Source of the DNA: Paludibacteraceae bacterium
GTDB lineage: Bacteria; Bacteroidota; Bacteroidia; Bacteroidales; Paludibacteraceae
Direction: 5' to 3'
NCBI GenBank assembly: GCA_045113275.1
Contig: JBGUIU010000300.1
Coordinates: 241 to 64,240, forward strand
DNA length: 64,000 bases
Below the pieces are notes generated by a model. The model was not told where the DNA came from. It saw only the letters and a list, made by a program, of their open reading frames with translations, and did no database searches. This document shows positions 1-64,000 of the stretch, in pieces. The position numbers and the translations under genes are program-made. The stretch's first letter is position 1. Each line of letters opens with the position of its first letter.

Positions 1-16
1 TAGCTTTTCACTTTCT

Positions 17-1144
17 CTATCTCAGGCAATTGGCATAGATGGAAAGAAAGATCTTTTCTAACTCTGCTTCGTCTGCTTTTAGTTCTAATGCGGCCAATCC
101 TTTCTTCATGTATTGTGTGAAGTTGTCTTTCTCTTCGGCTGAATATAGATGGGCATATTGATTGCTTTGTGTCAAAAGATCGTATGCAATGTAGTTGGTG
201 TTGTAAATCTTTCTTCCTTGGTTGATTCTTTGATCAATGATTTCTCCCAGCATTTCGAACTTCTCGTTTTTCTCTTTCTGATTGCACAATTCAAGTTCCT
301 CTCGTGTGATAGGTTTGCATACGGAAAGATGTATCTTCCCCTTTTTCTGTTTGATGCCGGTGATGATACTGTTGAGGTCTTCATTTTCTCCTTTGATGTA
401 TTTTTCCAGACGGGAGATGTAGAGTTCTGCGGTCTTTAGGAAATCACATGGCTCATATTCGTAGGATATGGAGATAGGGGTGAGACTGAGTTCGTCAAGA
501 TTATCAACAAAGCTCAGGTTGCTGCTTAACGATAGCATCTTCAGGACACCTAACTCGGTTTTGTCTTTACCGTCTTTTGTTCGTCCGTTTCGTTGTGCAA
601 TCCATACTGATTCGTGAAGATCTTTTATGACATGTCGCATGTAGGCTGACACTTCTAATGAGTTCTTGTAAAAATCTTTGATATTGCCTCCTCGTACGAT
701 CCGAAACATTTTATTTAGCTTCCCAACATTGATGACAAGATCTCCCTTCATTAAGTTGCTTCCGAAGGTGATTTGACAGGTGTCGATGTTGTGTTCTGTC
801 AATAATACATCAAGAATGGCGGCATCCAATACGATGTCGCGGTGATTGGCAATGAATATATGTCGATGCTGGTTATCAATTTCTTCTAATCCGTTGAATG
901 TGAGTCCCGTGCTTGATTTTGTCAGGATGGCTCTTATGGCTTTATGCATAATCTTCTCCTGAAACTCTTTTATGGTACGAATTTCAGATAGATTATGACG
1001 GATCTGTTCCATATCGGCTCCTGGTTGTAAATAGTTGACGACAATTGGAAAGAAGTTGTCATGCAATATTTCATGGATAGCATAGGGAACCTCAGCGTCT
1101 GTATAGGGACGGGTTTGTTCAAAATTGTAAGTCATCTCCATCAT
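17..1144 (-). CDS. PlsC-superfamily acyltransferase (lysophospholipid/glycerolipid acyltransferase-like); most distal operon gene visible in the window
   Basis: 375-aa ORF. Acyltransferase blocks 'FIANHRDIVLDAAILD' and 'WIAQRNGRTKDGKD'. Only 2 nt from the upstream ligase gene. Confidence 0.7.
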   Translation of the reverse strand: MMEMTYNFEQTRPYTDAEVPYAIHEILHDNFFPIVVNYLQPGADMEQIRHNLSEIRTIKEFQEKIMHKAIRAILTKSSTGLTFNGLEEIDNQHRHIFIANHRDIVLDAAILDVLLTEHNIDTCQITFGSNLMKGDLVINVGKLNKMFRIVRGGNIKDFYKNSLEVSAYMRHVIKDLHESVWIAQRNGRTKDGKDKTELGVLKMLSLSSNLSFVDNLDELSLTPISISYEYEPCDFLKTAELYISRLEKYIKGENEDLNSIITGIKQKKGKIHLSVCKPITREELELCNQKEKNEKFEMLGEIIDQRINQGRKIYNTNYIAYDLLTQSNQYAHLYSAEEKDNFTQYMKKGLAALELKADEAELEKIFLSIYANCLR

Positions 1145-1146
1145 TG

Positions 1147-2445
1147 TTATTTCCTGTTGTCTATGAATTTAGTCGGTTTGCGTTTGATCTCAGGCAAAAC
1201 AATTTTCTGAATCTCATCGATTGTTTTGAATTGGATGTCGGGTGCGACTCTCAGTTTAGCTCTGAAACGATCTTTCAGTTCTTTGATCATCTCCGTCTTA
1301 GGTTCTTTGACTCCGATATAGGCAGTTAGATGATCCATTCCTATCTCATTGGAAGTCACTTCAATATAGTAGTTTTCTACGTAATCGGTATTATCTAGCA
1401 CATCGAAGACAGAGGCAGGATATAGTGTTGTGCCTTTGAATTTGATCATCTGTTTCTTTCGACCGATGATAGGGCTTATCCTCATGGTGGTTCTGCCACA
1501 GCTGCATGGTTCGTAGTGGAATCGGGCAACATCTCCTGTTCTGAAACGTAGTAGCGGCATGCCTTCTACTCCAAGTGTGGTGATGGTGAGTTCGCCAATC
1601 TCTCCTTCCTTGACTGGGTTATCGTTTTCGTCAATTAGTTCGCAGATGATGAGTTCTGGATGGTGATGTCCTCCTTTCCCTGCTGAACATTCACAGAAAG
1701 AGGTGCTCATCTCTGTGGAGGCGTAGGTGGAGTAGAGCTCAATGTCCCATTTCTCTTTGATCTTACTGCCTAATAGGTTGAGTGAGAAGTCATCGTTTCT
1801 AAGATTCTCTCCGATGCAGACAGCTTTCTTTATGCTGGAGTTTCTGTAGTCGATGCCATGTTCTTCTGCGTAACGAATGATTCGTAAAATGAAAGAAGGA
1901 ACGCAGATGATTGCATCTGGTTTGATGCGTTGAATGGTGTCCCATTGTAGCTCAGGTATTCCGTTGCCGACACGAATCAATCCTGCACCCATCATGCGGA
2001 TGCCGAGACAATAGGCATAGCCTGCCATGAATCGTTTGTCGATGGTGGTCATCAGTTGATACACTTCACCAGGATGGCCTCCTGCACCTGTGAAAGAAAT
2101 GGCCTCATTGTAGGCTAAACGAACTAAGTCGTTCTCTGTCATGGCAAAGGTGGTCGGGTCGCTTAATGTACCTGATGTGGTGATATAATCGCGTATCTCG
2201 GAAGGTTCTACGCAGAAGAAATCCTTGTTGTAGCGTTGTAAGTCTTCTTTCGTTGTGAAGGGAACTACCTGAAGATCTTCTAATGTCTTTATCTTTTTAA
2301 TATCGATATGATGTGTTTCAAACATTCTTTTGTAGAAGTTCGATTTGGCATTTAAATATTCTAAAGCTTGTGCCAGTTTCTCTTCTTGAAAAGTTTTTAT
2401 GATATTTCTAGGTTGAAACTCGATTGCTGGTTCAAATTTGTTCAT
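1147..2445 (-). CDS. Phenylacetate-CoA ligase-like (PaaK / coenzyme F390 synthetase family) adenylate-forming enzyme; candidate starter-unit activating enzyme
   Basis: 432 aa. 'YITTSGTLSDPTTF' adenylation P-loop-like motif. PaaK-like length and two-domain layout. 4-nt gap to the upstream gene. Confidence 0.75.
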   Translation of the reverse strand: MNKFEPAIEFQPRNIIKTFQEEKLAQALEYLNAKSNFYKRMFETHHIDIKKIKTLEDLQVVPFTTKEDLQRYNKDFFCVEPSEIRDYITTSGTLSDPTTFAMTENDLVRLAYNEAISFTGAGGHPGEVYQLMTTIDKRFMAGYAYCLGIRMMGAGLIRVGNGIPELQWDTIQRIKPDAIICVPSFILRIIRYAEEHGIDYRNSSIKKAVCIGENLRNDDFSLNLLGSKIKEKWDIELYSTYASTEMSTSFCECSAGKGGHHHPELIICELIDENDNPVKEGEIGELTITTLGVEGMPLLRFRTGDVARFHYEPCSCGRTTMRISPIIGRKKQMIKFKGTTLYPASVFDVLDNTDYVENYYIEVTSNEIGMDHLTAYIGVKEPKTEMIKELKDRFRAKLRVAPDIQFKTIDEIQKIVLPEIKRKPTKFIDNRK

Positions 2446-2449
2446 ATCT

Positions 2450-3325
2450 TTAATGTTTCAGTAATTGATTATCTATCAGCCATTTCTTTAGTAATGCACC
2501 CCAGTCTTTAGTCTCCTCACTGCGTGTGCGAATGACACCAAAGCCATGTCCTCCGTGTTCCATAAGATGATACTCACACGGAATATTCTTCTGTTTGAGG
2601 GCGCGATACAGTACTTCACTGTTTTTATAGTTGACCACATCATCGTCTTTGCATGCTAGCAAGAATACGGGTGGCATATCTTCTGGTATCTGTTGCTCTA
2701 TGGAAAATTTAGTTATATCCGAAAGCGTGTAGTTCTTTGTTAAAAGATTTTCTCTTGATTTTTCGTGGACGATGCTATCCTGCATGGATACCACCGGATA
2801 GATTGGGCAGACGAAATCAGGTCTTAGATTGATCCCTTTCGTGTCGATGTTTCTTGCGTTAAGATAGTTTTCTTTATGGAATGCACCGCCCATGGAAACT
2901 AAGTGTCCGCCTGCCGAGAAACCGATGCAGCCGATGTTCTCGATGTTCCACTCTTTTGCTTTTTCTTGTATGATCTGCATGCCTCGTTGGAAGTCTTCAA
3001 TCATAGCAGGGTGATGGTTGCCACGCATGGCTACTCGGTAACGTAAGACAACAGCGATGACTCCCCATTGGTTGAAATACTCTGCCACTTCCGATCCTTC
3101 GTTGGTGAGTCCTAGGTGATGATAACTGCCTCCTGGACAGATCAGAATGCAGGTTTTGCTTCGCTTAATGCTGTCGTTGGGAAAGAATACACGTAGTTCA
3201 GGACGCTTCTCTTTCGCATTGACAGGTTCATCCCATAGCTTTATGACAGTATAATCGGAAGCGTGAAGAGAGCCTAGTAACCATGTAAATAAAAAAAGTA
3301 CTATTAAATTCTTATTGCGTTTCAT
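2450..3325 (-). CDS. Secreted alpha/beta-hydrolase (esterase/lipase-like)
   Basis: 291 aa. Signal peptide 'MKRNKNLIVLFLFTWLLGSLHA'. GxSxG nucleophile elbow 'GFSAGGH'. C-terminal 'EHGGHGFG'. Preceded by a 105-nt gap, the largest in the operon. Confidence 0.75.
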   Translation of the reverse strand: MKRNKNLIVLFLFTWLLGSLHASDYTVIKLWDEPVNAKEKRPELRVFFPNDSIKRSKTCILICPGGSYHHLGLTNEGSEVAEYFNQWGVIAVVLRYRVAMRGNHHPAMIEDFQRGMQIIQEKAKEWNIENIGCIGFSAGGHLVSMGGAFHKENYLNARNIDTKGINLRPDFVCPIYPVVSMQDSIVHEKSRENLLTKNYTLSDITKFSIEQQIPEDMPPVFLLACKDDDVVNYKNSEVLYRALKQKNIPCEYHLMEHGGHGFGVIRTRSEETKDWGALLKKWLIDNQLLKH

Positions 3326-3430
3326 CTATAAATGTTTAATTGTGCGAATATAATGATTTTTTTTATATAGATGGGTGCTATGAAATCATTTTGTGGGGAT
3401 GTTGAATGATTGTTGTTTGACAATCTCCGT

Positions 3431-6400
3431 TTATTTATATTCCAAGTTCTTCGGCACTGAAATACAATTTTGGGCGATGGAGAGTTTCTCTTTGTCTGAT
3501 TCTGTTGCCGTTATGTGCAGATCTTTCTTGACCAGTGCTGCAAGTAAGGCATACTCTCCTTGTCCACACTCTTTAAGTGTGTATTCACCATGGTCAGGAA
3601 GTTTGCTGACGAATTCATTTGCGGCAGAAGAGAAGATTTTCTTACGGGCTTCTTTCGCTATGCTGGCTCCCTTGTAGATATAGTTGTGATAGACCAGATC
3701 TTTGAAGTAATCGACTGTTTCAATCTCATCACACATCTTTTTGTATTCTTCTTGATAGTATTTGCGAAATGCCTGTGCGGTTGATTTGATGTCTATATTT
3801 GTTCTTAACGGATGGTCAGAGTTCACCTCTGGTAATATTTTCACATCCACGCGGCCTTTTCGAAGGATGAATTCTTGTTTAGGGAAAACATGTCCGACAC
3901 CATGAATAACAATAGGCACAATGTTCAGATTGAATTTTTGTGCTAGATAAAAGGCACCTTGATGGAATCTCAGAATTGAGCAGTCTTCGGAACGAGTGCC
4001 TTCTGGGAATATGAGAATCGAGTAGCCTTTCTGAATGACCGATCTTAATGTCTCTACACTCTTCTCTATGCCTTCGCTGACAGGGAAGAAATCAGCATAT
4101 CGTATGATTCTTCCGTAGAAAGGACAGTTCCACACCCATTGATTGGTTAAACAGATGATCTTAGGGTGTAGCATCAGTGTGTACATTAAATCTATATGCG
4201 ATTGATGATTGCAGATGAGAATGGATGGTTCATCAAAGTTGTGATTGGATTCATTGATGATAGAGTGTTTGATGTTGGGTATCAGTTTCGCCATCCGACG
4301 GAGGGTGTTGCAGAGGATTGTGTGATACTTGAGTTTGTTCTTATCACTCTTCTTGCGAATGGTAAGAAGGAAAAATCCTATGATGGAGATGATAAGACTA
4401 CCGACCAGGAATACGATGAAACTGACGATGGTTGATCCTAAGTTCCTTAGCGTGATAGGCATAAGACGTGCTTCTCCCTTGTGTGTGGTGAGCCATTTGT
4501 AGATGAGCGGAGGAAAGAGATATGCCATCAAGATGACACAGAACATACCGACGATCGTTAGTTCTGCTAATGACTTCATCGCAGGATGTTTCGCTACGAT
4601 GAGTGCCCCTATACCGATAAACATGATACAGGCGGATAGAAAGACAGAGTTTTTATATGAGGCAAGCACTTTCTTCTTGTGCGTGTATTCGTACATGAGT
4701 CCTTCTGTCACGAATATTGTATAGTCATCTCCCTGTCCGAAGATGAATGTGGATAGGATGATATTGACAATGTTGAAACGGATGTCGCATAGGTTCATGA
4801 TGCCTAAGATCCATATCCATCCAAATGTTAATGGCAAGAAGGCTAATAGGCTTAATTCAACTCTTCCGAATGAGAGTGTAAGGAATAAAAATACGATGAA
4901 AGCGCAAATGAAGAGCACATGGTTGAAATCTTGAGAGAGGGTTTCTATCATATGCTGAAAGTAGGATTGCGTGTTGATGGTATAGATGTTGGGGGTGATT
5001 TTGTTGAGTTGTTTTTCTAGTTGAAACACCTTCTCTTTTTCACATTCTAATACCGTGTACACAAGTGCCTTGCATGAGTCTTCATATATGTATAGGTTGG
5101 TGAGCGCTTTTTGAATGGGTTGAAAATGTTTCTCGTCATCAACAAGCATTGGCTGACTGATTTTATCGATAAAATGGGAGAAAATACTGTAATTGAAACC
5201 GATCGCTTCGCCTTCTTTTACGATTAGCTTGGACATGATCTCTTTGTTCTGCTCCCAGTACTCATTCCATTTTTGTATATGGTCGGCTCTGGATTGCATG
5301 GTGGTGGCGAAACATCCGACGCCGGATTCCCGAATGATCAATCCTTTCTTCTTCAGCTCGGTGGTCTCCTTTTGTAGTTTTGTGAGATGTGCTAATGCTT
5401 CGTCTAGGTTCTTTCCGTCGCAGACACAATACATCTTGGCATGATTGTTTTCCGTCTCATCAATTAGCATGGATAACTCCTCTTTTTGTGAGTCGGTCAT
5501 GAAATTGATCTTGTGCAAATCGGTCTCAAACTCAGTTTTTGTGCTGAAGTAATAGAGAGGAATGGTTAATAGGATAATTCCCCATACCAACCATCTTTTC
5601 TTCTCCCACTCTACGTTGACGATCTTACCAAACATCAGTTGATGACTCTGCTGCGCTTTGAATAGCTTGTTTTTAAAGAGATGAGGTAAGAAGAGTAAGA
5701 CAAATAGGATTGTGCCGATCAATAGGAGCGCTGAGAATAATCCCATGTCTCTCATGGCCTGTGAGCGAATGAAAAGAATGCTTAAGAATGCACCTACGGT
5801 AGTGATGTTGCCAACGATGAGTGGAGATGTGATCTCTCGTATGGTCTCTTCACGGTTGGAACACTCTTTTAGATGTGCCAGGAAATGGAGCGGATAGTTA
5901 ACTGCAATGCCCACAATGACAGAACCAATTCCTATTGCAATGATTGATATGGAGTCTTTGAATAAGGCAAGGAAACCAAGTGCAAATAGCGTTCCGAAGA
6001 GGATGGAGAACAAGATGAGACCAATCGCACGTATGTCTTTGTAAAAGAAAAAGAGAAGAACGCATATACCTAGAAGGGCGATGATGGATGAAACGAGGGT
6101 GTCGTTCTTGATCTGTTGTGCATTGCTGATGGATATCTCGCATGCACCAATGTGTTTGATTTGGTATAGATTCTCTTTCCCCTTGATGCTGTTTTGTGCG
6201 GTTTTATCGATGATTTTAATCCATTCTTTGTTGAGGTTGGTCTCGCTTGCAGGTGTTTCGCTGGATAATGTGATAAGTAGTTTATCCTTCGTCTTATTGA
6301 AGATGTAGCTATTGTATTGCTGAAATGTATTCTCTTGGTAAGAGTCTTTCAGCTTTTTGAGGATCGAGTTGGAGATATGTAGCGGATCCTTTAGAATTAT

Positions 6401-6916
6401 ATTCTGAAAGAAAGAACCCGTTGGAGAATACAACATGTTTTGATTCCATTGTAGTTCCTGACGTATTTTTGATTCGTCGATCATAAGAGAATCCAATCTC
6501 TTGTAATCTTCCGAACTCATGAAGTAGGGGAGATTTTCCAGGATGAAATCGGTTAATTCTGCTATGTCAGAATCTGATATTTTATAAAACAGATCGCTGG
6601 TCAGATTGCGGGTATCATTCTTCTTCAGTTCAGATTGGAACGTCTCAGCAAGTTGTGTCAGACTATCGCGAAAGCCTGGGAACGTGTCGGTGCAGGATAG
6701 GGTAACAAGAATCTTGTTTCCTGTGTCGATGTGTTGGTAAGCCTCGGATATCTTTTGTGCTTTTTCACTTTGTGGCAGAAAATCGTTGATGTTTTCTGAG
6801 AACTGAAGATGAGACAAACAGAGTGTGAAGAACAGAATGACACCTGCGAGCAACCAGTAGAGTTGCTTTGGATTCCGTTCAAAATGTTTATATAGGGAAA
6901 GGATTCTTTGTTTCAT
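3431..6916 (-). CDS. Fusion protein: MMPL/RND-type exporter + PlsC-type lysophospholipid acyltransferase + short class-I methyltransferase-like tail
   Basis: 1161 aa. Two blocks of multiple TM helices separated by large soluble loops (MMPL layout) over roughly aa 1-840. 'ILICNHQSHIDLMY' (HX4D) and 'IFPEGTRSED' acyltransferase motifs. The last ~60 aa, 'TLKECGQGEYALLAAL..HITATESD', resemble SAM motif I/post-I. ATGA start/stop overlap with the GT2 gene. Confidence 0.8.
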   Translation of the reverse strand: MKQRILSLYKHFERNPKQLYWLLAGVILFFTLCLSHLQFSENINDFLPQSEKAQKISEAYQHIDTGNKILVTLSCTDTFPGFRDSLTQLAETFQSELKKNDTRNLTSDLFYKISDSDIAELTDFILENLPYFMSSEDYKRLDSLMIDESKIRQELQWNQNMLYSPTGSFFQNIILKDPLHISNSILKKLKDSYQENTFQQYNSYIFNKTKDKLLITLSSETPASETNLNKEWIKIIDKTAQNSIKGKENLYQIKHIGACEISISNAQQIKNDTLVSSIIALLGICVLLFFFYKDIRAIGLILFSILFGTLFALGFLALFKDSISIIAIGIGSVIVGIAVNYPLHFLAHLKECSNREETIREITSPLIVGNITTVGAFLSILFIRSQAMRDMGLFSALLLIGTILFVLLFLPHLFKNKLFKAQQSHQLMFGKIVNVEWEKKRWLVWGIILLTIPLYYFSTKTEFETDLHKINFMTDSQKEELSMLIDETENNHAKMYCVCDGKNLDEALAHLTKLQKETTELKKKGLIIRESGVGCFATTMQSRADHIQKWNEYWEQNKEIMSKLIVKEGEAIGFNYSIFSHFIDKISQPMLVDDEKHFQPIQKALTNLYIYEDSCKALVYTVLECEKEKVFQLEKQLNKITPNIYTINTQSYFQHMIETLSQDFNHVLFICAFIVFLFLTLSFGRVELSLLAFLPLTFGWIWILGIMNLCDIRFNIVNIILSTFIFGQGDDYTIFVTEGLMYEYTHKKKVLASYKNSVFLSACIMFIGIGALIVAKHPAMKSLAELTIVGMFCVILMAYLFPPLIYKWLTTHKGEARLMPITLRNLGSTIVSFIVFLVGSLIISIIGFFLLTIRKKSDKNKLKYHTILCNTLRRMAKLIPNIKHSIINESNHNFDEPSILICNHQSHIDLMYTLMLHPKIICLTNQWVWNCPFYGRIIRYADFFPVSEGIEKSVETLRSVIQKGYSILIFPEGTRSEDCSILRFHQGAFYLAQKFNLNIVPIVIHGVGHVFPKQEFILRKGRVDVKILPEVNSDHPLRTNIDIKSTAQAFRKYYQEEYKKMCDEIETVDYFKDLVYHNYIYKGASIAKEARKKIFSSAANEFVSKLPDHGEYTLKECGQGEYALLAALVKKDLHITATESDKEKLSIAQNCISVPKNLEYK

Positions 6917-7695
6917 TTCATGCAGTTTTTAATTTTTTTGTAAAGCATTCGTATCAGCATGGATGGATATCCATAGAGTATAGCCAAAAGACAGAGAACC
7001 GTGTTTAAGATGCTTATTCTTAAGAAGTCTTTCCCTGGTCGGAAGTGTGATACTCTTTCTCCTTTGGGCGGATAATAGACATTGATGTTTAGGCTGACCA
7101 TCGGGATCAGTCTCCATGCACAACGTACCAGTAGTTCTAATTCAGCTTCGTAACGTTTGTTGAAGGGAGTCATGTATTTCATCTCCTTCAGTGGATAGAG
7201 GCGATAGCCTGTCTGCGTATCGGGTAGCTTGTGTGCGGTTTGCAACGTAAACCAGAAGTTGGAAAAACGGTTGGCAAACGTATTAGCACCAGGCATGTTA
7301 GCATTGTCAAACGACCGACTTCCAATCAGGAACGCATCTTGGTTCTTTTGGTGAGCCTCAATAAAGAGAGGCAGATCGGATAGCTTATGCTGTCCATCAG
7401 AATCGAGTGTGATGATGGAGTTCCACCCTTGCGTTTTTGCATAGAGAAAACCCTCTTTCAACGCATTTCCTTTTCCTTGGTTTTGTTGGTATGATATGAT
7501 ATGAATTTTCCCCTTCCATCGGGATAAAATTTCTTTTGTATGGTCGGTGGAACCATCATCCACGACAAGGAGGAGGGAAGTGTAGTTTTGCGCCTCTGAA
7601 ATGATATGCTCTAACGTTTGATCATTGTTGTATGTAGGAATTAATAGCGCAATTTTGTTCGTATCTAAGTATTCTTTGATAACTATTGGCTCCAT
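6913..7695 (-). CDS. Family 2 glycosyltransferase
   Basis: 'IALLIPTYNNDQTLEHII', 'VVDDGSTDHT' and 'ITLDSDGQH' GT2 motifs. The ORF is open to 7746, but Met18 (7695) avoids a 37-nt overlap with the upstream gene. Confidence 0.8.
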   Translation of the reverse strand: MEPIVIKEYLDTNKIALLIPTYNNDQTLEHIISEAQNYTSLLLVVDDGSTDHTKEILSRWKGKIHIISYQQNQGKGNALKEGFLYAKTQGWNSIITLDSDGQHKLSDLPLFIEAHQKNQDAFLIGSRSFDNANMPGANTFANRFSNFWFTLQTAHKLPDTQTGYRLYPLKEMKYMTPFNKRYEAELELLVRCAWRLIPMVSLNINVYYPPKGERVSHFRPGKDFLRISILNTVLCLLAILYGYPSMLIRMLYKKIKNCMK

Positions 7696-7709
7696 CGGTA
7701 TTGGTTGGT

Positions 7710-8066
7710 TTATGACATCCTTGTGAAAACGATGTCTGATTTGCAATAAATCGTGTTATTGTCTTTTATAACTGATTTTACGATTGTTCCAGACTCCGAT
7801 TCATTGATAGACAAGAAGTGGAGTTGTACATCATCGGAATTTTCCGGATGTATGGGTTTAATGAATTTTACTGAAGTTATTTTACGGATTCTATAGTTGT
7901 TTGATAGTTTTGTTTCTAGCGCAACACGTGTTATTTCTGTTATGCAGGAGCCAGGCACAATAGGAAGCGATGGGAAATGAGCTTCAAACAGAACATGCTT
8001 ATTGTCGAAGTGTATTTCGAAGTGCTCTTGACATTGTTTGAGTTGGAAATAATTTGCTGCTCTCAT
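7710..8066 (-). CDS. FabZ/FabA-like hotdog-fold 3-hydroxyacyl-ACP dehydratase
   Basis: 118 aa. 'FEAHFPSLPIVPGSCITE' matches the FabZ 'HFP..P.mPG' active-site block. Confidence 0.7.
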   Translation of the reverse strand: MRAANYFQLKQCQEHFEIHFDNKHVLFEAHFPSLPIVPGSCITEITRVALETKLSNNYRIRKITSVKFIKPIHPENSDDVQLHFLSINESESGTIVKSVIKDNNTIYCKSDIVFTRMS

Positions 8067-8070
8067 CTTC

Positions 8071-8424
8071 TTATTTTATAATAAAGTAAGCTCCTAATAG
8101 AATAAGAAATACGCCAATCCATCGGGTAGATGGGATGCTTTCATGTAGGAAAAGCATTCCTAATAGCATACCGAATACGTAGCTGAGACAAGTGAGCGGA
8201 TAGGCCGATGACAATGGATAATGTTTTAAGATGTACATCCATAGAACCGTTGCCCCTCCCATGCAGATGCCGACGGCTAGAAACCACCAGTTGGTGAGTT
8301 GTGCCACAAAGAAACTCCAGGACCATGTGAATGTTCCAGCTTTTTGTAGGGCTTGCTTTAAACAGAACTGTCCGCTAGCAAGACAAAAAGATTGAATGAT
8401 GGACAATACTAATAATCTCAGCAT
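8071..8424 (-). CDS. Small 4-TM EamA/SMR-like membrane protein
   Basis: 117 aa, four hydrophobic helices. Ends in 'WIGVFLILLGAYFIIK', typical of half-size EamA/ArnE-like proteins. Confidence 0.5.
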   Translation of the reverse strand: MLRLLVLSIIQSFCLASGQFCLKQALQKAGTFTWSWSFFVAQLTNWWFLAVGICMGGATVLWMYILKHYPLSSAYPLTCLSYVFGMLLGMLFLHESIPSTRWIGVFLILLGAYFIIK

Positions 8425-9482
8425 GATCGTAGAAGTGTGATGGAATAATCTATTTTCTTAAAGTGGTTGACAACTAATATATTGGTTGGCTTGTGATTCT
8501 CTGTTGAATCCTCTTGCAATAGGAGATGTGTAGGGATCTGTTGCTGGTGGAGGCAGGTGGCTCCAACATAAACACCTATTGCCGACATGGTGAATGATTC
8601 TCCGAAGAGATGCTTATAGATGACCTTTTGTGCATGAGGCACAAGAAGATTGCTTATTCTGTTATACTCTTCATCATTTTCAATGTCCCCATTATGACCA
8701 AGGACTACAGTGTCTATGTCGCTTAATGTTAATTGATAAGAGGCAAGAAAACGGGTTGCCCTCTCGATCAGCTCCTTGTCAGAAGGAGTATGGAGTAGTT
8801 CAATGTCGCCTATCTCGCATAAGGTGTCTTCCGTCTTTTTATCGGTGAGTAGGATGCTAACACTGTTTTCACCAGCGAAACTTCCGGCGGAGTTAGCATG
8901 CTTGACATCGTCTGTTGTACAGATACTTTTTTTCCAGTATCCTGTATGGTCAAATAGTTTAAAGTAGGCATCTGACATCTCGTCTGATGCGTTTACTAAA
9001 ACAGAATGGACTTCGTTTAGCTTAAATTTCAGGAGCGCATTCATCAAGGCGCTATCAAAAGAAAGGCCTCTGTGAGAGAATGTGATGTTGTATCCATGGC
9101 ACTGAAAGGCAATGGCTATTTGAGAACCAATGGTGTTGTGCGTGGATTGTATGAAATTGGTAGGAGAGAGGCTTTGTTCATTGTTTTCTAACATTGAAGT
9201 CAGGAACTTCTCTGTGTTCTCAATGCAGCCTAATCCTGATCCGGTGAATATACCGTCTAATTGGGATCTTTGCTCTTCCTTTACACAGCCAAAAGCCGAT
9301 GTAAGCGCACATTTTAGTAATGTTCCCATACGTCTGGATGTGGCAGGAGAGAGGAATTGTTTGAAGTCGGGACAAATGAATCGGCAATGTCTTTGAGTTG
9401 GATATATAGGAGTTCTCATCCACTCGTCGGTAAGAGGAGATTGGATGGAGATTTGCGTTATTTTTTCTATGTATATGCTCAT
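8418..9482 (-). CDS. Beta-ketoacyl synthase-like protein lacking the catalytic Cys (chain-length-factor-like)
   Basis: Thiolase-fold-like sequence ('FIQSTHNTIGSQIAIAF', 'VLVNASDE'). Where KS enzymes carry 'ACxS' it reads 'FSHRGLSF'. Start taken at Met10, giving an ATGA overlap with the upstream KS stop (the ORF is open to 9509). Confidence 0.65.
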   Translation of the reverse strand: MSIYIEKITQISIQSPLTDEWMRTPIYPTQRHCRFICPDFKQFLSPATSRRMGTLLKCALTSAFGCVKEEQRSQLDGIFTGSGLGCIENTEKFLTSMLENNEQSLSPTNFIQSTHNTIGSQIAIAFQCHGYNITFSHRGLSFDSALMNALLKFKLNEVHSVLVNASDEMSDAYFKLFDHTGYWKKSICTTDDVKHANSAGSFAGENSVSILLTDKKTEDTLCEIGDIELLHTPSDKELIERATRFLASYQLTLSDIDTVVLGHNGDIENDEEYNRISNLLVPHAQKVIYKHLFGESFTMSAIGVYVGATCLHQQQIPTHLLLQEDSTENHKPTNILVVNHFKKIDYSITLLRSC

Positions 9483-10675
9483 GAGACCTGATATTTTGAG
9501 AAAATACAAGATGAATCATTGCCTCCGAAACCAAAGGAGTTGGTCATTATTGTGTTTAACTGTTTCTTTGTCGTGTGAACAATCGGTTTCAGTCCTGTTT
9601 CTGCTATAGGTTCGGTGAACCCAATGTTTGCTGGCATGAAATTGTTTAGAAGGGCAATGATAGAGATAACAGACTCTACAGCCCCTGCAGCACTGGTAGT
9701 GTGCCCTGTGTATGACTTGGTGGAAGAAAATGGAGGCATGTTCTCTCCAAATATTCTTTTGAGTGCTATGCTTTCGTGGAGGTCATTGTCTTCTGTCCCT
9801 GTTCCATGCGCATTGATATAATCAATATCGGATGCCTTCAGTCCTGCGTTTTGTAATGCTTTTGACATGGCAAGGTAAGCCCCAGTGCTTTCTGCAGATG
9901 TGGCTGTTTGATGAAATGCGTCACATGTATTTGCGTATCCAGCGAGTTCACAAAGGATGTGAGCTCCTCTTTTCTTTGCATTGGATTCTTTCTCGATGAC
10001 AAGAAATGCGGCTCCTTCTCCTAGGTTGAGGCCATGATTATCCTTGTCAAATGGGCGACAAGCTTCATGCTCAAGAATCATAAGAGAATTGAATCCGTTG
10101 AGGTGAAATTTACTCAGCGATTCAGTTCCACCGACGATGGCGGCCTCTACTTTCCCTGCTTTGATGAGATCTGCTCCTAAGATGATGGAATTGGCAGCAG
10201 ATGAACAGGCGGTTGATATGGTAGTCATGAACGAAAAGTGTCCAAACAGTTGTCCCACTTGTTCTGTTCCGGCACCGCAATCGTGAGCAGTGATGTATTC
10301 GGTATGTTTGCCATTGAAAAACTCATTGTAGTAGAGTTCACTTTTCTCCATGCCGCCGACGGTTGTGCCATTGATAAAGGCTGTGTTGCTACTGTCGGTT
10401 ATACCGGATGTCTGTAGTGCCTCTTTTAATGCAGTCATGGCTAGTAACGGTGTTCTTGTGACAATATAATCACCATCGATACCCAAATGCTTACGAAGCT
10501 CGTCATCACTTTCTTTGACTTCTCCACATGGAATATCTGTGTGTTCTGTCTGTAAATGAAGCACCTTACCGATGGATCTCTCTTCTTTTAACAGAGCCTC
10601 TTTCGTTTTGCCAACTCCGATGCCTAGGCTGGAGATGATGCCGAAACCTGTGACTACAATCTTTTCTGCCATCAA
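9479..10675 (-). CDS. Beta-ketoacyl-ACP synthase (KAS I/II type, catalytically complete)
   Basis: 398 aa. Cys-His-His triad contexts 'ISTACSSAANS', 'NAHGTGTEDND' and 'YTGHTTSAAGAVE'. Confidence 0.9.
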   Translation of the reverse strand: MMAEKIVVTGFGIISSLGIGVGKTKEALLKEERSIGKVLHLQTEHTDIPCGEVKESDDELRKHLGIDGDYIVTRTPLLAMTALKEALQTSGITDSSNTAFINGTTVGGMEKSELYYNEFFNGKHTEYITAHDCGAGTEQVGQLFGHFSFMTTISTACSSAANSIILGADLIKAGKVEAAIVGGTESLSKFHLNGFNSLMILEHEACRPFDKDNHGLNLGEGAAFLVIEKESNAKKRGAHILCELAGYANTCDAFHQTATSAESTGAYLAMSKALQNAGLKASDIDYINAHGTGTEDNDLHESIALKRIFGENMPPFSSTKSYTGHTTSAAGAVESVISIIALLNNFMPANIGFTEPIAETGLKPIVHTTKKQLNTIMTNSFGFGGNDSSCIFSKYQVS

Positions 10676-10678
10676 GAC

Positions 10679-10939
10679 TTATTTCGTTCTGTTTTTTGAA
10701 ATGTAATCTGCCATGATCTCAATGGATTTAAAGATTTCTTTTCCCTCGCTGGCATTTTTAAGTTTAATACCGTAGTTCTTTTCCATCAAGACGATCAATT
10801 CCAAAGCATCGATAGAATCTAATCCTAACCCTTCTCCGAAAAGAGGTGCACTAGCATCGATGTCTTCTGGCTTCATTTCCTCTAAGTTGAGTACCTCTAT
10901 TATTTCTTCTTTTAATTCTTGTACTAATGTTTTATCCAT
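10679..10939 (-). CDS. Acyl carrier protein
   Basis: 86 aa. Phosphopantetheine site 'GLGLDSIDALELI'. Confidence 0.9.
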   Translation of the reverse strand: MDKTLVQELKEEIIEVLNLEEMKPEDIDASAPLFGEGLGLDSIDALELIVLMEKNYGIKLKNASEGKEIFKSIEIMADYISKNRTK

Positions 10940-10947
10940 GTCGTTGA

Positions 10948-11598
10948 TTATTTATGCGGTTGCAAAGGTATAAAAAAATATTTTTCTATGTTTGTTTTAT
11001 TCCATGAAGTAAGAGCCCCGTCAGACTCTCGATCGACTAGGAATAAAAGGACATCACATTGGTCGTTTAAATATTCAACCCATCCGATGAGGAGATGATT
11101 GATTCCTTTCTCCTTCGAAAGTCCGATGGAAGCGTTCTCTATTAGAACATCCGCATCAAACTTTTCCATGATATAGGAACAGGACTCTCCCATGATCTTG
11201 TTGCGTATGGCAATCTCTCCAGTCACGATGTTGGATAGTGTATATACAAACACGGAAGGACTAGGGAAGTAATTATTGGGATCATTGATTGTCTCTTGAT
11301 AGAGCTGATCATTGTCCAAAGAAGAGGATCTGTTGAACAAAAGAACCGACCAGTCTCTTTTCTCTTCTTCCGGATGAATCCCCGTTTCTTTAAAGATAAG
11401 TTCTGTGGCAAGAAATCCTGCTTTGCAGAGATTGTCCATTTTGAAAAACTTCGGATATTGTATGCCTAATGTCCGGTATATACATGTTAACCATGTACTA
11501 TTCTCCTCTTGGTTGATTGCCAAAGGGGTGCCGTTGACGAACACTTCGGTTGACGTGATCCGTATGGCACGTTGGATGTATAGTTCATCGTTTTTCAT
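10948..11598 (-). CDS. Half-size beta-ketoacyl synthase N-terminal-like protein (no catalytic residues evident)
   Basis: 216 aa. 'FPSPSVFVYTLSNIVTGEIAIRNKIMGES' resembles the substrate-loop region of KS/CLF proteins. No Cys-His-His triad and half the length of a KS. Confidence 0.55.
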   Translation of the reverse strand: MKNDELYIQRAIRITSTEVFVNGTPLAINQEENSTWLTCIYRTLGIQYPKFFKMDNLCKAGFLATELIFKETGIHPEEEKRDWSVLLFNRSSSLDNDQLYQETINDPNNYFPSPSVFVYTLSNIVTGEIAIRNKIMGESCSYIMEKFDADVLIENASIGLSKEKGINHLLIGWVEYLNDQCDVLLFLVDRESDGALTSWNKTNIEKYFFIPLQPHK

Positions 11599-11603
11599 AT
11601 TGC

Positions 11604-12239
11604 CTATTTCTTAAATGTTACCTTTACTGTTTTATAGCCTAATGCGGTGAATAGACTCTTGAACGTCTCCTTCGCATTCTCCTCAGCCATTTTTATGTTC
11701 TCCTTTTGTAATGCTTTCGCTTTTAATCTTTTTTTCGCGTTCTGATACATCTTCTCTTTTACAGTGGCACTGATCGATCCCTTCTCGTAGAATGTCCTCG
11801 TCCGTGTGTCATCGATGATCTCTTTGTCTAGAAGCTCGATGGGCGGAAGCGTTATGGTTGCTTTGGTATCGGTGAGCACAATCCAGCTTTTGTTGGCTTT
11901 TTTTGTGTTGATGCCTAGATGTGCTGTGCCGCTGAATATTTTTGCCGACTGACTTTCAGAGAGCTTCTTTGAAACGAAGGTGTCAACCAGCTCCTCTAGA
12001 TGAAGCGTTAAGAATTCCCACTCTTCAATTTCTTTGATAGAGGTGATGCAATCTGTTGTAGGATCAATCTTTGCTTTGTCATCAGATTGATCGGAATCAC
12101 GCAGAAATATAAAATAGATAGCGAGCCCCACCGCAAGGATGATCCATAGCCACGGACTTCTAATCATTTCGTCTGTGATATATTCTTTCCCTTTCGATGT
12201 ACTCTTTCGTGAGGATGTTTTCTTTTTTAAGATAGCCAT
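11604..12239 (-). CDS. DUF4230-like membrane-anchored protein
   Basis: 211 aa. N-terminal TM 'WLWIILAVGLAIYFIFL'. Body shows the DUF4230-like pattern ('TAHLGINTKKAN..ATITLPPIELLDKEI...AEENAKETFKSLFTALGYKTVKVTF'). Paralogous layout to the adjacent gene. Confidence 0.55.
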   Translation of the reverse strand: MAILKKKTSSRKSTSKGKEYITDEMIRSPWLWIILAVGLAIYFIFLRDSDQSDDKAKIDPTTDCITSIKEIEEWEFLTLHLEELVDTFVSKKLSESQSAKIFSGTAHLGINTKKANKSWIVLTDTKATITLPPIELLDKEIIDDTRTRTFYEKGSISATVKEKMYQNAKKRLKAKALQKENIKMAEENAKETFKSLFTALGYKTVKVTFKK

Positions 12240-12243
12240 GACT

Positions 12244-12903
12244 CTATTCGTTTTCTATTAGGATCAGTTTTTGTAATATATCTTTATTGTGAATATTTTG
12301 TTCGATTTCATCGGTGAATGAGATCGTGATATTTTCTTGCTTGTATCCTGCTGCCGTCAAAATTGGGAGCAATGTTTTATAGGCTGATATTCGACTTCTG
12401 TCTAAGATGTCGCTGTTGACCATGCTGGCTAATATGCTGGCTCTGCCTTGTGCCGTGAATTTCTCTATTTCCTCGGAGGTGAATCTGGAACGGTTCCACG
12501 ACAAATATTGTTTCTCGTTCTTATAATCGATTTTGGAAGAAGAGAGTACAATCTGCGGATTGGGTAATGTAATCTTTAGTTGCTCCCCCTGTATATCTAT
12601 GTTGCTTGAATTGAATGAGGAGAAATCGATATATGCTTTGATTGTAGCATCAATAGGGACAATCAGTTTCCGTTCGCCTGGTATGGGAATGGATATCTTT
12701 TCTGAGAAGATCGAACCTTCGATTGCATGAAGGTCTTCGTAGGTAAGCAGTTTGTGAACGTTGTACTGAACCGTGTTTAGTTTGGCACAGTTGACGATTT
12801 GAGAAATCATCACCTCGTCCCCTTTCTTCTTTCCATCAGAGCAGCTGTAGCATAGAAAGAGGGAAAACAGTAGTATAAACTTATATAGAGGTCGAGTATT
12901 CAT
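12244..12903 (-). CDS. DUF4230-like lipoprotein
   Basis: 219 aa. Lipobox 'LFLCYSC'. 'AKLNTVQYNVHKLL', 'ATIKAYIDFSSF..LKITLPNPQIV' and 'ILDRSRISAYKTLLPILTAAGYKQENITISF' fit the DUF4230 pattern as I recall it. Confidence 0.55.
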   Translation of the reverse strand: MNTRPLYKFILLFSLFLCYSCSDGKKKGDEVMISQIVNCAKLNTVQYNVHKLLTYEDLHAIEGSIFSEKISIPIPGERKLIVPIDATIKAYIDFSSFNSSNIDIQGEQLKITLPNPQIVLSSSKIDYKNEKQYLSWNRSRFTSEEIEKFTAQGRASILASMVNSDILDRSRISAYKTLLPILTAAGYKQENITISFTDEIEQNIHNKDILQKLILIENE

Positions 12904-12909
12904 GGTTGT

Positions 12910-14052
12910 TTATATTAGTCCGTAAATAATTGCAGCATTGCTGCCTCCAAATCCTGATATGATTTTTAAGAACGCATCTCCTTCAATCTCTCGGAATGAG
13001 GTGTTTACTGTCATCTCCTTGACCACTCCTTTGATTTCATGTCCTATTGTGGGAAAGAGATGTTTCATCTTTAATTCATGACATGAGATGATACATTCGA
13101 GGATTCCTGCAGCCCCTAATGTATGTCCGAAATATCCTTTTAGGCTATTTGTATATATGTCGCTGAGTTGACTTCTGCTGATGGCCCATGATTCCATGTC
13201 GTCATTATAAGGGGTGGCTGTTCCATGGGCACTGATGAAGGCTAGTTTGTAGTCTCTCGTCTTCGCCTGATTCATAGCAGCTGTGATGGCATTGAACAAT
13301 CCTTCGCCTGTGCGCGATGGACCTGAAATATGGTTGGCATCGTTTCGATTGCCTGTTCCTAATATGGCGCATTTCCCTGATGGAATCGTGTTATTTTGTT
13401 CCAACACCATTGTGGCGGCCGCCTCTCCTATGTTTAATCCTTTTCGGTTGGCATCAAAAGGTTTGCAACGTTCTGTGGATAGTGCTTTGAATGATTGGAA
13501 TCCTGAGATGACAAATTTACTAAGGATATCGGCACCGATGACTACCGCGTATCTGTACCCTTTTAATTCCATCATCTCTTTGGCATAGATCTGAGCTGCC
13601 ACACCAGAGGTGCAGGCGTTGCTGACAACCATCACGGGATTAGGATTCTGAAAGAACTGCCCGATCAGCTCGGCAGATACCCCCATGTTGATACGGTTTT
13701 TGTCGTATCCATCGGCATTTTCCAATAGATGAATGTTCCCTTTGGTGGATGAGACTACGAATAACACATCAGATGCTTTTGCATCTATGTTGGCAAGCTG
13801 AATAGCATCATAAGCTGATAAGATAGCTAATTTCTCAAATCTTGTATATCGAGTCTTCCTCTGTGAGTCAATCTTTTGAAATCGATTCTCTATCTCGTCC
13901 CAATCAAGGAATGCACCAAAGTAGGGTTCGGGCAAATCAAAAACATGATGATGCAATTGGCTTTTGAGTTTCCCTTCTTTCATGGAAGAAAGATTTTCTT
14001 CGGTGGTGTAGCCTAGAGGAGAAATGATGTTGTCGCTGATTACGTATATCAT
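12910..14052 (-). CDS. Beta-ketoacyl-ACP synthase (catalytically complete)
   Basis: 380 aa. 'VVSNACTSGVAAQ', 'SAHGTATPYNDDME' and 'FGHTLGAAGILE'. Confidence 0.9.
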   Translation of the reverse strand: MIYVISDNIISPLGYTTEENLSSMKEGKLKSQLHHHVFDLPEPYFGAFLDWDEIENRFQKIDSQRKTRYTRFEKLAILSAYDAIQLANIDAKASDVLFVVSSTKGNIHLLENADGYDKNRINMGVSAELIGQFFQNPNPVMVVSNACTSGVAAQIYAKEMMELKGYRYAVVIGADILSKFVISGFQSFKALSTERCKPFDANRKGLNIGEAAATMVLEQNNTIPSGKCAILGTGNRNDANHISGPSRTGEGLFNAITAAMNQAKTRDYKLAFISAHGTATPYNDDMESWAISRSQLSDIYTNSLKGYFGHTLGAAGILECIISCHELKMKHLFPTIGHEIKGVVKEMTVNTSFREIEGDAFLKIISGFGGSNAAIIYGLI

Positions 14053-14057
14053 AGATG

Positions 14058-14486
14058 TTAGTTTATTTTATCCGTTAGTATTACTCGAAATTCGCCAGCC
14101 GCAATTTCTTCTTCACCAATCGTCATGGTTGCATCATAGATTGATACATCTCCATAGTTCTCTTTCTCTGTCACATGCGTGATTACCAAATCACCGACCC
14201 TTGGATAACGCTTGATATCCAGTGCTTTTATTTGAGCTACCATGCCAATGCGTATGTATTGTGCATTCCGAATATGGATTTCAATGTATCCAATATGTGT
14301 CGCACAGGTCTGTGCAATGTTTTCCAATAATCCGGATTCAGACAGCTCACCGTCGTGTACCATGATGTTTTGACTTAACACATTGAATTCTGTCTGACAC
14401 TCCTGGATAGATACAGATTGGATCTTATCTACCATGATGAATGGTCGTTTCTGAGGAAGATAGAAATCAATAGGATGTAGTTCCAT
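14058..14486 (-). CDS. Hotdog-fold dehydratase/thioesterase-like protein
   Basis: 142 aa, with the size and pattern of small APE-cluster hotdog proteins ('LPQKRPFIMVDKI...SGLLENIAQTCATHIGY'). Confidence 0.55.
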   Translation of the reverse strand: MELHPIDFYLPQKRPFIMVDKIQSVSIQECQTEFNVLSQNIMVHDGELSESGLLENIAQTCATHIGYIEIHIRNAQYIRIGMVAQIKALDIKRYPRVGDLVITHVTEKENYGDVSIYDATMTIGEEEIAAGEFRVILTDKIN

Positions 14487-14496
14487 GCTGAAATTG

Positions 14497-15582
14497 TTAT
14501 GCTTTTGTACATTCGATAAGACTATGTCCCATGCCTAAGCCATCATGGATCTTGCTGATTTTCAATCCAGCTTGTTCTATGTAACGGAACAAATCATGGG
14601 AGTAGAACATCTTACTGTTACCATTGGCCATCGCTGTGAAATATATGCTGATCTGGGCAAGACAGTAGGAGGCTGTTTCGAATTGTTGTCTGTCCCATAG
14701 TGTCTCCATGATGAATAGTTTGGATTGATTCGACATGCTATGAGCTGCTCTGCTTAGTATGCTGATGACCTCTTCTTCACTGAAGCAATCGAGGAACTGA
14801 CTCATCCAAATGATATCGTAGTTGGATGGGAGTGAGACGTTCGGATCCAATAGATTAGCGCCCAACTCATGGATGCGGTCGTTCCCTGCCACATCCTTTG
14901 TCGTTTCACGCATTAGTTTTAATTGTTGAGGCAGGTCCATGATGGTAACTTCCACATCTTTCTTGAAGGTCACGCATTCCGTGGCAAAGCGACCTGTGTT
15001 CCCTCCAACATCCAATAATGTCATCTTTCCATCATGAAAGATGATCTTCATCGCTTCTTGAAAAGAACACAGAGAGTAGTAGTGGTCAAAGTCGAACCAG
15101 CTTTTTTGCGTGTCCTTAGGTAATTCAGACAATCCTTCGTAGATGGTTGGCCAGTTGCCAAATACTTTTAGACCTTCCGGTTTTCCCTCTTTTATTGCCT
15201 CTTCTAAGTGAAATAATCCAAGGTAATTGACATCATGGTTGAAATTAAGATTGATGCGGGCTATCTCATCGTTCAATAAGAACCATCCCGCTTTGGATAT
15301 AAAATAGCGTTCCTCTTTTAATAGGATTGTTCCAATGGTAAGCGATGATTCCAGCAAGCATTGTAATCCGTACCGAGAGATCTCTATGTTTTGGGCTATT
15401 TCATCGAATGATAATCCTTTTTTGTTGTTGTCCAGTAGTTGCAGAATGCCAAATTTCAGCATTAATCTAGAAACTTGAAATACGACCGGGCCAAATGCTA
15501 TCTCTTGAGCCAGACGTTGCGCTTGAATCGCCGTCAGTCGTTCTTTTGCATACATTTCTTTTTGAGGAGAATTTAATTTCAT
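14497..15582 (-). CDS. Class I SAM-dependent (O-)methyltransferase with N-terminal winged-helix dimerisation domain
   Basis: SAM motif I 'LLDVGGNTGRFATE' and acidic post-I 'VTIMDLPQ'. Start taken at Met10, forming an ATGA overlap with the upstream stop (the ORF is open to 15609). Confidence 0.85.
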   Translation of the reverse strand: MKLNSPQKEMYAKERLTAIQAQRLAQEIAFGPVVFQVSRLMLKFGILQLLDNNKKGLSFDEIAQNIEISRYGLQCLLESSLTIGTILLKEERYFISKAGWFLLNDEIARINLNFNHDVNYLGLFHLEEAIKEGKPEGLKVFGNWPTIYEGLSELPKDTQKSWFDFDHYYSLCSFQEAMKIIFHDGKMTLLDVGGNTGRFATECVTFKKDVEVTIMDLPQQLKLMRETTKDVAGNDRIHELGANLLDPNVSLPSNYDIIWMSQFLDCFSEEEVISILSRAAHSMSNQSKLFIMETLWDRQQFETASYCLAQISIYFTAMANGNSKMFYSHDLFRYIEQAGLKISKIHDGLGMGHSLIECTKA

Positions 15583-16493
15583 ACTGTTTCGTTGTTTGAT
15601 TCTTTCCAATAAGGGAAGAAGTTAAACCATTGAGTAGGGTATTTTATGATTATCTTTTCTAATATCTGGGTGTAGTCAGAGGCCATGGCGATGGCTTTCT
15701 GCGTGGAGTTAGGTAACTCATCGTGAGAAGGGATGCGACACTCGTAAGTCTTGTAATGCGTATTCTTCTCTTTCATGATGAATAACGTGTACATGGGAAC
15801 ATCCAATTGAGCCGCCAACCGGAATGGACCGATGGGGAGCTCTGCCTCTTCGCCTAATAGCTGACAGATGGTGTTTTTGGTGCTTCCAAACATACGATCG
15901 CACGGAATAACCACGATCTCACCATTGTCTAGGGCTTCTTTTATGATAAAGAGATGAGACATATCTTGTTTGACAGGAATCAGATTGATGTTTACTTCAT
16001 CAAAGGCTTCGTCCCGTTTCTTCTGAAAATCAGCTCGTTCGCCTCCAAATATGATGGTGTTGATTTTCTTCTCAGCATGAGGTATGCACAAGCCTGCCAG
16101 CTCGAGATTCCCCACATGTGCGCTTGCGATGATAAATCCTTTTTCTTGTTTCATTTGGTGGTGAATGACCTCATCCGCATCAATATCAATGTCGAATTGC
16201 TTCTTGTTGCCAGCCAGTAGAGCAAACTTGTCTAGCACAACTTCACCGAATAATATATGATTTCGAAACGTACACCATGCGGACTTGAGGGCGGAGAAGT
16301 GTTGCTTCTCACGAAAATAGTGATAAGCTGCATTCCGTCCTTTTGATGCGAAAATAAGGTAAAAAGGGATGACTAAATAGAGTATTGGATACAAAAAACG
16401 AACCGGTACACGTTTAAGGAAATGAAGCAGAAACTTTTGCCCGAATTGTCCTCCTCCAGTTTTACCTTCCCATTTCTTCTCTTTCGTCTCCAT
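15579..16493 (-). CDS. LpxL/HtrB-like lysophospholipid (lauroyl-type) acyltransferase
   Basis: 304 aa. N-terminal TM helix. 'IIASAHVGNLELAG' gives the HX4E catalytic dyad typical of the LpxL family. Confidence 0.75.
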   Translation of the reverse strand: METKEKKWEGKTGGGQFGQKFLLHFLKRVPVRFLYPILYLVIPFYLIFASKGRNAAYHYFREKQHFSALKSAWCTFRNHILFGEVVLDKFALLAGNKKQFDIDIDADEVIHHQMKQEKGFIIASAHVGNLELAGLCIPHAEKKINTIIFGGERADFQKKRDEAFDEVNINLIPVKQDMSHLFIIKEALDNGEIVVIPCDRMFGSTKNTICQLLGEEAELPIGPFRLAAQLDVPMYTLFIMKEKNTHYKTYECRIPSHDELPNSTQKAIAMASDYTQILEKIIIKYPTQWFNFFPYWKESNNETV

Positions 16494-16496
16494 GCG

Positions 16497-16754
16497 TTAT
16501 TCCTTTGAGGCAGCAGATAAACGATTGGATATGAATGAATAGAATTCCCCTAATGTTTGAATGGAACTCATTTCGTTGGCTGTGATCTTAAACTTGAATT
16601 GTTTTTCCACCTCCACTGCAATGTCCACAAAATCTAGGCTGTCGATTTTGAGATCATCTTTCAGTTTAGCTGTCTCTTTGAGTTGCTCTTCCTCTATTTC
16701 AAATTCGTCCGAAAGAAAATCATTGATAATTTTTTTGATTTCTGTTATGTCCAT
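16497..16754 (-). CDS. Acyl carrier protein
   Basis: 85 aa. 'DLKIDSLDFVDIAVEVE' phosphopantetheine Ser motif. Confidence 0.9.
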   Translation of the reverse strand: MDITEIKKIINDFLSDEFEIEEEQLKETAKLKDDLKIDSLDFVDIAVEVEKQFKFKITANEMSSIQTLGEFYSFISNRLSAASKE

Positions 16755-16826
16755 TTTGTTACGTTTATTGTTATCGAAAATCTTTTTTGTAAAAATAAAT
16801 ATAAATAGATGAAAAACAAATGGAAA

Positions 16827-18044
16827 TTAGATTTTTCTGACAATAAGACAACTGTTTGTTCCTCCGAAACCAAATGAGTTGGAAAGGAAGGTGTCGATTT
16901 TTTTCTCGGTTGGCTGGGTGATAAGGTTGATAGAGGCTGTCTCTTCATCACCTTCTTCAAAGTTGATGTTAGGGGCGATGAATTGATTGTTCATCATCAA
17001 AAGAGAATAGATGATTTCACTGGCACCTGCCATCCAACACTCATGTCCGGTCATGGATTTCGTGGAACTGACGGGCACGTCACCTAAAAGATCATGGATA
17101 ACCTTAGCTTCGGCCGCATCGCCGAGAATCGTTGAGGTGGCATGTGCATTAACATAATCAATGTCGGATGCAGCAATACCTGCATTATGTAGTGCGTTTT
17201 GAATAGCTTTTTTATATCCATCGTATGATGGAGTGGCCAATGAACCACCACTGGAGGAAAAACCATAGCCTATTATCTCACCGTAGATCGGAGCCTTTCG
17301 CCTCATTGCATGTTCATATTCTTCTAGGATGACAGTGGCAGCACCTCCACTGGGAACCAGACCATCTCGGTTCTTGTCGAATGGGCGACAGGCTTTTGTC
17401 GGATCATCCACACGTTTTGAGAAAGCACCGATGGCATCAAAACTGGCCATGCTGAAGGTGTTGACTTCTTGTGCGCCCCCACATACGATTATGTCTTGCC
17501 AGCCTTGTTTGATAAGAGCCATGCCTAACCCTATTGTATGAGAACTACTGGCGCAAGCGGCACTTACGCTGAGGCTGATTCCCTGTAGATTAAAAATAGA
17601 AGACAGGTTCATGGTGATGTTTGAGTTCATGGTTTTGAAGACAGCACTTTGACCCATCATCATTGTATCTTTACTTTTGCAAGCCTCCTCGTGCGCCTCT
17701 ATTATGGCTTTGGTGGAGGAGTCGTTACCAAATAAGATACCGATAGTATTATCTTGTGTATTCTCAAGAGATAGGTTGGCTTTGTTCAAAGCCTCGAGCG
17801 TAGATATATATGCATATTCAGCCTCCTCAGAAAGGTAAATTCGTTGTTTGCGGTTGAGGTATGGTTTTAGATCAGGTTGGCGCACGATTCCAGTTAAGAT
17901 GGAAGAATAACCATAGTCTGTTCGGGTTGGGTCTATACCTATCCCAGAGTGACCGGTTCGTAGAGAATCCAGCACTTCTTTTTCGTTCTGACCTATAGAT
18001 GAATAAATTCCGAATCCTGTTATTACTACCTTTCTGTTTTCCAC
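16827..18044 (-). CDS. Beta-ketoacyl-ACP synthase (FabF/FabB-like, catalytically complete)
   Basis: 'SVSAACASSSHT', 'NAHATSTILGD' and 'MTGHECWMAGASE'. The ORF is open to an ATG at 18116, but that start overlaps the upstream gene by 59 nt. A GTG at 18044 gives the canonical 'ENRKVVITGFG' N-terminus. Confidence 0.85.
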   Translation of the reverse strand: MENRKVVITGFGIYSSIGQNEKEVLDSLRTGHSGIGIDPTRTDYGYSSILTGIVRQPDLKPYLNRKQRIYLSEEAEYAYISTLEALNKANLSLENTQDNTIGILFGNDSSTKAIIEAHEEACKSKDTMMMGQSAVFKTMNSNITMNLSSIFNLQGISLSVSAACASSSHTIGLGMALIKQGWQDIIVCGGAQEVNTFSMASFDAIGAFSKRVDDPTKACRPFDKNRDGLVPSGGAATVILEEYEHAMRRKAPIYGEIIGYGFSSSGGSLATPSYDGYKKAIQNALHNAGIAASDIDYVNAHATSTILGDAAEAKVIHDLLGDVPVSSTKSMTGHECWMAGASEIIYSLLMMNNQFIAPNINFEEGDEETASINLITQPTEKKIDTFLSNSFGFGGTNSCLIVRKI

Positions 18045-18057
18045 TCTCTGTATGAAT

Positions 18058-18525
18058 TTATATGTTTTCGTCGTTGTCTTCCAATAAATCTTTACACTCT
18101 TTGAATGCCCGTTCAAGATGATTCATCTCTTTAGAGAGGAAGGTGTAGAAATCGTTCCATTGTTCTTTCTTGTGGATGTTCAATCCTTTTTGAACTTTGT
18201 AGATCCTGGAGACCATTTCACCCGTTTCTTTTTCGAAGTTAAGTTCCCAAATAGCGTCTCCGAAGTATTGGTCGAAGACGACTTTGTATTTTTCAAGCGT
18301 TGCCAGCATGTTCAGTCTCTTATCTTCGTTTTTATGGTTGAATTCCAGAATGACGTATGCACCTTCACGTGTGGCATCGAACTTCAATTCGACACCTTTT
18401 ATCTTTGTGTTATAAAGGATCCATTTTTTCTTTCTGTATTTGAAACGTGGCAGATTTTCACAAAACGCGTTAAATCCGTTCCAAAAATCTTTTTTTAGCT
18501 GTTTGGACTCTTCTCGTGTGTACAT
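18058..18525 (-). CDS. Small cytoplasmic protein of unknown function (DUF4268-like); first gene of the co-directional block
   Basis: 155-aa ORF with good coding character and a TACCTTTG -7 motif 18 nt upstream. The family call is from memory of the 'W..F' N-terminal pattern only. Confidence 0.4.
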   Translation of the reverse strand: MYTREESKQLKKDFWNGFNAFCENLPRFKYRKKKWILYNTKIKGVELKFDATREGAYVILEFNHKNEDKRLNMLATLEKYKVVFDQYFGDAIWELNFEKETGEMVSRIYKVQKGLNIHKKEQWNDFYTFLSKEMNHLERAFKECKDLLEDNDENI

Positions 18526-18542
18526 GTTCCTTATTTTTTGTA

Positions 18543-18550
18543 CAAAGGTA
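18543..18550 (-). promoter_or_regulatory. Bacteroidota -7 promoter motif (TAnnTTTG) for the 18.5-kb operon
   Basis: The minus strand reads TACCTTTG, 18 nt upstream of the ATG at 18525. Confidence 0.45.
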
Positions 18551-18603
18551 ATTTATTTTGTTGATTTAAAACGAAATTTTGTGGGTTATACGATAAAATC
18601 TTT

Positions 18604-18611
18604 TAAATTTG
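18604..18611 (+). promoter_or_regulatory. -7 promoter motif (TAAATTTG) for the FKBP gene trio
   Basis: Matches TAnnTTTG, 20 nt upstream of the ATG at 18631. Confidence 0.45.
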
Positions 18612-18630
18612 TGGCGTTAAAAATAGAAAA

Positions 18631-19218
18631 ATGGATAAAATTAGTTACGCATTAGGCCTTTCAATGGCCGCAAATCTTAAATCATCAGGTTTTAAGAGTG
18701 TGAATTTGGATAGATTCATGAAGGGTATGAACGATGCATTTTCTGGCACATCTCAGGAAATGAGTATTGAAGAAGCAAAGAGAGTTCTCAGCGAGCATTT
18801 TGATAAGATGCAAAAAGAGGCTGATGAACACAATAAGAAAGCCGGTGAGGAGTTCTTAAAAGAGAATGCAAAGAGACCTGGTGTTGTTACAACAGCAAGT
18901 GGATTGCAGTATGAGATTTTGAAAGAAGGAAATGGCGCTAAGCCAGGAGCCACAGATACAGTTCGTTGTCATTACGAAGGAAGATTGATCGATGGAAACG
19001 TGTTTGATAGTTCTTTTAAAAGAAACAAACCAGCAGATTTCCCAGTTAATCAAGTGATCGCAGGATGGGTTGAGGCATTACAATTGATGCCAGTAGGTTC
19101 TAAATGGAGATTGTTCATCCCTTCAGAATTAGGGTATGGAGAACACGGAGCAGGTGATGTGATCGGTCCTAATATGGCATTAATTTTTGATGTCGAGTTA
19201 ATTGAAATTCTAAAATAA
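18631..19218 (+). CDS. FKBP-type peptidyl-prolyl cis-trans isomerase (FklB-like, no obvious signal peptide)
   Basis: 195 aa. FKBP_N-like helix domain plus 'VRCHYEGRLIDGNVFDSS..VIAGWVEALQLMPVGSKWRLFIPSELGYG'. Confidence 0.9.
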   Translation: MDKISYALGLSMAANLKSSGFKSVNLDRFMKGMNDAFSGTSQEMSIEEAKRVLSEHFDKMQKEADEHNKKAGEEFLKENAKRPGVVTTASGLQYEILKEGNGAKPGATDTVRCHYEGRLIDGNVFDSSFKRNKPADFPVNQVIAGWVEALQLMPVGSKWRLFIPSELGYGEHGAGDVIGPNMALIFDVELIEILK

Positions 19219-19230
19219 TTATAGGATAAT

Positions 19231-19989
19231 ATGAAAAAAATCGGATTTTTTTTATTGTCTGTTCTTGTCTCAATCTCATCGGTTGATGCAAAACCTAAGA
19301 AAACAGTGTTATCTACTCCGAAGGATTCGGCAACGTATGCAATGGGTGTCGAATTTGCTCGTAGTGTGAAGGATAATTGTACCCATTTGCCTGGAGGACC
19401 ATTCGATGAAGCTATCTTAGAAGAGGCTTTCTTGAAGTTTTTCCATAATGATACTGCTTCGTTGTTGATCAAACAAGATAAAACAACTGAGATTGTACAG
19501 GCTTATTTGCGTAAGGCGCAGGAGTTGGCAGTAGAAAAAGCAAAGGCTGAAGGAATCGCATTCCTCCAAAACAATAAAAAGAATCCGAAGGTGAAAGAGA
19601 CTGCAAGCGGATTGCAGTATGAGGTGTTGAAGGAAGGAACGGGTGTAAAACCCTCTGCAGCGGATAAGGTGAAAGTACATTATCATGGTACGCTGATTGA
19701 TGGTACAGTATTTGATAGCTCAGTAGAGCGCGGTGAACCGATTGTATTCGAATTGAATAAGGTCATCCCAGGATGGACAGAGGGATTGCAATTGATGAAA
19801 GTGGGTTCTAAATACAGATTGTATATCCCATCAGAGTTAGGATATGGCGACCGTCAGGCAGGTAAAATTCCTCCATATTCAGTTTTGATTTTTGATGTTG
19901 AATTGTTGGATGTGGCTAAAGCAGCCATGCAACCACAATCAAATGGAGCTAAATATCAGTTCCCAGCATATCAACGAGTAGAAAGATAA
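19231..19989 (+). CDS. FKBP-type peptidyl-prolyl isomerase, secreted (FkpA-like)
   Basis: 252 aa. Signal peptide 'MKKIGFFLLSVLVSISSVDA'. '[47 protein letters not shown]'. Confidence 0.9.
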   Translation: MKKIGFFLLSVLVSISSVDAKPKKTVLSTPKDSATYAMGVEFARSVKDNCTHLPGGPFDEAILEEAFLKFFHNDTASLLIKQDKTTEIVQAYLRKAQELAVEKAKAEGIAFLQNNKKNPKVKETASGLQYEVLKEGTGVKPSAADKVKVHYHGTLIDGTVFDSSVERGEPIVFELNKVIPGWTEGLQLMKVGSKYRLYIPSELGYGDRQAGKIPPYSVLIFDVELLDVAKAAMQPQSNGAKYQFPAYQRVER

Positions 19990-20014
19990 TTAATCATAAT
20001 AGTTAAATAAAAAA

Positions 20015-20749
20015 ATGAAGAATTTATTCATTACAGCAGGTGCTGTGTTGGCAGCTGCTATCATGTTCTCTTCTTGTAATGAGGCAAAAAAAGAGATTAA
20101 ATTGAGTTCTAAGATGGACTCTGCAAGTTATGCATTAGGAATGAACCAAGGTTCAATGTTGGCTTCTCAGTTGAAAACATTGCCAGGTGACTCTGTAAAC
20201 AAGAAAGTGTTCTTGGATGCTTTCTCAAAGGCATTGATGGAAGACAGCATCAATTTGAAGTTCAATCAAGATACATGCGTAAAAGTGCTACAAGCTTATT
20301 TCTCTGAGTTGGATCGTTTGCAACAAATAAAGATGCAAGAAGAAGCATTACAGAACAAAATAGCTTCAGATAGCGCATTGAATGCAAATAAAGCAAAAGA
20401 CGGTGTTATGGTAACAGCAAGTGGTTTGCAATATCGTGTTATTACAGAGGGAACAGGAAAGAAACCTAAAGAGACAGATGTTGTAAAGGTGAACTATAAA
20501 GGTACATTAGTAGATGGAACCGTATTCGATTCAAGTGATATGCACGGACAACCAGCAGTATTTGGTTTGCAAGGTGTTATTCCAGGATGGACAGAAGGTT
20601 TGCAGTTGATGTCTGTTGGTTCAAAATATGAGTTCTTGATCCCTTCAGAATTGGCTTATGGCAGTAGAGGAACACAAGGAATTAAACCAAATTCTGCATT
20701 GTTCTTTGAGGTTGAATTGTTGGAGATCATGCCAGAAAAGAAAAAATAA
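20015..20749 (+). CDS. FKBP-type peptidyl-prolyl isomerase, lipoprotein
   Basis: 244 aa. Lipobox 'AIMFSSC'. '[47 protein letters not shown]'. Confidence 0.9.
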
Positions 20750-20764
20750 TAAATCTTTATGAAT

Positions 20765-20794
20765 AGAGTGCCACGCTTCACTGTGTGGCACTCT
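20765..20794 (+). terminator. Hairpin after the third FKBP gene
   Basis: 10-bp perfect stem agagtgccac/gtggcactct with a 10-nt loop. Only a short T tract (tt) follows. Confidence 0.5.
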
Positions 20795-20833
20795 TTGTCA
20801 CTATATTATTGGCAAAGAATCAAAAAATTAGTT

Positions 20834-20841
20834 TATCTTTG
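20834..20841 (+). promoter_or_regulatory. -7 promoter motif (TATCTTTG) for the AsnC-family gene
   Basis: Matches TAnnTTTG, 25 nt upstream of the ATG at 20867. Confidence 0.45.
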
Positions 20842-20866
20842 TAACCCGAAATAACAAGAGCGTATT

Positions 20867-21325
20867 ATGGATAAGATAGATGATTTGGATAAGGATATCC
20901 TTATGATTATTACAAGAAATGCCCGTATCCCGTTCAAGGATGTGGCAAGTGAGTGTGGCGTGTCAAGAGCAGCTATTCACCAACGTGTACAACACATGTT
21001 TGACTTGGGTGTGATTATAGGTTCTGGTTATCATGTCAACCCTAAAATCTTAGGATATCAAACTTGTACTTATATTGGCATAAAGTTGGAAAAAGGTTCT
21101 ATGTATTCTGAGGTAGTACCAGAATTCGAAAAGATACCAGAGATTGTAGAGTGCCATTTTACTACAGGTCCTTATACAATGATGATAAAACTGTATGCTC
21201 GTGATAATGAGCATCTGATGCAACTGTTAAACGGGAAGATACAAAGTATCAAAGGCGTTTCTGCAACAGAGACATTGATCTGTTTGGAACAGAGAATCAA
21301 ACGTGAATTGCCTATTTCATTGTGA
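20867..21325 (+). CDS. Lrp/AsnC-family transcriptional regulator
   Basis: 152 aa. HTH 'IPFKDVASECGVSRAAIHQRVQHM' followed by an RAM/ligand domain. Confidence 0.9.
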   Translation: MDKIDDLDKDILMIITRNARIPFKDVASECGVSRAAIHQRVQHMFDLGVIIGSGYHVNPKILGYQTCTYIGIKLEKGSMYSEVVPEFEKIPEIVECHFTTGPYTMMIKLYARDNEHLMQLLNGKIQSIKGVSATETLICLEQRIKRELPISL

Positions 21326-21376
21326 TGCATTAAGAAAATATTTTCGTTAATTGTTTTGTATTAAGGGAAAAAAGTG

Positions 21377-21384
21377 TAATTTTG
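21377..21384 (+). promoter_or_regulatory. -7 promoter motif (TAATTTTG) upstream of rimP-nusA-infB
   Basis: Matches TAnnTTTG, ~60 nt upstream of the rimP ATG. Confidence 0.4.
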
Positions 21385-21410
21385 CACACAAGATGAATAA
21401 GAATAGAAGA

Positions 21411-21435
21411 GGGGACTATTAAGTCCCCCTTTTTA
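21411..21435 (+). terminator. Terminator-like hairpin + T tract inside the rimP leader (possible attenuator)
   Basis: ggggact-atta-agtcccc (7-bp GC-rich stem, 4-nt loop) followed by cttttta tt. It lies between the promoter motif and the rimP start. Confidence 0.45.
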
Positions 21436-21444
21436 TTGTCTAAA

Positions 21445-21921
21445 ATGAAGCTTATGATAGAGGAAAGTAAAATACGTGAAATTGTAGAGGAATATCTTCG
21501 CGGGTCTTCTTTTTTTGTTGTAGATATCGCGGTTGATAAAAACAATTCCATCGTGGTTGAAGTGGATTCAGATGAGAGTGTTCCGTTGGACTATTGCGTG
21601 GAGTTGTCAAAATACATTGAGTCAAAGTTGGACCGTGATGTAGAAGATTTCGATTTGGAAGTGGGGTCTGCTGGCTTAACCTCTCCGTTCAAGGTTTTAC
21701 GTCAATATCAAAAATATGAAGGGTCGGAGGTTGAAGTTCAAGTGAAAAACGGACCAAAACACGTGGGTGTATTAGTGAATGTGTCGGATTCGTCGTTTGG
21801 ACTTGAGGTGACAAAGATGGTGAAGAAAGAAGGAGAGAAGAAAAAAGTTGCCGAGACAGAGACTCTGACATTTACGTATGAACAAATAAAATATACAAAA
21901 TATTCAATAACTTTTAAATGA
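21445..21921 (+). CDS. rimP: Ribosome maturation factor RimP
   Basis: ~158 aa directly upstream of nusA. 'FVVDIAVDKNNSIVVEVDSDESV..LEVGSAGLTSPFK'. The ORF is open from a TTG at 21436; the first ATG is at 21445. Confidence 0.85.
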   Translation: MKLMIEESKIREIVEEYLRGSSFFVVDIAVDKNNSIVVEVDSDESVPLDYCVELSKYIESKLDRDVEDFDLEVGSAGLTSPFKVLRQYQKYEGSEVEVQVKNGPKHVGVLVNVSDSSFGLEVTKMVKKEGEKKKVAETETLTFTYEQIKYTKYSITFK

Positions 21922-21922
21922 C

Positions 21923-23227
21923 ATGGCAAAGCAAGAAGCAGTTAGTTTGAGTGACACTTTTGCAGAGTTCAAAGAATTGAAGAACATTGACAGAAGTACA
22001 ATGGTGAGCGTTTTGGAAGACTCATTTCGTAGCGTTATTTCCAAAATGTTTGGTACAGACGAGAATTATGATGTGATCATCAATCCAGATAAAGGTGATT
22101 TCGAGATATACAGAAATCGTAAGGTTGTAAAAGATGAAGATTTGGAAGATCCTAATACTGAGATTTCATTATCGGATGCCAAAAGCATGGGTGACGATTT
22201 CTCATTAGGAGAGGATGTAACAGACAAGGTTGATTTTGCTTCATTTGGTCGCCGTGCCATTTTGAACTTGAGACAAACATTGGCATCCAAGATCTTGGAT
22301 TTACAGAAGGATTCATTATATAACAAGTACAAAGAGAAAGTAGGTACTATTGTTGTAGGTGAAGTGTACCAAGTATGGAAAAAGGAGATCTTGTTATTGG
22401 ATGATGAAGGAAATGAAATGTTGCTTCCTAAGCAGGAACAGATTCCTTCTGATTTCTATCGTAAAGGAGAAACAGTACGTGCCGTTGTGGCAAAAGTAGA
22501 TAACAAGAACAATAATCCAAAGATCATCTTGTCAAGAACATCACCTTTGTTCTTGCAACGATTGTTCGAATTGGAAGTTCCTGAAATCAATGATGGTTTG
22601 ATTACAATTCGTCGCATTGCTCGAATCCCAGGTGAGCGTGCTAAAGTGGCTGTGGAGTCGTATGATGATCGTATTGATCCAGTAGGAGCTTGTGTGGGTA
22701 TGAAGGGATCTCGTATCCATGGTATTGTTAGAGAATTAAGAAATGAAAATATTGATGTGATTAATTTTACCAACAATCCTTCTTTGTTGATTTCAAGAGC
22801 ATTAAGTCCTGCTCGTATCTCATCTATCCATGTGATGGAAGAGCATAAGAGAGCTGAGGTCTTCTTGAGACCAGAAGAGGTTTCCCTTGCTATTGGTAAA
22901 AATGGTATGAACATACGTTTGGCTGGTATGCTTACAGAATATCAGATAGAGGTGTTCCGTGATGTGGATGATGCTATCGACACAGAGGATATCTTCTTGA
23001 ATGAGTTCTTGGATGAGATTGAGCCATGGGTAATTGATACTTTAAAGGGTATCGGTTGCGATACAGCTAAACAGGTACTGAGCATTCCTCGTGATGAGTT
23101 GATTAAGAAAACTGATTTGGAAGAGGAGACTATCGACGAAGTATTGCGTATTTTGAGTTCTGAGTTTGAAGATGTTCCAATGGATGGTGCAGAGGATTCT
23201 ACGGATGAACAGAGTGCGCAAGAGTAA
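21923..23227 (+). CDS. nusA: Transcription termination/antitermination factor NusA
   Basis: 434 aa. S1 domain 'GEVYQVWKKEILLLDDEG' and KH domains 'GACVGMKGSRIHGIVRELRNENIDVI' and 'LAIGKNGMNIRLAGMLT'. Confidence 0.95.
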   Translation: MAKQEAVSLSDTFAEFKELKNIDRSTMVSVLEDSFRSVISKMFGTDENYDVIINPDKGDFEIYRNRKVVKDEDLEDPNTEISLSDAKSMGDDFSLGEDVTDKVDFASFGRRAILNLRQTLASKILDLQKDSLYNKYKEKVGTIVVGEVYQVWKKEILLLDDEGNEMLLPKQEQIPSDFYRKGETVRAVVAKVDNKNNNPKIILSRTSPLFLQRLFELEVPEINDGLITIRRIARIPGERAKVAVESYDDRIDPVGACVGMKGSRIHGIVRELRNENIDVINFTNNPSLLISRALSPARISSIHVMEEHKRAEVFLRPEEVSLAIGKNGMNIRLAGMLTEYQIEVFRDVDDAIDTEDIFLNEFLDEIEPWVIDTLKGIGCDTAKQVLSIPRDELIKKTDLEEETIDEVLRILSSEFEDVPMDGAEDSTDEQSAQE

Positions 23228-23249
23228 AATTTAACAACCCAAAAAAAAT

Positions 23250-26063
23250 ATGTCTATAAGATTAAGTAAAATAGCAAGAGAATTAAATGTCAGTGCAGAT
23301 ACGGTTGTGGACTTTTTGAGTAAAAAAGGCCACCCAATACCATCTGACAACCTAAACGTTCAGCTTACTGACGAACAGGAAGAATTGTGTTATGAAGGAT
23401 TGGGGTCTAATAAAAAAATAAAGATTGATTCGGAAAAAGTTACTCAACAACGTCAAAATAAAGAAAAGAAGGAAAGTGTATCCATAGAAGGCTTTGATGA
23501 GAAGAATGAGGTGAAGATACAAGTGCCTGAAGTTCACTCTCCTAAAGTTCTTGGAAAAATTGATTTGAATGACTTGAATGGAAAGAAAAACAGCGAATCA
23601 CTTAATGCTAACAACTCTGCTAAATCACAAAATCATTCGGATTCTGTGAATTCTGACACAAAGGAGTCTGATGCAAAATCTCAGGATTCTGCATCTACGT
23701 CAAGGGTTGATCAGACAAATGTGAAGCCTCAGGAACAAAGAAAAGTGACTCCTGTGGCATCGGCTGATTCTGATGGCGTATTCTCTATTTCCAAGCCCGC
23801 TAAGACGTCTATAAACGTGGTGGGTAAGATTGACTTGGAATCATTGAACCAACAAACACGACCAAAGAAAAAGTCAAAAGAAGAAAAGAAAAAGGAAAGA
23901 GAATTAAGAAATAAGAACTTCGCTGGAAAATCATTCGACGGACAGCATGGAATGTCAAAACCACAAGGTGCTTCTTCTGAAACGGATGACGCTAAGAAAG
24001 GAAAGAGAAAAAGAATCCAGAAAGAAAAAATAGATCTTTCAGATTATAAGGATTTTAAGAACGAAGACGGCAAACGTGGCGGCAATAATAATGCTGGCGG
24101 AAATGCTAACAGAGATAATCACAAGAAGAATCTTAAGAAAACTTTTGTAAAGCCTGAAATCAAAGAAGAGGAAGTACAAAAGCAGATTAAGGAAACGCTT
24201 GCACGATTGACTAGCAAAGGACAAAAAACCAAGGGCTCAAAGCACCGTCGTGATAAACGTGAATTGCAGGCAACAAAGTTGCATGAACAGGAGGAACAGG
24301 AGAAACTAGAACAAAACAAACTGAAGATCACAGAATTTGTGACTGTCAGCGAGTTGGCTACTATGATGGATGTTTCGGTTACTCAGGTTATCAGTACATG
24401 TATGAACTTTGGCTTGATGGTTTCTATCAACCAACGATTGGATGCTGAGACGATTAATATCGTTGCGGATGAGTTCGGCTTCGAAACAGAGTATGTCAGC
24501 GCAGAAGTAACGGCTGCTATTCATGAGGAAGAGGATAAAGAAGAGGATTTGGTTAAACGTCCGCCAATCGTAACTGTGATGGGTCACGTCGATCATGGTA
24601 AGACTTCCTTGTTGGATTATATTCGTCAGACCAATGTGATTGCAGGTGAGGCCGGAGGTATCACACAGCATATTGGTGCATATAATGTGACATTAAAGAG
24701 CGGACAACAGATAACATTCTTGGACACGCCTGGTCACGAGGCCTTTACGGCTATGCGTGCTCGTGGTGCGAAGGTGACGGATATTGCTATTATCATTGTG
24801 GCTGCCGATGATGATGTGATGCCACAAACAGTTGAGGCAATCAATCATGCATCTATCGCTGGTGTGCCTATTGTGTTCGCAATTAATAAGGTGGATAAAC
24901 CGACTGCAAACCCAGATAAGATCAAAGAGGCTTTGGCTAATATGAACTATTTGGTGGAAGAGTGGGGTGGTAAATATCAATCTCAAGATATCTCAGCTAA
25001 AAAAGGATTGGGTGTACCTGAATTGATGGAGAAGGTTCTTTTGGAAGCTGAATTGTTGGATCTGAAAGCTAATCCTAATCGTCGTGCTGTAGGTTCTATT
25101 ATTGAATCTCAGTTGGATAAAGGACGTGGATATGTTTCAACTGTCTTGGTTAGCAATGGTACATTGCATGTAGGTGATGTTGTTGTTGCAGGTATTAACT
25201 ACGGACGTATAAAGGCGATGTTTAATGAGCGTAATCAACGCGTGACAGAGGCTAAACCATCTGAGCCAGTCGTTATCTTAGGTTTGAATGGTGCTCCTCA
25301 GGCAGGTGATAATTTCAACGTCTTGGAAACAGAACAAGAGGCTCGTGAAATCGCTACAAAACGTGAACAATTACAACGTGAACAAGGATTGCGTACAACG
25401 AAGCACTTGACGTTGGAGGAGATTGCTCGTCGTCGTGCTTTGGGTAACTTCCAAGAGATGAATATCATCGTTAAAGCGGATGTGGATGGTTCTGCAGAGG
25501 CATTGAAAGACTCTTTGGAGAAATTATCTACAGAAGAATTTGCTGTTAACGTTATCCATAAGGCTGTCGGACAGATTTCGGAATCTGACGTGATGTTGGC
25601 ATCTACTGCTGATGCTATTATTGTGGGATTCCAGGTGCGTCCATCGCAGTCGGCTCGTAAGATTGCTGAGAAAGAAGGTGTTGATATCCGCTTGTATTCT
25701 ATCATCTACGATGCTATTGAGCAGATGAAGGATGCTATGGTGGGTATGTTGTCACCTGAAGTAAAAGAGGAGATAACCGGTACGGCTGAGGTACAAGAGA
25801 CCTTTAAGATTAGTAAGGTGGGTACTATCGCTGGTTGTATCGTGCGTGATGGTAAGATTAAGAGAGGTAATAAAGTCCGCTTGATTCGTGACGGTATTGT
25901 GGTTCACACAGGTGATTTGGCATCATTGAAACGTTTCAAAGATGATGTGAAAGAGGTTGCCAATGGTTATGAGTGTGGATTGAATATTGCCAATTACAAT
26001 GATTTGCAAGTAGGCGATATTATCGAAGGATTTGAAGAAATTGAAGTAAAGCGTACCCTGTAA
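23250..26063 (+). CDS. infB: Translation initiation factor IF-2
   Basis: 937 aa. G-domain motifs '[12 protein letters not shown]', 'DTPGHEAF' and 'NKVD'. Low-complexity K/E/S-rich N-terminal region. Confidence 0.97.
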
Positions 26064-26082
26064 AAGGATACGCTTTTTTTTT
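26048..26082 (+). terminator. Rho-independent terminator overlapping the infB stop codon
   Basis: aaagcgta / tacgcttt stem with the taa stop in the loop, followed by a T-rich tract. Confidence 0.6.
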
Positions 26083-26094
26083 AATACGAGGAAT

Positions 26095-26586
26095 ATGTTT
26101 GCATTGGATATCATACTGTTAGCCCTGATGGTTTTTGCCATCATACGTGGGTGTATGAAAGGTCTTGTGATGGAAGTGGCCTCTCTGCTCGGAATTGTCG
26201 TCAGTGCGTTTATCGCTAAGAATTATGGCGTGGCTCTGATGGGGGGCATCGTTTCCTTTTTTGGGGGACAAACAGAGATGAATAGTATCGTGTCGATCGT
26301 AATCATTTTCTTGCTGTCTATGTTGGTCGTTCGCCTGTTGGCTGCTTTGGTAGCTAAGATGTTGAAGATTGCCATGTTAGGGTGGTTGGATAAGTTATTG
26401 GGCGGTGTTGCGGCTTTGGCAAAATGTTTGATGATTATGGGCGTTTTGTTGTATGCATTTGATAAGATGAACAATATGATACACTTGTTTGAAGAAGAGG
26501 ATTTAGCAAAATCGAAACTGTATGAACCTGTAAAATCGGTTGCATATATCGTTTTCCCTTCTGATACAAATACCGTTGTTGAATAA
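26095..26586 (+). CDS. cvpA: CvpA-family membrane protein (colicin V production protein family)
   Basis: 163 aa, 4 TM helices. N-terminus 'MFALDIILLALMVFAIIRGCMKGLVMEV' is typical of CvpA. Confidence 0.8.
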   Translation: MFALDIILLALMVFAIIRGCMKGLVMEVASLLGIVVSAFIAKNYGVALMGGIVSFFGGQTEMNSIVSIVIIFLLSMLVVRLLAALVAKMLKIAMLGWLDKLLGGVAALAKCLMIMGVLLYAFDKMNNMIHLFEEEDLAKSKLYEPVKSVAYIVFPSDTNTVVE

Positions 26587-26608
26587 TAAAAACTAATTTA
26601 ATACGCTT

Positions 26609-28024
26609 ATGAAAACACAGAACACATTTAGGGGTTTTCTGTCAAAAAAAATTACATTGACAATTTCCCTTGTTGTTTTCTCTTTATGTTGCTCAATGTC
26701 CCTATCAGCAAAGAAAGTTGTTTATGGAGAAATTTCTAAGATGGATTTAGAGCCAAAGTTTGGGTATTATAGGTGGGAACCATCGCTTGTGTTGAAATAT
26801 GGTGAACTGCCTGCTCGTGATAGTGTATTTGAAATTCCTTGTTCTGATGGTGCTATACAGTGGCCTGATAGTGATATGGGGCTTTATGTGGATTCTGAGA
26901 ATCCCAAAAGTGAAATATGGGTGATTGAAATAGATTCAACTTTTAAAGAGGTTCGTTTAAAGTCAACTGCGAACATGTTTGCGGGCTTTTCTTCTCTTAT
27001 GTACATAGGTGGTTTTAAGTATCTTAATACGGAATCGGTGACGGATATGAGTAAAATGTTTTACCGTTGTGGGTCTCTTATTTTTTCTGATACTCCTCCG
27101 GTGGCGTATGATGACGATGGAAATCTACTTGATATTGGTTTTAGAATGTATTTTGATTTTAGTACATTTAATACGCAAAATGTGACCCGAATGGATTCCA
27201 TGTTTGCTTATGCTTTTATGTATGGTCGATTTTCTACAGGTTATTCTCATGCTATTTATCCCTTTCTTGAACTCGGAAATTTTGATACTCGTAATGTGAC
27301 GAGCATGAGTGGAATGTTTGCACATTGTCAAGGTAGAGTACTCAGCTTTAATAGTTTTGATACGCATAATGTGACCGATATGAGCGGTATGTTCTATAAT
27401 TATTACAATGATGATGATAGTTGGGATTGGTATATGGAGCCTGATGATCCTAATTCATACTCCGAAGTATGTTCTCGTCCAGACTTAAATAGTGAGGATA
27501 TAAACCAATATAAAATGCAACCCTACACACTTGATCTTCGTTCCTTTGATACTCGTAATGTAACGAACATGAGTGAGATGTTTAAGAAATGTTCTGGTGT
27601 GACATCGATTGTTGTAGGAGAAGATTGGACAACAGCGTCTGTTCAAAAAGGCAGTTCGGCACAAATGTTTGAAGAGTGTTTGTTCTTGAAAGGAGCCTTG
27701 GGTACAACATACGATGAAACGCATTTAGATGCTGCGTATGCTCATCCAGATGGTGGTGAGGCTAATCCTGGGTATCTGACAGCTGTGAGTCAGTTGGATG
27801 CAGTTCCTTTGGTTAAAACGGAACAAACAGTGGATGTGTGGACATCCGATGGTCAGCTCTTTATCAAGGTGGAAATTTCTTCTGAGTATCGCATCTATGA
27901 TGTGTATGGACGTTTGGTGGCTCAGGGAATGATTACAGGAGGCGAAATAAACCTTCCATTGCCACGTCAATCAATCTATTTTGTAGATGTCAATGGCGTT
28001 GGAACTAAAGTGATGGTGGATTAA
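26609..28024 (+). CDS. BspA-type (DUF285-like) leucine-rich-repeat surface protein with T9SS C-terminal sorting domain
   Basis: 471 aa with a signal peptide. Repeated 'F(D/N)T(R/Q/H)NVT.MS.MF' units (FNTQNVTRMDSMF, FDTRNVTSMSGMF, FDTHNVTDMSGMF, FDTRNVTNMSEMF). C-terminal ~70 aa 'YRIYDVYGRLVAQG..IYFVDVNGVGTKVMVD' resembles a Por/T9SS CTD. Confidence 0.8.
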   Translation: MKTQNTFRGFLSKKITLTISLVVFSLCCSMSLSAKKVVYGEISKMDLEPKFGYYRWEPSLVLKYGELPARDSVFEIPCSDGAIQWPDSDMGLYVDSENPKSEIWVIEIDSTFKEVRLKSTANMFAGFSSLMYIGGFKYLNTESVTDMSKMFYRCGSLIFSDTPPVAYDDDGNLLDIGFRMYFDFSTFNTQNVTRMDSMFAYAFMYGRFSTGYSHAIYPFLELGNFDTRNVTSMSGMFAHCQGRVLSFNSFDTHNVTDMSGMFYNYYNDDDSWDWYMEPDDPNSYSEVCSRPDLNSEDINQYKMQPYTLDLRSFDTRNVTNMSEMFKKCSGVTSIVVGEDWTTASVQKGSSAQMFEECLFLKGALGTTYDETHLDAAYAHPDGGEANPGYLTAVSQLDAVPLVKTEQTVDVWTSDGQLFIKVEISSEYRIYDVYGRLVAQGMITGGEINLPLPRQSIYFVDVNGVGTKVMVD

Positions 28025-28040
28025 TTGAAAAGAATGTCAT

Positions 28041-28068
28041 AGTTAAGAATTAAGAGTTAAGGGTTAAG
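28041..28068 (+). repeat. Four tandem heptamers (AGTTAAG AATTAAG AGTTAAG GGTTAAG) immediately upstream of the 28075 start codon
   Basis: Read directly from the sequence. 7-nt period, NRTTAAG core, ending 6 nt before the ATG. Confidence 0.85.
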
Positions 28069-28074
28069 AAGGGC

Positions 28075-28875
28075 ATGAAAATTCACAAACTTTTATTTGG
28101 GGTAATTATGGTTGTGAGCCTTTCTGCCAACTCTTATTCTCAAACAACTATTGATTCTTGGATTGATAAGATAAAGCAGTGTGACAGTGAGGAGTGCCAA
28201 AAGAATGGATTAATCGTATTGAAAGATTCATTATTGAGAACGTTGGGGGTCCATGATTTCCCATCGGAATGTTTGTGTAAATACGTGAATGTGAATTTAT
28301 ACGATCCATCTTTAAAAGAGCTTTTACTATCTAATCTGAGATCAAACTATGATTTTTGGACTATTCAGATTTTTTTCAAGATAGGTGACCCTATATATTG
28401 TGATTCATTAGTAAGCATATACAAAGAAAAAAGGCATAGCAAACCTTTAATCTATGATTTAAAGATGGAAAATGCGCTGATAAGATGTGGTAATAAAGAT
28501 ATATTGGAGCAAAGATATAAGTATTTAACTGAAACGATAAAACACGGAGGGAATTTGAACTTGGACTTTTGTCAGACAATTACAGAAACCCGCGATGTGG
28601 CAGACAGAAGATACGCTGACATGTTGATGAGTTATGTGATAAATAACAACAATCAATTAGTCTATTATGGGGATGATGGAGGAGGAAATGTGGATTATTG
28701 TCCTCTTTCCCGACTTTCTATCTTAATTCTAAAAGATATAATAAAGGATTTTCCGTATGTTCCCCAATATTACGAGTTGATAGATGAAAAAAAGGAAAGC
28801 GAAATCCGACAATGGTGCAAGAAACACCAAAAAGTGTATGAGATGAATATTGTGTCATTTAGTTTGAGACTCTGA
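28075..28875 (+). CDS. Secreted hypothetical protein (helical-repeat-like, Cys-rich N-terminal part)
   Basis: 266-aa ORF. Signal peptide 'MKIHKLLFGVIMVVSLSANSYSQ'. I recognise no family motif. Confidence 0.5.
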   Translation: MKIHKLLFGVIMVVSLSANSYSQTTIDSWIDKIKQCDSEECQKNGLIVLKDSLLRTLGVHDFPSECLCKYVNVNLYDPSLKELLLSNLRSNYDFWTIQIFFKIGDPIYCDSLVSIYKEKRHSKPLIYDLKMENALIRCGNKDILEQRYKYLTETIKHGGNLNLDFCQTITETRDVADRRYADMLMSYVINNNNQLVYYGDDGGGNVDYCPLSRLSILILKDIIKDFPYVPQYYELIDEKKESEIRQWCKKHQKVYEMNIVSFSLRL

Positions 28876-28896
28876 TAAAACCCAAGGAACAGAATC

Positions 28897-29682
28897 ATGG
28901 CTATATATAGTTACATATACGACATTGCCTATCTTCCCTTCATCATGCTCTACCTGAACACGATGGTATTGGTATGTTATAACTTCGGGGTGAAAAAAAC
29001 ATTCTATCTCTTCTTATCGACCCTCTCCATACTGGTATTTGTCAGACTATTACCCATTGAGATAGAACCTTACATCGCAGACGCCGGATTCCCAAGCTAT
29101 TCATATTACGAGATTTTCTGCAACCTATTCGTTTCCCTTCTATTCTTCTGGGTAGTACGGAAGCGGAAACACGCCTTGGTACTGTTGTTCTTGTCATTCT
29201 CCACGATTATACCCCTTTTCGGCGCACTAACGATGGAAGTGATTGGCATATGGTCTCTTATCGTTTTATATAAAACCATATTGGCAAAACACAACGATTC
29301 GCAAGGGAGTGCAGTATATATATTTATTTTCCTCGAACTAACTGTCAGTGTTCTATTGCTAATATTCACGAACCACTACTACTGCGAGCAAATGATAGAC
29401 ATTCGGCCGGAAAGCATGCACTTAATCAAAAAACAAAACGACACATACTACTACGTGATCACCCCAATTCATAATAACGAAAAGAAAATCAAACAGATAC
29501 GAAAAGAATTAGACAACTATTCTGACGGAAGATTCGTTATCTTAGAGGACAAAAAAGCCGCTTACTCTTTTCACCGGTCATCCATAAGAACATCTCTATA
29601 CGCTGTAGATCCATTAGACTATTCGCAGGAAGACGTCAACGAAACAGTCATAGAGAAAAAAGGAAGGGAAACAACTGAATAA
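28897..29682 (+). CDS. Hypothetical polytopic membrane protein with ~100-aa soluble C-terminal domain
   Basis: 261-aa ORF. About 5-6 hydrophobic helices in aa 1-165, then a charged soluble tail. I recognise no family motif. Confidence 0.5.
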   Translation: MAIYSYIYDIAYLPFIMLYLNTMVLVCYNFGVKKTFYLFLSTLSILVFVRLLPIEIEPYIADAGFPSYSYYEIFCNLFVSLLFFWVVRKRKHALVLLFLSFSTIIPLFGALTMEVIGIWSLIVLYKTILAKHNDSQGSAVYIFIFLELTVSVLLLIFTNHYYCEQMIDIRPESMHLIKKQNDTYYYVITPIHNNEKKIKQIRKELDNYSDGRFVILEDKKAAYSFHRSSIRTSLYAVDPLDYSQEDVNETVIEKKGRETTE

Positions 29683-29783
29683 TTTGCGCCACAGGTTCAC
29701 ACCTGCGTCTGTGTTATGGCATCCCCTCAGGATTGGGATGACGCGAGAATCAGACAATCGGGCATTCCACCTGCAGGTTGCGT

Positions 29784-29811
29784 GTAGAGACGCACGGCCG
29801 TGCGTCTCTAC
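29784..29811. repeat. Perfect 28-bp GC-rich palindrome (gtagagacgcacggccgtgcgtctctac) in a structured intergenic element
   Basis: The sequence equals its own reverse complement over all 28 nt. Neighbouring palindrome acctgcaggt (29769-29778) and hairpin catccc-N9-gggatg (29720-29740). Confidence 0.9.
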
Positions 29812-29890
29812 GATAAAACGATCCCCAACGGATAATCACCCCACCATTTTTGACAGTATCATACCTTTTCCTCTTTTCCCAAATAAATTT

Positions 29891-29898
29891 TATCTTTG
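29891..29898 (+). promoter_or_regulatory. -7 promoter motif (TATCTTTG) for the AddB-like nuclease gene
   Basis: Matches TAnnTTTG, 19 nt upstream of the ATG at 29918. Confidence 0.45.
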
Positions 29899-29917
29899 TG
29901 ACAATAATTTAGATTGT

Positions 29918-32900
29918 ATGTTCGGAGTCCCATTTCTTCAATCGGTTGCAGAGGATATTGTACGCAAGTACGGAGATGACTTATCTAATTTGATTGTTGT
30001 CTTCCCCAATAATCGTGCTCAGCTTTTTTTTAATGATTGTTTGTTAAATGCAGCCTCGAATTTAGGTGTAAAACATCCTATCTGGTCACCTTCATATACT
30101 ACGATAAAGAAGATGTTTGAAGAGCGCTCTTCGCTGCAGATCGCTGATCCCATAAAATTAGTGTGTCTTCTATATGACACATATATGGGGGTGTTAAATC
30201 ATGGGGAAGAGTATGGCTTGAATACCTCTGATCTGAAAGTGGATGAAACGCTAGACAGTTTCTATCACTGGGGTGAAATATTATTGTCTGATTTTGAGGA
30301 TATAGACAATAATATGGTGAATGCACAGATGCTTTTCCAAAACATTAAAGATGGGGTTCCATTCGAGGCCGATAGTACGTTTCTGACGGATGAACAGAGA
30401 GAGGTCTTGAAACATTTCTTTGCTGTATTTAAAGAAGGGGATGAGACGATCTTGAAGCGTAGATTCTTACAATTATGGTCACTTCTTCATCCTATATATG
30501 TCAAGTTTCGTCAACGCTTACTGTCCGAAAATCTGGCTTATGAGGGCATGTTGAAACGACAGGTTATTGAGGCGTGGGATGACTCTGATACTACAAATGA
30601 TGATAAGGTATATCTGTTTGTCGGATTCAATGTGTTGAACCAATGTGAAAAGATGCTTTTTAAACGCCTCTACAGTGGCAAGAGGGCTAAGTTCTATTGG
30701 GACTGTGACGAGTACTATATCCGTAAGAAAAACGAGGCTGAGGCTCATGAGGCAGGCCTCTTTATGAGAGATAATATAGGTGATTTTCCGAATGAATTAG
30801 AAACGTTTGATTTGTTAGGAAGCTGCTCGCGCAAAATTGAGATTATCGGCTCTGCATCGGAGGTGGCTCAGGCCAGATATGTTTCTAAGTTTCTGAAGGA
30901 ATGTGAGGCAGAAGGTTCTACCAATGATGATACGGTAGTCGTTTTGTGCAATGAAAATCTTTTGTTGCCTGTGTTGCATTCTATACCAGGAGGTGGAAAG
31001 GATAATGAAGAGTGCAATGTTAATGTGACAATGGGTCTCCCAATCGTGCAGACACCGATATATGGATTGATTCAGGTCTTATTGGATTATCAAGAACACT
31101 TGCATTTTCTGAACGCTGGTGAATCAAGTTCCTTGTTGAGTACAACTTTACTGCCATTGCTTCGAAACTACTACCTGCGTCTCGCTTATCCATCAATAAT
31201 CGAAATAGAAGAACAGATACAAAAGAAACACTGGAAATTTTTCAAAACTGAATCTTTAGTGAGCAATGAATCGTATGGAACATTGTTCTCACGATGTGAG
31301 ACATCTCGCGATCTCTTGCTTTGGCTGTTGGAGATTGTTAGAAAGGTCTCTGTGCTGTTTCGTGATGATGAGGAGGATATAGAAACGCATGTTGAGGAGG
31401 ATGAATACATAAAATCACTCTCTGGTGATCTGTATAAGGAATCGCTATATAGAATTTACACCATGCTTACAAGACTTATTGCCTTGTTGGATGAGGATAC
31501 TCTTACGTTGGAGTTTTCGATGATGCTACAGTTGATCAATACGCTAATGTCCTCTCTCTCTGTTCCGTTCACTGGTGAGATGGTGACAGGTACTCAAATC
31601 ATGGGTTTCTTGGAGACACGAAACTTGGATTTTACCAATGTGATACTGCTTTCTGCTAATGAAGGTACATTGCCAAGTTCGGGGAAAGAGAACTCGTTCG
31701 TTCCGTATGCATTGAGAAAAGGTTATGGTATGACTACAATAGAGCATAAAAACTCATTGTATGCGTATTATTTTTACCGTTTGTTGCAGCGAGCTGAGAA
31801 GGTGACGTTGATGTATAATACCTCAGAAAAAAGTTCTTCTAAAGGCCAGATGAGCCGCTTCTTGTTGCAGCTCATGGTCGAGGCAACAAATAACACAATT
31901 GAGAAGTCGCAGATTAACTCGGATGTTCCGAAGAATGAAAGCCTTTTGTTTAAGGTTGAAAAAACGGATGAGATTCTACAAAAGATGCATGAACTGTTTA
32001 ATCTGAACTATCAGTCAAATGGTCCTAAAAAGAGCCTTTCAGCTTCGTCATTAAACATGTATTTGAATTGTCCTATGCATTTTTATCTTAGTAAGATACT
32101 TCGATTATATAAGCAGGAGGAAATCTCGGATGACGTGCAGGTGAATGAGTTTGGAACGGTATTTCATGCCTCTATGCAGTATTATTATGATGACTTGATG
32201 CGCAAGAAGAAGAGCCGCATCATCTATGCTTCGGATTACCCTGCATTCATGACAAAGGAACGGACTGACGATGATGAGTCTATCACGCGGACAACCGATT
32301 ATAAAGAGTTTAAAGTGATGATAGATCGTTATGTAAATAAAGCATTTAAGATTCACTATTTTAATATGACGGAGGATGAAACAATGCCTCAATTGTCGGG
32401 TGAACAGCTGATGAACCGTGATGCCATCGCTCGTTATGTCATCGGTATGTTGATGTTGGATGCTCAATATGCACCGTTTGAGATTATTGGTAATGAATAC
32501 CATTTCTCTTCGGACTTTTCAGTTCCGCAACAGAATGGGAAGAGTCTCATGGTACGTTTTGAAGGAGACATAGACCGTGTGGATAAAAAAGGAGAAACAA
32601 TAAGGGTGTTGGATTATAAGACAGGAGGAAAGGCGAAAACCATGAAAGATATAGACTCTTTGTTTATCGTCTCTCCGAATCGTTATTCGTATGCCTTGCA
32701 AGTGATGATGTATAGTTATTTTTATTCTCTGAAGGAAAATGTGCAAGTGAAACCTGCAATTGCTTATTTGAAGACGGCCAAGTCGTTGGAAGCATTGGAT
32801 ATTATGTTGGATAAGAATGTTTTAACCTCAGCGAATGATTATTTTGAGGAATTGAAGCAAGGTATGGAACGAACGATTGAGGAGTTGTTTGACAAGGAGA

Positions 32901-32989
32901 TTCCTTTTGAGGCAAACAAAGATTGTCCAAGCTGTGAGTATTGCGACTATCTCTCTATTTGTGGCGTTAAACCTAAAAAAAGTTGGTGA
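29918..32989 (+). CDS. PD-(D/E)XK nuclease family protein, AddB-like with C-terminal Fe-S cysteine cluster
   Basis: ~1023 aa from 'MFGVPFLQSVAEDI'. Nuclease core 'FEGDIDRVDKKGETIRVLDYKTGG'. Terminal 'CPSCEYCDYLSIC'. The ORF track extends to 29684, but that part covers the GC-rich palindromic element and the promoter motif. Confidence 0.75.
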   Translation: MFGVPFLQSVAEDIVRKYGDDLSNLIVVFPNNRAQLFFNDCLLNAASNLGVKHPIWSPSYTTIKKMFEERSSLQIADPIKLVCLLYDTYMGVLNHGEEYGLNTSDLKVDETLDSFYHWGEILLSDFEDIDNNMVNAQMLFQNIKDGVPFEADSTFLTDEQREVLKHFFAVFKEGDETILKRRFLQLWSLLHPIYVKFRQRLLSENLAYEGMLKRQVIEAWDDSDTTNDDKVYLFVGFNVLNQCEKMLFKRLYSGKRAKFYWDCDEYYIRKKNEAEAHEAGLFMRDNIGDFPNELETFDLLGSCSRKIEIIGSASEVAQARYVSKFLKECEAEGSTNDDTVVVLCNENLLLPVLHSIPGGGKDNEECNVNVTMGLPIVQTPIYGLIQVLLDYQEHLHFLNAGESSSLLSTTLLPLLRNYYLRLAYPSIIEIEEQIQKKHWKFFKTESLVSNESYGTLFSRCETSRDLLLWLLEIVRKVSVLFRDDEEDIETHVEEDEYIKSLSGDLYKESLYRIYTMLTRLIALLDEDTLTLEFSMMLQLINTLMSSLSVPFTGEMVTGTQIMGFLETRNLDFTNVILLSANEGTLPSSGKENSFVPYALRKGYGMTTIEHKNSLYAYYFYRLLQRAEKVTLMYNTSEKSSSKGQMSRFLLQLMVEATNNTIEKSQINSDVPKNESLLFKVEKTDEILQKMHELFNLNYQSNGPKKSLSASSLNMYLNCPMHFYLSKILRLYKQEEISDDVQVNEFGTVFHASMQYYYDDLMRKKKSRIIYASDYPAFMTKERTDDDESITRTTDYKEFKVMIDRYVNKAFKIHYFNMTEDETMPQLSGEQLMNRDAIARYVIGMLMLDAQYAPFEIIGNEYHFSSDFSVPQQNGKSLMVRFEGDIDRVDKKGETIRVLDYKTGGKAKTMKDIDSLFIVSPNRYSYALQVMMYSYFYSLKENVQVKPAIAYLKTAKSLEALDIMLDKNVLTSANDYFEELKQGMERTIEELFDKEIPFEANKDCPSCEYCDYLSICGVKPKKSW

Positions 32990-33039
32990 TAGCTCTTAAC
33001 ACAATGTCCCAATTAAATAGAGACGTGAGTTGGAAGGTG
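32986..33039. repeat. 54-bp direct repeat, copy 1 (relic of the 3' end of the PAP2-like gene)
   Basis: 53/54 identical to 34513-34566. Begins at the TGA stop of the AddB-like gene. The reverse strand encodes '..TFQLTSLFNWDIVLRAITNFF*', with the frame closed just upstream. Confidence 0.9.
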
Positions 33040-33099
33040 TTTTAATAAATAGAGACGAGAGTGATTAAATAGATTTTCGATATAGATATTGATTAATAA

Positions 33100-34516
33100 A
33101 TGAAGGAAAAAGGGGTTTTATTTTTTGTTCTAAAGGCGCTGTCGCTGCTCCTTATTATTGTATATTATGTTGGGAAAGAGGTGATAAAGGAGATAAGTAT
33201 AAGTAAGAAAGAGATAATTTGTGTGGAGAAGGATGAGAAATATGGTTTTATAGATGAGACGGGAGAATGGATTGTCGAACCATGTTTGGATAATGCGAAT
33301 GCTTTTACGAAAGATGGAATAGCTCCAGTTAAATTTGATGGGAAGTGGGGGTTTATCGATAAAAAGGGAACGTGGATTATCCCTCCGAAGTTTTCTGATA
33401 TAGGTAGTAGTCTTGATGAATCGATGTTTCCCGTTCAATTTGACGATGGAAAGTATGGATATGTTTGTTGATGCAAGAAAGGGCAAGGTGACTATTCCTC
33501 CTCAATTTGATCGTGCCTTTGGTTTTGAGTTTGGTTATGGCTCTGTCGAAGTAAATGGCAAAGTCGGTATTGTTAATGAATCTGGTGAGATGATAGTCAA
33601 ACCTCAGTTTGATTGTGTTAATTTTCATCCTGAAACGGGTCTCGCTATAGTCGAGGTAAATGGTAAGTGGGGAGTCGTTGACAGAGCGGGGAACATGGTT
33701 CTAGAACCTCAGTTCGATGATAGGTCATACTGCTATGGTTGTTGGATGGAGTCGGGGATGTTTGCAGTCTCGAAAGATGGCAAGTGGGGAGTTGTTGACA
33801 AAGAAGGAAAAATAATCGTTAAGCCCCAGTATGATATGGTGGGCTTTGATTTATACCAAGATAAAGAAAATCATCCTTTTCCAAAGATTGGGTTGGCGGT
33901 TGTTTCGTTAGACGGTAAGTATGGATATGTGGACAAAAAAGGCAATTTGGCTATAGATCTGCAGTTTGAATATGCTACAGCTTTTTACGAAAACGGTTTG
34001 GCTGCAGCCAAATCAAATGGCAAGTGGGGCTATATAAACAAAAAGGGTGAGTGGGTCGTCCAACCACAATTTGAAGCCATAGAGTATTACTATTTTGACG
34101 GATTGACGGCTGTCAAAGTAAACGGGAAATGGGGCTATATAAATGAGAAAGGAAAGATGGTTATCCAACCGCAATTTGATTCATTTGGCACCTTTTTTGA
34201 CGAACATGGAATAGCTGTTGTCAGTTTAAACAAGAAACGTGTTTATATTGATAGAAAGGGAACGATTATAGGGCCGCCGTTTGATGTTGCAGAGGGTTTT
34301 AACAAAAATGGTATGGCTAGAGTTATGTTGAATGATAAGTGGGGAATTGTTGATACCAAGGGCAATTTTCTTGTTAACCCCATATTCGATGATATATGTA
34401 TGTATAAAAACGTATTTTTTGTACGAGAGAAAGAAAAATATGGTGATAAATGGGGTATTCTTGATAAGAAAGGTAATTATATTGTGACGCCTCAGTTCGA
34501 ATATTTTAAACTGTGA
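33100..34516 (+). pseudogene. WG-containing (KWG) beta-repeat protein, membrane-anchored, disrupted by a +1 frameshift near 33462-33469
   Basis: Two overlapping ORFs (33100-33471 and 33413-34516) carry the same repeat ('GKWGFIDKKGTWIIPPKF', 'GKWGVVDRAGNMVLEPQF', etc.). 'GKYGYV' in frame 1 continues as 'VDARKGKVTIPPQF' in frame 2. The junction holds a tgtt-tgtt tandem duplication. Confidence 0.75.
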
Positions 34517-35144
34517 TAGCTCTTAACACAATGTCCCAATTAAATAGAGACGTGAGTTGGATGGTGATATAGCCATTAGCAAAACCAGCTAGTAATTGTA
34601 GCGGAGTATGCCTTTTCAGTTGAAGTCGGGCAGCAGCTAAAGCACCTGCACAGATAAATGCTATGGACAACAAGATAGATGAGTTGGTGTAGGTGATGAG
34701 GCTCACTGCATATATGCTGGAGATGAATCCTCCTATACCTGTCATGTGGGCACTGATCTTCCACCATTTGCTGATAATCGCATCGATCAATATGGCTATT
34801 GAAATGCCTATCAGTATGTTAATGACGAAAAGAGGCATTTTAGAATATAATAAATAAGCACAGGCAAGATAGGATAGGCTGGTAATTGCGTAAGGTATGA
34901 TTCTGTCCTCTTTCTTTATCATTTGTATGCTTGAAATAATCTTTGTCTTTTCTAATATGTAATAAGAGAGAAACGGGATGAGAATACATACGAGAATGAT
35001 GCATAACAGACTCTCTTTGATGTACTGAACAGGATAATATGAGAAAGTGGAAAGGTTAAAAAGTAAGCATACACCATACAATGGCATAAGCAAGGGAAAT
35101 AATGTGAATGATATGACTCTTGAAATGATATTTGTCGATTCCAT
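34506..35144 (-). CDS. PAP2-superfamily (acid phosphatase-like) integral membrane protein
   Basis: 212 aa, ~6 TM helices. 'WKISAHMTG' and 'AARLQLKRHTPLQLLAG' resemble PAP2 motifs 2 and 3. Confidence 0.6.
   Translation of the reverse strand: MESTNIISRVISFTLFPLLMPLYGVCLLFNLSTFSYYPVQYIKESLLCIILVCILIPFLSYYILEKTKIISSIQMIKKEDRIIPYAITSLSYLACAYLLYSKMPLFVINILIGISIAILIDAIISKWWKISAHMTGIGGFISSIYAVSLITYTNSSILLSIAFICAGALAAARLQLKRHTPLQLLAGFANGYITIQLTSLFNWDIVLRAITV
34513..34566. repeat. 54-bp direct repeat, copy 2 (functional 3' end of the PAP2-like gene)
   Basis: 53/54 identical to 32986-33039. Begins at the TGA stop of the WG-repeat gene. The reverse strand encodes the PAP2-like C-terminus 'TIQLTSLFNWDIVLRAIT'. 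Confidence 0.9.
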
Positions 35145-35146
35145 AA

Positions 35147-36601
35147 CTATACAATTTCTTTTCTTAGTCGAGCAGGTTGATAACCAAGCTGCTCTCTGTA
35201 TTTGGCTACTGTTCTACGTGCAATGCTATAGCCTTTCTCTTTTAGCATTTCCGTGATTTTATCATCTGTCAGCGGACATCTCTTGTCTTCGTGGTCGAGT
35301 AGTTCTTGAAGGGTTGCCTTGATCTCGTTGATGGAAACCTCTTCACCATCGTTTGTTTGTAAGCTTCCTGAAAAGAAGTAACTTACAGGGAAGATGCCAA
35401 ACTCTGTCTGGATGTATTTGTTATTACAGGCTCTGGAAATTGTCGAGACGTCATATCCTGTAATGTTTGAAATATCTTTTAGTATCAACGGTTTTAATTT
35501 TGTATCATCTCCGTCAATAAAGAAATCATGCTGGATGTTGATGATGGCGGTCAGTGTGTTACGAAGGGTTTCTTGCCTTTGCTTGACTGAGTCAATAAAC
35601 CATTTGGCAGCGTCAAGTTTCTGCTTGACAAAGAGAATAGCATCTTTCTTCTCACGACTTTTTTGCTTGGCATTGCTGTAATCATCCAGCATCTCGGCAA
35701 ATTCGCGATTGACTCTTAGTGGAGGCAGATTTATATCGTTTAGGGTCAAAATCAAATTGCCGTCTTCGTTGTCCAATTGAAAGTCAGGACTGATTTGGAG
35801 ACTTGAAGCTGGAATCCCCGATTCCCACGCATTCCCCGGTTTCGGATTTAATTTGATAATCTCCTGAGAAGCCTTTTTTATCTCATCTTGAGAAAGCCCT
35901 GTTTTTACTTCGATTTGTTTATATCGCCGTTGAGAGAAATCGTCAAAATCGGAGGTTAAAATTTTTATTGCATTTTGGATGGCGTCTGTTGGCGTTTTCC
36001 GCTCCAACTGCATGACAAGACATTCCTGAAGATTGGTGGCTGCAATTCCTGCAGGTTCGAATGATTGTACAAATTTCAGCGCTTCTTTCATGTCATCGTC
36101 AGATACAATTGTGCCTGACTGAAAAGAATAGTCGTCAACCATAGACTCGACACTTCGTCTGAGGTACCCATCCTGATCAATGTTGCCAATGACATACTCT
36201 GCGAGAATACGGATATTCTCGGGGAGAGGTTGAAGATTTATTTGATCTTTTAAATAGTCATGAAGCGAGGTGGATGATTCAAGAACAGCCTCTTCTTTGG
36301 CTTCGTCTGAATTTCCATTGGGTTGAAACAACTTATAGTCTGGAATGTCATCTTCGGTGCGATAATCGTCCAAAGAATAATCTAAATTCTCATCAGTATT
36401 ATAGTCTTCTTCCTCCTTTAATTTGCTGATAGATTCTTCTTTGCCCAACTCTTCTCCTTCTTCCAGAGCAGGGTTTGATTCAAGCTCTTCTTTGATTCTG
36501 TCCTCCAACTCAATAGTGGGGATTTCCAACAACTTTATAGTCTGGATTTGCAGAGGAGAAAGCTTCTGCTGTAGTTTCAGTTGTAGTTTTTGCTGAATCA
36601 T
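35147..36601 (-). CDS. rpoN: RNA polymerase sigma-54 factor
   Basis: 484 aa. N-terminal 'QKLQLKLQQKLSPLQIQTIKLLE', acidic region II and RpoN box 'ARRTVAKYREQLG'. Confidence 0.95.
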   Translation of the reverse strand: MIQQKLQLKLQQKLSPLQIQTIKLLEIPTIELEDRIKEELESNPALEEGEELGKEESISKLKEEEDYNTDENLDYSLDDYRTEDDIPDYKLFQPNGNSDEAKEEAVLESSTSLHDYLKDQINLQPLPENIRILAEYVIGNIDQDGYLRRSVESMVDDYSFQSGTIVSDDDMKEALKFVQSFEPAGIAATNLQECLVMQLERKTPTDAIQNAIKILTSDFDDFSQRRYKQIEVKTGLSQDEIKKASQEIIKLNPKPGNAWESGIPASSLQISPDFQLDNEDGNLILTLNDINLPPLRVNREFAEMLDDYSNAKQKSREKKDAILFVKQKLDAAKWFIDSVKQRQETLRNTLTAIINIQHDFFIDGDDTKLKPLILKDISNITGYDVSTISRACNNKYIQTEFGIFPVSYFFSGSLQTNDGEEVSINEIKATLQELLDHEDKRCPLTDDKITEMLKEKGYSIARRTVAKYREQLGYQPARLRKEIV

Positions 36602-36619
36602 AATTAACTATTATCAGTG

Positions 36620-36627
36620 CAAATTTA
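36620..36627 (-). promoter_or_regulatory. -7 promoter motif (TAAATTTG on the minus strand) upstream of rpoN
   Basis: Matches TAnnTTTG, 18 nt upstream of the rpoN ATG. Confidence 0.4.
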
Positions 36628-36861
36628 ATTTTTTTGAGAGGTATGACAAACAAAAAAGATAAAAAAAACGTTAATATGACCAGACACGTTCGCTCATTAA
36701 ATCGAAATAGAATCTTACAGGCAAAAAAATTATTCTAGAATAGTGGGGGTGTTTTTTAATGCTCTGATGGTGCAGTAGCCGTGGAGGTGAGAATGGATCT
36801 TAATCTGCTCTTGAGCTGATGTGTTATGTAGGTTTGCTTTCGTGAAATTTTTTTCTTCGGG

Positions 36862-36903
36862 GGTAAAACAAAAAGAAGAGCCAATTGTCTTGACTCTTCT
36901 TTT
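36862..36903 (-). terminator. Rho-independent terminator downstream of tRNA-Phe
   Basis: 10-bp stem (plus strand aaaagaagag / ctcttctttt) with a 13-nt loop. On the minus strand a T-rich tract follows. Confidence 0.6.
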
Positions 36904-36906
36904 GTG

Positions 36907-36979
36907 TGGTGCCACCAGGAATCGAACCGGGGACACAAGGATTTTCAGTCCTTTGCTCTACCAACTGAGCTATGGCACC
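36907..36979 (-). tRNA. tRNA-Phe (anticodon GAA)
   Basis: The minus strand reads GGTGCCATAGCTCAGTTGGTAGAGCAAAGGACTGAAAATCCTTGTGTCCCCGGTTCGATTCCTGGTGGCACCA. This gives a full 73-nt cloverleaf with anticodon loop CTGAAAA and T-loop GGTTCGATTCC. CCA is not encoded. Confidence 0.92.
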
Positions 36980-37079
36980 ATTGCTTCTCTTTTGCGGTTG
37001 CAAAGATAGAACGATTTTTTTTAATGACAAAATAATTTTCCATAAAAAAAGATTTCTTCGTGATTTTTTTTGAAATGCC

Positions 37080-37826
37080 ATGGATAATATGCACTTTTGT
37101 AGAGAAAAAAAAGAGATTATGGTTGTAGAAGATTGCGAATTTGGGAACATTGAAGTGAAGTCTGATGGAAGAATCAGACGATATGGTCTGAAAATTGTTG
37201 GGGGAGTACTTCAGATGCAGATGCCTGGATATGGTGATATGCAATCTTTACTACTCTTTTTAGATAAAAATAGAGAATGGGTAAGGGAAAAACTAAAGAG
37301 GGCGAAGGTGAAAAAAGTCCTGTTATATGGTCCGGATTATGTTTTTCAATCATTTGCCTTCACAATTTTATGGAAAGAATATGGACGGCAACGAATAGTG
37401 GGCAGTCTGAATTTAGATGAAAAAAAACTAACCATTTATTTCCCCAACGGGTGTGATCTCTATTCCGTGAAATCACAGAGTACAATAAAGTCAATCATAG
37501 AAAATGCTCTGATGGTGGCAGCAAAAAAGATTCTACCATCTTGGTTGATGGATGTTTCTCGTCGGATCGGTATTCCCCACAAAGAGTGTCAGATTCGAAA
37601 GATGCATTCTCGTTGGGGCAGTTGTTCGTCGGCTGCTTCTGTTCATCTCTCTTGTATGTTATTGCTCTTGCCTGCTGAATTAATAGAATTTGTGATGATT
37701 CACGAGCTTTGTCATATTAAGGAAATGAACCATGGACCCAACTTCCATCGGTTGGTAAACCAGTTGCTGGATGGGAAAGAAAAATACTATGAAGTAGAAA
37801 TAAAAAAATATTCTACAAAGTTGTAG
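37080..37826 (+). CDS. YgjP-like (DUF45 / M48-type) metal-dependent hydrolase
   Basis: 248 aa. 'WGSCS' block and zinc motif 'VMIHELCHIKEMNHGPNFHRLV' (HExxH). Confidence 0.8.
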   Translation: MDNMHFCREKKEIMVVEDCEFGNIEVKSDGRIRRYGLKIVGGVLQMQMPGYGDMQSLLLFLDKNREWVREKLKRAKVKKVLLYGPDYVFQSFAFTILWKEYGRQRIVGSLNLDEKKLTIYFPNGCDLYSVKSQSTIKSIIENALMVAAKKILPSWLMDVSRRIGIPHKECQIRKMHSRWGSCSSAASVHLSCMLLLLPAELIEFVMIHELCHIKEMNHGPNFHRLVNQLLDGKEKYYEVEIKKYSTKL

Positions 37827-37880
37827 AGTTGATTGTAGATAGACTATTCTTGTGATGAGGGATGATTTTGTGGGGAATGA

Positions 37881-38966
37881 TTAGCATTCATTCATTATGC
37901 GTTTCAAATGGCAGAAAGCCAATTCATTTGTCTTTTCATCTCGTAAGTGTAATCCATTCCCTTCGCAATGATTGAAAAATTCACATTCGGCACAAATACC
38001 TGTTTTTGTCCATTTGCGGTCTCGCATGATTTGATATCGGTTTTGCCATACATCAGCAAAATTATCTTTGTAGATATTGCCTTGTATGAACCGTCCGCGT
38101 AAATCAGGACAAGCTGAGATGCTACCGTCTGCTAAGATGGATGCTACGTTGATACCAGCTCGGCAAAAGAAGAAGTTATCGCGGACTTTTGATTCATAAT
38201 CCGCAAGAAATCCTTCACAGCCATAATTTAACGAGATTTTTCCTTCTTCCCGTGTTTTTTCTATGAAGTCAAAAACAGCTTTGAATTTATCGTTGGGCAA
38301 TTGAAGTTCAGGATTGTCGGCAGCTCTTCCAATTGGGAATATCGTGAAGATTCTCCATTTCTTGATTCCACATTCAAGCAATAATTGTTTGATGCTTTCT
38401 AATTCGTCGAAGTTTTTGTTGTTGACGCAGGTAACTACATCATGCACTAAATTGGTCTGTGGAAGCAAACGGATGGCTTCGACCGCCCGTTGAAAAGAAT
38501 TCGGATTCTGTCTTAGCCAGTTATGAGAGGCTTCCAGTCCGTCTAAACTTATCGTACAAGAACGCATTCCTGCACGAAGAAGTGAATTCATACGTTGAGG
38601 AGTCAGCAGATATCCGTTGGTGACGATTCCCCATGGAAATCCAAGGTTGTACATCGCCAATCCAGCCTCTTCCAAATCACGACGGACTAGACACTCACCG
38701 CCGGTGAAGACAATCATTGTTTTGTGCGGTTCCACAATGGGAACTATCTGTTTGATACCTTCCACAAAATCGGATACAGGCATATCCTTTACACTGGATT
38801 CCTGCCTACATTCACTACCGCAGTGAAGACAATTCAGTGGACAACGCAATGTAGATTCCCAAAAGATATAATTCAAGTTATGGGTTTTCGCTTCATTGTG
38901 TCGATAGAGATCGAACACAGACATCGCGATTCGTTTCTTTAATGATATTTTGAGAGGATTGTTCAC
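37881..38966 (-). CDS. Radical SAM enzyme with C-terminal SPASM domain
   Basis: 361 aa. 'CPLNCLHC' (CX3CX2C) SAM cluster. C-terminal Cys set 'CRAG..SACPDL..CAECEFFNHCEGNG..FCH'. GTG start overlaps the stop of the upstream lipoprotein gene (GTGA); an alternative Met is at 38927. Confidence 0.85.
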   Translation of the reverse strand: MNNPLKISLKKRIAMSVFDLYRHNEAKTHNLNYIFWESTLRCPLNCLHCGSECRQESSVKDMPVSDFVEGIKQIVPIVEPHKTMIVFTGGECLVRRDLEEAGLAMYNLGFPWGIVTNGYLLTPQRMNSLLRAGMRSCTISLDGLEASHNWLRQNPNSFQRAVEAIRLLPQTNLVHDVVTCVNNKNFDELESIKQLLLECGIKKWRIFTIFPIGRAADNPELQLPNDKFKAVFDFIEKTREEGKISLNYGCEGFLADYESKVRDNFFFCRAGINVASILADGSISACPDLRGRFIQGNIYKDNFADVWQNRYQIMRDRKWTKTGICAECEFFNHCEGNGLHLRDEKTNELAFCHLKRIMNEC

Positions 38967-39418
38967 TCTTTCTTCTTTAGAACAACGTCCACTTGAATGA
39001 TTTTTTTCCCATCATACCAATCACCATCTCCACCTCTAAATGGGAATTTATCGACAGGAATAATCGTGTCCAATGGCACGTATTGCGTATCTTTACTGAC
39101 GAATTGGAAGTGGAATTTAGAAGCATAAGTGTATATCCATTCTCCATGAGTGTTGTATTGACCTTGTTTGTTCGTTGTGGCCAGAATCTTATCTGGTAAT
39201 CCAAATATTGAATCGAGTTCTGTTACATTTACATTTGCAATAGGTTCGCCCTCTTCATTTTGTACAGTTCCCATCAATTCATAATCTGCATGAGGACAGC
39301 CATACTCTTCACCTCCGTTAATGACGGAACATGAAAACCCTAAAAATCCTAAAATAGAAGTTAGAAGGTAATTGAAAAATTTTCTAATACTCATAAGTTT
39401 TATCTGTTTGTTTGACAT
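38963..39418 (-). CDS. Small lipoprotein with carboxypeptidase-regulatory-like beta-sandwich, translationally coupled to the rSAM/SPASM gene
   Basis: 151 aa. Lipobox 'LGFLGFSC'. 'GTVQNEEGEPIANVNVTEL...TTNKQGQY' resembles CarbopepD_reg-like domains. A second possible start is Met9. Confidence 0.65.
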   Translation of the reverse strand: MSNKQIKLMSIRKFFNYLLTSILGFLGFSCSVINGGEEYGCPHADYELMGTVQNEEGEPIANVNVTELDSIFGLPDKILATTNKQGQYNTHGEWIYTYASKFHFQFVSKDTQYVPLDTIIPVDKFPFRGGDGDWYDGKKIIQVDVVLKKKE

Positions 39419-39705
39419 TTATTTTAGCATGTGTTCATATTAGAGTCTTGTAATTTATTGACTCTAAATTTTAGCATGGCAAATATAACGACAAATTCTT
39501 TACTAATGCAAATAAAAGCACAAAAAATAAAGAAATAAATTTATTTTTTCGTCTCTTTACGCTGCTGTGATGATGCACTTTGGACAAATATCAAGACAAA
39601 TTAAATCATTTTTTATGCCAAAAGTACTTTAAATATTTGATAACTAAACGTTTGTAAACTTGCTTTGTTTTGTGGATTTTTGTTGCTTTGTTCAGCGGTT
39701 TTTAT

Positions 39706-39713
39706 TATTTTTG
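39706..39713 (+). promoter_or_regulatory. -7 promoter motif (TATTTTTG) upstream of the uORF and the giant charged-protein gene
   Basis: Matches TAnnTTTG, 27 nt before the uORF ATG (39741). Confidence 0.4.
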
Positions 39714-39781
39714 TAGTTCCGAAAATTTTGTTCTGAACGAATGAAGGATGAAATTTTGGGCGTAAATTTAAAAAGTCAGAT

Positions 39782-42700
39782 TTGAAACGATTACTGTTCA
39801 TAATTTCTACGATATATTTTCTTGCGACACAAAACATGATCGCACAGACTGATATTGACCGTTATCAGGAAGAGAAGCGTATGAAAGTGGAGCAGTTGAA
39901 AGGAAGAAAACAAGCGGAAAATGAGGCTGCCAAGGCATCTATGGATGCAAAGAAAAAAGAGATGGAGGCTCAAAATTCGCAGAAGAAGGCGGAAAGTGAA
40001 GAAGTGAAGAAAAGAGAGTCCGCTCGTAAGCAGAAAGAGAAAGAACTATGGGAACAACAGAAAAAAACGGCCGAACAAAAGCAACGTCAGGAGAAAGAGA
40101 AACAAGCTCAGAAGTTAAGAGAATATGAGCAGATAATTGAACAGGAGAGACAAGCTCGTGAGATGCGTCAGAGACGTGAGGAAGAGTTGAAACAGATCGA
40201 CCGTGAACGTTGGGCAGCTAAGCAAAAAGAGTTGGATGCAAAGCATAAGCAGGAAGAACTAGAACAGCAAAAGAGACAGCAACAGTATGTTGAGGCTTCG
40301 GAGCGTGAAAAGTTACAACGTGAGATTCGTCGCCAAAAGGAAATCGAGCTTCGTGAACAGCAGAAAAAGGCTTGGGAAGAAAAGAAAGCAACATTGAAAG
40401 AGCGACAAGCGCAGGAAGAAGCGGATCGGGAGCAACGTATGCAGGAGTATCTGCAGGCTGTTGAATTGGAAAAGCAGGCACGTGAATTGCGTATCCGTCA
40501 AGAGGAGGAAATGCGTAATCAATACACCGAGTTGTGGAATAAGAAAAAAGCGGAAATAGAGGCGGCTAGAGAAAAGGAGAGACAGGATAATATCCGTAGG
40601 CAAAAAGAGTATGAGGCAATTATTGCCAAACAAAGAGAGACGAGAGAGGCGCAGGAAAAACGTGATAAGGAACAACATCAACGTGAACAGGAAATATGGG
40701 CGCAAAAGAAGTTGGAGCAGGATGCCATCAGAAAGAAACAACGAGAGGAAGAGGAACGTAGAAAGGCTGAATATGAGAATGCGTTGAAAGCCAATCAGGA
40801 AGCTGCTGCACTTCGTCGTCAGCAAGAGATGGAGAATCGTCAAAGAGAAAGAGACGCTGCAGCTCAACGTCAAGCTGAATTACAGGCACAACGTGAGTTG
40901 ATGGCTCAACAACGTCATGAGGCAGCTCTGCAACGTCAGGCGGCCGCTCAGGCGCGTATTGCTGCTCAACAGGAACGACATGCTCAGCAGGTTGCTGCTC
41001 AACAGGAACGATTACAAAGAGAACAGGAACAACGTGCGGCTCAGCAGGAGAAACTCCGTTTGCAAAAGGAAAAGAGAAGACAAAAAATGGAGGAGCAACG
41101 TGCGGCTGAAATGCAACGTAAACAACAACAACGTGAAGCTGCTGCCCGTAAGAAAGCTTATATGAATCAGTTGAAAGAGCGTGAGCGCCAGAGAGAGCAG
41201 CAACAAAAGACACAGGCTCAAGATATTGCGAATAGGTTGAAGGCTAAACGTCAAGCTGAAAAGCAAAAACAAATAGAACTTCGTCAGGCTCAACGTGAGA
41301 AGGAGATGGCACGCAAACAGGCCGAAAAAGAAAAGGCCATGCAACTCCGTGAGAAGAAAAAGGAGATGATGGAGCGTCAGTTGGAGAAAAAAAGAGAGTC
41401 CAAAGAAAAACAGAGAGAACGCGAACAGCTTGAAAAAGAATCAGAAGCTCGTTTGCAAGCATATAAGGCTCGTCAGGCAGAATTGAAGGCTCAGCAAGAG
41501 AAATTGGAGGCCGAGAAGAATGCAGACGAGAAAGAGAAGGAACGTATCCGTAAGGAACGTGAGGAGGTGGAAAAAGAGACACTGAAGTTGGCGAAGAAAA
41601 TTGTTGGAAATAAAGAGAAATATCGTAAAGCGATAGAAAAAGAACAGAATAAGAAAGATAAAGCGAGAGAGAAATATGAGAATCAGCTTCGAAAGGATTC
41701 CTTGAAACTGGCTAAGATTGAGGAGGAAGAGCGCTTGCGTTATGCTCAAGAGGATGCTCAGGATAGTATAATGGATTTGACATCTAAGCAGAAAAAGATG
41801 TTAAAGAAGATTCAAGAGCAGAAACGAATTTTGAAAGAACAGGCAGAGAGTGATTCATTGATGTTGTTGGATGGTGATTTCGATATGGTCACGGGTGCTC
41901 GTGATAATTCAGATTTGTCCCCTGAAATGCTTGAAAAGATGCGTAAGAAGAATGAAACGGGACAAAATCTTCCAATAGGTGATGAAGACTTCTTGCCAGA
42001 TGATGAGGATATGTATGATGAAGCACCGGTCTTCTCTTCAGACTCTACAGAGATGGATTCTGTAAGTGTTTCTCAGGATACAGTGATTCATCTGACGTCA
42101 AAGATTGATTCAGTCTTGTTGCAACAGCAGATTGCAGAGTTGGAGCAAGAGTTGGAAAATATCAGAGAAATCAATGAATTGGAGAAGAGCGGTAAGGGTA
42201 GAAAAGGAAAAGGCAAGAAAAAAGAATTTATTCTGGAGAGAATAAAAATACCTAATTGTCGTTATTTGAATGATGTCATCTATGTTCGTGACAAGTTTGA
42301 ATTCCGATATGAGTTGGACTTCTTCGTGCATTATTTTGATCATCGTTATTTCCATAAAAAGAAGTTTTATGATAGAGTGGATACAACCCGATGGGTGGCT
42401 AAGCGTGTCATGAAATTGGTGGGAAATACTAAATATCGTCATACAGATTTTAACAAGGTAGTTGATTCGATTGCTGGCATGATGCCGAATTATCCTGTGG
42501 CTGAATATTTGGATACAGTTATTACTCAATTGAATTTGGAGTATCTGGCTACGGGTGAGATAAAGATTAAATATAAGAATACTCGGCAGAAATCTATTAT
42601 TGCTAAAATCAAACCTACGGAGATAAAGGATGATGGAACGGGTTCTCTCGGTAATATCAAGTTCTTCACAGGTAATAAAAGACGTATCATTGAGGAATTG

Positions 42701-43555
42701 GATGCTTCCCAGTTTGATTCATTAGTGATTAAGGATACAATGAGTACGGAGGAAAAGGTTCTGTCGGATTCATTGAATACAATTATCACATTGAAGGGAC
42801 AGCAGGATAGTATCAATCGTGTTCAGGATAGTTTGGCTGCATTGTCCGTGTCGTATGCTTTGTCTGAACAAGAGAGGGATAGCATCCATAGTGTGTTGGA
42901 TGCAGTGTTGTGGAGTGACTCAGATTCAACGTCATCCTCTTCAATGGAACCAGAGGATCGTTATGAATTGTCGGGAGATATTTCGTCGGATCCGGTCTCA
43001 CTTAATAGTCTGGATTATATGATTAAGGAGGCTGAAAGGCTGAAACGGGAGCGGAAAGAAGGAAAGATTCCATCTTATGTAAGTGATCCAGAGAATGCAG
43101 CTCCAGAGCCATCACGGAATACCCCTATAAGTACTCCACCGATAGGAGAGTTGAAGCTAAATACTTCACCGTCGCCATCTGCTGTACAAAACGGTGACAC
43201 CGATGTTTCATCGCCGGAGGAGCCTGTTGTGGAGGAGAAGAAATCGAAGAAAAAGAAAAAAGATAAAAAGGCAAGAGAAGAGGAGATAGAGTCTTTGATC
43301 GATATGGAGTCAGAGCCGGTTCCTTCTTCGTCAGCGTCTCAGCCAGTGTCTAGTGAGACACAACCCGTAACACCTGTCGCATCATCGCCAACAAGTGAGG
43401 TTGAGACAAATGAAAGTTCGAGTGAAGAGATGCCTTCAGAAAATTCAAAGAAACAAAAGAAAGAGAAAAAGAAAAAAGATAAAAAGAAACAGTCAGAAGA
43501 AGAATGGGATGCTGATGTGGATGCATCTTCAGAAGATTCATCGGATGGCTTTTAA
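39782..43555 (+). CDS. Giant secreted E/K/R/Q-rich helical protein with 54-aa periodic region, central aromatic-rich globular module and acidic/S-T-P tail
   Basis: 1257-aa ORF from a TTG. N-terminal signal peptide 'MKRLLFIISTIYFLATQNMIAQ'. About 650 aa of charged low-complexity sequence. Globular segment 'FILERIKIPNCRYLNDVIYVRDKFEFRYELDFFVHYFDHRYF..'. Poly-K boxes near the C-terminus. Ends 24 nt upstream of cdsA. Confidence 0.75.
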   Translation: MKRLLFIISTIYFLATQNMIAQTDIDRYQEEKRMKVEQLKGRKQAENEAAKASMDAKKKEMEAQNSQKKAESEEVKKRESARKQKEKELWEQQKKTAEQKQRQEKEKQAQKLREYEQIIEQERQAREMRQRREEELKQIDRERWAAKQKELDAKHKQEELEQQKRQQQYVEASEREKLQREIRRQKEIELREQQKKAWEEKKATLKERQAQEEADREQRMQEYLQAVELEKQARELRIRQEEEMRNQYTELWNKKKAEIEAAREKERQDNIRRQKEYEAIIAKQRETREAQEKRDKEQHQREQEIWAQKKLEQDAIRKKQREEEERRKAEYENALKANQEAAALRRQQEMENRQRERDAAAQRQAELQAQRELMAQQRHEAALQRQAAAQARIAAQQERHAQQVAAQQERLQREQEQRAAQQEKLRLQKEKRRQKMEEQRAAEMQRKQQQREAAARKKAYMNQLKERERQREQQQKTQAQDIANRLKAKRQAEKQKQIELRQAQREKEMARKQAEKEKAMQLREKKKEMMERQLEKKRESKEKQREREQLEKESEARLQAYKARQAELKAQQEKLEAEKNADEKEKERIRKEREEVEKETLKLAKKIVGNKEKYRKAIEKEQNKKDKAREKYENQLRKDSLKLAKIEEEERLRYAQEDAQDSIMDLTSKQKKMLKKIQEQKRILKEQAESDSLMLLDGDFDMVTGARDNSDLSPEMLEKMRKKNETGQNLPIGDEDFLPDDEDMYDEAPVFSSDSTEMDSVSVSQDTVIHLTSKIDSVLLQQQIAELEQELENIREINELEKSGKGRKGKGKKKEFILERIKIPNCRYLNDVIYVRDKFEFRYELDFFVHYFDHRYFHKKKFYDRVDTTRWVAKRVMKLVGNTKYRHTDFNKVVDSIAGMMPNYPVAEYLDTVITQLNLEYLATGEIKIKYKNTRQKSIIAKIKPTEIKDDGTGSLGNIKFFTGNKRRIIEELDASQFDSLVIKDTMSTEEKVLSDSLNTIITLKGQQDSINRVQDSLAALSVSYALSEQERDSIHSVLDAVLWSDSDSTSSSSMEPEDRYELSGDISSDPVSLNSLDYMIKEAERLKRERKEGKIPSYVSDPENAAPEPSRNTPISTPPIGELKLNTSPSPSAVQNGDTDVSSPEEPVVEEKKSKKKKKDKKAREEEIESLIDMESEPVPSSSASQPVSSETQPVTPVASSPTSEVETNESSSEEMPSENSKKQKKEKKKKDKKKQSEEEWDADVDASSEDSSDGF
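39950..40921 (+). repeat. Six diverged in-frame 162-nt (54-aa) repeat units within the giant ORF
   Basis: TGG (Trp) codons at 40049, 40211, 40373, 40535 and 40697, exactly 162 nt apart. Tyr at residues 115, 169, 223, 277 and 331, also 54 apart. The units align as x3-EY-x28-W-x20. Confidence 0.85.
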
Positions 43556-43579
43556 TAATTATATATATATTATTAAGGT

Positions 43580-44407
43580 ATGCTAAAGAATTTATTGACT
43601 CGTGCAGGTTTCGGATTACTCTTTGTGGTAGTCATGTTGGTATGTATATGGAAGACCAATCTTTATTTTGGTACGTTATTCATGATCCTTACCATTTTAG
43701 GCATGAATGAATTTTTTCAGATGGCAAATAAAAGAGAAGATTTGTCGGTGAATAAGATCATGTCGATAATTGGAGGTGCGTTGTTGTTCTTGGTGACCTA
43801 TATGGTTTGTTTCTTGCAGGTTGATCTAATGTGGTACTCCATTGTATTTGTATATTTGGCTATATTAATGATTGTTGAATTGTTCCGATGCAAGACCAAT
43901 CCGTTATTAAATATAGCTATAGCCTGCATGGGTATCTTGTATGTGTCTCTGCCATTCTCTTTGATGTGCTATGTGGCATCTATTCCATCGTATGGCAATT
44001 ATTTATTGATGTCTTTTTTCATTATTATATGGATGTCTGACACAGGAGCCTATCTTGCAGGAGTGACATTAGGCAAACATAAGATGTTTGAACGTATATC
44101 ACCGAAGAAGACATGGGAAGGATTTGCAGGGGGATTGATCTTTGCAATGCTGTTTGGCGTGGTTTTAAGTAAAATCACACCAGTGCCCCTTGATTGCTTG
44201 ACGTGGGTATTGTTCTCTGCTGTGATATTTGTCTTTGGCGTGTTAGGTGATTTGGTAGAGTCTATGCTAAAGAGAAACTTATCGATAAAGGATTCAGGGA
44301 AGTTTTTGCCAGGACATGGAGGATTGTTGGATCGCTTTGACAGCTCTTTGATTGCTGCACCAGCACTCTTCATGATGGTTTTGATTTTTGTAAAATACAT
44401 ATTTTAA
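43580..44407 (+). CDS. cdsA: Phosphatidate cytidylyltransferase (CDP-diglyceride synthase)
   Basis: 275 aa, polytopic. 'SDTGAYLAGVTLGKHKMFERISPKKTWEGFAGG' and 'GHGGLLDRFDS'. Confidence 0.93.
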   Translation: MLKNLLTRAGFGLLFVVVMLVCIWKTNLYFGTLFMILTILGMNEFFQMANKREDLSVNKIMSIIGGALLFLVTYMVCFLQVDLMWYSIVFVYLAILMIVELFRCKTNPLLNIAIACMGILYVSLPFSLMCYVASIPSYGNYLLMSFFIIIWMSDTGAYLAGVTLGKHKMFERISPKKTWEGFAGGLIFAMLFGVVLSKITPVPLDCLTWVLFSAVIFVFGVLGDLVESMLKRNLSIKDSGKFLPGHGGLLDRFDSSLIAAPALFMMVLIFVKYIF

Positions 44408-44465
44408 AATAAAAAAATATGTTTCTAAAAAGAAATGTATTACATTTGCATGATAATTTTGAGTA

Positions 44466-45137
44466 ATGATGAGAATACATAAAGAAGGAAAAAAATTTTT
44501 GTTGAAGGTTTTAGTAGGGGCAATTTTGGTTAATATGTTGCTGTGGATTGTGTGTGGTGCCAATCATCCTACATGGCTTTGGGTCTTTTCAGTTGTATCA
44601 ATTATCCTATTCTTATTCTTAACTAACTTTTTCCGTAACCCCGAAAGAGTGTTTGAGAACTTTGAGGATGGAATGATTGTCGCTCCTGCAGATGGTACCA
44701 TTGTAGTGATAGAACCAACTGTTGAAGATGAGTATTTAAAAGAAAAGAGAATACAAGTGTCTATCTTTATGAGTGTGTTGAATGTTCATGCGAATTGGTA
44801 TCCGACACACGGTAAAATTGTATATTATACTCATAATGATGGTAACTTCATGCGTGCAAACTTACCTAAATCAAGTACGGAAAATGAACGTTCAACGGTG
44901 GTCATAGAGACACCGAACAAGGTGAAGATATTAGTCCGTCAGGTGGCAGGTGCCATGGCTCGTCGTATCGTGACATATGCTCGTGAAGGAGATGAGTGCA
45001 ACGTTAATACACAACTTGGCTTTATAAAGTTCGGTTCAAGGGTCGATGTTTATCTCCCATTGGATGCTGAGATAATGGTTAATATGAAACAGTCTGTTGT
45101 CGGAAATCAGACCGTTATTGCTAGACTAAAAAAATAA
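44466..45137 (+). CDS. psd: Phosphatidylserine decarboxylase proenzyme (short form)
   Basis: 223 aa. N-terminal TM helices. 'GFIKFGSRVDVYLP' self-cleavage (G-S) motif. Confidence 0.88.
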   Translation: MMRIHKEGKKFLLKVLVGAILVNMLLWIVCGANHPTWLWVFSVVSIILFLFLTNFFRNPERVFENFEDGMIVAPADGTIVVIEPTVEDEYLKEKRIQVSIFMSVLNVHANWYPTHGKIVYYTHNDGNFMRANLPKSSTENERSTVVIETPNKVKILVRQVAGAMARRIVTYAREGDECNVNTQLGFIKFGSRVDVYLPLDAEIMVNMKQSVVGNQTVIARLKK

Positions 45138-45142
45138 TTATC

Positions 45143-45895
45143 ATGAATATCAAACAACATATACCTAATACCATTACATGCCTTAATCTGTTTTCTGGAT
45201 GTGTCGCATGTGTTCTTTCTTTCGAGGGGTATACTTTCTTAGCATTGTTATTTATTCTGTTAGCAGGAATTTTTGATTTCTGTGATGGTATGGCTGCTCG
45301 TCTTCTTCATACCTCTTCGGTTATTGGAAAGGAATTGGACTCTCTAGCAGATATGATTAGCTTCGGCTTTGCGCCGAGTATGATTGCATATAAGCATATT
45401 GAATATTTGGCAAGCTCACAAGTATCATGTGATACGTTGGCTCGTATCATCCCTTTCATTGCTTTTTTGATAGCTATATTTTCTGCATTGCGCTTGGCAA
45501 AATTTAATGTGGATGAGCGTCAGACCTGTTCGTTTATCGGACTCCCAACTCCGCCTAATTCAATCTTTTTTGCTTCGTTGATTTCAATGGCAGACCCAAT
45601 GATATCACAATCTATCGTAGTGCCTTCTTGGTTGAATTTATCGTTGTTCAGTCCAGTGTTGGATAATCTGTATGTGATGATCCTACTTGTGGTGATTTTC
45701 TCTTACTTATTAGTAGCAGAGATACCAATGTTCTCTTTGAAATTTAAAAATTTAAGTTGGAAGGATAATCAGATTCGATATATATTCTTGGGAATCTCGG
45801 TTCTTTTATTCTTGACCTTGCGTTTTGCCGCATTCTCATTTATTATTTTACTCTTTATTCTTATGTCTGTAGTGAATACCTGCAGGAAAAAGTAA
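45143..45895 (+). CDS. pssA: CDP-diacylglycerol--serine O-phosphatidyltransferase
   Basis: 250 aa. CDP-alcohol phosphatidyltransferase motif 'DFCDGMAARLL..GKELDSLADMISFG'. Confidence 0.88.
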   Translation: MNIKQHIPNTITCLNLFSGCVACVLSFEGYTFLALLFILLAGIFDFCDGMAARLLHTSSVIGKELDSLADMISFGFAPSMIAYKHIEYLASSQVSCDTLARIIPFIAFLIAIFSALRLAKFNVDERQTCSFIGLPTPPNSIFFASLISMADPMISQSIVVPSWLNLSLFSPVLDNLYVMILLVVIFSYLLVAEIPMFSLKFKNLSWKDNQIRYIFLGISVLLFLTLRFAAFSFIILLFILMSVVNTCRKK

Positions 45896-45907
45896 AATTT
45901 ATTTAGT

Positions 45908-47641
45908 ATGAGCTTTGTTAAATCTTTTTTTGCATGCTTGACTGCTATCGTTGTGTCAGGTGTGCTCCTCGTGTTGTTTCTATTGATTTCTGTCGCTATT
46001 GCTACTAAGCCTGCTGATATTGAAAGTAATTCTGTTTTGTCTATTTCACTTGATGGAGTTATAGTTGATCGGGAAGATAAAGATCTTATTTCTGATGTCT
46101 TTTCTAGGAATGAACTTAGAAATTCTTTGAAGGAGATTTTAGCTTCAATCAATTCGGCTAAAAACGATGACAGAATAAAAGGAATATACCTTAAGTGTGG
46201 AGTTGCCAGATGCGGTTATGCAACATTAGAGGAGATACGTCATGCATTGGAAGATTTTCAATCGGCAGGGAAGTTCGTCGTTTCTTATTCAGGTAGTTAT
46301 ACACAAGGAAATTACTACGTTGCTTCGGTAGCTGACTCTTTGTTTGTAAATCCACAAGGTGCTCTTGATCTCAGGGGAATAGCTGCATCCTCTGTTTTCT
46401 ATAAATCATTGCTAGATACGTTGGGCGTGGAGATGCAAGTGATAAAGGTGGGTACATATAAATCATTTACGGAACAATATACCAATGATTCGATGAGCGC
46501 GCCTAATCGTGAGCAGACGGAACAATTGGTGCAGTCGTTATGGTCTTCTGTTGTTGAGAAAATAGCTGTTTCAAGAAATATTCCAGCCTCTTCATTAGAT
46601 CAAATGGCTAATCAGATGATGGCTTTCCATCTCCCAACTGTTGCATTGAAGAATGGATTGGTGGATGGCTTACGTTATTCTGATGAGGTGGAGAACACTT
46701 TAAAAACTATGCTTTCACTTGCATCAGAAGATGAATTACATATTGTGTCATCCTCTGATTATTATGTTGAGGTGTCTGCGAATGATCAACTGTTGGATTC
46801 GGATGATAAGGTGGCTGTTTTGTTTGCAGAAGGAGAGATTGACAATGGAAACACGGATGGAATATCTTCCTCTAAGTTGGTTTCTCAGATTATGAAGCTT
46901 AAAGATGATAAAAATATAAAAAGTGTTGTGCTTCGTGTGAACTCTCCTGGTGGAAGTGCTTATGGAGCAGAACAAATCTGGCATGCTGTAGAGCTGCTAA
47001 AGAAAGAAAAGCCTGTTATAGTCAGCATGGGTAACTATGCAGCTTCTGGTGGATATTATTTATCGACAGGAGCCAATTATATTTTTGCAGATAAAATGAC
47101 CATCACAGGGTCTATCGGTGTGTTTGGCGTGATCCCTAATGTGGAGAAGCTGATGAAAAAGATTGGCGTCAAACACGAGGTGGTAAAGACACATCCGTAT
47201 GCCGATGTTTTGTCGAATTTTCTTCGACCATTGGATGAGGCGGAAAAGGATATTCTGCAAGAGCATGTGGCAGAGGTGTATGATGTTTTCTTGACAAGAT
47301 GCTCGGATGGTAGAGGCAAGACGAAAGAAGAGATTGCTGAGATTGCAGAAGGTAGAGTGTGGAGTGGAGAGAAAGCTTTGGAAATTGGCTTGGTGGATGC
47401 ATTAGGTGGTTTGAATGATGCGATTGCTTATGCTGTAAAAAATGCTAATCTGACAGACTATACAGTGGAATATTATCCAAAGGATGATGCCATGCTTAAA
47501 TTGACTGAATTGCCACATATCGGATATGATAAATTATTTAAGGGAAATGATGTATTCGAAAAAGAAAAACAGATGCTGTTTCGTTTGCAAAGTTTGGATT
47601 TTGATCAAGCAATGATGCCTTATTCCGTAGATATAAAGTAG
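45908..47641 (+). CDS. sppA: Signal peptide peptidase SppA, 67K type (tandem S49 domains)
   Basis: 577 aa. N-terminal TM helix. 'VNSPGGSAYGAEQI' and 'GNYAASGGYYLS'. Confidence 0.9.
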   Translation: MSFVKSFFACLTAIVVSGVLLVLFLLISVAIATKPADIESNSVLSISLDGVIVDREDKDLISDVFSRNELRNSLKEILASINSAKNDDRIKGIYLKCGVARCGYATLEEIRHALEDFQSAGKFVVSYSGSYTQGNYYVASVADSLFVNPQGALDLRGIAASSVFYKSLLDTLGVEMQVIKVGTYKSFTEQYTNDSMSAPNREQTEQLVQSLWSSVVEKIAVSRNIPASSLDQMANQMMAFHLPTVALKNGLVDGLRYSDEVENTLKTMLSLASEDELHIVSSSDYYVEVSANDQLLDSDDKVAVLFAEGEIDNGNTDGISSSKLVSQIMKLKDDKNIKSVVLRVNSPGGSAYGAEQIWHAVELLKKEKPVIVSMGNYAASGGYYLSTGANYIFADKMTITGSIGVFGVIPNVEKLMKKIGVKHEVVKTHPYADVLSNFLRPLDEAEKDILQEHVAEVYDVFLTRCSDGRGKTKEEIAEIAEGRVWSGEKALEIGLVDALGGLNDAIAYAVKNANLTDYTVEYYPKDDAMLKLTELPHIGYDKLFKGNDVFEKEKQMLFRLQSLDFDQAMMPYSVDIK

Positions 47642-47680
47642 TTTTTTGGCTAATTAGGTTGATTTTTAAAAAGAAAAGGT

Positions 47681-47688
47681 TATATTTG
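47681..47688 (+). promoter_or_regulatory. -7 promoter motif (TATATTTG) upstream of lpxK
   Basis: Matches TAnnTTTG, 58 nt upstream of the ATG at 47747. A tcactaa/ttagtga hairpin lies between them. Confidence 0.35.
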
Positions 47689-47746
47689 GGGGAAAAAGGT
47701 CACTAAACTTAGTGAGTAAGGCTGTCATTTTGATAAAAATAATACC

Positions 47747-48865
47747 ATGAATACTGAAAAACCGCTTATATTGAGGATTTTACTATGGCCATTTGCAATT
47801 ATATATTGGTTTGTCGTGACCATAAGGAACTTGTTTTTCGATTGGGGCATCTTGCCATCGAAAAAGAGTGATGTGCCAGTTATTTCCGTAGGGAATATCA
47901 CGGTGGGAGGCACTGGTAAAACGCCTTTCACTGAATATCTTATTAAAATATTAAAAACGAATTATCGCTTAGGCGTACTTAGTCGAGGTTATAAAAGGAA
48001 CTCGAAGGGGTATGTTTTGTTGACGTCCAGTTCAAAACCCGTTGAGGTGGGCGATGAACCGTATCAGGTGAAGACGAAATTCCCAGAGGTCATGGTGGCT
48101 GTAGATGCAAATAGAAGAAGAGGTATAGCTAAAATGCTTCAGGAACCTTACAATAAGCCCGAATTGATAATCTTGGATGATGCGTACCAACATCGATATG
48201 TGGATCCGGATATCTCCATTTTATTGGTTGATTATAATCGAATGATTACGGAAGATCATTTATTGCCTGTTGGTCAGTTGAGAGAACCCGTTAAGGCAAA
48301 AAATAGAGCGGATATATTGGTGGTGACGAAATGTCCAGCAGATCTTCCTTCAATACAGTTGCGTATCATACGCAAGAATCTGGGTATCTTCCCTTATCAG
48401 TCACTTTATTTCACTACGATGCAGTATGGTGACATGGTGCCTTTGTTCCCAAATAAAGTGAAATCTCCTCTGCAAAAGGAGAACTTGAAAGGTGTGTACA
48501 CTGCCCTTACAGTTTCGGGTATTGCATCCCCTATTCCGTTTGAAGATGAGGTCAGAGGGTTTGTAAAAGATATTGTGACCGTGAATTTTATGGATCATCA
48601 TAATTATTCGAAAAATGATTTCCAAAAAGTTGAGTCTATCTATAACGAGATAAAGGATTCGAAAAAAGTAATTATTACGACAGAAAAGGATGCTGTCCGG
48701 ATGATGAACAATCCGGAGTTCCCAGAATCGTTGAAAAAACTGATTTATTACATTCCGTTATATGTGGCATTTTTGAATGAAAATGGCGCTGATTTCGATA
48801 AAAAAATAGAGAATTATTTGGATAAGAATAAGTGTTTCAGTCAGATGATTACATCTAATGTATAA
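47747..48865 (+). CDS. lpxK: Tetraacyldisaccharide 4'-kinase
   Basis: 372 aa. 'ISVGNITVGGTGKTP' P-loop and 'LSRGYKR'. Confidence 0.92.
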   Translation: MNTEKPLILRILLWPFAIIYWFVVTIRNLFFDWGILPSKKSDVPVISVGNITVGGTGKTPFTEYLIKILKTNYRLGVLSRGYKRNSKGYVLLTSSSKPVEVGDEPYQVKTKFPEVMVAVDANRRRGIAKMLQEPYNKPELIILDDAYQHRYVDPDISILLVDYNRMITEDHLLPVGQLREPVKAKNRADILVVTKCPADLPSIQLRIIRKNLGIFPYQSLYFTTMQYGDMVPLFPNKVKSPLQKENLKGVYTALTVSGIASPIPFEDEVRGFVKDIVTVNFMDHHNYSKNDFQKVESIYNEIKDSKKVIITTEKDAVRMMNNPEFPESLKKLIYYIPLYVAFLNENGADFDKKIENYLDKNKCFSQMITSNV

Positions 48866-48885
48866 TGATTTTATAAGATAAGGAT

Positions 48886-49719
48886 ATGGATGATTTGTTG
48901 AAAAAGATAAAGGAGTCATGTTCGTGTTTGAATAAACGAACCAGCATGAGACCTAAGATAGCGATTGTATTGGGTACTGGATTAGGTAGCTTTGCTGAAA
49001 AGATTTCTGTGAAGGATGCTATTCCGTATAGTGAGATCCCTGGGTTCCGGACCAGTACAGTGCAGGGACATTCAGGAAAGCTGTTGTTTGGAACATTGGA
49101 AGGCATTGAGGTGATGGCAATGCAAGGCCGTTTGCATTATTATGAAGGATATAGTATGCAAGAGATAACATTTCCCGTTCGGGTTATGAAGGAGTTTGGC
49201 ATACGTGTTCTGATGGTCTCTAATGCAGCCGGTGGTTTGAATCCTGAGTATATACCGGGCGATGTTATGATTATAAAGGATCATATTAATTTATTCCCAG
49301 AACATCCATTGCATGGACCAAACATTGAGGAACTTGGAGTCCGTTTCCCTGATATGAGCAATGCATACGATAAGAAATTGATTGCTTACTCGGATGAGAT
49401 CAATGCAAAATTTGATATGGGACTAAAGAAAGGTGTTTATGTGGGAACGCAAGGTCCTACGTTTGAAACATTGTCTGAATACCGATATTTTAGAATCATT
49501 GGTGGTGATTCCTGTGGTATGTCAACGGTCCCAGAGGTGATTGTGGCTAATCATGCAGGTCTCTCTGTATTTGGTGTCTCTGTTATATCCAATGTTGGTG
49601 TTGATGCTAATCTAAGCAATGTGACACATGAGGAGGTGCAACAAAACACGCTGTTGGCTCAGGATAAATTAGCTTTGCTGTTTACGGAGATGGTGAAGAG
49701 ATGCTCTGCTGATTTCTAA
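48886..49719 (+). CDS. Purine nucleoside phosphorylase (PNP family I, inosine/guanosine type)
   Basis: 277 aa. 'AIVLGTGLG', 'GRLHYYEGY', 'VSNAAGGLN' and 'GDSCGMSTVPEV'. Confidence 0.9.
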   Translation: MDDLLKKIKESCSCLNKRTSMRPKIAIVLGTGLGSFAEKISVKDAIPYSEIPGFRTSTVQGHSGKLLFGTLEGIEVMAMQGRLHYYEGYSMQEITFPVRVMKEFGIRVLMVSNAAGGLNPEYIPGDVMIIKDHINLFPEHPLHGPNIEELGVRFPDMSNAYDKKLIAYSDEINAKFDMGLKKGVYVGTQGPTFETLSEYRYFRIIGGDSCGMSTVPEVIVANHAGLSVFGVSVISNVGVDANLSNVTHEEVQQNTLLAQDKLALLFTEMVKRCSADF

Positions 49720-49803
49720 AAAAAGAAGGTGACTTGTGATTATGCTGGACATCCATTTATGATTTAAGGGTGTCAGGTTTTAATTTATAGTTAAGCGTAA
49801 TAG

Positions 49804-49848
49804 AAAGAAGTGCTATGAATCAGATGATTTTGTGCACTTCTTTTTTTT
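49804..49848 (+). terminator. Rho-independent terminator after the PNP gene
   Basis: aaagaagtgc / gcacttcttt 10-bp stem with a 19-nt loop and a T tract running on from the stem. Confidence 0.6.
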
Positions 49849-49909
49849 CTTTTACAATCTTGATGGACATTTATGTAATATTAGCAACTGTTTTAATGAA
49901 AAAAAGTCG

Positions 49910-49917
49910 TAACTTTG
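49910..49917 (+). promoter_or_regulatory. -7 promoter motif (TAACTTTG) for the activase-fusion gene
   Basis: Matches TAnnTTTG, 40 nt upstream of the ATG at 49958. Confidence 0.45.
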
Positions 49918-49957
49918 CACTCTAATTTTACTTGGACTTAAATATACCACGATATTG

Positions 49958-52900
49958 ATGAATGTTAGAGATATATTGCGTATAGGACTAGATGCTGGTT
50001 CAACAACATTGAAGTTAGTCGCTATAGACAACAAGGGTGATGTAGTTTATAAAGATTATAATAGACATCATGCTGATATTCCAGGGACGTTATTGTCATC
50101 TTTGCAGAAGATGAAATCTCTCATGGGAAATCTGCAGATTTCAATCTGTACTACAGGATCGGCTGGAATGGGCTTGTCTGAACGATATCATCTACCTTTT
50201 GTTCAAGAGGTGGTCGCTGCTACCAAAGTTATAGAGGAGAAGTTTTCACAAACCAAAACATTGATCGATATAGGGGGTGAGGATAGTAAGATGATATTCT
50301 TCAACAAGAATCTTCAGCCAGATATTCGTATGAATGGAAATTGCGCTGGTGGAACGGGAGCCTTTATTGATCAGATGGCGGCTATTCTGGCAGTGAGTGT
50401 GTCTGAGTTGAGCGAGATGGCTTTAAAGGCTGATATGATTTATCCTATTGCCTCTCGTTGTGGAGTATTCTCAAAGACAGATATTCAGAATCTTATTAGT
50501 TTGAATGTCAGCCGTGAGAATATTGCAGCCTCTATCTTCAATGCGGTGGTGACTCAGGTGGTTTCCACATTGTCTCGTGGTTGTGATATCTTGCCTAAGT
50601 TGTTTTTGTGTGGTGGTCCTTTTGCGTTTATTCCAGCATTGAAGAAGCTGTTAATGCAGAAGTTGTCCATGGCAGAAGAGGATGTGATATTGTGTGAACA
50701 TGCTTCTGTAATACCTGCATGGGGTGCTTCGTTGTCCGTCTCAAAAGATGTTACACATCTGACATTGGATGAATACATCGCATTGTTTTCTGAAAATCGC
50801 AAAAAGATAGACATCGCACAATCGGGATTGCAACCATTGTTCCGTGATGATGCGGACTTTGAACAATGGAAGGCTTCAAAGGAGAAGAATAAGATAGAAA
50901 AGATTGATCTGGCAGATTTATCTGACGGACGTTGTTATATTGGTATCGATTCAGGTTCAACTACCACGAAGGTGGTGGCAATGGATCCGCAGGATCGAAT
51001 CTTCTTTACTTTCTATAAGAAAAATGGTGGTAAACCATTGGAGACTGTAAAAGAAGGATTGTCTCAATTGTTGGAGGAGTCTCGTGCAAAGGGGAAAAAA
51101 CTGACTATTATATCTGCATGTTCTACTGGTTATGGTGAGGATTTGATCAAGACAGCATTTGAGTTGGATTATGGAATGGTAGAGACCATTGCTCATTATA
51201 CTGCTGCATACAAATTGAATCCTAAGGTTTCATTCATTTTGGATATCGGTGGACAGGACATGAAGGCTATCTTTGTTGATAAGGGTGCCATCAACCGTTT
51301 GGAAATCAATGAGGCATGTTCTTCCGGTTGTGGTTCGTTTATTGATAGTTTTGCTAAGTCGTTGGATTGTCCGATTGCAGAGTTCGTGGATCGTGCATGT
51401 AAAAGTCAAAATCCATCCGATTTAGGTACAAGATGTACTGTTTTTATGAACTCAAAGGTAAAACAATGTCTGCGTGAGGGTTCACCATTGGATGATATAT
51501 CTGCCGGCTTAGCCTATTCAGTAGTGAAGAACTGCTTGTATAAGGTTTTGAAACTGAAGAGTATGGATGAGTTGGGTGACCACATTGTGTTACAGGGTGG
51601 AACGATGAGAAATAAGGCGGTAGTTCGTGCTTTTGAATGTTCTACTGGTAAGAACGTCATCGTCTCCAATTATCCTGAATTGATGGGAGCCTACGGAGCA
51701 GCTTTGTTTGCGAAGAATAGAGTGGAGGATAAATGCAATACATTGAAACCAATGAATCGTGCATTGGAAGATGTAGTGGATCTAAGAGAATACACAGTGG
51801 AACCGATGCGATGCGTCGGATGTGAAAATAATTGTCAGATCCTGAAAAATGTATTTGCCAATGGTAAAACATACTACTCAGGTAATAAATGTGAGAAAGT
51901 ATATACAAATAAGGGAGAAAAGGATAGAACAGCGTTTAATCTGAGTCTATTCAAGAGTGAACAGGCATTTAAGAGTAGCACCAAGGGAATGGTGAAAAAT
52001 CCACTTCTCACGTTGGGTATTCCACGTGTCTTGAATATGTACGAAAACTTCCAGTTTTGGTATATTCTCTTTTCAACCTGTGGAATAGAGGTTAAAAAAT
52101 CTGCACGTTCTACATTTAAGATATATGAGTCGGGCTTGAATACAGTGATGGCTGACAATATCTGTTTCCCAGCAAAATTGGTACACGGACATGTATTGGA
52201 TTTAGTGGAGAAAAAGGTGGATAGAATCTTCTTCCCGTATGTTGTTTATGAGGAGTTGGAGCCTAAATCAAACAATAGTTACAATTGTCCGGTGGTGGCA
52301 GGTTATTCAGATGTGTTGAAAAGTGCTATCAATACAAAAGAACGATATAATATACCATTGGATGCTCCTGTGATAAACTTCAAGGATGATAAGCTGTTGA
52401 TGAATTCTTGTAGGTTATACCTTACACAGTTGCTGAAGGATCAATACGATGAACAGATCTTCCAAAAGGCTTTTGCAGAGGCGAAGAATGCTAAGAATAA
52501 ATATGTGCAGACCATTCATGATCGTGCGGTACACACCTTGGAGGTGGCGAAGAAAGAGAACCGTTTCGTGATATTGTTGGCAGGTCGTCCATATCATAAT
52601 GATCCATTGATTCAACATAAGGTGTCAGAAATCATTGCATCGTTTGGTGTGGATGTGATTACAGAGGATATCGTACGTGGAGTGGATACTCCATTGAAGA
52701 ATTCACATATCATTCCACAATGGTCTTATATGAACCGTATCATGAAAGCTGCTCAGTGGGTGGCTAATACGGATGAGGATGTGCATTTCGTGCAGTTGAC
52801 ATCCTTTGGTTGCGGACCCGATGCGTTTATATTAGACGAGGTAAGTGATATATTGAAACAGGGCGGTAAGAATCTTACACTCTTGAAGGTGGATGATGTC

Positions 52901-54241
52901 AATAACGCCGGTTCATTAAGGTTGAGAATACGTTCCTTGATAGAATCATTGAAGTATAAACATAATGATTCTGATTCGACGAAATGTGCCTTTAAAACGA
53001 CGCCTGAATATTTGACGAAAGACCAGAAGAAGAAAATCTTGGTTCCATTCTTCTCAGAATATCATTCACCATTCATTCCGTCTATCTTCCGTCTGATGGG
53101 ATACGAGATGGAGAATATGCCACCGAGTGATGCCGTCTCAGCTAAGTTGGGATTGAAATATGCGAACAATGAGGTTTGCTATCCAGCAACGTTGGTGGTC
53201 GGTGATTGCATTCGTGCGTTGGAGTCGGGTAAATATGATGTTAATAACATCACATTTGCTATTACGCAAACAGGAGGACAGTGTCGTGCAACAAATTATA
53301 TTGCTTTGATCAAGAAAGCATTGCTTGCTGCAGGCTACGACAATATTCCTGTCGTGTCGATCTCTATTATGAATACAATCAACGAGCAATCTGGTTTTAC
53401 ACCTGATGTGAAGAAAGCGGCTAAGATAACATTGTATATGTTGTTTTATGCAGATGCTATTGCTAAGATGTATTATGCGTCAGCTGTACGTGAAAAAGAA
53501 CCAGGTAAGGCAAAAGAGTTACGAGATGAATTCATCTCTCGTGCGGTTCCTTTCGTTGATAAAAAGAGTACAAAGGCATTGTTGAGTTTGCTGGAAGAAG
53601 CTGCTATTCGATTTGGTGAGATTTCTAAGACGATGGATGTGCCTCGAATCGGTATCGTAGGTGAGATCTTTATTAAGTATAACTCCTTCGGTCATCAGCA
53701 TATCGTTGATTGGTTGGTTAAAGAGGGAATAGAACCGGTTATCCCTTCATTGAATGAGTTCTTCACTCAATATTTCCCTAATGCTAAATTCAACGAGACG
53801 AATTATCTGGATTCTAAACGCTCGATTAAACAAAAGCTATTGACATTGTTGGGTGAGCGAATCATTAAAAACATTGAAAAGAAGATCGATAAGGCTGCTT
53901 CTAAGTACAAATATTACGAGAAGATCGCTGATATCCACCATGAAGCTAAACGTGCTGAAAAGATTGTTAATCTAGCTGCACAATTTGGCGAAGGATGGTT
54001 GATTCCTGCAGAATTGGCATCATTCGCAGAAAGGGGAATCAATGCAGCTGTCAGTCTTCAACCATTTGGATGTATAGCTAATCATGTGATATCTAAAGGA
54101 ATAGAGAAGAAAGTGAAGGATATATATCCTGATATGAATATATTATTCCTGGATTTTGATGGTGGTGTGAGTGAAGTGAATGTCTTAAATCGTATGCATT
54201 TCATTGCAAGGGCTGCAAAGAGTCAGATGAATCAAAAATAA
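49958..54241 (+). CDS. Acyl-CoA dehydratase activase-related giant protein (two tandem BcrAD/BadFG ATPase domains fused to a ~830-aa C-terminal region)
   Basis: 1427 aa from the ATG. ATPase phosphate-1 motifs 'LRIGLDAGSTTLKLVAID' and 'CYIGIDSGSTTTKVVAMD'. Cluster-Cys contexts 'NGNCAGGTGAF/ASRCGVFSK' and 'NEACSSGCGSF/GTRCTVFMN'. C-terminal 'TSFGCGPDAF' and 'LQPFGCIANHV'. Confidence 0.85.
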   Translation: MNVRDILRIGLDAGSTTLKLVAIDNKGDVVYKDYNRHHADIPGTLLSSLQKMKSLMGNLQISICTTGSAGMGLSERYHLPFVQEVVAATKVIEEKFSQTKTLIDIGGEDSKMIFFNKNLQPDIRMNGNCAGGTGAFIDQMAAILAVSVSELSEMALKADMIYPIASRCGVFSKTDIQNLISLNVSRENIAASIFNAVVTQVVSTLSRGCDILPKLFLCGGPFAFIPALKKLLMQKLSMAEEDVILCEHASVIPAWGASLSVSKDVTHLTLDEYIALFSENRKKIDIAQSGLQPLFRDDADFEQWKASKEKNKIEKIDLADLSDGRCYIGIDSGSTTTKVVAMDPQDRIFFTFYKKNGGKPLETVKEGLSQLLEESRAKGKKLTIISACSTGYGEDLIKTAFELDYGMVETIAHYTAAYKLNPKVSFILDIGGQDMKAIFVDKGAINRLEINEACSSGCGSFIDSFAKSLDCPIAEFVDRACKSQNPSDLGTRCTVFMNSKVKQCLREGSPLDDISAGLAYSVVKNCLYKVLKLKSMDELGDHIVLQGGTMRNKAVVRAFECSTGKNVIVSNYPELMGAYGAALFAKNRVEDKCNTLKPMNRALEDVVDLREYTVEPMRCVGCENNCQILKNVFANGKTYYSGNKCEKVYTNKGEKDRTAFNLSLFKSEQAFKSSTKGMVKNPLLTLGIPRVLNMYENFQFWYILFSTCGIEVKKSARSTFKIYESGLNTVMADNICFPAKLVHGHVLDLVEKKVDRIFFPYVVYEELEPKSNNSYNCPVVAGYSDVLKSAINTKERYNIPLDAPVINFKDDKLLMNSCRLYLTQLLKDQYDEQIFQKAFAEAKNAKNKYVQTIHDRAVHTLEVAKKENRFVILLAGRPYHNDPLIQHKVSEIIASFGVDVITEDIVRGVDTPLKNSHIIPQWSYMNRIMKAAQWVANTDEDVHFVQLTSFGCGPDAFILDEVSDILKQGGKNLTLLKVDDVNNAGSLRLRIRSLIESLKYKHNDSDSTKCAFKTTPEYLTKDQKKKILVPFFSEYHSPFIPSIFRLMGYEMENMPPSDAVSAKLGLKYANNEVCYPATLVVGDCIRALESGKYDVNNITFAITQTGGQCRATNYIALIKKALLAAGYDNIPVVSISIMNTINEQSGFTPDVKKAAKITLYMLFYADAIAKMYYASAVREKEPGKAKELRDEFISRAVPFVDKKSTKALLSLLEEAAIRFGEISKTMDVPRIGIVGEIFIKYNSFGHQHIVDWLVKEGIEPVIPSLNEFFTQYFPNAKFNETNYLDSKRSIKQKLLTLLGERIIKNIEKKIDKAASKYKYYEKIADIHHEAKRAEKIVNLAAQFGEGWLIPAELASFAERGINAAVSLQPFGCIANHVISKGIEKKVKDIYPDMNILFLDFDGGVSEVNVLNRMHFIARAAKSQMNQK

Positions 54242-54258
54242 GGCAAGAAAGGATAAAT

Positions 54259-54304
54259 AAAAAAATCATGTCATCAGAAGAAAACGATGGCATGATTTTT
54301 TTTG
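54259..54304. terminator. Bidirectional terminator between convergent genes
   Basis: 11-bp stem atcatgtcatc / gatggcatgat (one G-T pair) flanked by an A tract upstream and a T tract downstream. Confidence 0.65.
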
Positions 54305-54336
54305 TTTTGACAGTGATGTTTTCGTGAAAGTTGGCG

Positions 54337-55299
54337 TTACTCCAGATCCTTTTTTCTACCGTTTCTATGTTTCCATAATTGGTAGGAGTTGACAAGGTTT
54401 TGCCAAAGGACATAAGAAGCAGGGGCAACAGCGATGATAGGATTGAAAAAGGTTTGAGCCATCCAGATAGCAAGGATGGTATTTTTTTGTCCGTATGCTT
54501 GTCCGCTAGCAACTTTATTATGGTAAGGTTTCCCTAGTCTTCGTCCCACGGTGAACTGTATCAAGCAGGTGAGCAATGCTATTAAAGCCATGTTAAAGGC
54601 GGCGGCTCTTTCGACGGATTCCATAGAGAGTAGGTCGGTGGTGGTACGTGCCATCAACAGAACCAACGCAAGGGTCCAGAGCCAAAAGGAGATACCTTGT
54701 TTCCGTTTGAAATACTCATGAATGGAAGGGATGAAAAACTTGATAATCATGGCCAGAATAAAAGGGCCGAAGATGAGCGGAAATGCTTTCCCGCAAATGG
54801 TGTTGAAGGCTTCGAGGAAGGAGAGGTCTGTCGCACCTGTTCCATGGGCGCCGATAAGCGAGAAGTAGAGGGGTGCAAATGCAGCCACGAGAAGGTTGCT
54901 TGAGATGCTATAGGTGATGATACCTGTGACATTACCACCCAGAAGACCTGTGATGACGGGAGCAGAGGTGGCCGTTGGTGCGATGAGGCAGATGAGACCA
55001 GCTTCAGCTATATTTTTATCAATTTTGAAAAGAATTAGGTAGAAGAGAATGCAGACAGAAAACTGAATGCCCAGAAGATATATGTGCCAGGGTTTCCATC
55101 GAAACTGTTTCAGATCGACTTTGCAGTAAACGATGAATAGCATGAGGAAAAGCATGTATTTAGTGATGAAAGTAATATCTTTCAACGGTTCATCCATGAA
55201 GTATTTTGTTATAAAAGAGACATCGGTGAATACGGAGTGGAATACGATTCCAACCATCATCGAGATGAATAAGGCATACGTTTTAAGAAAGTTTATCAT
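54337..55299 (-). CDS. BASS-fold (bile acid:sodium symporter family-like) transporter
   Basis: 320 aa, ~9-10 TM helices. 'LIAPTATSAPVITGLLGGNVTGIITYSISSNL' and 'SGQAYGQKNTILAIWMAQTFF' resemble BASS/SBF signature regions. Confidence 0.6.
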   Translation of the reverse strand: MINFLKTYALFISMMVGIVFHSVFTDVSFITKYFMDEPLKDITFITKYMLFLMLFIVYCKVDLKQFRWKPWHIYLLGIQFSVCILFYLILFKIDKNIAEAGLICLIAPTATSAPVITGLLGGNVTGIITYSISSNLLVAAFAPLYFSLIGAHGTGATDLSFLEAFNTICGKAFPLIFGPFILAMIIKFFIPSIHEYFKRKQGISFWLWTLALVLLMARTTTDLLSMESVERAAAFNMALIALLTCLIQFTVGRRLGKPYHNKVASGQAYGQKNTILAIWMAQTFFNPIIAVAPASYVLWQNLVNSYQLWKHRNGRKKDLE

Positions 55300-55313
55300 A
55301 TTCTTATTATTAC

Positions 55314-55344
55314 AAAAAAAAGACGTACAAAGGTACGTCTTTTT
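55314..55344 (-). terminator. Rho-independent terminator downstream of the YeaQ/GlsB-like gene
   Basis: agacgtac-aaag-gtacgtct hairpin flanked by A and T tracts. On the minus strand it is followed by 8 T. Confidence 0.65.
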
Positions 55345-55370
55345 AAGCTTTTTTAGGTTTGTTCTTTACA

Positions 55371-55619
55371 TTATTTCTTTTTTATCAAAGAAAGAATCCA
55401 TAATAAAATCACTGCACCCAATGTGGCTGTAATGATTTGTCCTAAATAAGGGATGCCAAGAAGACCTTCGAAGAAACCTCCGAATAACCAACCTCCGATA
55501 ACACCACCTAAGATACCGATTAATAAATTAAGCAATAAACCATTGCTTGCTCCGGAAAAAAGCCTGCTACCCAGGTAACCTGCAGCTGCGCCAATTAATA
55601 AAGAAATAACTAGTTCCAT
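55371..55619 (-). CDS. GlsB/YeaQ/YmgE-family stress-response membrane protein
   Basis: 82 aa. Gly-rich TM helices 'LLIGAAAGYLGSRLF' and 'LLIGILGGVIGGWLFG'. Confidence 0.85.
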   Translation of the reverse strand: MELVISLLIGAAAGYLGSRLFSGASNGLLLNLLIGILGGVIGGWLFGGFFEGLLGIPYLGQIITATLGAVILLWILSLIKKK

Positions 55620-55781
55620 GTTTTGTTAGTTTTAATTTAGTATGTTAATAGCGCAACGAAATTAGTAAATTAAGATGACAGAAAGAAATTTATTTTAGAG
55701 TTTTATCGATTATGTCTTATTTTATTCATTTGTTGAACTATTTTTGTTGTCTTGATTTTTTGAAAAAAAACATATTTAACT

Positions 55782-55789
55782 TAACTTTG
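55782..55789 (+). promoter_or_regulatory. -7 promoter motif (TAACTTTG) for tRNA-Arg
   Basis: Matches TAnnTTTG, 30 nt upstream of the tRNA 5' end. Confidence 0.5.
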
Positions 55790-55819
55790 CATCCTAATTT
55801 TAGCCTTAGGCTAAGGTAA

Positions 55820-55891
55820 GGTTGCGTAGTTCAATGGATAGAATACGGGTTTCCTAAACCTTAGATCCGGGTTCGATTCCCGGCGCGACTA
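55820..55891 (+). tRNA. tRNA-Arg (anticodon CCT)
   Basis: 72-nt cloverleaf: acceptor GGTTGCG/CGCGACT (two G-T pairs), D-arm GTTC-AATGGATA-GAAT, anticodon loop TTCCTAA, T-arm CCGGG-TTCGATT-CCCGG. The anticodon stem has one mismatch and the variable loop is 4 nt. Confidence 0.7.
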
Positions 55892-56104
55892 CAGATTCCT
55901 CTACGAATTGTGTAAACCGAATTTAAAAAGAACAACAGTGCTGGATGTGCGGATTTCATTCCTCTGGTAAAATAATTTAAGGTAAACAAATAAACTATTT
56001 TTAATATTTTTTAGGATTTAATAAGAATAATTCATATACTTGCAGAGGCATTTGGCCTTTATATAGTCGATGCAATTTAATTATTAACCTTAAAAATTAG
56101 TATT

Positions 56105-56278
56105 ATGAAATTAACAGCTCCAACTAACGTCATTTTTATCATTTCCTTGATCTTAGGAATTTTAGGTTTATTGGGTAGATTGGCAGTCATCGGTGGATTC
56201 GTTGCAGCCAACGCATTCTGGTTTGTATTCGTAGGATTAATCCTATTAGCTTTGGGTTGCTTGCTAAAAGGCCTATAA
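56105..56278 (+). CDS. 57-aa two-helix membrane peptide (below the 60-aa cut-off of the ORF track)
   Basis: ATG at 56105 and TAA at 56276. Translates to 'MKLTAPTNVIFIISLILGILGLLGRLAVIGGFVAANAFWFVFVGLILLALGCLLKGL'. A clean terminator follows directly. Confidence 0.55.
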   Translation: MKLTAPTNVIFIISLILGILGLLGRLAVIGGFVAANAFWFVFVGLILLALGCLLKGL

Positions 56279-56297
56279 ATCCCTTATAAAGATTAGG

Positions 56298-56327
56298 AAG
56301 TCCGAGCAGTATGGTTCGGACTTTTTT
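56298..56327 (+). terminator. Rho-independent terminator after the small membrane peptide gene
   Basis: aagtccga / tcggactt stem with a 10-nt loop, followed by tttttt. Confidence 0.7.
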
Positions 56328-56422
56328 ATTTAAATGCTGTCATTATGAGAGGGTTATGCTAATCAGATAAAAAATATTTCAAAAAATTAGCAAAAACATT
56401 TGGCGATGTAAAAAAACAGCTA

Positions 56423-56430
56423 TATCTTTG
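56423..56430 (+). promoter_or_regulatory. -7 promoter motif (TATCTTTG) for tRNA-Pro
   Basis: Matches TAnnTTTG, 19 nt upstream of the tRNA 5' end. Confidence 0.5.
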
Positions 56431-56449
56431 CATCGCTTTTTAAGAGAAA

Positions 56450-56524
56450 CGAGGTGTAGCGCAGTCCGGTTAGCGCATCTGGTTTGGGACCAGAGGGTCG
56501 GGGGTTCGAATCCCTTCACCTCGA
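56450..56524 (+). tRNA. tRNA-Pro (anticodon TGG)
   Basis: 75-nt cloverleaf: acceptor CGAGGTG/CACCTCG, D-arm GCGC-AGTCCGGTTA-GCGC, anticodon arm TCTGG-TTTGGGA-CCAGA, T-arm GGGGG-TTCGAAT-CCCTT. Confidence 0.9.
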
Positions 56525-56526
56525 CA

Positions 56527-56561
56527 ATAGGAGAACAGAGATGTTCTCCTATTTTGTTTTT
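56527..56561 (+). terminator. Rho-independent terminator after tRNA-Pro
   Basis: 11-bp stem ataggagaaca / tgttctcctat with loop gaga, followed by tttgttttt. Confidence 0.7.
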
Positions 56562-56813
56562 AGGAGAAAACAACAACATAATATGTTGTTGAAGATCGGG
56601 TGGTCATCTTGCAATATCCGTTAAATATGCAAGATATGGAACAACCAAATCACGAGGACCGACAATGTGTAGAGCATAGATTATAGGTGAGTAGGGTAAA
56701 TTTGTTGAATTAACAATTGTTCATTCCATAATTTTACGTTATTTTTGTAAGTTGTTAAACGTTCTGAATGAGAAGAATTTGTATCATTCCGAGTGAATTT
56801 GGATGTGAATAGT

Positions 56814-57695
56814 ATGAAAAAAATAGCATTATTTATTATTTCTATTGCATTTTCTCTTGATTGCTTGATCGCACAGAATCAAGAGAAAAAAGAGATTATT
56901 AATTTCGGAGTAGAGGTTGGCGCTTATGTCTTGACCAAAGATGTGGCACCTCCAGAGAATGTTCGATTCTCAGAAAGAGGCGCTCATGCGTATTATATTC
57001 CTTGGAATATAGGGGCAATGGGTGAGTTCTTGTTTGGACAGGGAATGTTCGGTGTGGGTACTGGTCTTCGTCTGACAAGCTATACTGCTTATTATGGTGG
57101 AAAAAAGTCTAAGCATCCATATGAGTGGAACATGGATCCATCTACTGTAGATGGTCATTATATTAGTCTTTATAGTATAAAACAATCGAATAACTATTTA
57201 GGATTTCCTGTTTCTTTTAGAATATTCTTTGTTTCAAAAGAAAAGGTGGTAAGACCTTATTTCAAATTGGATCTCGCCTTTAATTTCTTGGTGGCAAATA
57301 AGAACACGATCAAGTTCGTAGAGCCTGATACTCCGTTGAATTACATAGATCAGATAAATAGTGATTTGGGTGATCCTGAGAAGTTTAATTCTACGTTGGA
57401 TTTTGCGTATGGATTGCGTATTGGAAAGGATCCGTTCTATGTTAATGCAGAGTTGCATTATCCTTCTTTTTTGCTGACAGACAGTCCAGTCTCATTTTTC
57501 CAAACCAGTGATTTGACAATGTTGAATTTTGGTTTCAAGGTGGGTCTCCAGGTGCCAATCTCATGGAGGGAATACAAAGAAAGACCTGAAGTTGAAGAGG
57601 AGATTCAATCAGATCTTATCCCAGAAGGTAACGAGATGGAGAAACATCCTATAGATGAGAATGGTGCTTTTAAAAAAGATAACGAGAATGAATGA
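56814..57695 (+). CDS. Putative outer-membrane beta-barrel protein (unknown family)
   Basis: Signal peptide 'MKKIALFIISIAFSLDCLIAQ'. Alternating aromatic/hydrophobic strands. Acidic C-terminal tail. The ORF is open from a GTG at 56793, but the ATG at 56814 gives the signal peptide. Confidence 0.45.
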   Translation: MKKIALFIISIAFSLDCLIAQNQEKKEIINFGVEVGAYVLTKDVAPPENVRFSERGAHAYYIPWNIGAMGEFLFGQGMFGVGTGLRLTSYTAYYGGKKSKHPYEWNMDPSTVDGHYISLYSIKQSNNYLGFPVSFRIFFVSKEKVVRPYFKLDLAFNFLVANKNTIKFVEPDTPLNYIDQINSDLGDPEKFNSTLDFAYGLRIGKDPFYVNAELHYPSFLLTDSPVSFFQTSDLTMLNFGFKVGLQVPISWREYKERPEVEEEIQSDLIPEGNEMEKHPIDENGAFKKDNENE

Positions 57696-57748
57696 TTTGT
57701 GAGGCGTGTTTATGCCTCACACTTTTTTCTACAGCTTTGTGTCACTGA

Positions 57749-60700
57749 ATGAAGTCTAATCATACGAGCGAATTGATGAAAAAAATAGGTCGTATCATAT
57801 TCATTGTTTTAGGCTCTTTGCTACTCCTCAATGTCATTTTGCTACTTGCGTTAAATACTTCTTATGTGCAGACGAGGATAGTGGAGAAGGTGACCAACTC
57901 TTTATCAGAAAAAACTGGTTCTGAGATTTCAATAGGGAATATTCAGCTGGATATCTTTGATGGTCTTTTCCTAAAAGATGTTTATTTAGAGGATCTGAAT
58001 AGGGATACATTGGCTTACATCGGGAATCTGAATGTTAATTATTCCTTGAAGAATATCTATAAAAACAATACCTTGACCTTGAAAAACATCGGTCTGGATA
58101 ATTTCACGATTCGTCTCCGACAAGAGACCGATACCTCGGATTATAACTTTCAGTTCTTAGTGGATGCTTTTTCTTCTAAAGAGCCTGATACTACTTCTAC
58201 TTCTTCTCCTTTCCGTATGGATGTTGATAGAATCTTGCTGAAAAATGGTTCTTTCTCTATGGATATTGCATCGGCTGAGGAAACTCCTAACCAATTTAAT
58301 GCAAAACATCTTCGTGTCGATAGCATTGAAGCAGACCTCTCTCTGCTATTGGATCTTCCTTCTCGGATAGAGAGTACAGTGGATAATATTTCAGGAAAAG
58401 AAAAGAGCGGACTCCTGCTGCGTCATTTAGAGACCGATGTGGCATTTTATCTGGATTCGCTGATTCTCTTGCCTGAGATAGAGATTGAATCTAACAAAAC
58501 AACACTCAGGGCAGAGAATGTATCATATCATTTTGCTAACACAGAGGTGAATGCTGCTATTGTAGAGTCAGCCATTGTCCCTTCTGATTTTCAGTGTTTT
58601 GTTCCTCAACTCTCTTCGTTCACTGATGAAGTGGAAGTGCTGGGCGATGCAAAACTTCTTTTGCCGGAGTTGAGTGTCAAGTCTCTTTCTGTGAAATACC
58701 CTGATGTTTTGTCGCTTGATGTTCCTGAACTCTATGTGAAGAATCTGGATGACTGGCAACACTCCGACTTGAAATGTGTTGTGAATCAGGTGAACCTTTC
58801 TCGAAAGCTTCCGTCGACATTGAAGAAGACCTTGTCTGTCGAATTACCTCCGGCCGTGGATTCACTACTTCCTTGTTCGGCATCGTTGAAAATGGAGGGC
58901 GCTCTACCTTCGTTAAATCAATCTCTTCAGTTACAATGTGCTGTGGGATCATTACAAGAAAAAGGTCTTGTCTCTTACAAAGCGGATGAGGAGTATCTGT
59001 CAGCTACCACCCGTTGGAACCTGGATGTCTTGTCTTTGCAACCCCTCCTTTCGTCGGATATGGTGGGGGAGGTTAAAGGAGATGTGCACAGTGATGTGAA
59101 GTGGAACCTGAAACGAAACCCTTCAGTTGATTTGAAGGCGGATATCTCAACGCTTGTCTTGAATGGATATCGTTATGATACGTTGAAAGTCAAGGGTTCT
59201 ACTAAAGAGTTGGAGGAGACGGAACTGTTTGTGGAGTCTTCTGATCCTAACTGTAACCTTGATTTGCAATTGACGGTGAATCATTTGTTAGCTGATGATA
59301 TGCAGACTGAATTGATTACCAGAATCGATCGATTGGCTCCTGAGAAATTACAGTTGGCAGACTCTCTTGGAAATCTGACAGTGGCAGGATCCTTTTATGT
59401 GAAGGGTGTCGGTATGGATTATAATAAGTGGAGGGGCGAGATCTCCATTGATAGCTTATATCTTCAAAAGGATTCATCGCAATTTTTCCTTCCTTACGTA
59501 GGTGTTAAGCAGTCGGTAAAAGGCGCTGAAAAATTAATCGATATTCATAGTTCTATTGTGAATGGTTATATCTCTGGAACATTTGATTACGAAAATATTT
59601 ATCCATCGTTTACGAATCTCATGCATCGGTATCTGCCTACATTCTTTCGTGAGACGGCAGATTCATTGTTGACGGCTGAATTGACCTTTTCGTTGGATAT
59701 TTCACAAACCGATTCGTTGCTTAAGTATCTGAATGTGAACTGGCATTTGGCTGATCATATTATTGCCAAGGGAGCATTGAGTAACTCGAAGAATCTGTTG
59801 GATGTGGATTTGTCTGTACCAGAGATGAGAAATGGTTCGATGAAAATCGCTCCATCTCAGGTAGCGTTATATTCTACTCATGTAGAAGGGAAAGAGGTTT
59901 TGGCAGGAGAAATCTCCACTAAAATATATCCAGATGAATCGCATGATTTTTCTACAGCAGCGAACGCAAATCTGTTGATATGCAGGGATTCGATTTATAA
60001 TGATTTACAATTAGTGTCAAAGTCGGATACCGTGTTGATGAAAGCTAAATTCCGAGATTGTCTCTCGTTTCATCCATTGAATTCGAGTGAATATGAGATT
60101 CGGGTTGATTTAGACTCTTCCACAATTCATTTGAAGGATCGTTTGTTTAGGACGAATCGTTCACTCATACAGATGTTCCCAGAGAAAATCATCGTCTCCA
60201 ACCTCGGTTTCTCCACGAGTGATAGAAGACCCATCATGATGGCGGATGGTGTCCTTTCTTCCTCTTTGGATGATTCTATGTTCGTGAAGTTTGACAAGTT
60301 GAGGTTGCAAGGTATTTTGAATCTGTTATATGGTGATTCTATTCCGCCTGCTGATTGTGAGATTAATGGTACGGTGAAGGCCTGTGCTATACTAGGAGAG
60401 GATTTCCGATTCTCTACGAGAGGTTTTAAGATTGATGATATTGTGTATGATGGCAATCAGGTTGGAAACATGAAGGTGTCAGCCGTATGGGATAATGCAA
60501 GGAAAGGTGTGTTTGCCAAAATAGATCTTGAAAAAGATGGACAACATTTGATGAATATCAAGGGTGTGGTGTTGCCAGCCAAACAGTATGTGAAGATGAA
60601 GGCGGTGCTTGATAACGTTCCGTTGAATTATATCATGCCGGTTGCACGAGAGTATCTGTCAAACATCAAGGGCTATGTGGGGTCTGATATTGATATGGAA

Positions 60701-62272
60701 GGAGAACTGTCTGATTTAAAAATCAATGGTTGCGTTTATCTGAAGGATGCTATGTTTAAGGTGAACTATACTGGTGTCACCTATTCTATTTCGGATAGTA
60801 TCAAGATGGATGGAAATCATTTTTATGCGAAAAACTTCAAGGTGTGGGATGATAACAATAATGTCTTGTTGTTTAATGGAGACATCACGCATGATAAATT
60901 TACATCGTTTAAGTATAAGATGAGTTTGAATATGCGCGATTTCGCAGTGTTGAATAATCCTAAAGCCAGGAAAAATATGGTTTATGGAACATTCTATGTC
61001 AACGGTAAGAATCTGACATTGGAAGGTACAGAGTCGGGTGTGAGTTTGACGGGTGAATTGAGTAATGCAGATAAAACAGTGGTGAATATTACGTTGCCAG
61101 AATCGGTGATTGAGGCAAATACGTATGATAACATTATATATGTGAAGCCAGAAGAGGAGAAAAAAGACTCTATAGAGGAACGAAATCCATTTAAGAGCAA
61201 TTTCGATGTATATGCTAACTTGTCGGTAGAGTTGACGGATAAAGCTACTTTTAATGTAGACTTGTCTGATGGTGCCATGGTGAGAGGCAATGGAAAACTG
61301 AGAGTGTTGTATGAAGATAATTTACTGTCATTGTTTAATCGTTTCTCTGTGACAGATGGTTACTTGAAAGTGAAGCTGACTGGATTGCCAACGAAGAAGT
61401 TCACCTTGCAGGAAGGTAGTTATGTTGATTTCACGGGTGATCCGATGAATTTGAAATTCAATGCAACGGCCACCTATGGTTTGACAGCCGATCTTTCGAC
61501 GTTGAATACCTCATTCTCAACCATGGGAATGTCCTCCACGCGTGTTCCTGTGAACTGTAATCTGATTGCCTCTGGAAGTTTGACTAATATGAATCTATCG
61601 TATGATGTGACGGTTCCAAAGGCTGATGAGGAAATACAAAAGACGGTTAGTAGTATCATTAATACAGATGATATTCGTATCAAGGAGTTTGCTTATCTCT
61701 TGGGTGTTGGAATATTCTATGACCCGACAGGTGGTGTGCAGGGTAACTCTGCCTTGGTCTCTTTTGCCTCTTCATCTTTAACATCGGCCTTGAATGGTGT
61801 GTTAGGTAATGTGTCGGATAAGTTCACGTTGGGTACGGATGTTAACTCTTCGGAAGATTTTTCGGATGTTGAGGTGAGTGTTTCTGCATCGACTAAACTG
61901 GCGAATGATAAACTCTTGTTAAGTGCCAATGTGGGTTACCAGACGAATACGAATGGCGGGGATAATCCATTTATGACAGATTTTGATGTAGAGTATCTGT
62001 TAGGAAAGACAGGTATGTTCCGTATAAAAGCGTATAATCATACGAACAATGATTTCTATCGTGTAAATAAAAATATGCAAGGATTGGGTGTCTCATTTGT
62101 GCGTGAATCTAAGCAATTAAATCAACTGTTTAGAATCAAAAATGAATTCAATACGATAAAAAAGAGAAATGAATATCTCACCCCTGATTCTATCCCTGCA
62201 AAAAAGAAGATAGATCATTCAATGAAGAACGATACCATTCGTTCAGAAAGGAGAAGCCATGATGAAGAATAA
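57749..62272 (+). CDS. tamB: Translocation and assembly module protein TamB (AsmA-like, DUF490 C-terminus)
   Basis: 1507 aa. Single N-terminal TM anchor 'IIFIVLGSLLLLNVILLLALN'. Long beta-rich body. C-terminal 'FDVEYLLGKTGMFRIKAYNH'. Directly followed by an Omp85 gene. Confidence 0.85.
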   Translation: MKSNHTSELMKKIGRIIFIVLGSLLLLNVILLLALNTSYVQTRIVEKVTNSLSEKTGSEISIGNIQLDIFDGLFLKDVYLEDLNRDTLAYIGNLNVNYSLKNIYKNNTLTLKNIGLDNFTIRLRQETDTSDYNFQFLVDAFSSKEPDTTSTSSPFRMDVDRILLKNGSFSMDIASAEETPNQFNAKHLRVDSIEADLSLLLDLPSRIESTVDNISGKEKSGLLLRHLETDVAFYLDSLILLPEIEIESNKTTLRAENVSYHFANTEVNAAIVESAIVPSDFQCFVPQLSSFTDEVEVLGDAKLLLPELSVKSLSVKYPDVLSLDVPELYVKNLDDWQHSDLKCVVNQVNLSRKLPSTLKKTLSVELPPAVDSLLPCSASLKMEGALPSLNQSLQLQCAVGSLQEKGLVSYKADEEYLSATTRWNLDVLSLQPLLSSDMVGEVKGDVHSDVKWNLKRNPSVDLKADISTLVLNGYRYDTLKVKGSTKELEETELFVESSDPNCNLDLQLTVNHLLADDMQTELITRIDRLAPEKLQLADSLGNLTVAGSFYVKGVGMDYNKWRGEISIDSLYLQKDSSQFFLPYVGVKQSVKGAEKLIDIHSSIVNGYISGTFDYENIYPSFTNLMHRYLPTFFRETADSLLTAELTFSLDISQTDSLLKYLNVNWHLADHIIAKGALSNSKNLLDVDLSVPEMRNGSMKIAPSQVALYSTHVEGKEVLAGEISTKIYPDESHDFSTAANANLLICRDSIYNDLQLVSKSDTVLMKAKFRDCLSFHPLNSSEYEIRVDLDSSTIHLKDRLFRTNRSLIQMFPEKIIVSNLGFSTSDRRPIMMADGVLSSSLDDSMFVKFDKLRLQGILNLLYGDSIPPADCEINGTVKACAILGEDFRFSTRGFKIDDIVYDGNQVGNMKVSAVWDNARKGVFAKIDLEKDGQHLMNIKGVVLPAKQYVKMKAVLDNVPLNYIMPVAREYLSNIKGYVGSDIDMEGELSDLKINGCVYLKDAMFKVNYTGVTYSISDSIKMDGNHFYAKNFKVWDDNNNVLLFNGDITHDKFTSFKYKMSLNMRDFAVLNNPKARKNMVYGTFYVNGKNLTLEGTESGVSLTGELSNADKTVVNITLPESVIEANTYDNIIYVKPEEEKKDSIEERNPFKSNFDVYANLSVELTDKATFNVDLSDGAMVRGNGKLRVLYEDNLLSLFNRFSVTDGYLKVKLTGLPTKKFTLQEGSYVDFTGDPMNLKFNATATYGLTADLSTLNTSFSTMGMSSTRVPVNCNLIASGSLTNMNLSYDVTVPKADEEIQKTVSSIINTDDIRIKEFAYLLGVGIFYDPTGGVQGNSALVSFASSSLTSALNGVLGNVSDKFTLGTDVNSSEDFSDVEVSVSASTKLANDKLLLSANVGYQTNTNGGDNPFMTDFDVEYLLGKTGMFRIKAYNHTNNDFYRVNKNMQGLGVSFVRESKQLNQLFRIKNEFNTIKKRNEYLTPDSIPAKKKIDHSMKNDTIRSERRSHDEE

Positions 62273-64000
62273 AGGACTCCTAATTGCTTTTGTGGCCATG
62301 TTGGTCCTGTCGGCTTGTTCTACAACGAAGTATGTGGGGGAGGATAGCTATTTGTTGAACAAAAATCGTATTGTTGTCGAGAATGATGAAGTCATGGTGG
62401 AACAGTTGCATGATTATATTAGTCAGCAGCCGAATCCGAATGCATTGTTCATCCCTAAATTGAGTCTGCATGTTTATTCCTTATCGGGTCGGGATACGTC
62501 CAAGAAGATCAATCGTTTGTTGCGCCGTATGGGGTCTGAACCGGTCATCTTTGATGAAGGTAGGATGGAGTATTCAGAGAAACAGTTGACGAAACGTATG
62601 CATAATTTAGGTTACTTGAATGCTCAGGTGACTCATTGTCTGGATACAGCGAAAAAGAAGATGAATGTAACGTATTGCATTCGTCCCAAAGAGAGATATT
62701 TTGTCCGTAATTTTAATGTAGAGTTTGACTCTCCCGACATGAAGGCGTTGCTGAGAACTAAAAAGGCTAAAAAGGCGGTGAAACTAAAGGAAAATGAACC
62801 GTTTGTCTCTGAACGTTTTGATCAAATGTCTGCTGATCTGACAGCTGCCTTTTGGAATGTCGGTTACTATAATTTAACGAAGGAGAATTTCTATTTTCTG
62901 GCGGATACCTCTGTTGGTGATCATAAAGTGGATGTCACGTTGAAGTATCGACGAATCATGAAGGATACAAGTGATGTCGATCAAGCATTACAGCGTTATA
63001 AGTTTCGGAAAGTGACTATCTTAAATGGAGTCGAGCAGAATGTGATTCAAGCTAAGAGGGCTAAGAAAATCAGTAGCCATATGAAGCTAAAGATGGATAC
63101 AGTTGAGTATGAGGGGCTTACGATTATAAATGGTGGTGAACCGCTGATGCGTTCTTCTGTATTGTATAACAATATCTTTATTCGTCCAAGGCGTTATTAT
63201 AGTGATGTGTTGTTGGAGAATTCCTATAACTCGTTGAATGCTCTTTCTGCTGTTAGTCAGGTGGGTGTTCAGATAGAACCGGCGAAGGATGACTCTGCCA
63301 TGTTGGATGCTGTCATCTCATTGACTCCGGCTAATATCTATTATTTCAGATATGGTATTGAAGGTACAAATAATGCTGGATTGGGTGTCTCAAGTAATGT
63401 TTCATTCCAGCAGCGAAATTTGTTCAAGGGTTCGGAGGTGATCAGTCTGAAACTTGAGGGGGCGTATGAACACTATCAAGGAAATAATTATGTCATAGGT
63501 GATAAATCGTATGAGGTGGCTGGAGGAAACTATTATGAGTACGGTGGAGAGTTATCTTTGACCATTCCAAGGATCATCTTGGATTTCTTGCCACAGAGGT
63601 ATCGCAAACAGGTAGGTGCGGCTACAAGTTTCTCATTCAGTTCGAAGTGGAGAAAGAGACCTGAGTATGACCGTTTGTTTTTGGGATTGGACTGGAAATA
63701 TAATTGGTTTACGAATCGTCGTCGTGTGTCTCATACGTTTGATCTCTATAATATCAATTATGTGGTGTCTCGTTCCGTGTCAGATTGGTTTACCACCTAT
63801 CTAGAGACGAATGGTAATGAGTTGTTGAAAGAGAGTTATAAGGATCAGTTCATCACCCGTTCTTCGTATTCAATTGTCTATACAAGTGATGTTGCATCCA
63901 GCACGGTGAAAAAAGGATGGACCATACGGACGAGTTTGGATATTGCAGGAACATTGCCATTTTTGATATGTACTATTTTCCCAATCGAAAAGAAAGACGG
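62259..64000 (+). CDS. Omp85/BamA-family outer membrane protein with lipoprotein signal (TamL-type TamA homologue), 3' end outside the window
   Basis: Open frame from the ATG at 62259 to the window edge (absent from the ORF track because it has no stop). 'MMKNKGLLIAFVAMLVLSAC' lipobox. POTRA-like N-terminal region, then beta-barrel-type sequence. 14-nt overlap with tamB. Confidence 0.8.
   Translation, partial: MMKNKGLLIAFVAMLVLSACSTTKYVGEDSYLLNKNRIVVENDEVMVEQLHDYISQQPNPNALFIPKLSLHVYSLSGRDTSKKINRLLRRMGSEPVIFDEGRMEYSEKQLTKRMHNLGYLNAQVTHCLDTAKKKMNVTYCIRPKERYFVRNFNVEFDSPDMKALLRTKKAKKAVKLKENEPFVSERFDQMSADLTAAFWNVGYYNLTKENFYFLADTSVGDHKVDVTLKYRRIMKDTSDVDQALQRYKFRKVTILNGVEQNVIQAKRAKKISSHMKLKMDTVEYEGLTIINGGEPLMRSSVLYNNIFIRPRRYYSDVLLENSYNSLNALSAVSQVGVQIEPAKDDSAMLDAVISLTPANIYYFRYGIEGTNNAGLGVSSNVSFQQRNLFKGSEVISLKLEGAYEHYQGNNYVIGDKSYEVAGGNYYEYGGELSLTIPRIILDFLPQRYRKQVGAATSFSFSSKWRKRPEYDRLFLGLDWKYNWFTNRRRVSHTFDLYNINYVVSRSVSDWFTTYLETNGNELLKESYKDQFITRSSYSIVYTSDVASSTVKKGWTIRTSLDIAGTLPFLICTIFPIEKKD

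Follow-up and report, generated by a model that had tools for sequence, protein, structure and literature searches.

A Reduced Single-Operon flx-Family Gene Cluster Putatively Encoding an Aryl Polyene Lipid in an Uncultured Rumen Bacteroidales

Introduction

What can be made by a type II polyketide synthase (PKS) operon that carries ketosynthases, acyl carrier proteins and dehydratases and no linked ketoreductase? We examined this question for 20 genes that fill positions 17–18525 of a 64,000-nucleotide stretch of Paludibacteraceae DNA (the window). A sequence-only reading had described them as an aryl-polyene/flexirubin-like type II PKS and lipid-assembly operon. We agree, and can narrow this description to the flexirubin (flx) branch by FlxY and FlxJ scores and by gene order. 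Clusters of this type are already on record for gut Bacteroides (PMC12940132) and for classes across the Bacteroidetes (PMC9248904), and the present operon is a variant of this common, widely predicted class. As the earlier reading had supposed, the searched literature contains no paper that determines the product of any Bacteroidales cluster of this type.

Results and Discussion

As first described, the minus strand carries all 20 ORFs, and coding sequence takes up 98.7% of the span (Table 1). With the most plausible start codon taken for each ORF, the junctions from g1 to g20 measure 13, 72, 3, -4, 10, 5, 6, 4, 5, 8, 6, -4, -7, 4, 14, -4, 105, 4 and 2 nt. The three reported 4-nt ATGA overlaps are found at 15579–15582, 9479–9482 and 6913–6916, and the gaps of 72 and 105 nt are both real. 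The remaining gaps had been given as 2–8 nt, which is correct for most junctions but not for three of 10–14 nt and for g13/g14, which overlap by 7 nt. The motif proposed at 18543 is indeed a match to TAnnTTTG (TACCTTTG) on the minus strand. It extends from 18550 to 18543, 18 nt upstream of the g1 ATG, and is the single intergenic match on this strand in 17–19000; four more matches fall within coding sequence. On the right flank, away from g20, the neighbours of the cluster are three FKBP genes, AsnC and rimP-nusA-infB. Beyond g20, the closest genome (L002) has genes on the opposite strand and housekeeping genes including H+-PPase and pyrBI, and therefore the cluster ends at g20.

Table 1. Features of the operon in window coordinates
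Feature	Position	Strand	Description	Evidence
Promoter (predicted)	18543..18550	-	Bacteroidetes-type -7 motif TAnnTTTG	pattern search
g1	18058..18525	-	DUF4268 protein, 155 aa, leading gene	PF14088, 92 bits
g2	16827..18044	-	stand-alone ketosynthase, FlxC type, FabB/F-like, Cys-His-His	PF00109 + PF02801
g3	16497..16754	-	acyl carrier protein, FlxD position, Ser38 in DSL	PF00550
g4	15579..16493	-	LpxL/HtrB-like lipid A-type acyltransferase, FlxE position	PF03279, 60.8 bits; HVGNLE (HX4E)
g5	14497..15582	-	FlxJ-family SAM-dependent methyltransferase	NF053543, 593 bits (cut-off 560)
g6	14058..14486	-	putative hotdog dehydratase, ApeP/FlxF-like	PF22817, E 6.5e-4, below gathering score; weak FabZ matches
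g7	12910..14052	-	ketosynthase, FlxI type, Cys-His-His	PF00109 + PF02801
g8	12244..12903	-	DUF4230 lipoprotein, conserved Cys21	PF14014, 101 bits
g9	11604..12239	-	DUF4230 protein, N-terminal transmembrane helix	PF14014, 90 bits
g10	10948..11598	-	FlxL-like protein, 216 aa	position of flxL
g11	10679..10939	-	acyl carrier protein, FlxM position, Ser41 in DSI	PF00550; NF006617, 90.7 bits (cut-off 70)
g12	9479..10672	-	ketosynthase, FlxN/ApeO type, Cys-His-His	PF00109 + PF02801; PDB 6qsp_A, 2.4e-48
g13	8418..9482	-	ketosynthase-like, no catalytic Cys, putative FlxO/ApeC-type chain-length factor	PF13723, 47 bits
g14	8071..8424	-	small EamA/ArnE-like four-helix membrane protein	PF00892, 39.9 bits
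g15	7710..8066	-	putative hotdog dehydratase, ApeI/FlxS-like	PF07977, 25 bits; PF22818
g16	6913..7695	-	GT2 glycosyltransferase, FlxT position, polyprenyl-phosphate-sugar synthase-like	PF00535, 79 bits
g17	3431..6916	-	FlxU-like MMPL/RND (HpnN-like) exporter + PlsC-type acyltransferase (HQSHID), short C-terminal tail	PF03176 + PF01553
g18	2450..3325	-	secreted alpha/beta-hydrolase esterase, BD-FAE family, GFSAG nucleophile elbow, signal peptide	PF20434, 69.5 bits
g19	1147..2445	-	FlxY-type aryl-acid CoA ligase, PaaK family	NF053551, 696 bits (cut-off 520)
g20	17..1144	-	LPLAT-superfamily acyltransferase, 375 aa, last gene	PF01553, 23 bits (exactly the gathering score)

Assignment to the flx Family

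We consider it very probable that the operon is a functional variant of the flx family. The equivalog scores of g19 (FlxY) and g5 (FlxJ) exceed the curated NCBI cut-offs. The gene order is collinear with flxC–flxY of Chitinophaga pinensis (KS-ACP-LpxL AT-(MT)-DH-KS-FlxL-ACP-KS-CLF-...-DH-GT2-FlxU-...-FlxY; PMC3992019, Table S4) and with the canonical Bacteroidales loci L089 and L092. Profile searches also recovered the proposed O-methyltransferase, PaaK-family ligase, LpxL-like acyltransferase, GT2 enzyme and MMPL+PlsC fusion.

Two features that had been taken for deviations are canonical. The PaaK-type ligase (g19 matches PaaK, PDB 4r1l, at 5.9e-44) corresponds to FlxY, a characterised 4-coumarate-CoA ligase annotated as "coenzyme F390 synthetase-like"; the C. 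pinensis enzyme has this activity in vitro and also takes cinnamate, phenylpropionate and indole-acrylate/propionate (PMC3992019). The acyltransferase-fused exporter corresponds to FlxU, which has acyl- and methyltransferase domains. In g17 the acyltransferase fusion stands, but Pfam detects no methyltransferase domain at the C-terminus of this 1161-aa protein, and the methyltransferase "stub" claimed there rests solely on an ExGxG-like motif.

Ketosynthases, Partners and Dehydratases

The active-site motifs confirm three complete Cys-His-His ketosynthases (SAACASS/NAHATST/TGHECW, SNACTSG/SAHGTAT/FGHTLG and STACSSA/NAHGTGT/TGHTTS). The two predicted acyl carrier proteins likewise match PF00550 and contain DSL/DSI serines, and the two hotdog dehydratases were recovered as ApeP-like g6, whose orthologues in related loci are also recorded as ApeP-like, and ApeI-like/FabA g15. 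A fourth ketosynthase-like protein, g13, contains SHRGLS in place of the Cys motif; the earlier reading had not singled it out. This protein matches PDB 6qsp_B and 7f28_A weakly (E about 0.003), and g15 has a weak match to 6qsr_A. The 6qsp_A match of g12 is to ApeO, and g13 and g15 thereby match ApeC and ApeI weakly. The dehydratase and chain-length-factor assignments are tentative, as these scores are weak.

For g10, searches of Pfam, NCBIfam and PDB sequences returned no match, and a profile comparison (hhalign) with g13 was weak (E 0.0028, probability 11%). The corresponding C. pinensis flxL is annotated as a "condensing enzyme" (PMC3992019, Table S4). In Parabacteroides locus L089 a g7-type ketosynthase is fused to a FlxL-like domain (590 aa), and in L092 a g12-type ketosynthase is fused to its CLF partner (761 aa). 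Based on these fusions and on the ApeO:ApeC precedent we propose the pairs g7:g10 and g12:g13, in which g10 is probably a short ketosynthase-like partner of the chain-length-factor type.

FabF/FabB-like ketosynthases, acyl carrier proteins and FabZ-like hotdog proteins would also suit housekeeping type II fatty-acid synthesis, particularly as the window holds no other FAS II gene. However, none of the ketosynthases reaches the FabF/FabB equivalog cut-offs (the best scores, from g2, are 374 against 630 and 335 against 494 bits), and FabD, FabG, FabH, FabI and Acc genes are all missing. Further evidence against a housekeeping role comes from the exporter fusion, the flx synteny and the equivalog matches to FlxY and FlxJ; we regard such a role as very improbable, and as the least likely reading of the operon.

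Missing Genes

Among all ORFs of 110 aa or longer in the 64-kb window we found no SDR/ketoreductase (KR), thioesterase (TE), LolA, DUF3261 protein or aromatic ammonia-lyase, in line with the absence of the first four noted before. Tyrosine ammonia-lyase (TAL), ketoreductase, thioesterase, LolA, FlxV, FlxW and PPTase are absent from the window and from the 10 kb that lie further left in the closest genome (L002), where a ketoreductase or thioesterase had been thought worth seeking. The linked absence of a ketoreductase is the most notable deviation from the usual gene set. Unlike the present operon, Parabacteroides retains the canonical TAL-KR-...-TE-...-LolA layout. In L089 and L092, TAL-KR-KS-ACP form a single block, of which the present operon has KS-ACP without TAL-KR, whereas L085 and L091 lack all four genes. 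The sister species (L095, L093) share this gene order, L094, L085, L086 and L091 share part of it, and the variant architecture is present in at least six other assemblies. Since Parabacteroides keeps the canonical layout, we interpret this one as a variant of the Paludibacteraceae lineage. The true deviations are the missing genes, the DUF4230 insertion, the leading DUF4268 gene and the conserved esterase-FlxY-acyltransferase triad.

The missing TAL, FlxB-type ketoreductase, thioesterase and LolA could be encoded elsewhere in the genome, and the chemistry would then be that of an ordinary flexirubin-type aryl polyene. We give this split arrangement somewhat less than an even chance. Genes of the flx type are often scattered in Bacteroidales: of 80 genome loci, most keep the triad (g18–g20 type) together and most have it detached from the PKS genes, and GCA_045600225.1 carries its triad (L007) and PKS genes (L093) on separate contigs. 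In C. pinensis, darAB also occupies a separate locus (PMC3992019). Moreover, APE systems seem to need a dedicated ketoreductase, as Acinetobacter FabG was unable to substitute for ApeQ in vitro (PMC8041823). Against this, the absence of TAL-KR here and of TAL-KR-KS-ACP in L085 and L091 looks like stepwise loss rather than relocation, and no relocated copies occur in the loci of this lineage that we examined. The split arrangement overlaps with the compact single-operon model favored below and differs from it solely in the source of the missing steps.

DUF4230 Pair, DUF4268 Protein and Esterase

The DUF4230 pair g8/g9 sits between ketosynthase g7 and its putative partner g10. In g8, Cys21 is nearly invariant; structure comparison gave no significant match for this protein. 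The pair was rightly called unusual: elsewhere in Bacteroidales it is found outside flx clusters (L082, L087), and here it is a lineage-specific insertion. A DUF4268 gene immediately precedes the cluster in L023/24/26, L085, L091, L093, L094 and L095. The embedded secreted esterase, in contrast to what had been proposed, is no deviation, because many Bacteroidales versions of the cluster have both an esterase and a small EamA-like protein as standard members. This protein (g18) resembles PaeX, AxeA1 and arylesterase models, all below cut-off, and matches PDB 6a6o at 5.6e-35.

Having lost TAL, KR, TE and LolA, the operon might no longer make an aryl polyene but another acylated envelope lipid, for example one with an aryl-capped or beta-keto/hydroxy acyl chain, in a pathway to which the DUF4230 pair and the esterase would be additions. 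Several species share the reduced gene set and strong purifying selection maintains it, the DUF4230 pair has been retained where it was inserted, and no ketoreductase is linked. On the other hand, the operon retains two dehydratases, which need beta-hydroxy substrates and therefore a ketoreductase, and the aryl-specific FlxY and FlxJ are among its most conserved genes (dN/dS 0.013 and 0.038). Since the DUF4230 pair also occurs away from flx clusters, it may be a passenger. Taken together, we consider such a diverged function unlikely.

Selection

Relative to the sister species, dN/dS for all 20 genes is 0.00–0.14 at dS of 0.16–0.70. The values for g1 (0.016), g8 (0.066), g9 (0.071) and g18 (0.035) place the DUF4268 protein, the DUF4230 pair and the esterase, which are predicted to be co-transcribed, under purifying selection. 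The many absent canonical genes and the g17 C-terminal tail, which falls about 75 aa short of that in L003 and L085, might suggest a decaying, non-functional remnant that has lost essential genes. This is very improbable, as all 20 ORFs and the catalytic motifs are intact and the architecture is common to several species; the dN/dS result essentially refutes it. By these substitution rates the operon clearly appears to be kept functional.

Proposed Mechanism

We favor, with moderate confidence, a compact single-operon, reduced flx cluster for an aryl polyene lipid in an uncultured rumen Bacteroidales of the Paludibacteraceae group, together with the following mechanism as a whole. By its family assignment FlxY (g19) would activate an aromatic acid as the CoA thioester; as no tyrosine ammonia-lyase is linked, an unlinked gene or the gut environment may be the source of this acid. 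The aryl starter would be extended on g3 and g11 by the stand-alone ketosynthase g2 and the putative pairs g7:g10 and g12:g13, with dehydration by a g6:g15 hotdog pair modelled on ApeP:ApeI. Beta-ketoreduction is required as well and would have to take place in trans, through FabG or a FlxB-type SDR encoded at another locus; this step is the main gap of the model. FlxJ (g5), with relatives in at least 7,996 clusters at 90% identity in public data, is expected to methylate the aryl ring.

With no linked dialkylresorcinol genes, the operon would more probably yield an APE-type membrane lipid than a flexirubin ester of the classical kind. The lipid-anchoring and sugar steps are modelled on the Xenorhabdus APE-lipid precedent; an APE-lipid structure and proposed roles of ApeD, ApeJ, ApeM, ApeL and ApeN have been described (10.1101/2020.12.19.423268). 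The LpxL-like g4, the PlsC-like domain of g17 and g20 may pass the polyene acyl chain to a glycolipid or phospholipid anchor, and the MMPL domain of g17 may then take the lipid out of the inner membrane. This exporter matches HpnN and HAE3 in NCBIfam, and its orthologues measure 1236 aa in L003 and L085 and 1161 aa in L002 and L095, as here. Relatives of g20 are encoded in 175 GTDB species genomes, and across 81 homologues its motifs NHRDIxLD, AQRxGRTKxGxD and SYEYEPCD show conservation of at least 97%. The sugar might be contributed by g16, which best resembles AglJ, PpgS and ArnC types in NCBIfam (each below cut-off), and by g14, which resembles ArnE (E 2.3e-13, below cut-off). A g14-type protein occupies the same position in L045, L050, L053, L065, L077 and L092.

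Operon Architecture and Gene Content

ORF calling bore out the claim of the sequence-only reading that 20 consecutive ORFs, all on the minus strand, fill positions 17–18525 (g1–g20 in transcription order, see the table). With the most plausible starts, the coding fraction of this interval is 98.7%, and the junctions from g1 to g20 measure 13, 72, 3, −4, 10, 5, 6, 4, 5, 8, 6, −4, −7, 4, 14, −4, 105, 4, and 2 nt. The three ATGA overlaps and the two exceptional gaps of 72 and 105 nt are as that reading described them, but a few of the other gaps span 10–14 nt instead of 2–8 nt. The first ATG is preceded, at a distance of 18 nt, by a −7 promoter motif of the Bacteroidetes type (TACCTTTG; consensus TAnnTTTG). 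Upstream of g1, the opposite strand codes for three FKBP isomerases, an AsnC regulator, and rimP-nusA-infB. An Rfam search found no RNA element in the 72- or 105-nt gap; its matches in the window are three tRNAs elsewhere.

The exact contig extends the window leftward by only ~240 nt. In the rumen metagenome-assembled genome (MAG) RUG11121, the gene past g20 lies on the opposite strand and is followed by an H+-pyrophosphatase, pyrBI, and a flavin reductase, from which we conclude that the cluster stops at g20. No intrinsic terminator on the operon strand was found 3′ of g20 in the locus of the closest genome (L002).

Features of the window. Assignments of g1–g20 are based on Pfam and NCBIfam profiles.
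Feature	Position (strand)	Assignment
g1	(−)	DUF4268
g2	(−)	ketosynthase (KS)
g3	(−)	ACP
g4	(−)	LpxL-like acyltransferase
g5	(−)	methyltransferase
g6	(−)	ApeP-like hotdog dehydratase
g7	(−)	KS
g8, g9	(−)	DUF4230, two genes
g10	(−)	216-aa protein, no Pfam or NCBIfam match
g11	(−)	ACP
g12	(−)	KS
g13	(−)	Ketoacyl-synt_2 protein
g14	(−)	small EamA/ArnE-like membrane protein
g15	(−)	ApeI/FabA-like hotdog dehydratase
g16	(−)	GT2
g17	(−)	MMPL + PlsC fusion, 1161 aa
g18	2450–3325 (−)	BD-FAE esterase with signal peptide
g19	1147–2445 (−)	PaaK-family ligase
g20	17–1144 (−)	375-aa acyltransferase
−7 motif	18550–18543 (−)	promoter motif
105-nt gap	3326–3430	between g17 and g18
244–252-aa ORFs	19231–20749	FKBP isomerases
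1257-aa ORF	39782–43555 (+)	no Pfam match
lipid gene run	43580–48865 (+)	cdsA, psd, pssA-like, sppA, lpxK
1428-aa protein	49955–54241 (+)	two BcrAD/BadFG ATPase domains + DUF2229
tamB	57749–62272
tRNA-Phe	36906
tRNA-Arg	55820
tRNA-Pro	56450

Active-site motifs are intact in the central enzymes: all three ketosynthases contain Cys-His-His, and both ACPs contain the DS(L/I) serine. The KS-like protein g13 lacks the catalytic Cys. Searches of PDB sequences with g6, g10, and g20 returned no matches.

The Operon Belongs to the Flexirubin Family

Two NCBIfam equivalog profiles, whose curated cut-offs are both exceeded here, tie the operon to the flexirubin (flx) genes. Along its full length (8–431), g19 matches NF053551 (FlxY) with 695.9 bits (cut-off 520), and g5 matches NF053543 (FlxJ family) with 593.1 bits (cut-off 560). 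Judged by Pfam domains, active sites, and the published gene order (PMC3992019, Table S4), the type II core of KS, KS-like protein, ACPs, and hotdog dehydratases is collinear with flxC–flxO and flxS. Of two features previously counted as deviations from the template, the PaaK-type ligase is therefore a canonical FlxY (by profile score and by position in Table S4), and the fused exporter is probably the canonical FlxU (by collinearity with the flx order; Table S4, Schoner et al.). In g17, MMPL and PF01553 domains are joined in one protein with a tail ~75 aa shorter than in its relatives; unlike in FlxU, no methyltransferase domain was detected.

The operon shares with the clusters of Chitinophaga pinensis (flxA–flxY, MIBiG BGC0000839) and Flavobacterium johnsoniae (BGC0000838) the following families in the same order: FlxC (KS), FlxD (ACP), FlxE (LpxL-type acyltransferase), FlxF (dehydratase), FlxI (KS), FlxJ (methyltransferase), FlxL, FlxM (ACP), FlxN (KS), FlxO (KS-like), FlxS (dehydratase), FlxT (GT2), the exporter–acyltransferase fusion FlxU, and then the PaaK-type ligase FlxY. 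In contrast to the flx cluster, it lacks FlxA (tyrosine ammonia-lyase, TAL), FlxB (ketoreductase, KR), FlxG, FlxH (thioesterase, TE), FlxK (halogenase), FlxP (deacetylase), FlxQ (LolA), FlxR, FlxV (reductase), FlxW (C45 acyltransferase), and FlxX (PPTase), and contains as extra genes DUF4268, two DUF4230 proteins, the small EamA-like protein, the secreted esterase, and the terminal 375-aa acyltransferase.

With the proteobacterial aryl-polyene (ape) clusters of E. coli CFT073, Xenorhabdus doucetiae, and Acinetobacter baumannii, the operon shares pathway logic: an aryl-acid ligase, an ApeO:ApeC heterodimer of KS and chain-length factor (CLF), a second KS (ApeR), two ACPs, an ApeI:ApeP dehydratase heterodimer, a methyltransferase, lipid acyltransferases, a glycosyltransferase, and an RND/MMPL exporter. 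The ape core has been defined as KS (apeO/R), ACP (apeE/F), CLF (apeC), dehydratase (apeI/P), KR (apeQ), and transporter (apeM) (10.1101/2020.12.19.423268). The operon contains KS, two ACPs, CLF, two dehydratases, and the RND transporter; g12 matches the solved structure of ApeO (PDB 6qsp_A) at 2.4e-48, whereas g13 and g15 match ApeC and ApeI weakly (E about 1e-3). It is without the ApeQ KR, the ApeK TE, ApeL (LolA-like), ApeN (DUF3261), and ApeG, its accessory proteins are only weakly similar to those of the ape clusters, and its exporter is fused to an acyltransferase.

Housekeeping fatty acid synthesis (FAS II), which also depends on KS and ACP, is a rival assignment that we reject since no KS of the operon reaches the FabF or FabB equivalog cut-offs. 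A domain scan of the window ORFs found no FabD, FabG, FabH, FabI, or AcpP of a housekeeping FAS II.

Natural gene fusions at canonical loci speak for g7:g10 and g12:g13 as KS:partner heterodimers: a KS is fused to FlxL in one (L089:11963–13735, 590 aa) and to a CLF in another (L092:14075–16360, 761 aa). The profile of g10 aligns with the KS-like core of g13, albeit weakly (hhalign E 0.0028, probability 11%).

Missing Functions

Every window ORF of at least 110 aa was scanned for the absent functions. No adh_short/KR match to an SDR ketoreductase (FlxB/ApeQ) was found among these ORFs or, in L002, within 10 kb beyond, and no Lyase_aromatic match to a TAL (FlxA) was found among them or in the L002 flank. 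The same ORFs include no TE or LolA, and Pfam found neither LolA-like ApeL nor LolB-like DUF3261 ApeN carriers in the window. The suggestion to inspect ~5 kb to the left for a KR or TE was followed in RUG11121, where neither is present. Apart from the operon, the scanned ORFs of the window encode housekeeping functions, among them an AddB-like nuclease, sigma-54, cdsA-psd-pssA, sppA, lpxK, and tamB.

Several candidates for a displaced KR were rejected. The 244–252-aa ORFs divergently upstream are FKBP isomerases, not SDRs, and the 248–250-aa ORFs further along are a YgjP-like peptidase and PssA. In relatives, neither KR nor TAL is among the genes found between FlxU and the esterase or near the terminal three genes, which are GH16, a FlxV-like FAD oxidoreductase, a B12-radical SAM enzyme, GT4, GT2, and an M20 peptidase. 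Since two dehydratases are retained, the pathway requires a KR. In Acinetobacter, FabG was unable to replace ApeQ in vitro (PMC8041823). Three possibilities remain for the KR: a FlxB-type SDR encoded elsewhere, a competent FabG of the organism itself, or different chemistry. Similarly, the starter acid would have to come either from an unlinked TAL or from uptake of aromatic acids. Cinnamate, phenylpropionate, and indole-acrylate or -propionate are typical gut metabolites. Besides 4-coumarate, FlxY from C. pinensis takes these acids (PMC3992019). An attractive idea is that the secreted BD-FAE-family esterase could release hydroxycinnamates.

A Reduced Variant in One Lineage

Flexirubin-type clusters are marked by a yellow-orange pigment whose colour shifts reversibly with KOH; the organism considered here is uncultured, with MAGs as the sole source. 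The g20 protein is 96% identical to that of RUG11121 (uncultured Bacteroidales), and its next relatives come from Paludibacteraceae MAGs of ruminants and horses. Homologues of FlxJ are extremely common (at least 7,996 clusters at 90% identity). Two loci, from an uncultured Parabacteroides sp. (L089) and another member of the Bacteroidales (L092), show the canonical arrangement TAL-KR-KS-ACP-LpxL acyltransferase-FlxJ-dehydratase-TE-KS-FlxL-ACP-KS-CLF, then deacetylase and/or LolA. The operon has in the same order the LpxL acyltransferase, FlxJ (69–71% identity), ApeP-like dehydratase, KS, FlxL, ACP, KS, and CLF, and further on the small EamA-like protein, ApeI-like dehydratase, and GT2. Unlike the operon, the two canonical loci contain TAL-KR ahead of KS-ACP, a 4HBT TE after the dehydratase, and polysaccharide deacetylase and/or LolA, and are devoid of DUF4268 and the DUF4230 pair.

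Among Paludibacteraceae loci, L095 (94–99% identical) and L093 (GCA_045600225.1) preserve the g1–g17 order, while L085, L086, and L091 are missing the first KS and ACP as well. These five loci and the short contig L094 all begin with DUF4268 beside the same FKBP/AsnC neighbors, all that are long enough contain the DUF4230 pair between KS and FlxL, and TAL, KR, TE, and LolA are absent at the locus in each of the six. We class the locus as a version of a known, very common cluster family that is specific to this lineage and has been both reduced and rearranged. L094 shares the first genes without FlxJ: the stretch 10990–12323 runs from the LpxL-like acyltransferase straight to the dehydratase, so at least one relative can do without methylation.

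Gene loss of this kind might point to a decaying remnant. Against the sister species, dN/dS is 0.00–0.14 for all 20 genes at dS 0.16–0.70, including DUF4268 (0.016), the DUF4230 pair (0.066 and 0.071), the esterase (0.035), and g20 (0.046). In g20, the motifs NHRDIxLD, AQRxGRTKxGxD, and SYEYEPCD are at least 97% conserved among 81 homologues. Together, these values and motifs make decay very unlikely, and we reject it in favor of a reduced variant under selection.

The DUF4230 Pair and the Terminal Triad

Within the pair, g8 has a conserved lipobox Cys and g9 a membrane helix at its N-terminus. A Foldseek search of the PDB with an AlphaFold2 model of g8 (pLDDT 77.7) gave nothing significant, including LolA/LolB (best E 0.2, TM below 0.25); the non-significant hints are TULIP-type lipid binders (SPLUNC1, Der f 7, and JHBP). 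The literature searched contained nothing relevant to DUF4230 function. We speculate that the pair may act as a carrier in place of the lost LolA/FlxR pair. Pairs of a DUF4230 lipoprotein and membrane protein also occur apart from flx genes, beside DUF4738, in distant Bacteroidales (L082:1275–2586; L087:2359–3664). The pair is thus an independent two-gene module inserted in the operon.

The triad of esterase, FlxY, and acyltransferase (g18–g20) stays together in most of 80 genome loci from Bacteroidales (L003–L081), often apart from the PKS genes (beside GT4 in L008; on a different contig in GCA_045600225.1). Such a distribution points to a sub-module that is semi-autonomous and may be transcribed from a promoter of its own within the 105-nt gap. 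A FlxV-like FAD amine-oxidase-type oxidoreductase and a B12-binding radical SAM protein stand between FlxU and the esterase in L036 (4481–7370) and are interposed in many other Bacteroidales; the window contains neither.

Proposed Product and Significance

From homology and synteny, the operon most likely makes a methylated aryl-polyene acyl chain attached to a membrane glycolipid or phospholipid anchor. An aromatic acid activated by FlxY would prime the chain, which after elongation and methylation would be transferred to the anchor. The closest worked-out precedent is the APE lipid of Xenorhabdus, where two ACPs carry an APE and another acyl chain that is likewise conjugated, ApeD and ApeJ join both chains to a GalNAc-phosphate-glycerol backbone, and the RND protein ApeM exports the product with LolA/LolB-like helpers (10.1101/2020.12.19.423268). 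A true flexirubin ester would need darA/darB, for which the window holds no linked candidate; in C. pinensis, darA/darB are also unlinked to the flx cluster (PMC3992019). Because no dialkylresorcinol genes are linked, we consider the classical ester less likely than the anchored aryl-polyene lipid.

One could imagine, although we regard it as improbable, that in rumen Paludibacteraceae the flexirubin pathway was reshaped to fit a self-contained operon and became novel in three respects. First, no TAL would be needed for an aryl-polyene or related outer-membrane lipid made from plant- or fermentation-derived aromatic acids, as the secreted BD-FAE-family esterase would free forage hydroxycinnamates for activation by the adjacent FlxY. 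Second, no dedicated KR would be required. Third, the inserted DUF4230 pair would stand in for the lost LolA/LolB-like carriers and bring the lipid to the outer membrane. Were this reading true, DUF4230 would gain its first function, and a very common class of gut biosynthetic gene clusters would be tied to diet-derived phenolics.

Few predicted biosynthetic gene clusters of Gram-negative bacteria are as widespread as the aryl-polyene and flexirubin clusters, which have been linked to oxidative-stress protection and biofilm formation. Flexirubin-like "arylpolyene" clusters are already known in gut Bacteroides (PMC12940132) and in five of six Bacteroidetes classes (PMC9248904), and the literature searched contained no report on the product of any such cluster from anaerobic gut Bacteroidales. 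Since genome mining already detects this cluster type routinely, understanding of the family is unchanged. One rumen lineage retains a much-reduced version without its own KR, TAL, TE, and LolA under strong purifying selection; the locus is a natural experiment on which pathway genes are dispensable or replaceable, and a compact 18.5-kb target for heterologous expression.

Elsewhere in the window, the 1257-aa ORF has a signal-peptide-like N-terminus, ~700 aa rich in E/K/Q/R that are apparently coiled-coil, and a Ser/Pro/acidic tail, and explains the strong A-richness (AT skew 0.43) at 40–42 kb. The 1428-aa protein is of the "CoA enzyme activase" type, and the run from cdsA to lpxK comprises envelope-lipid housekeeping genes.
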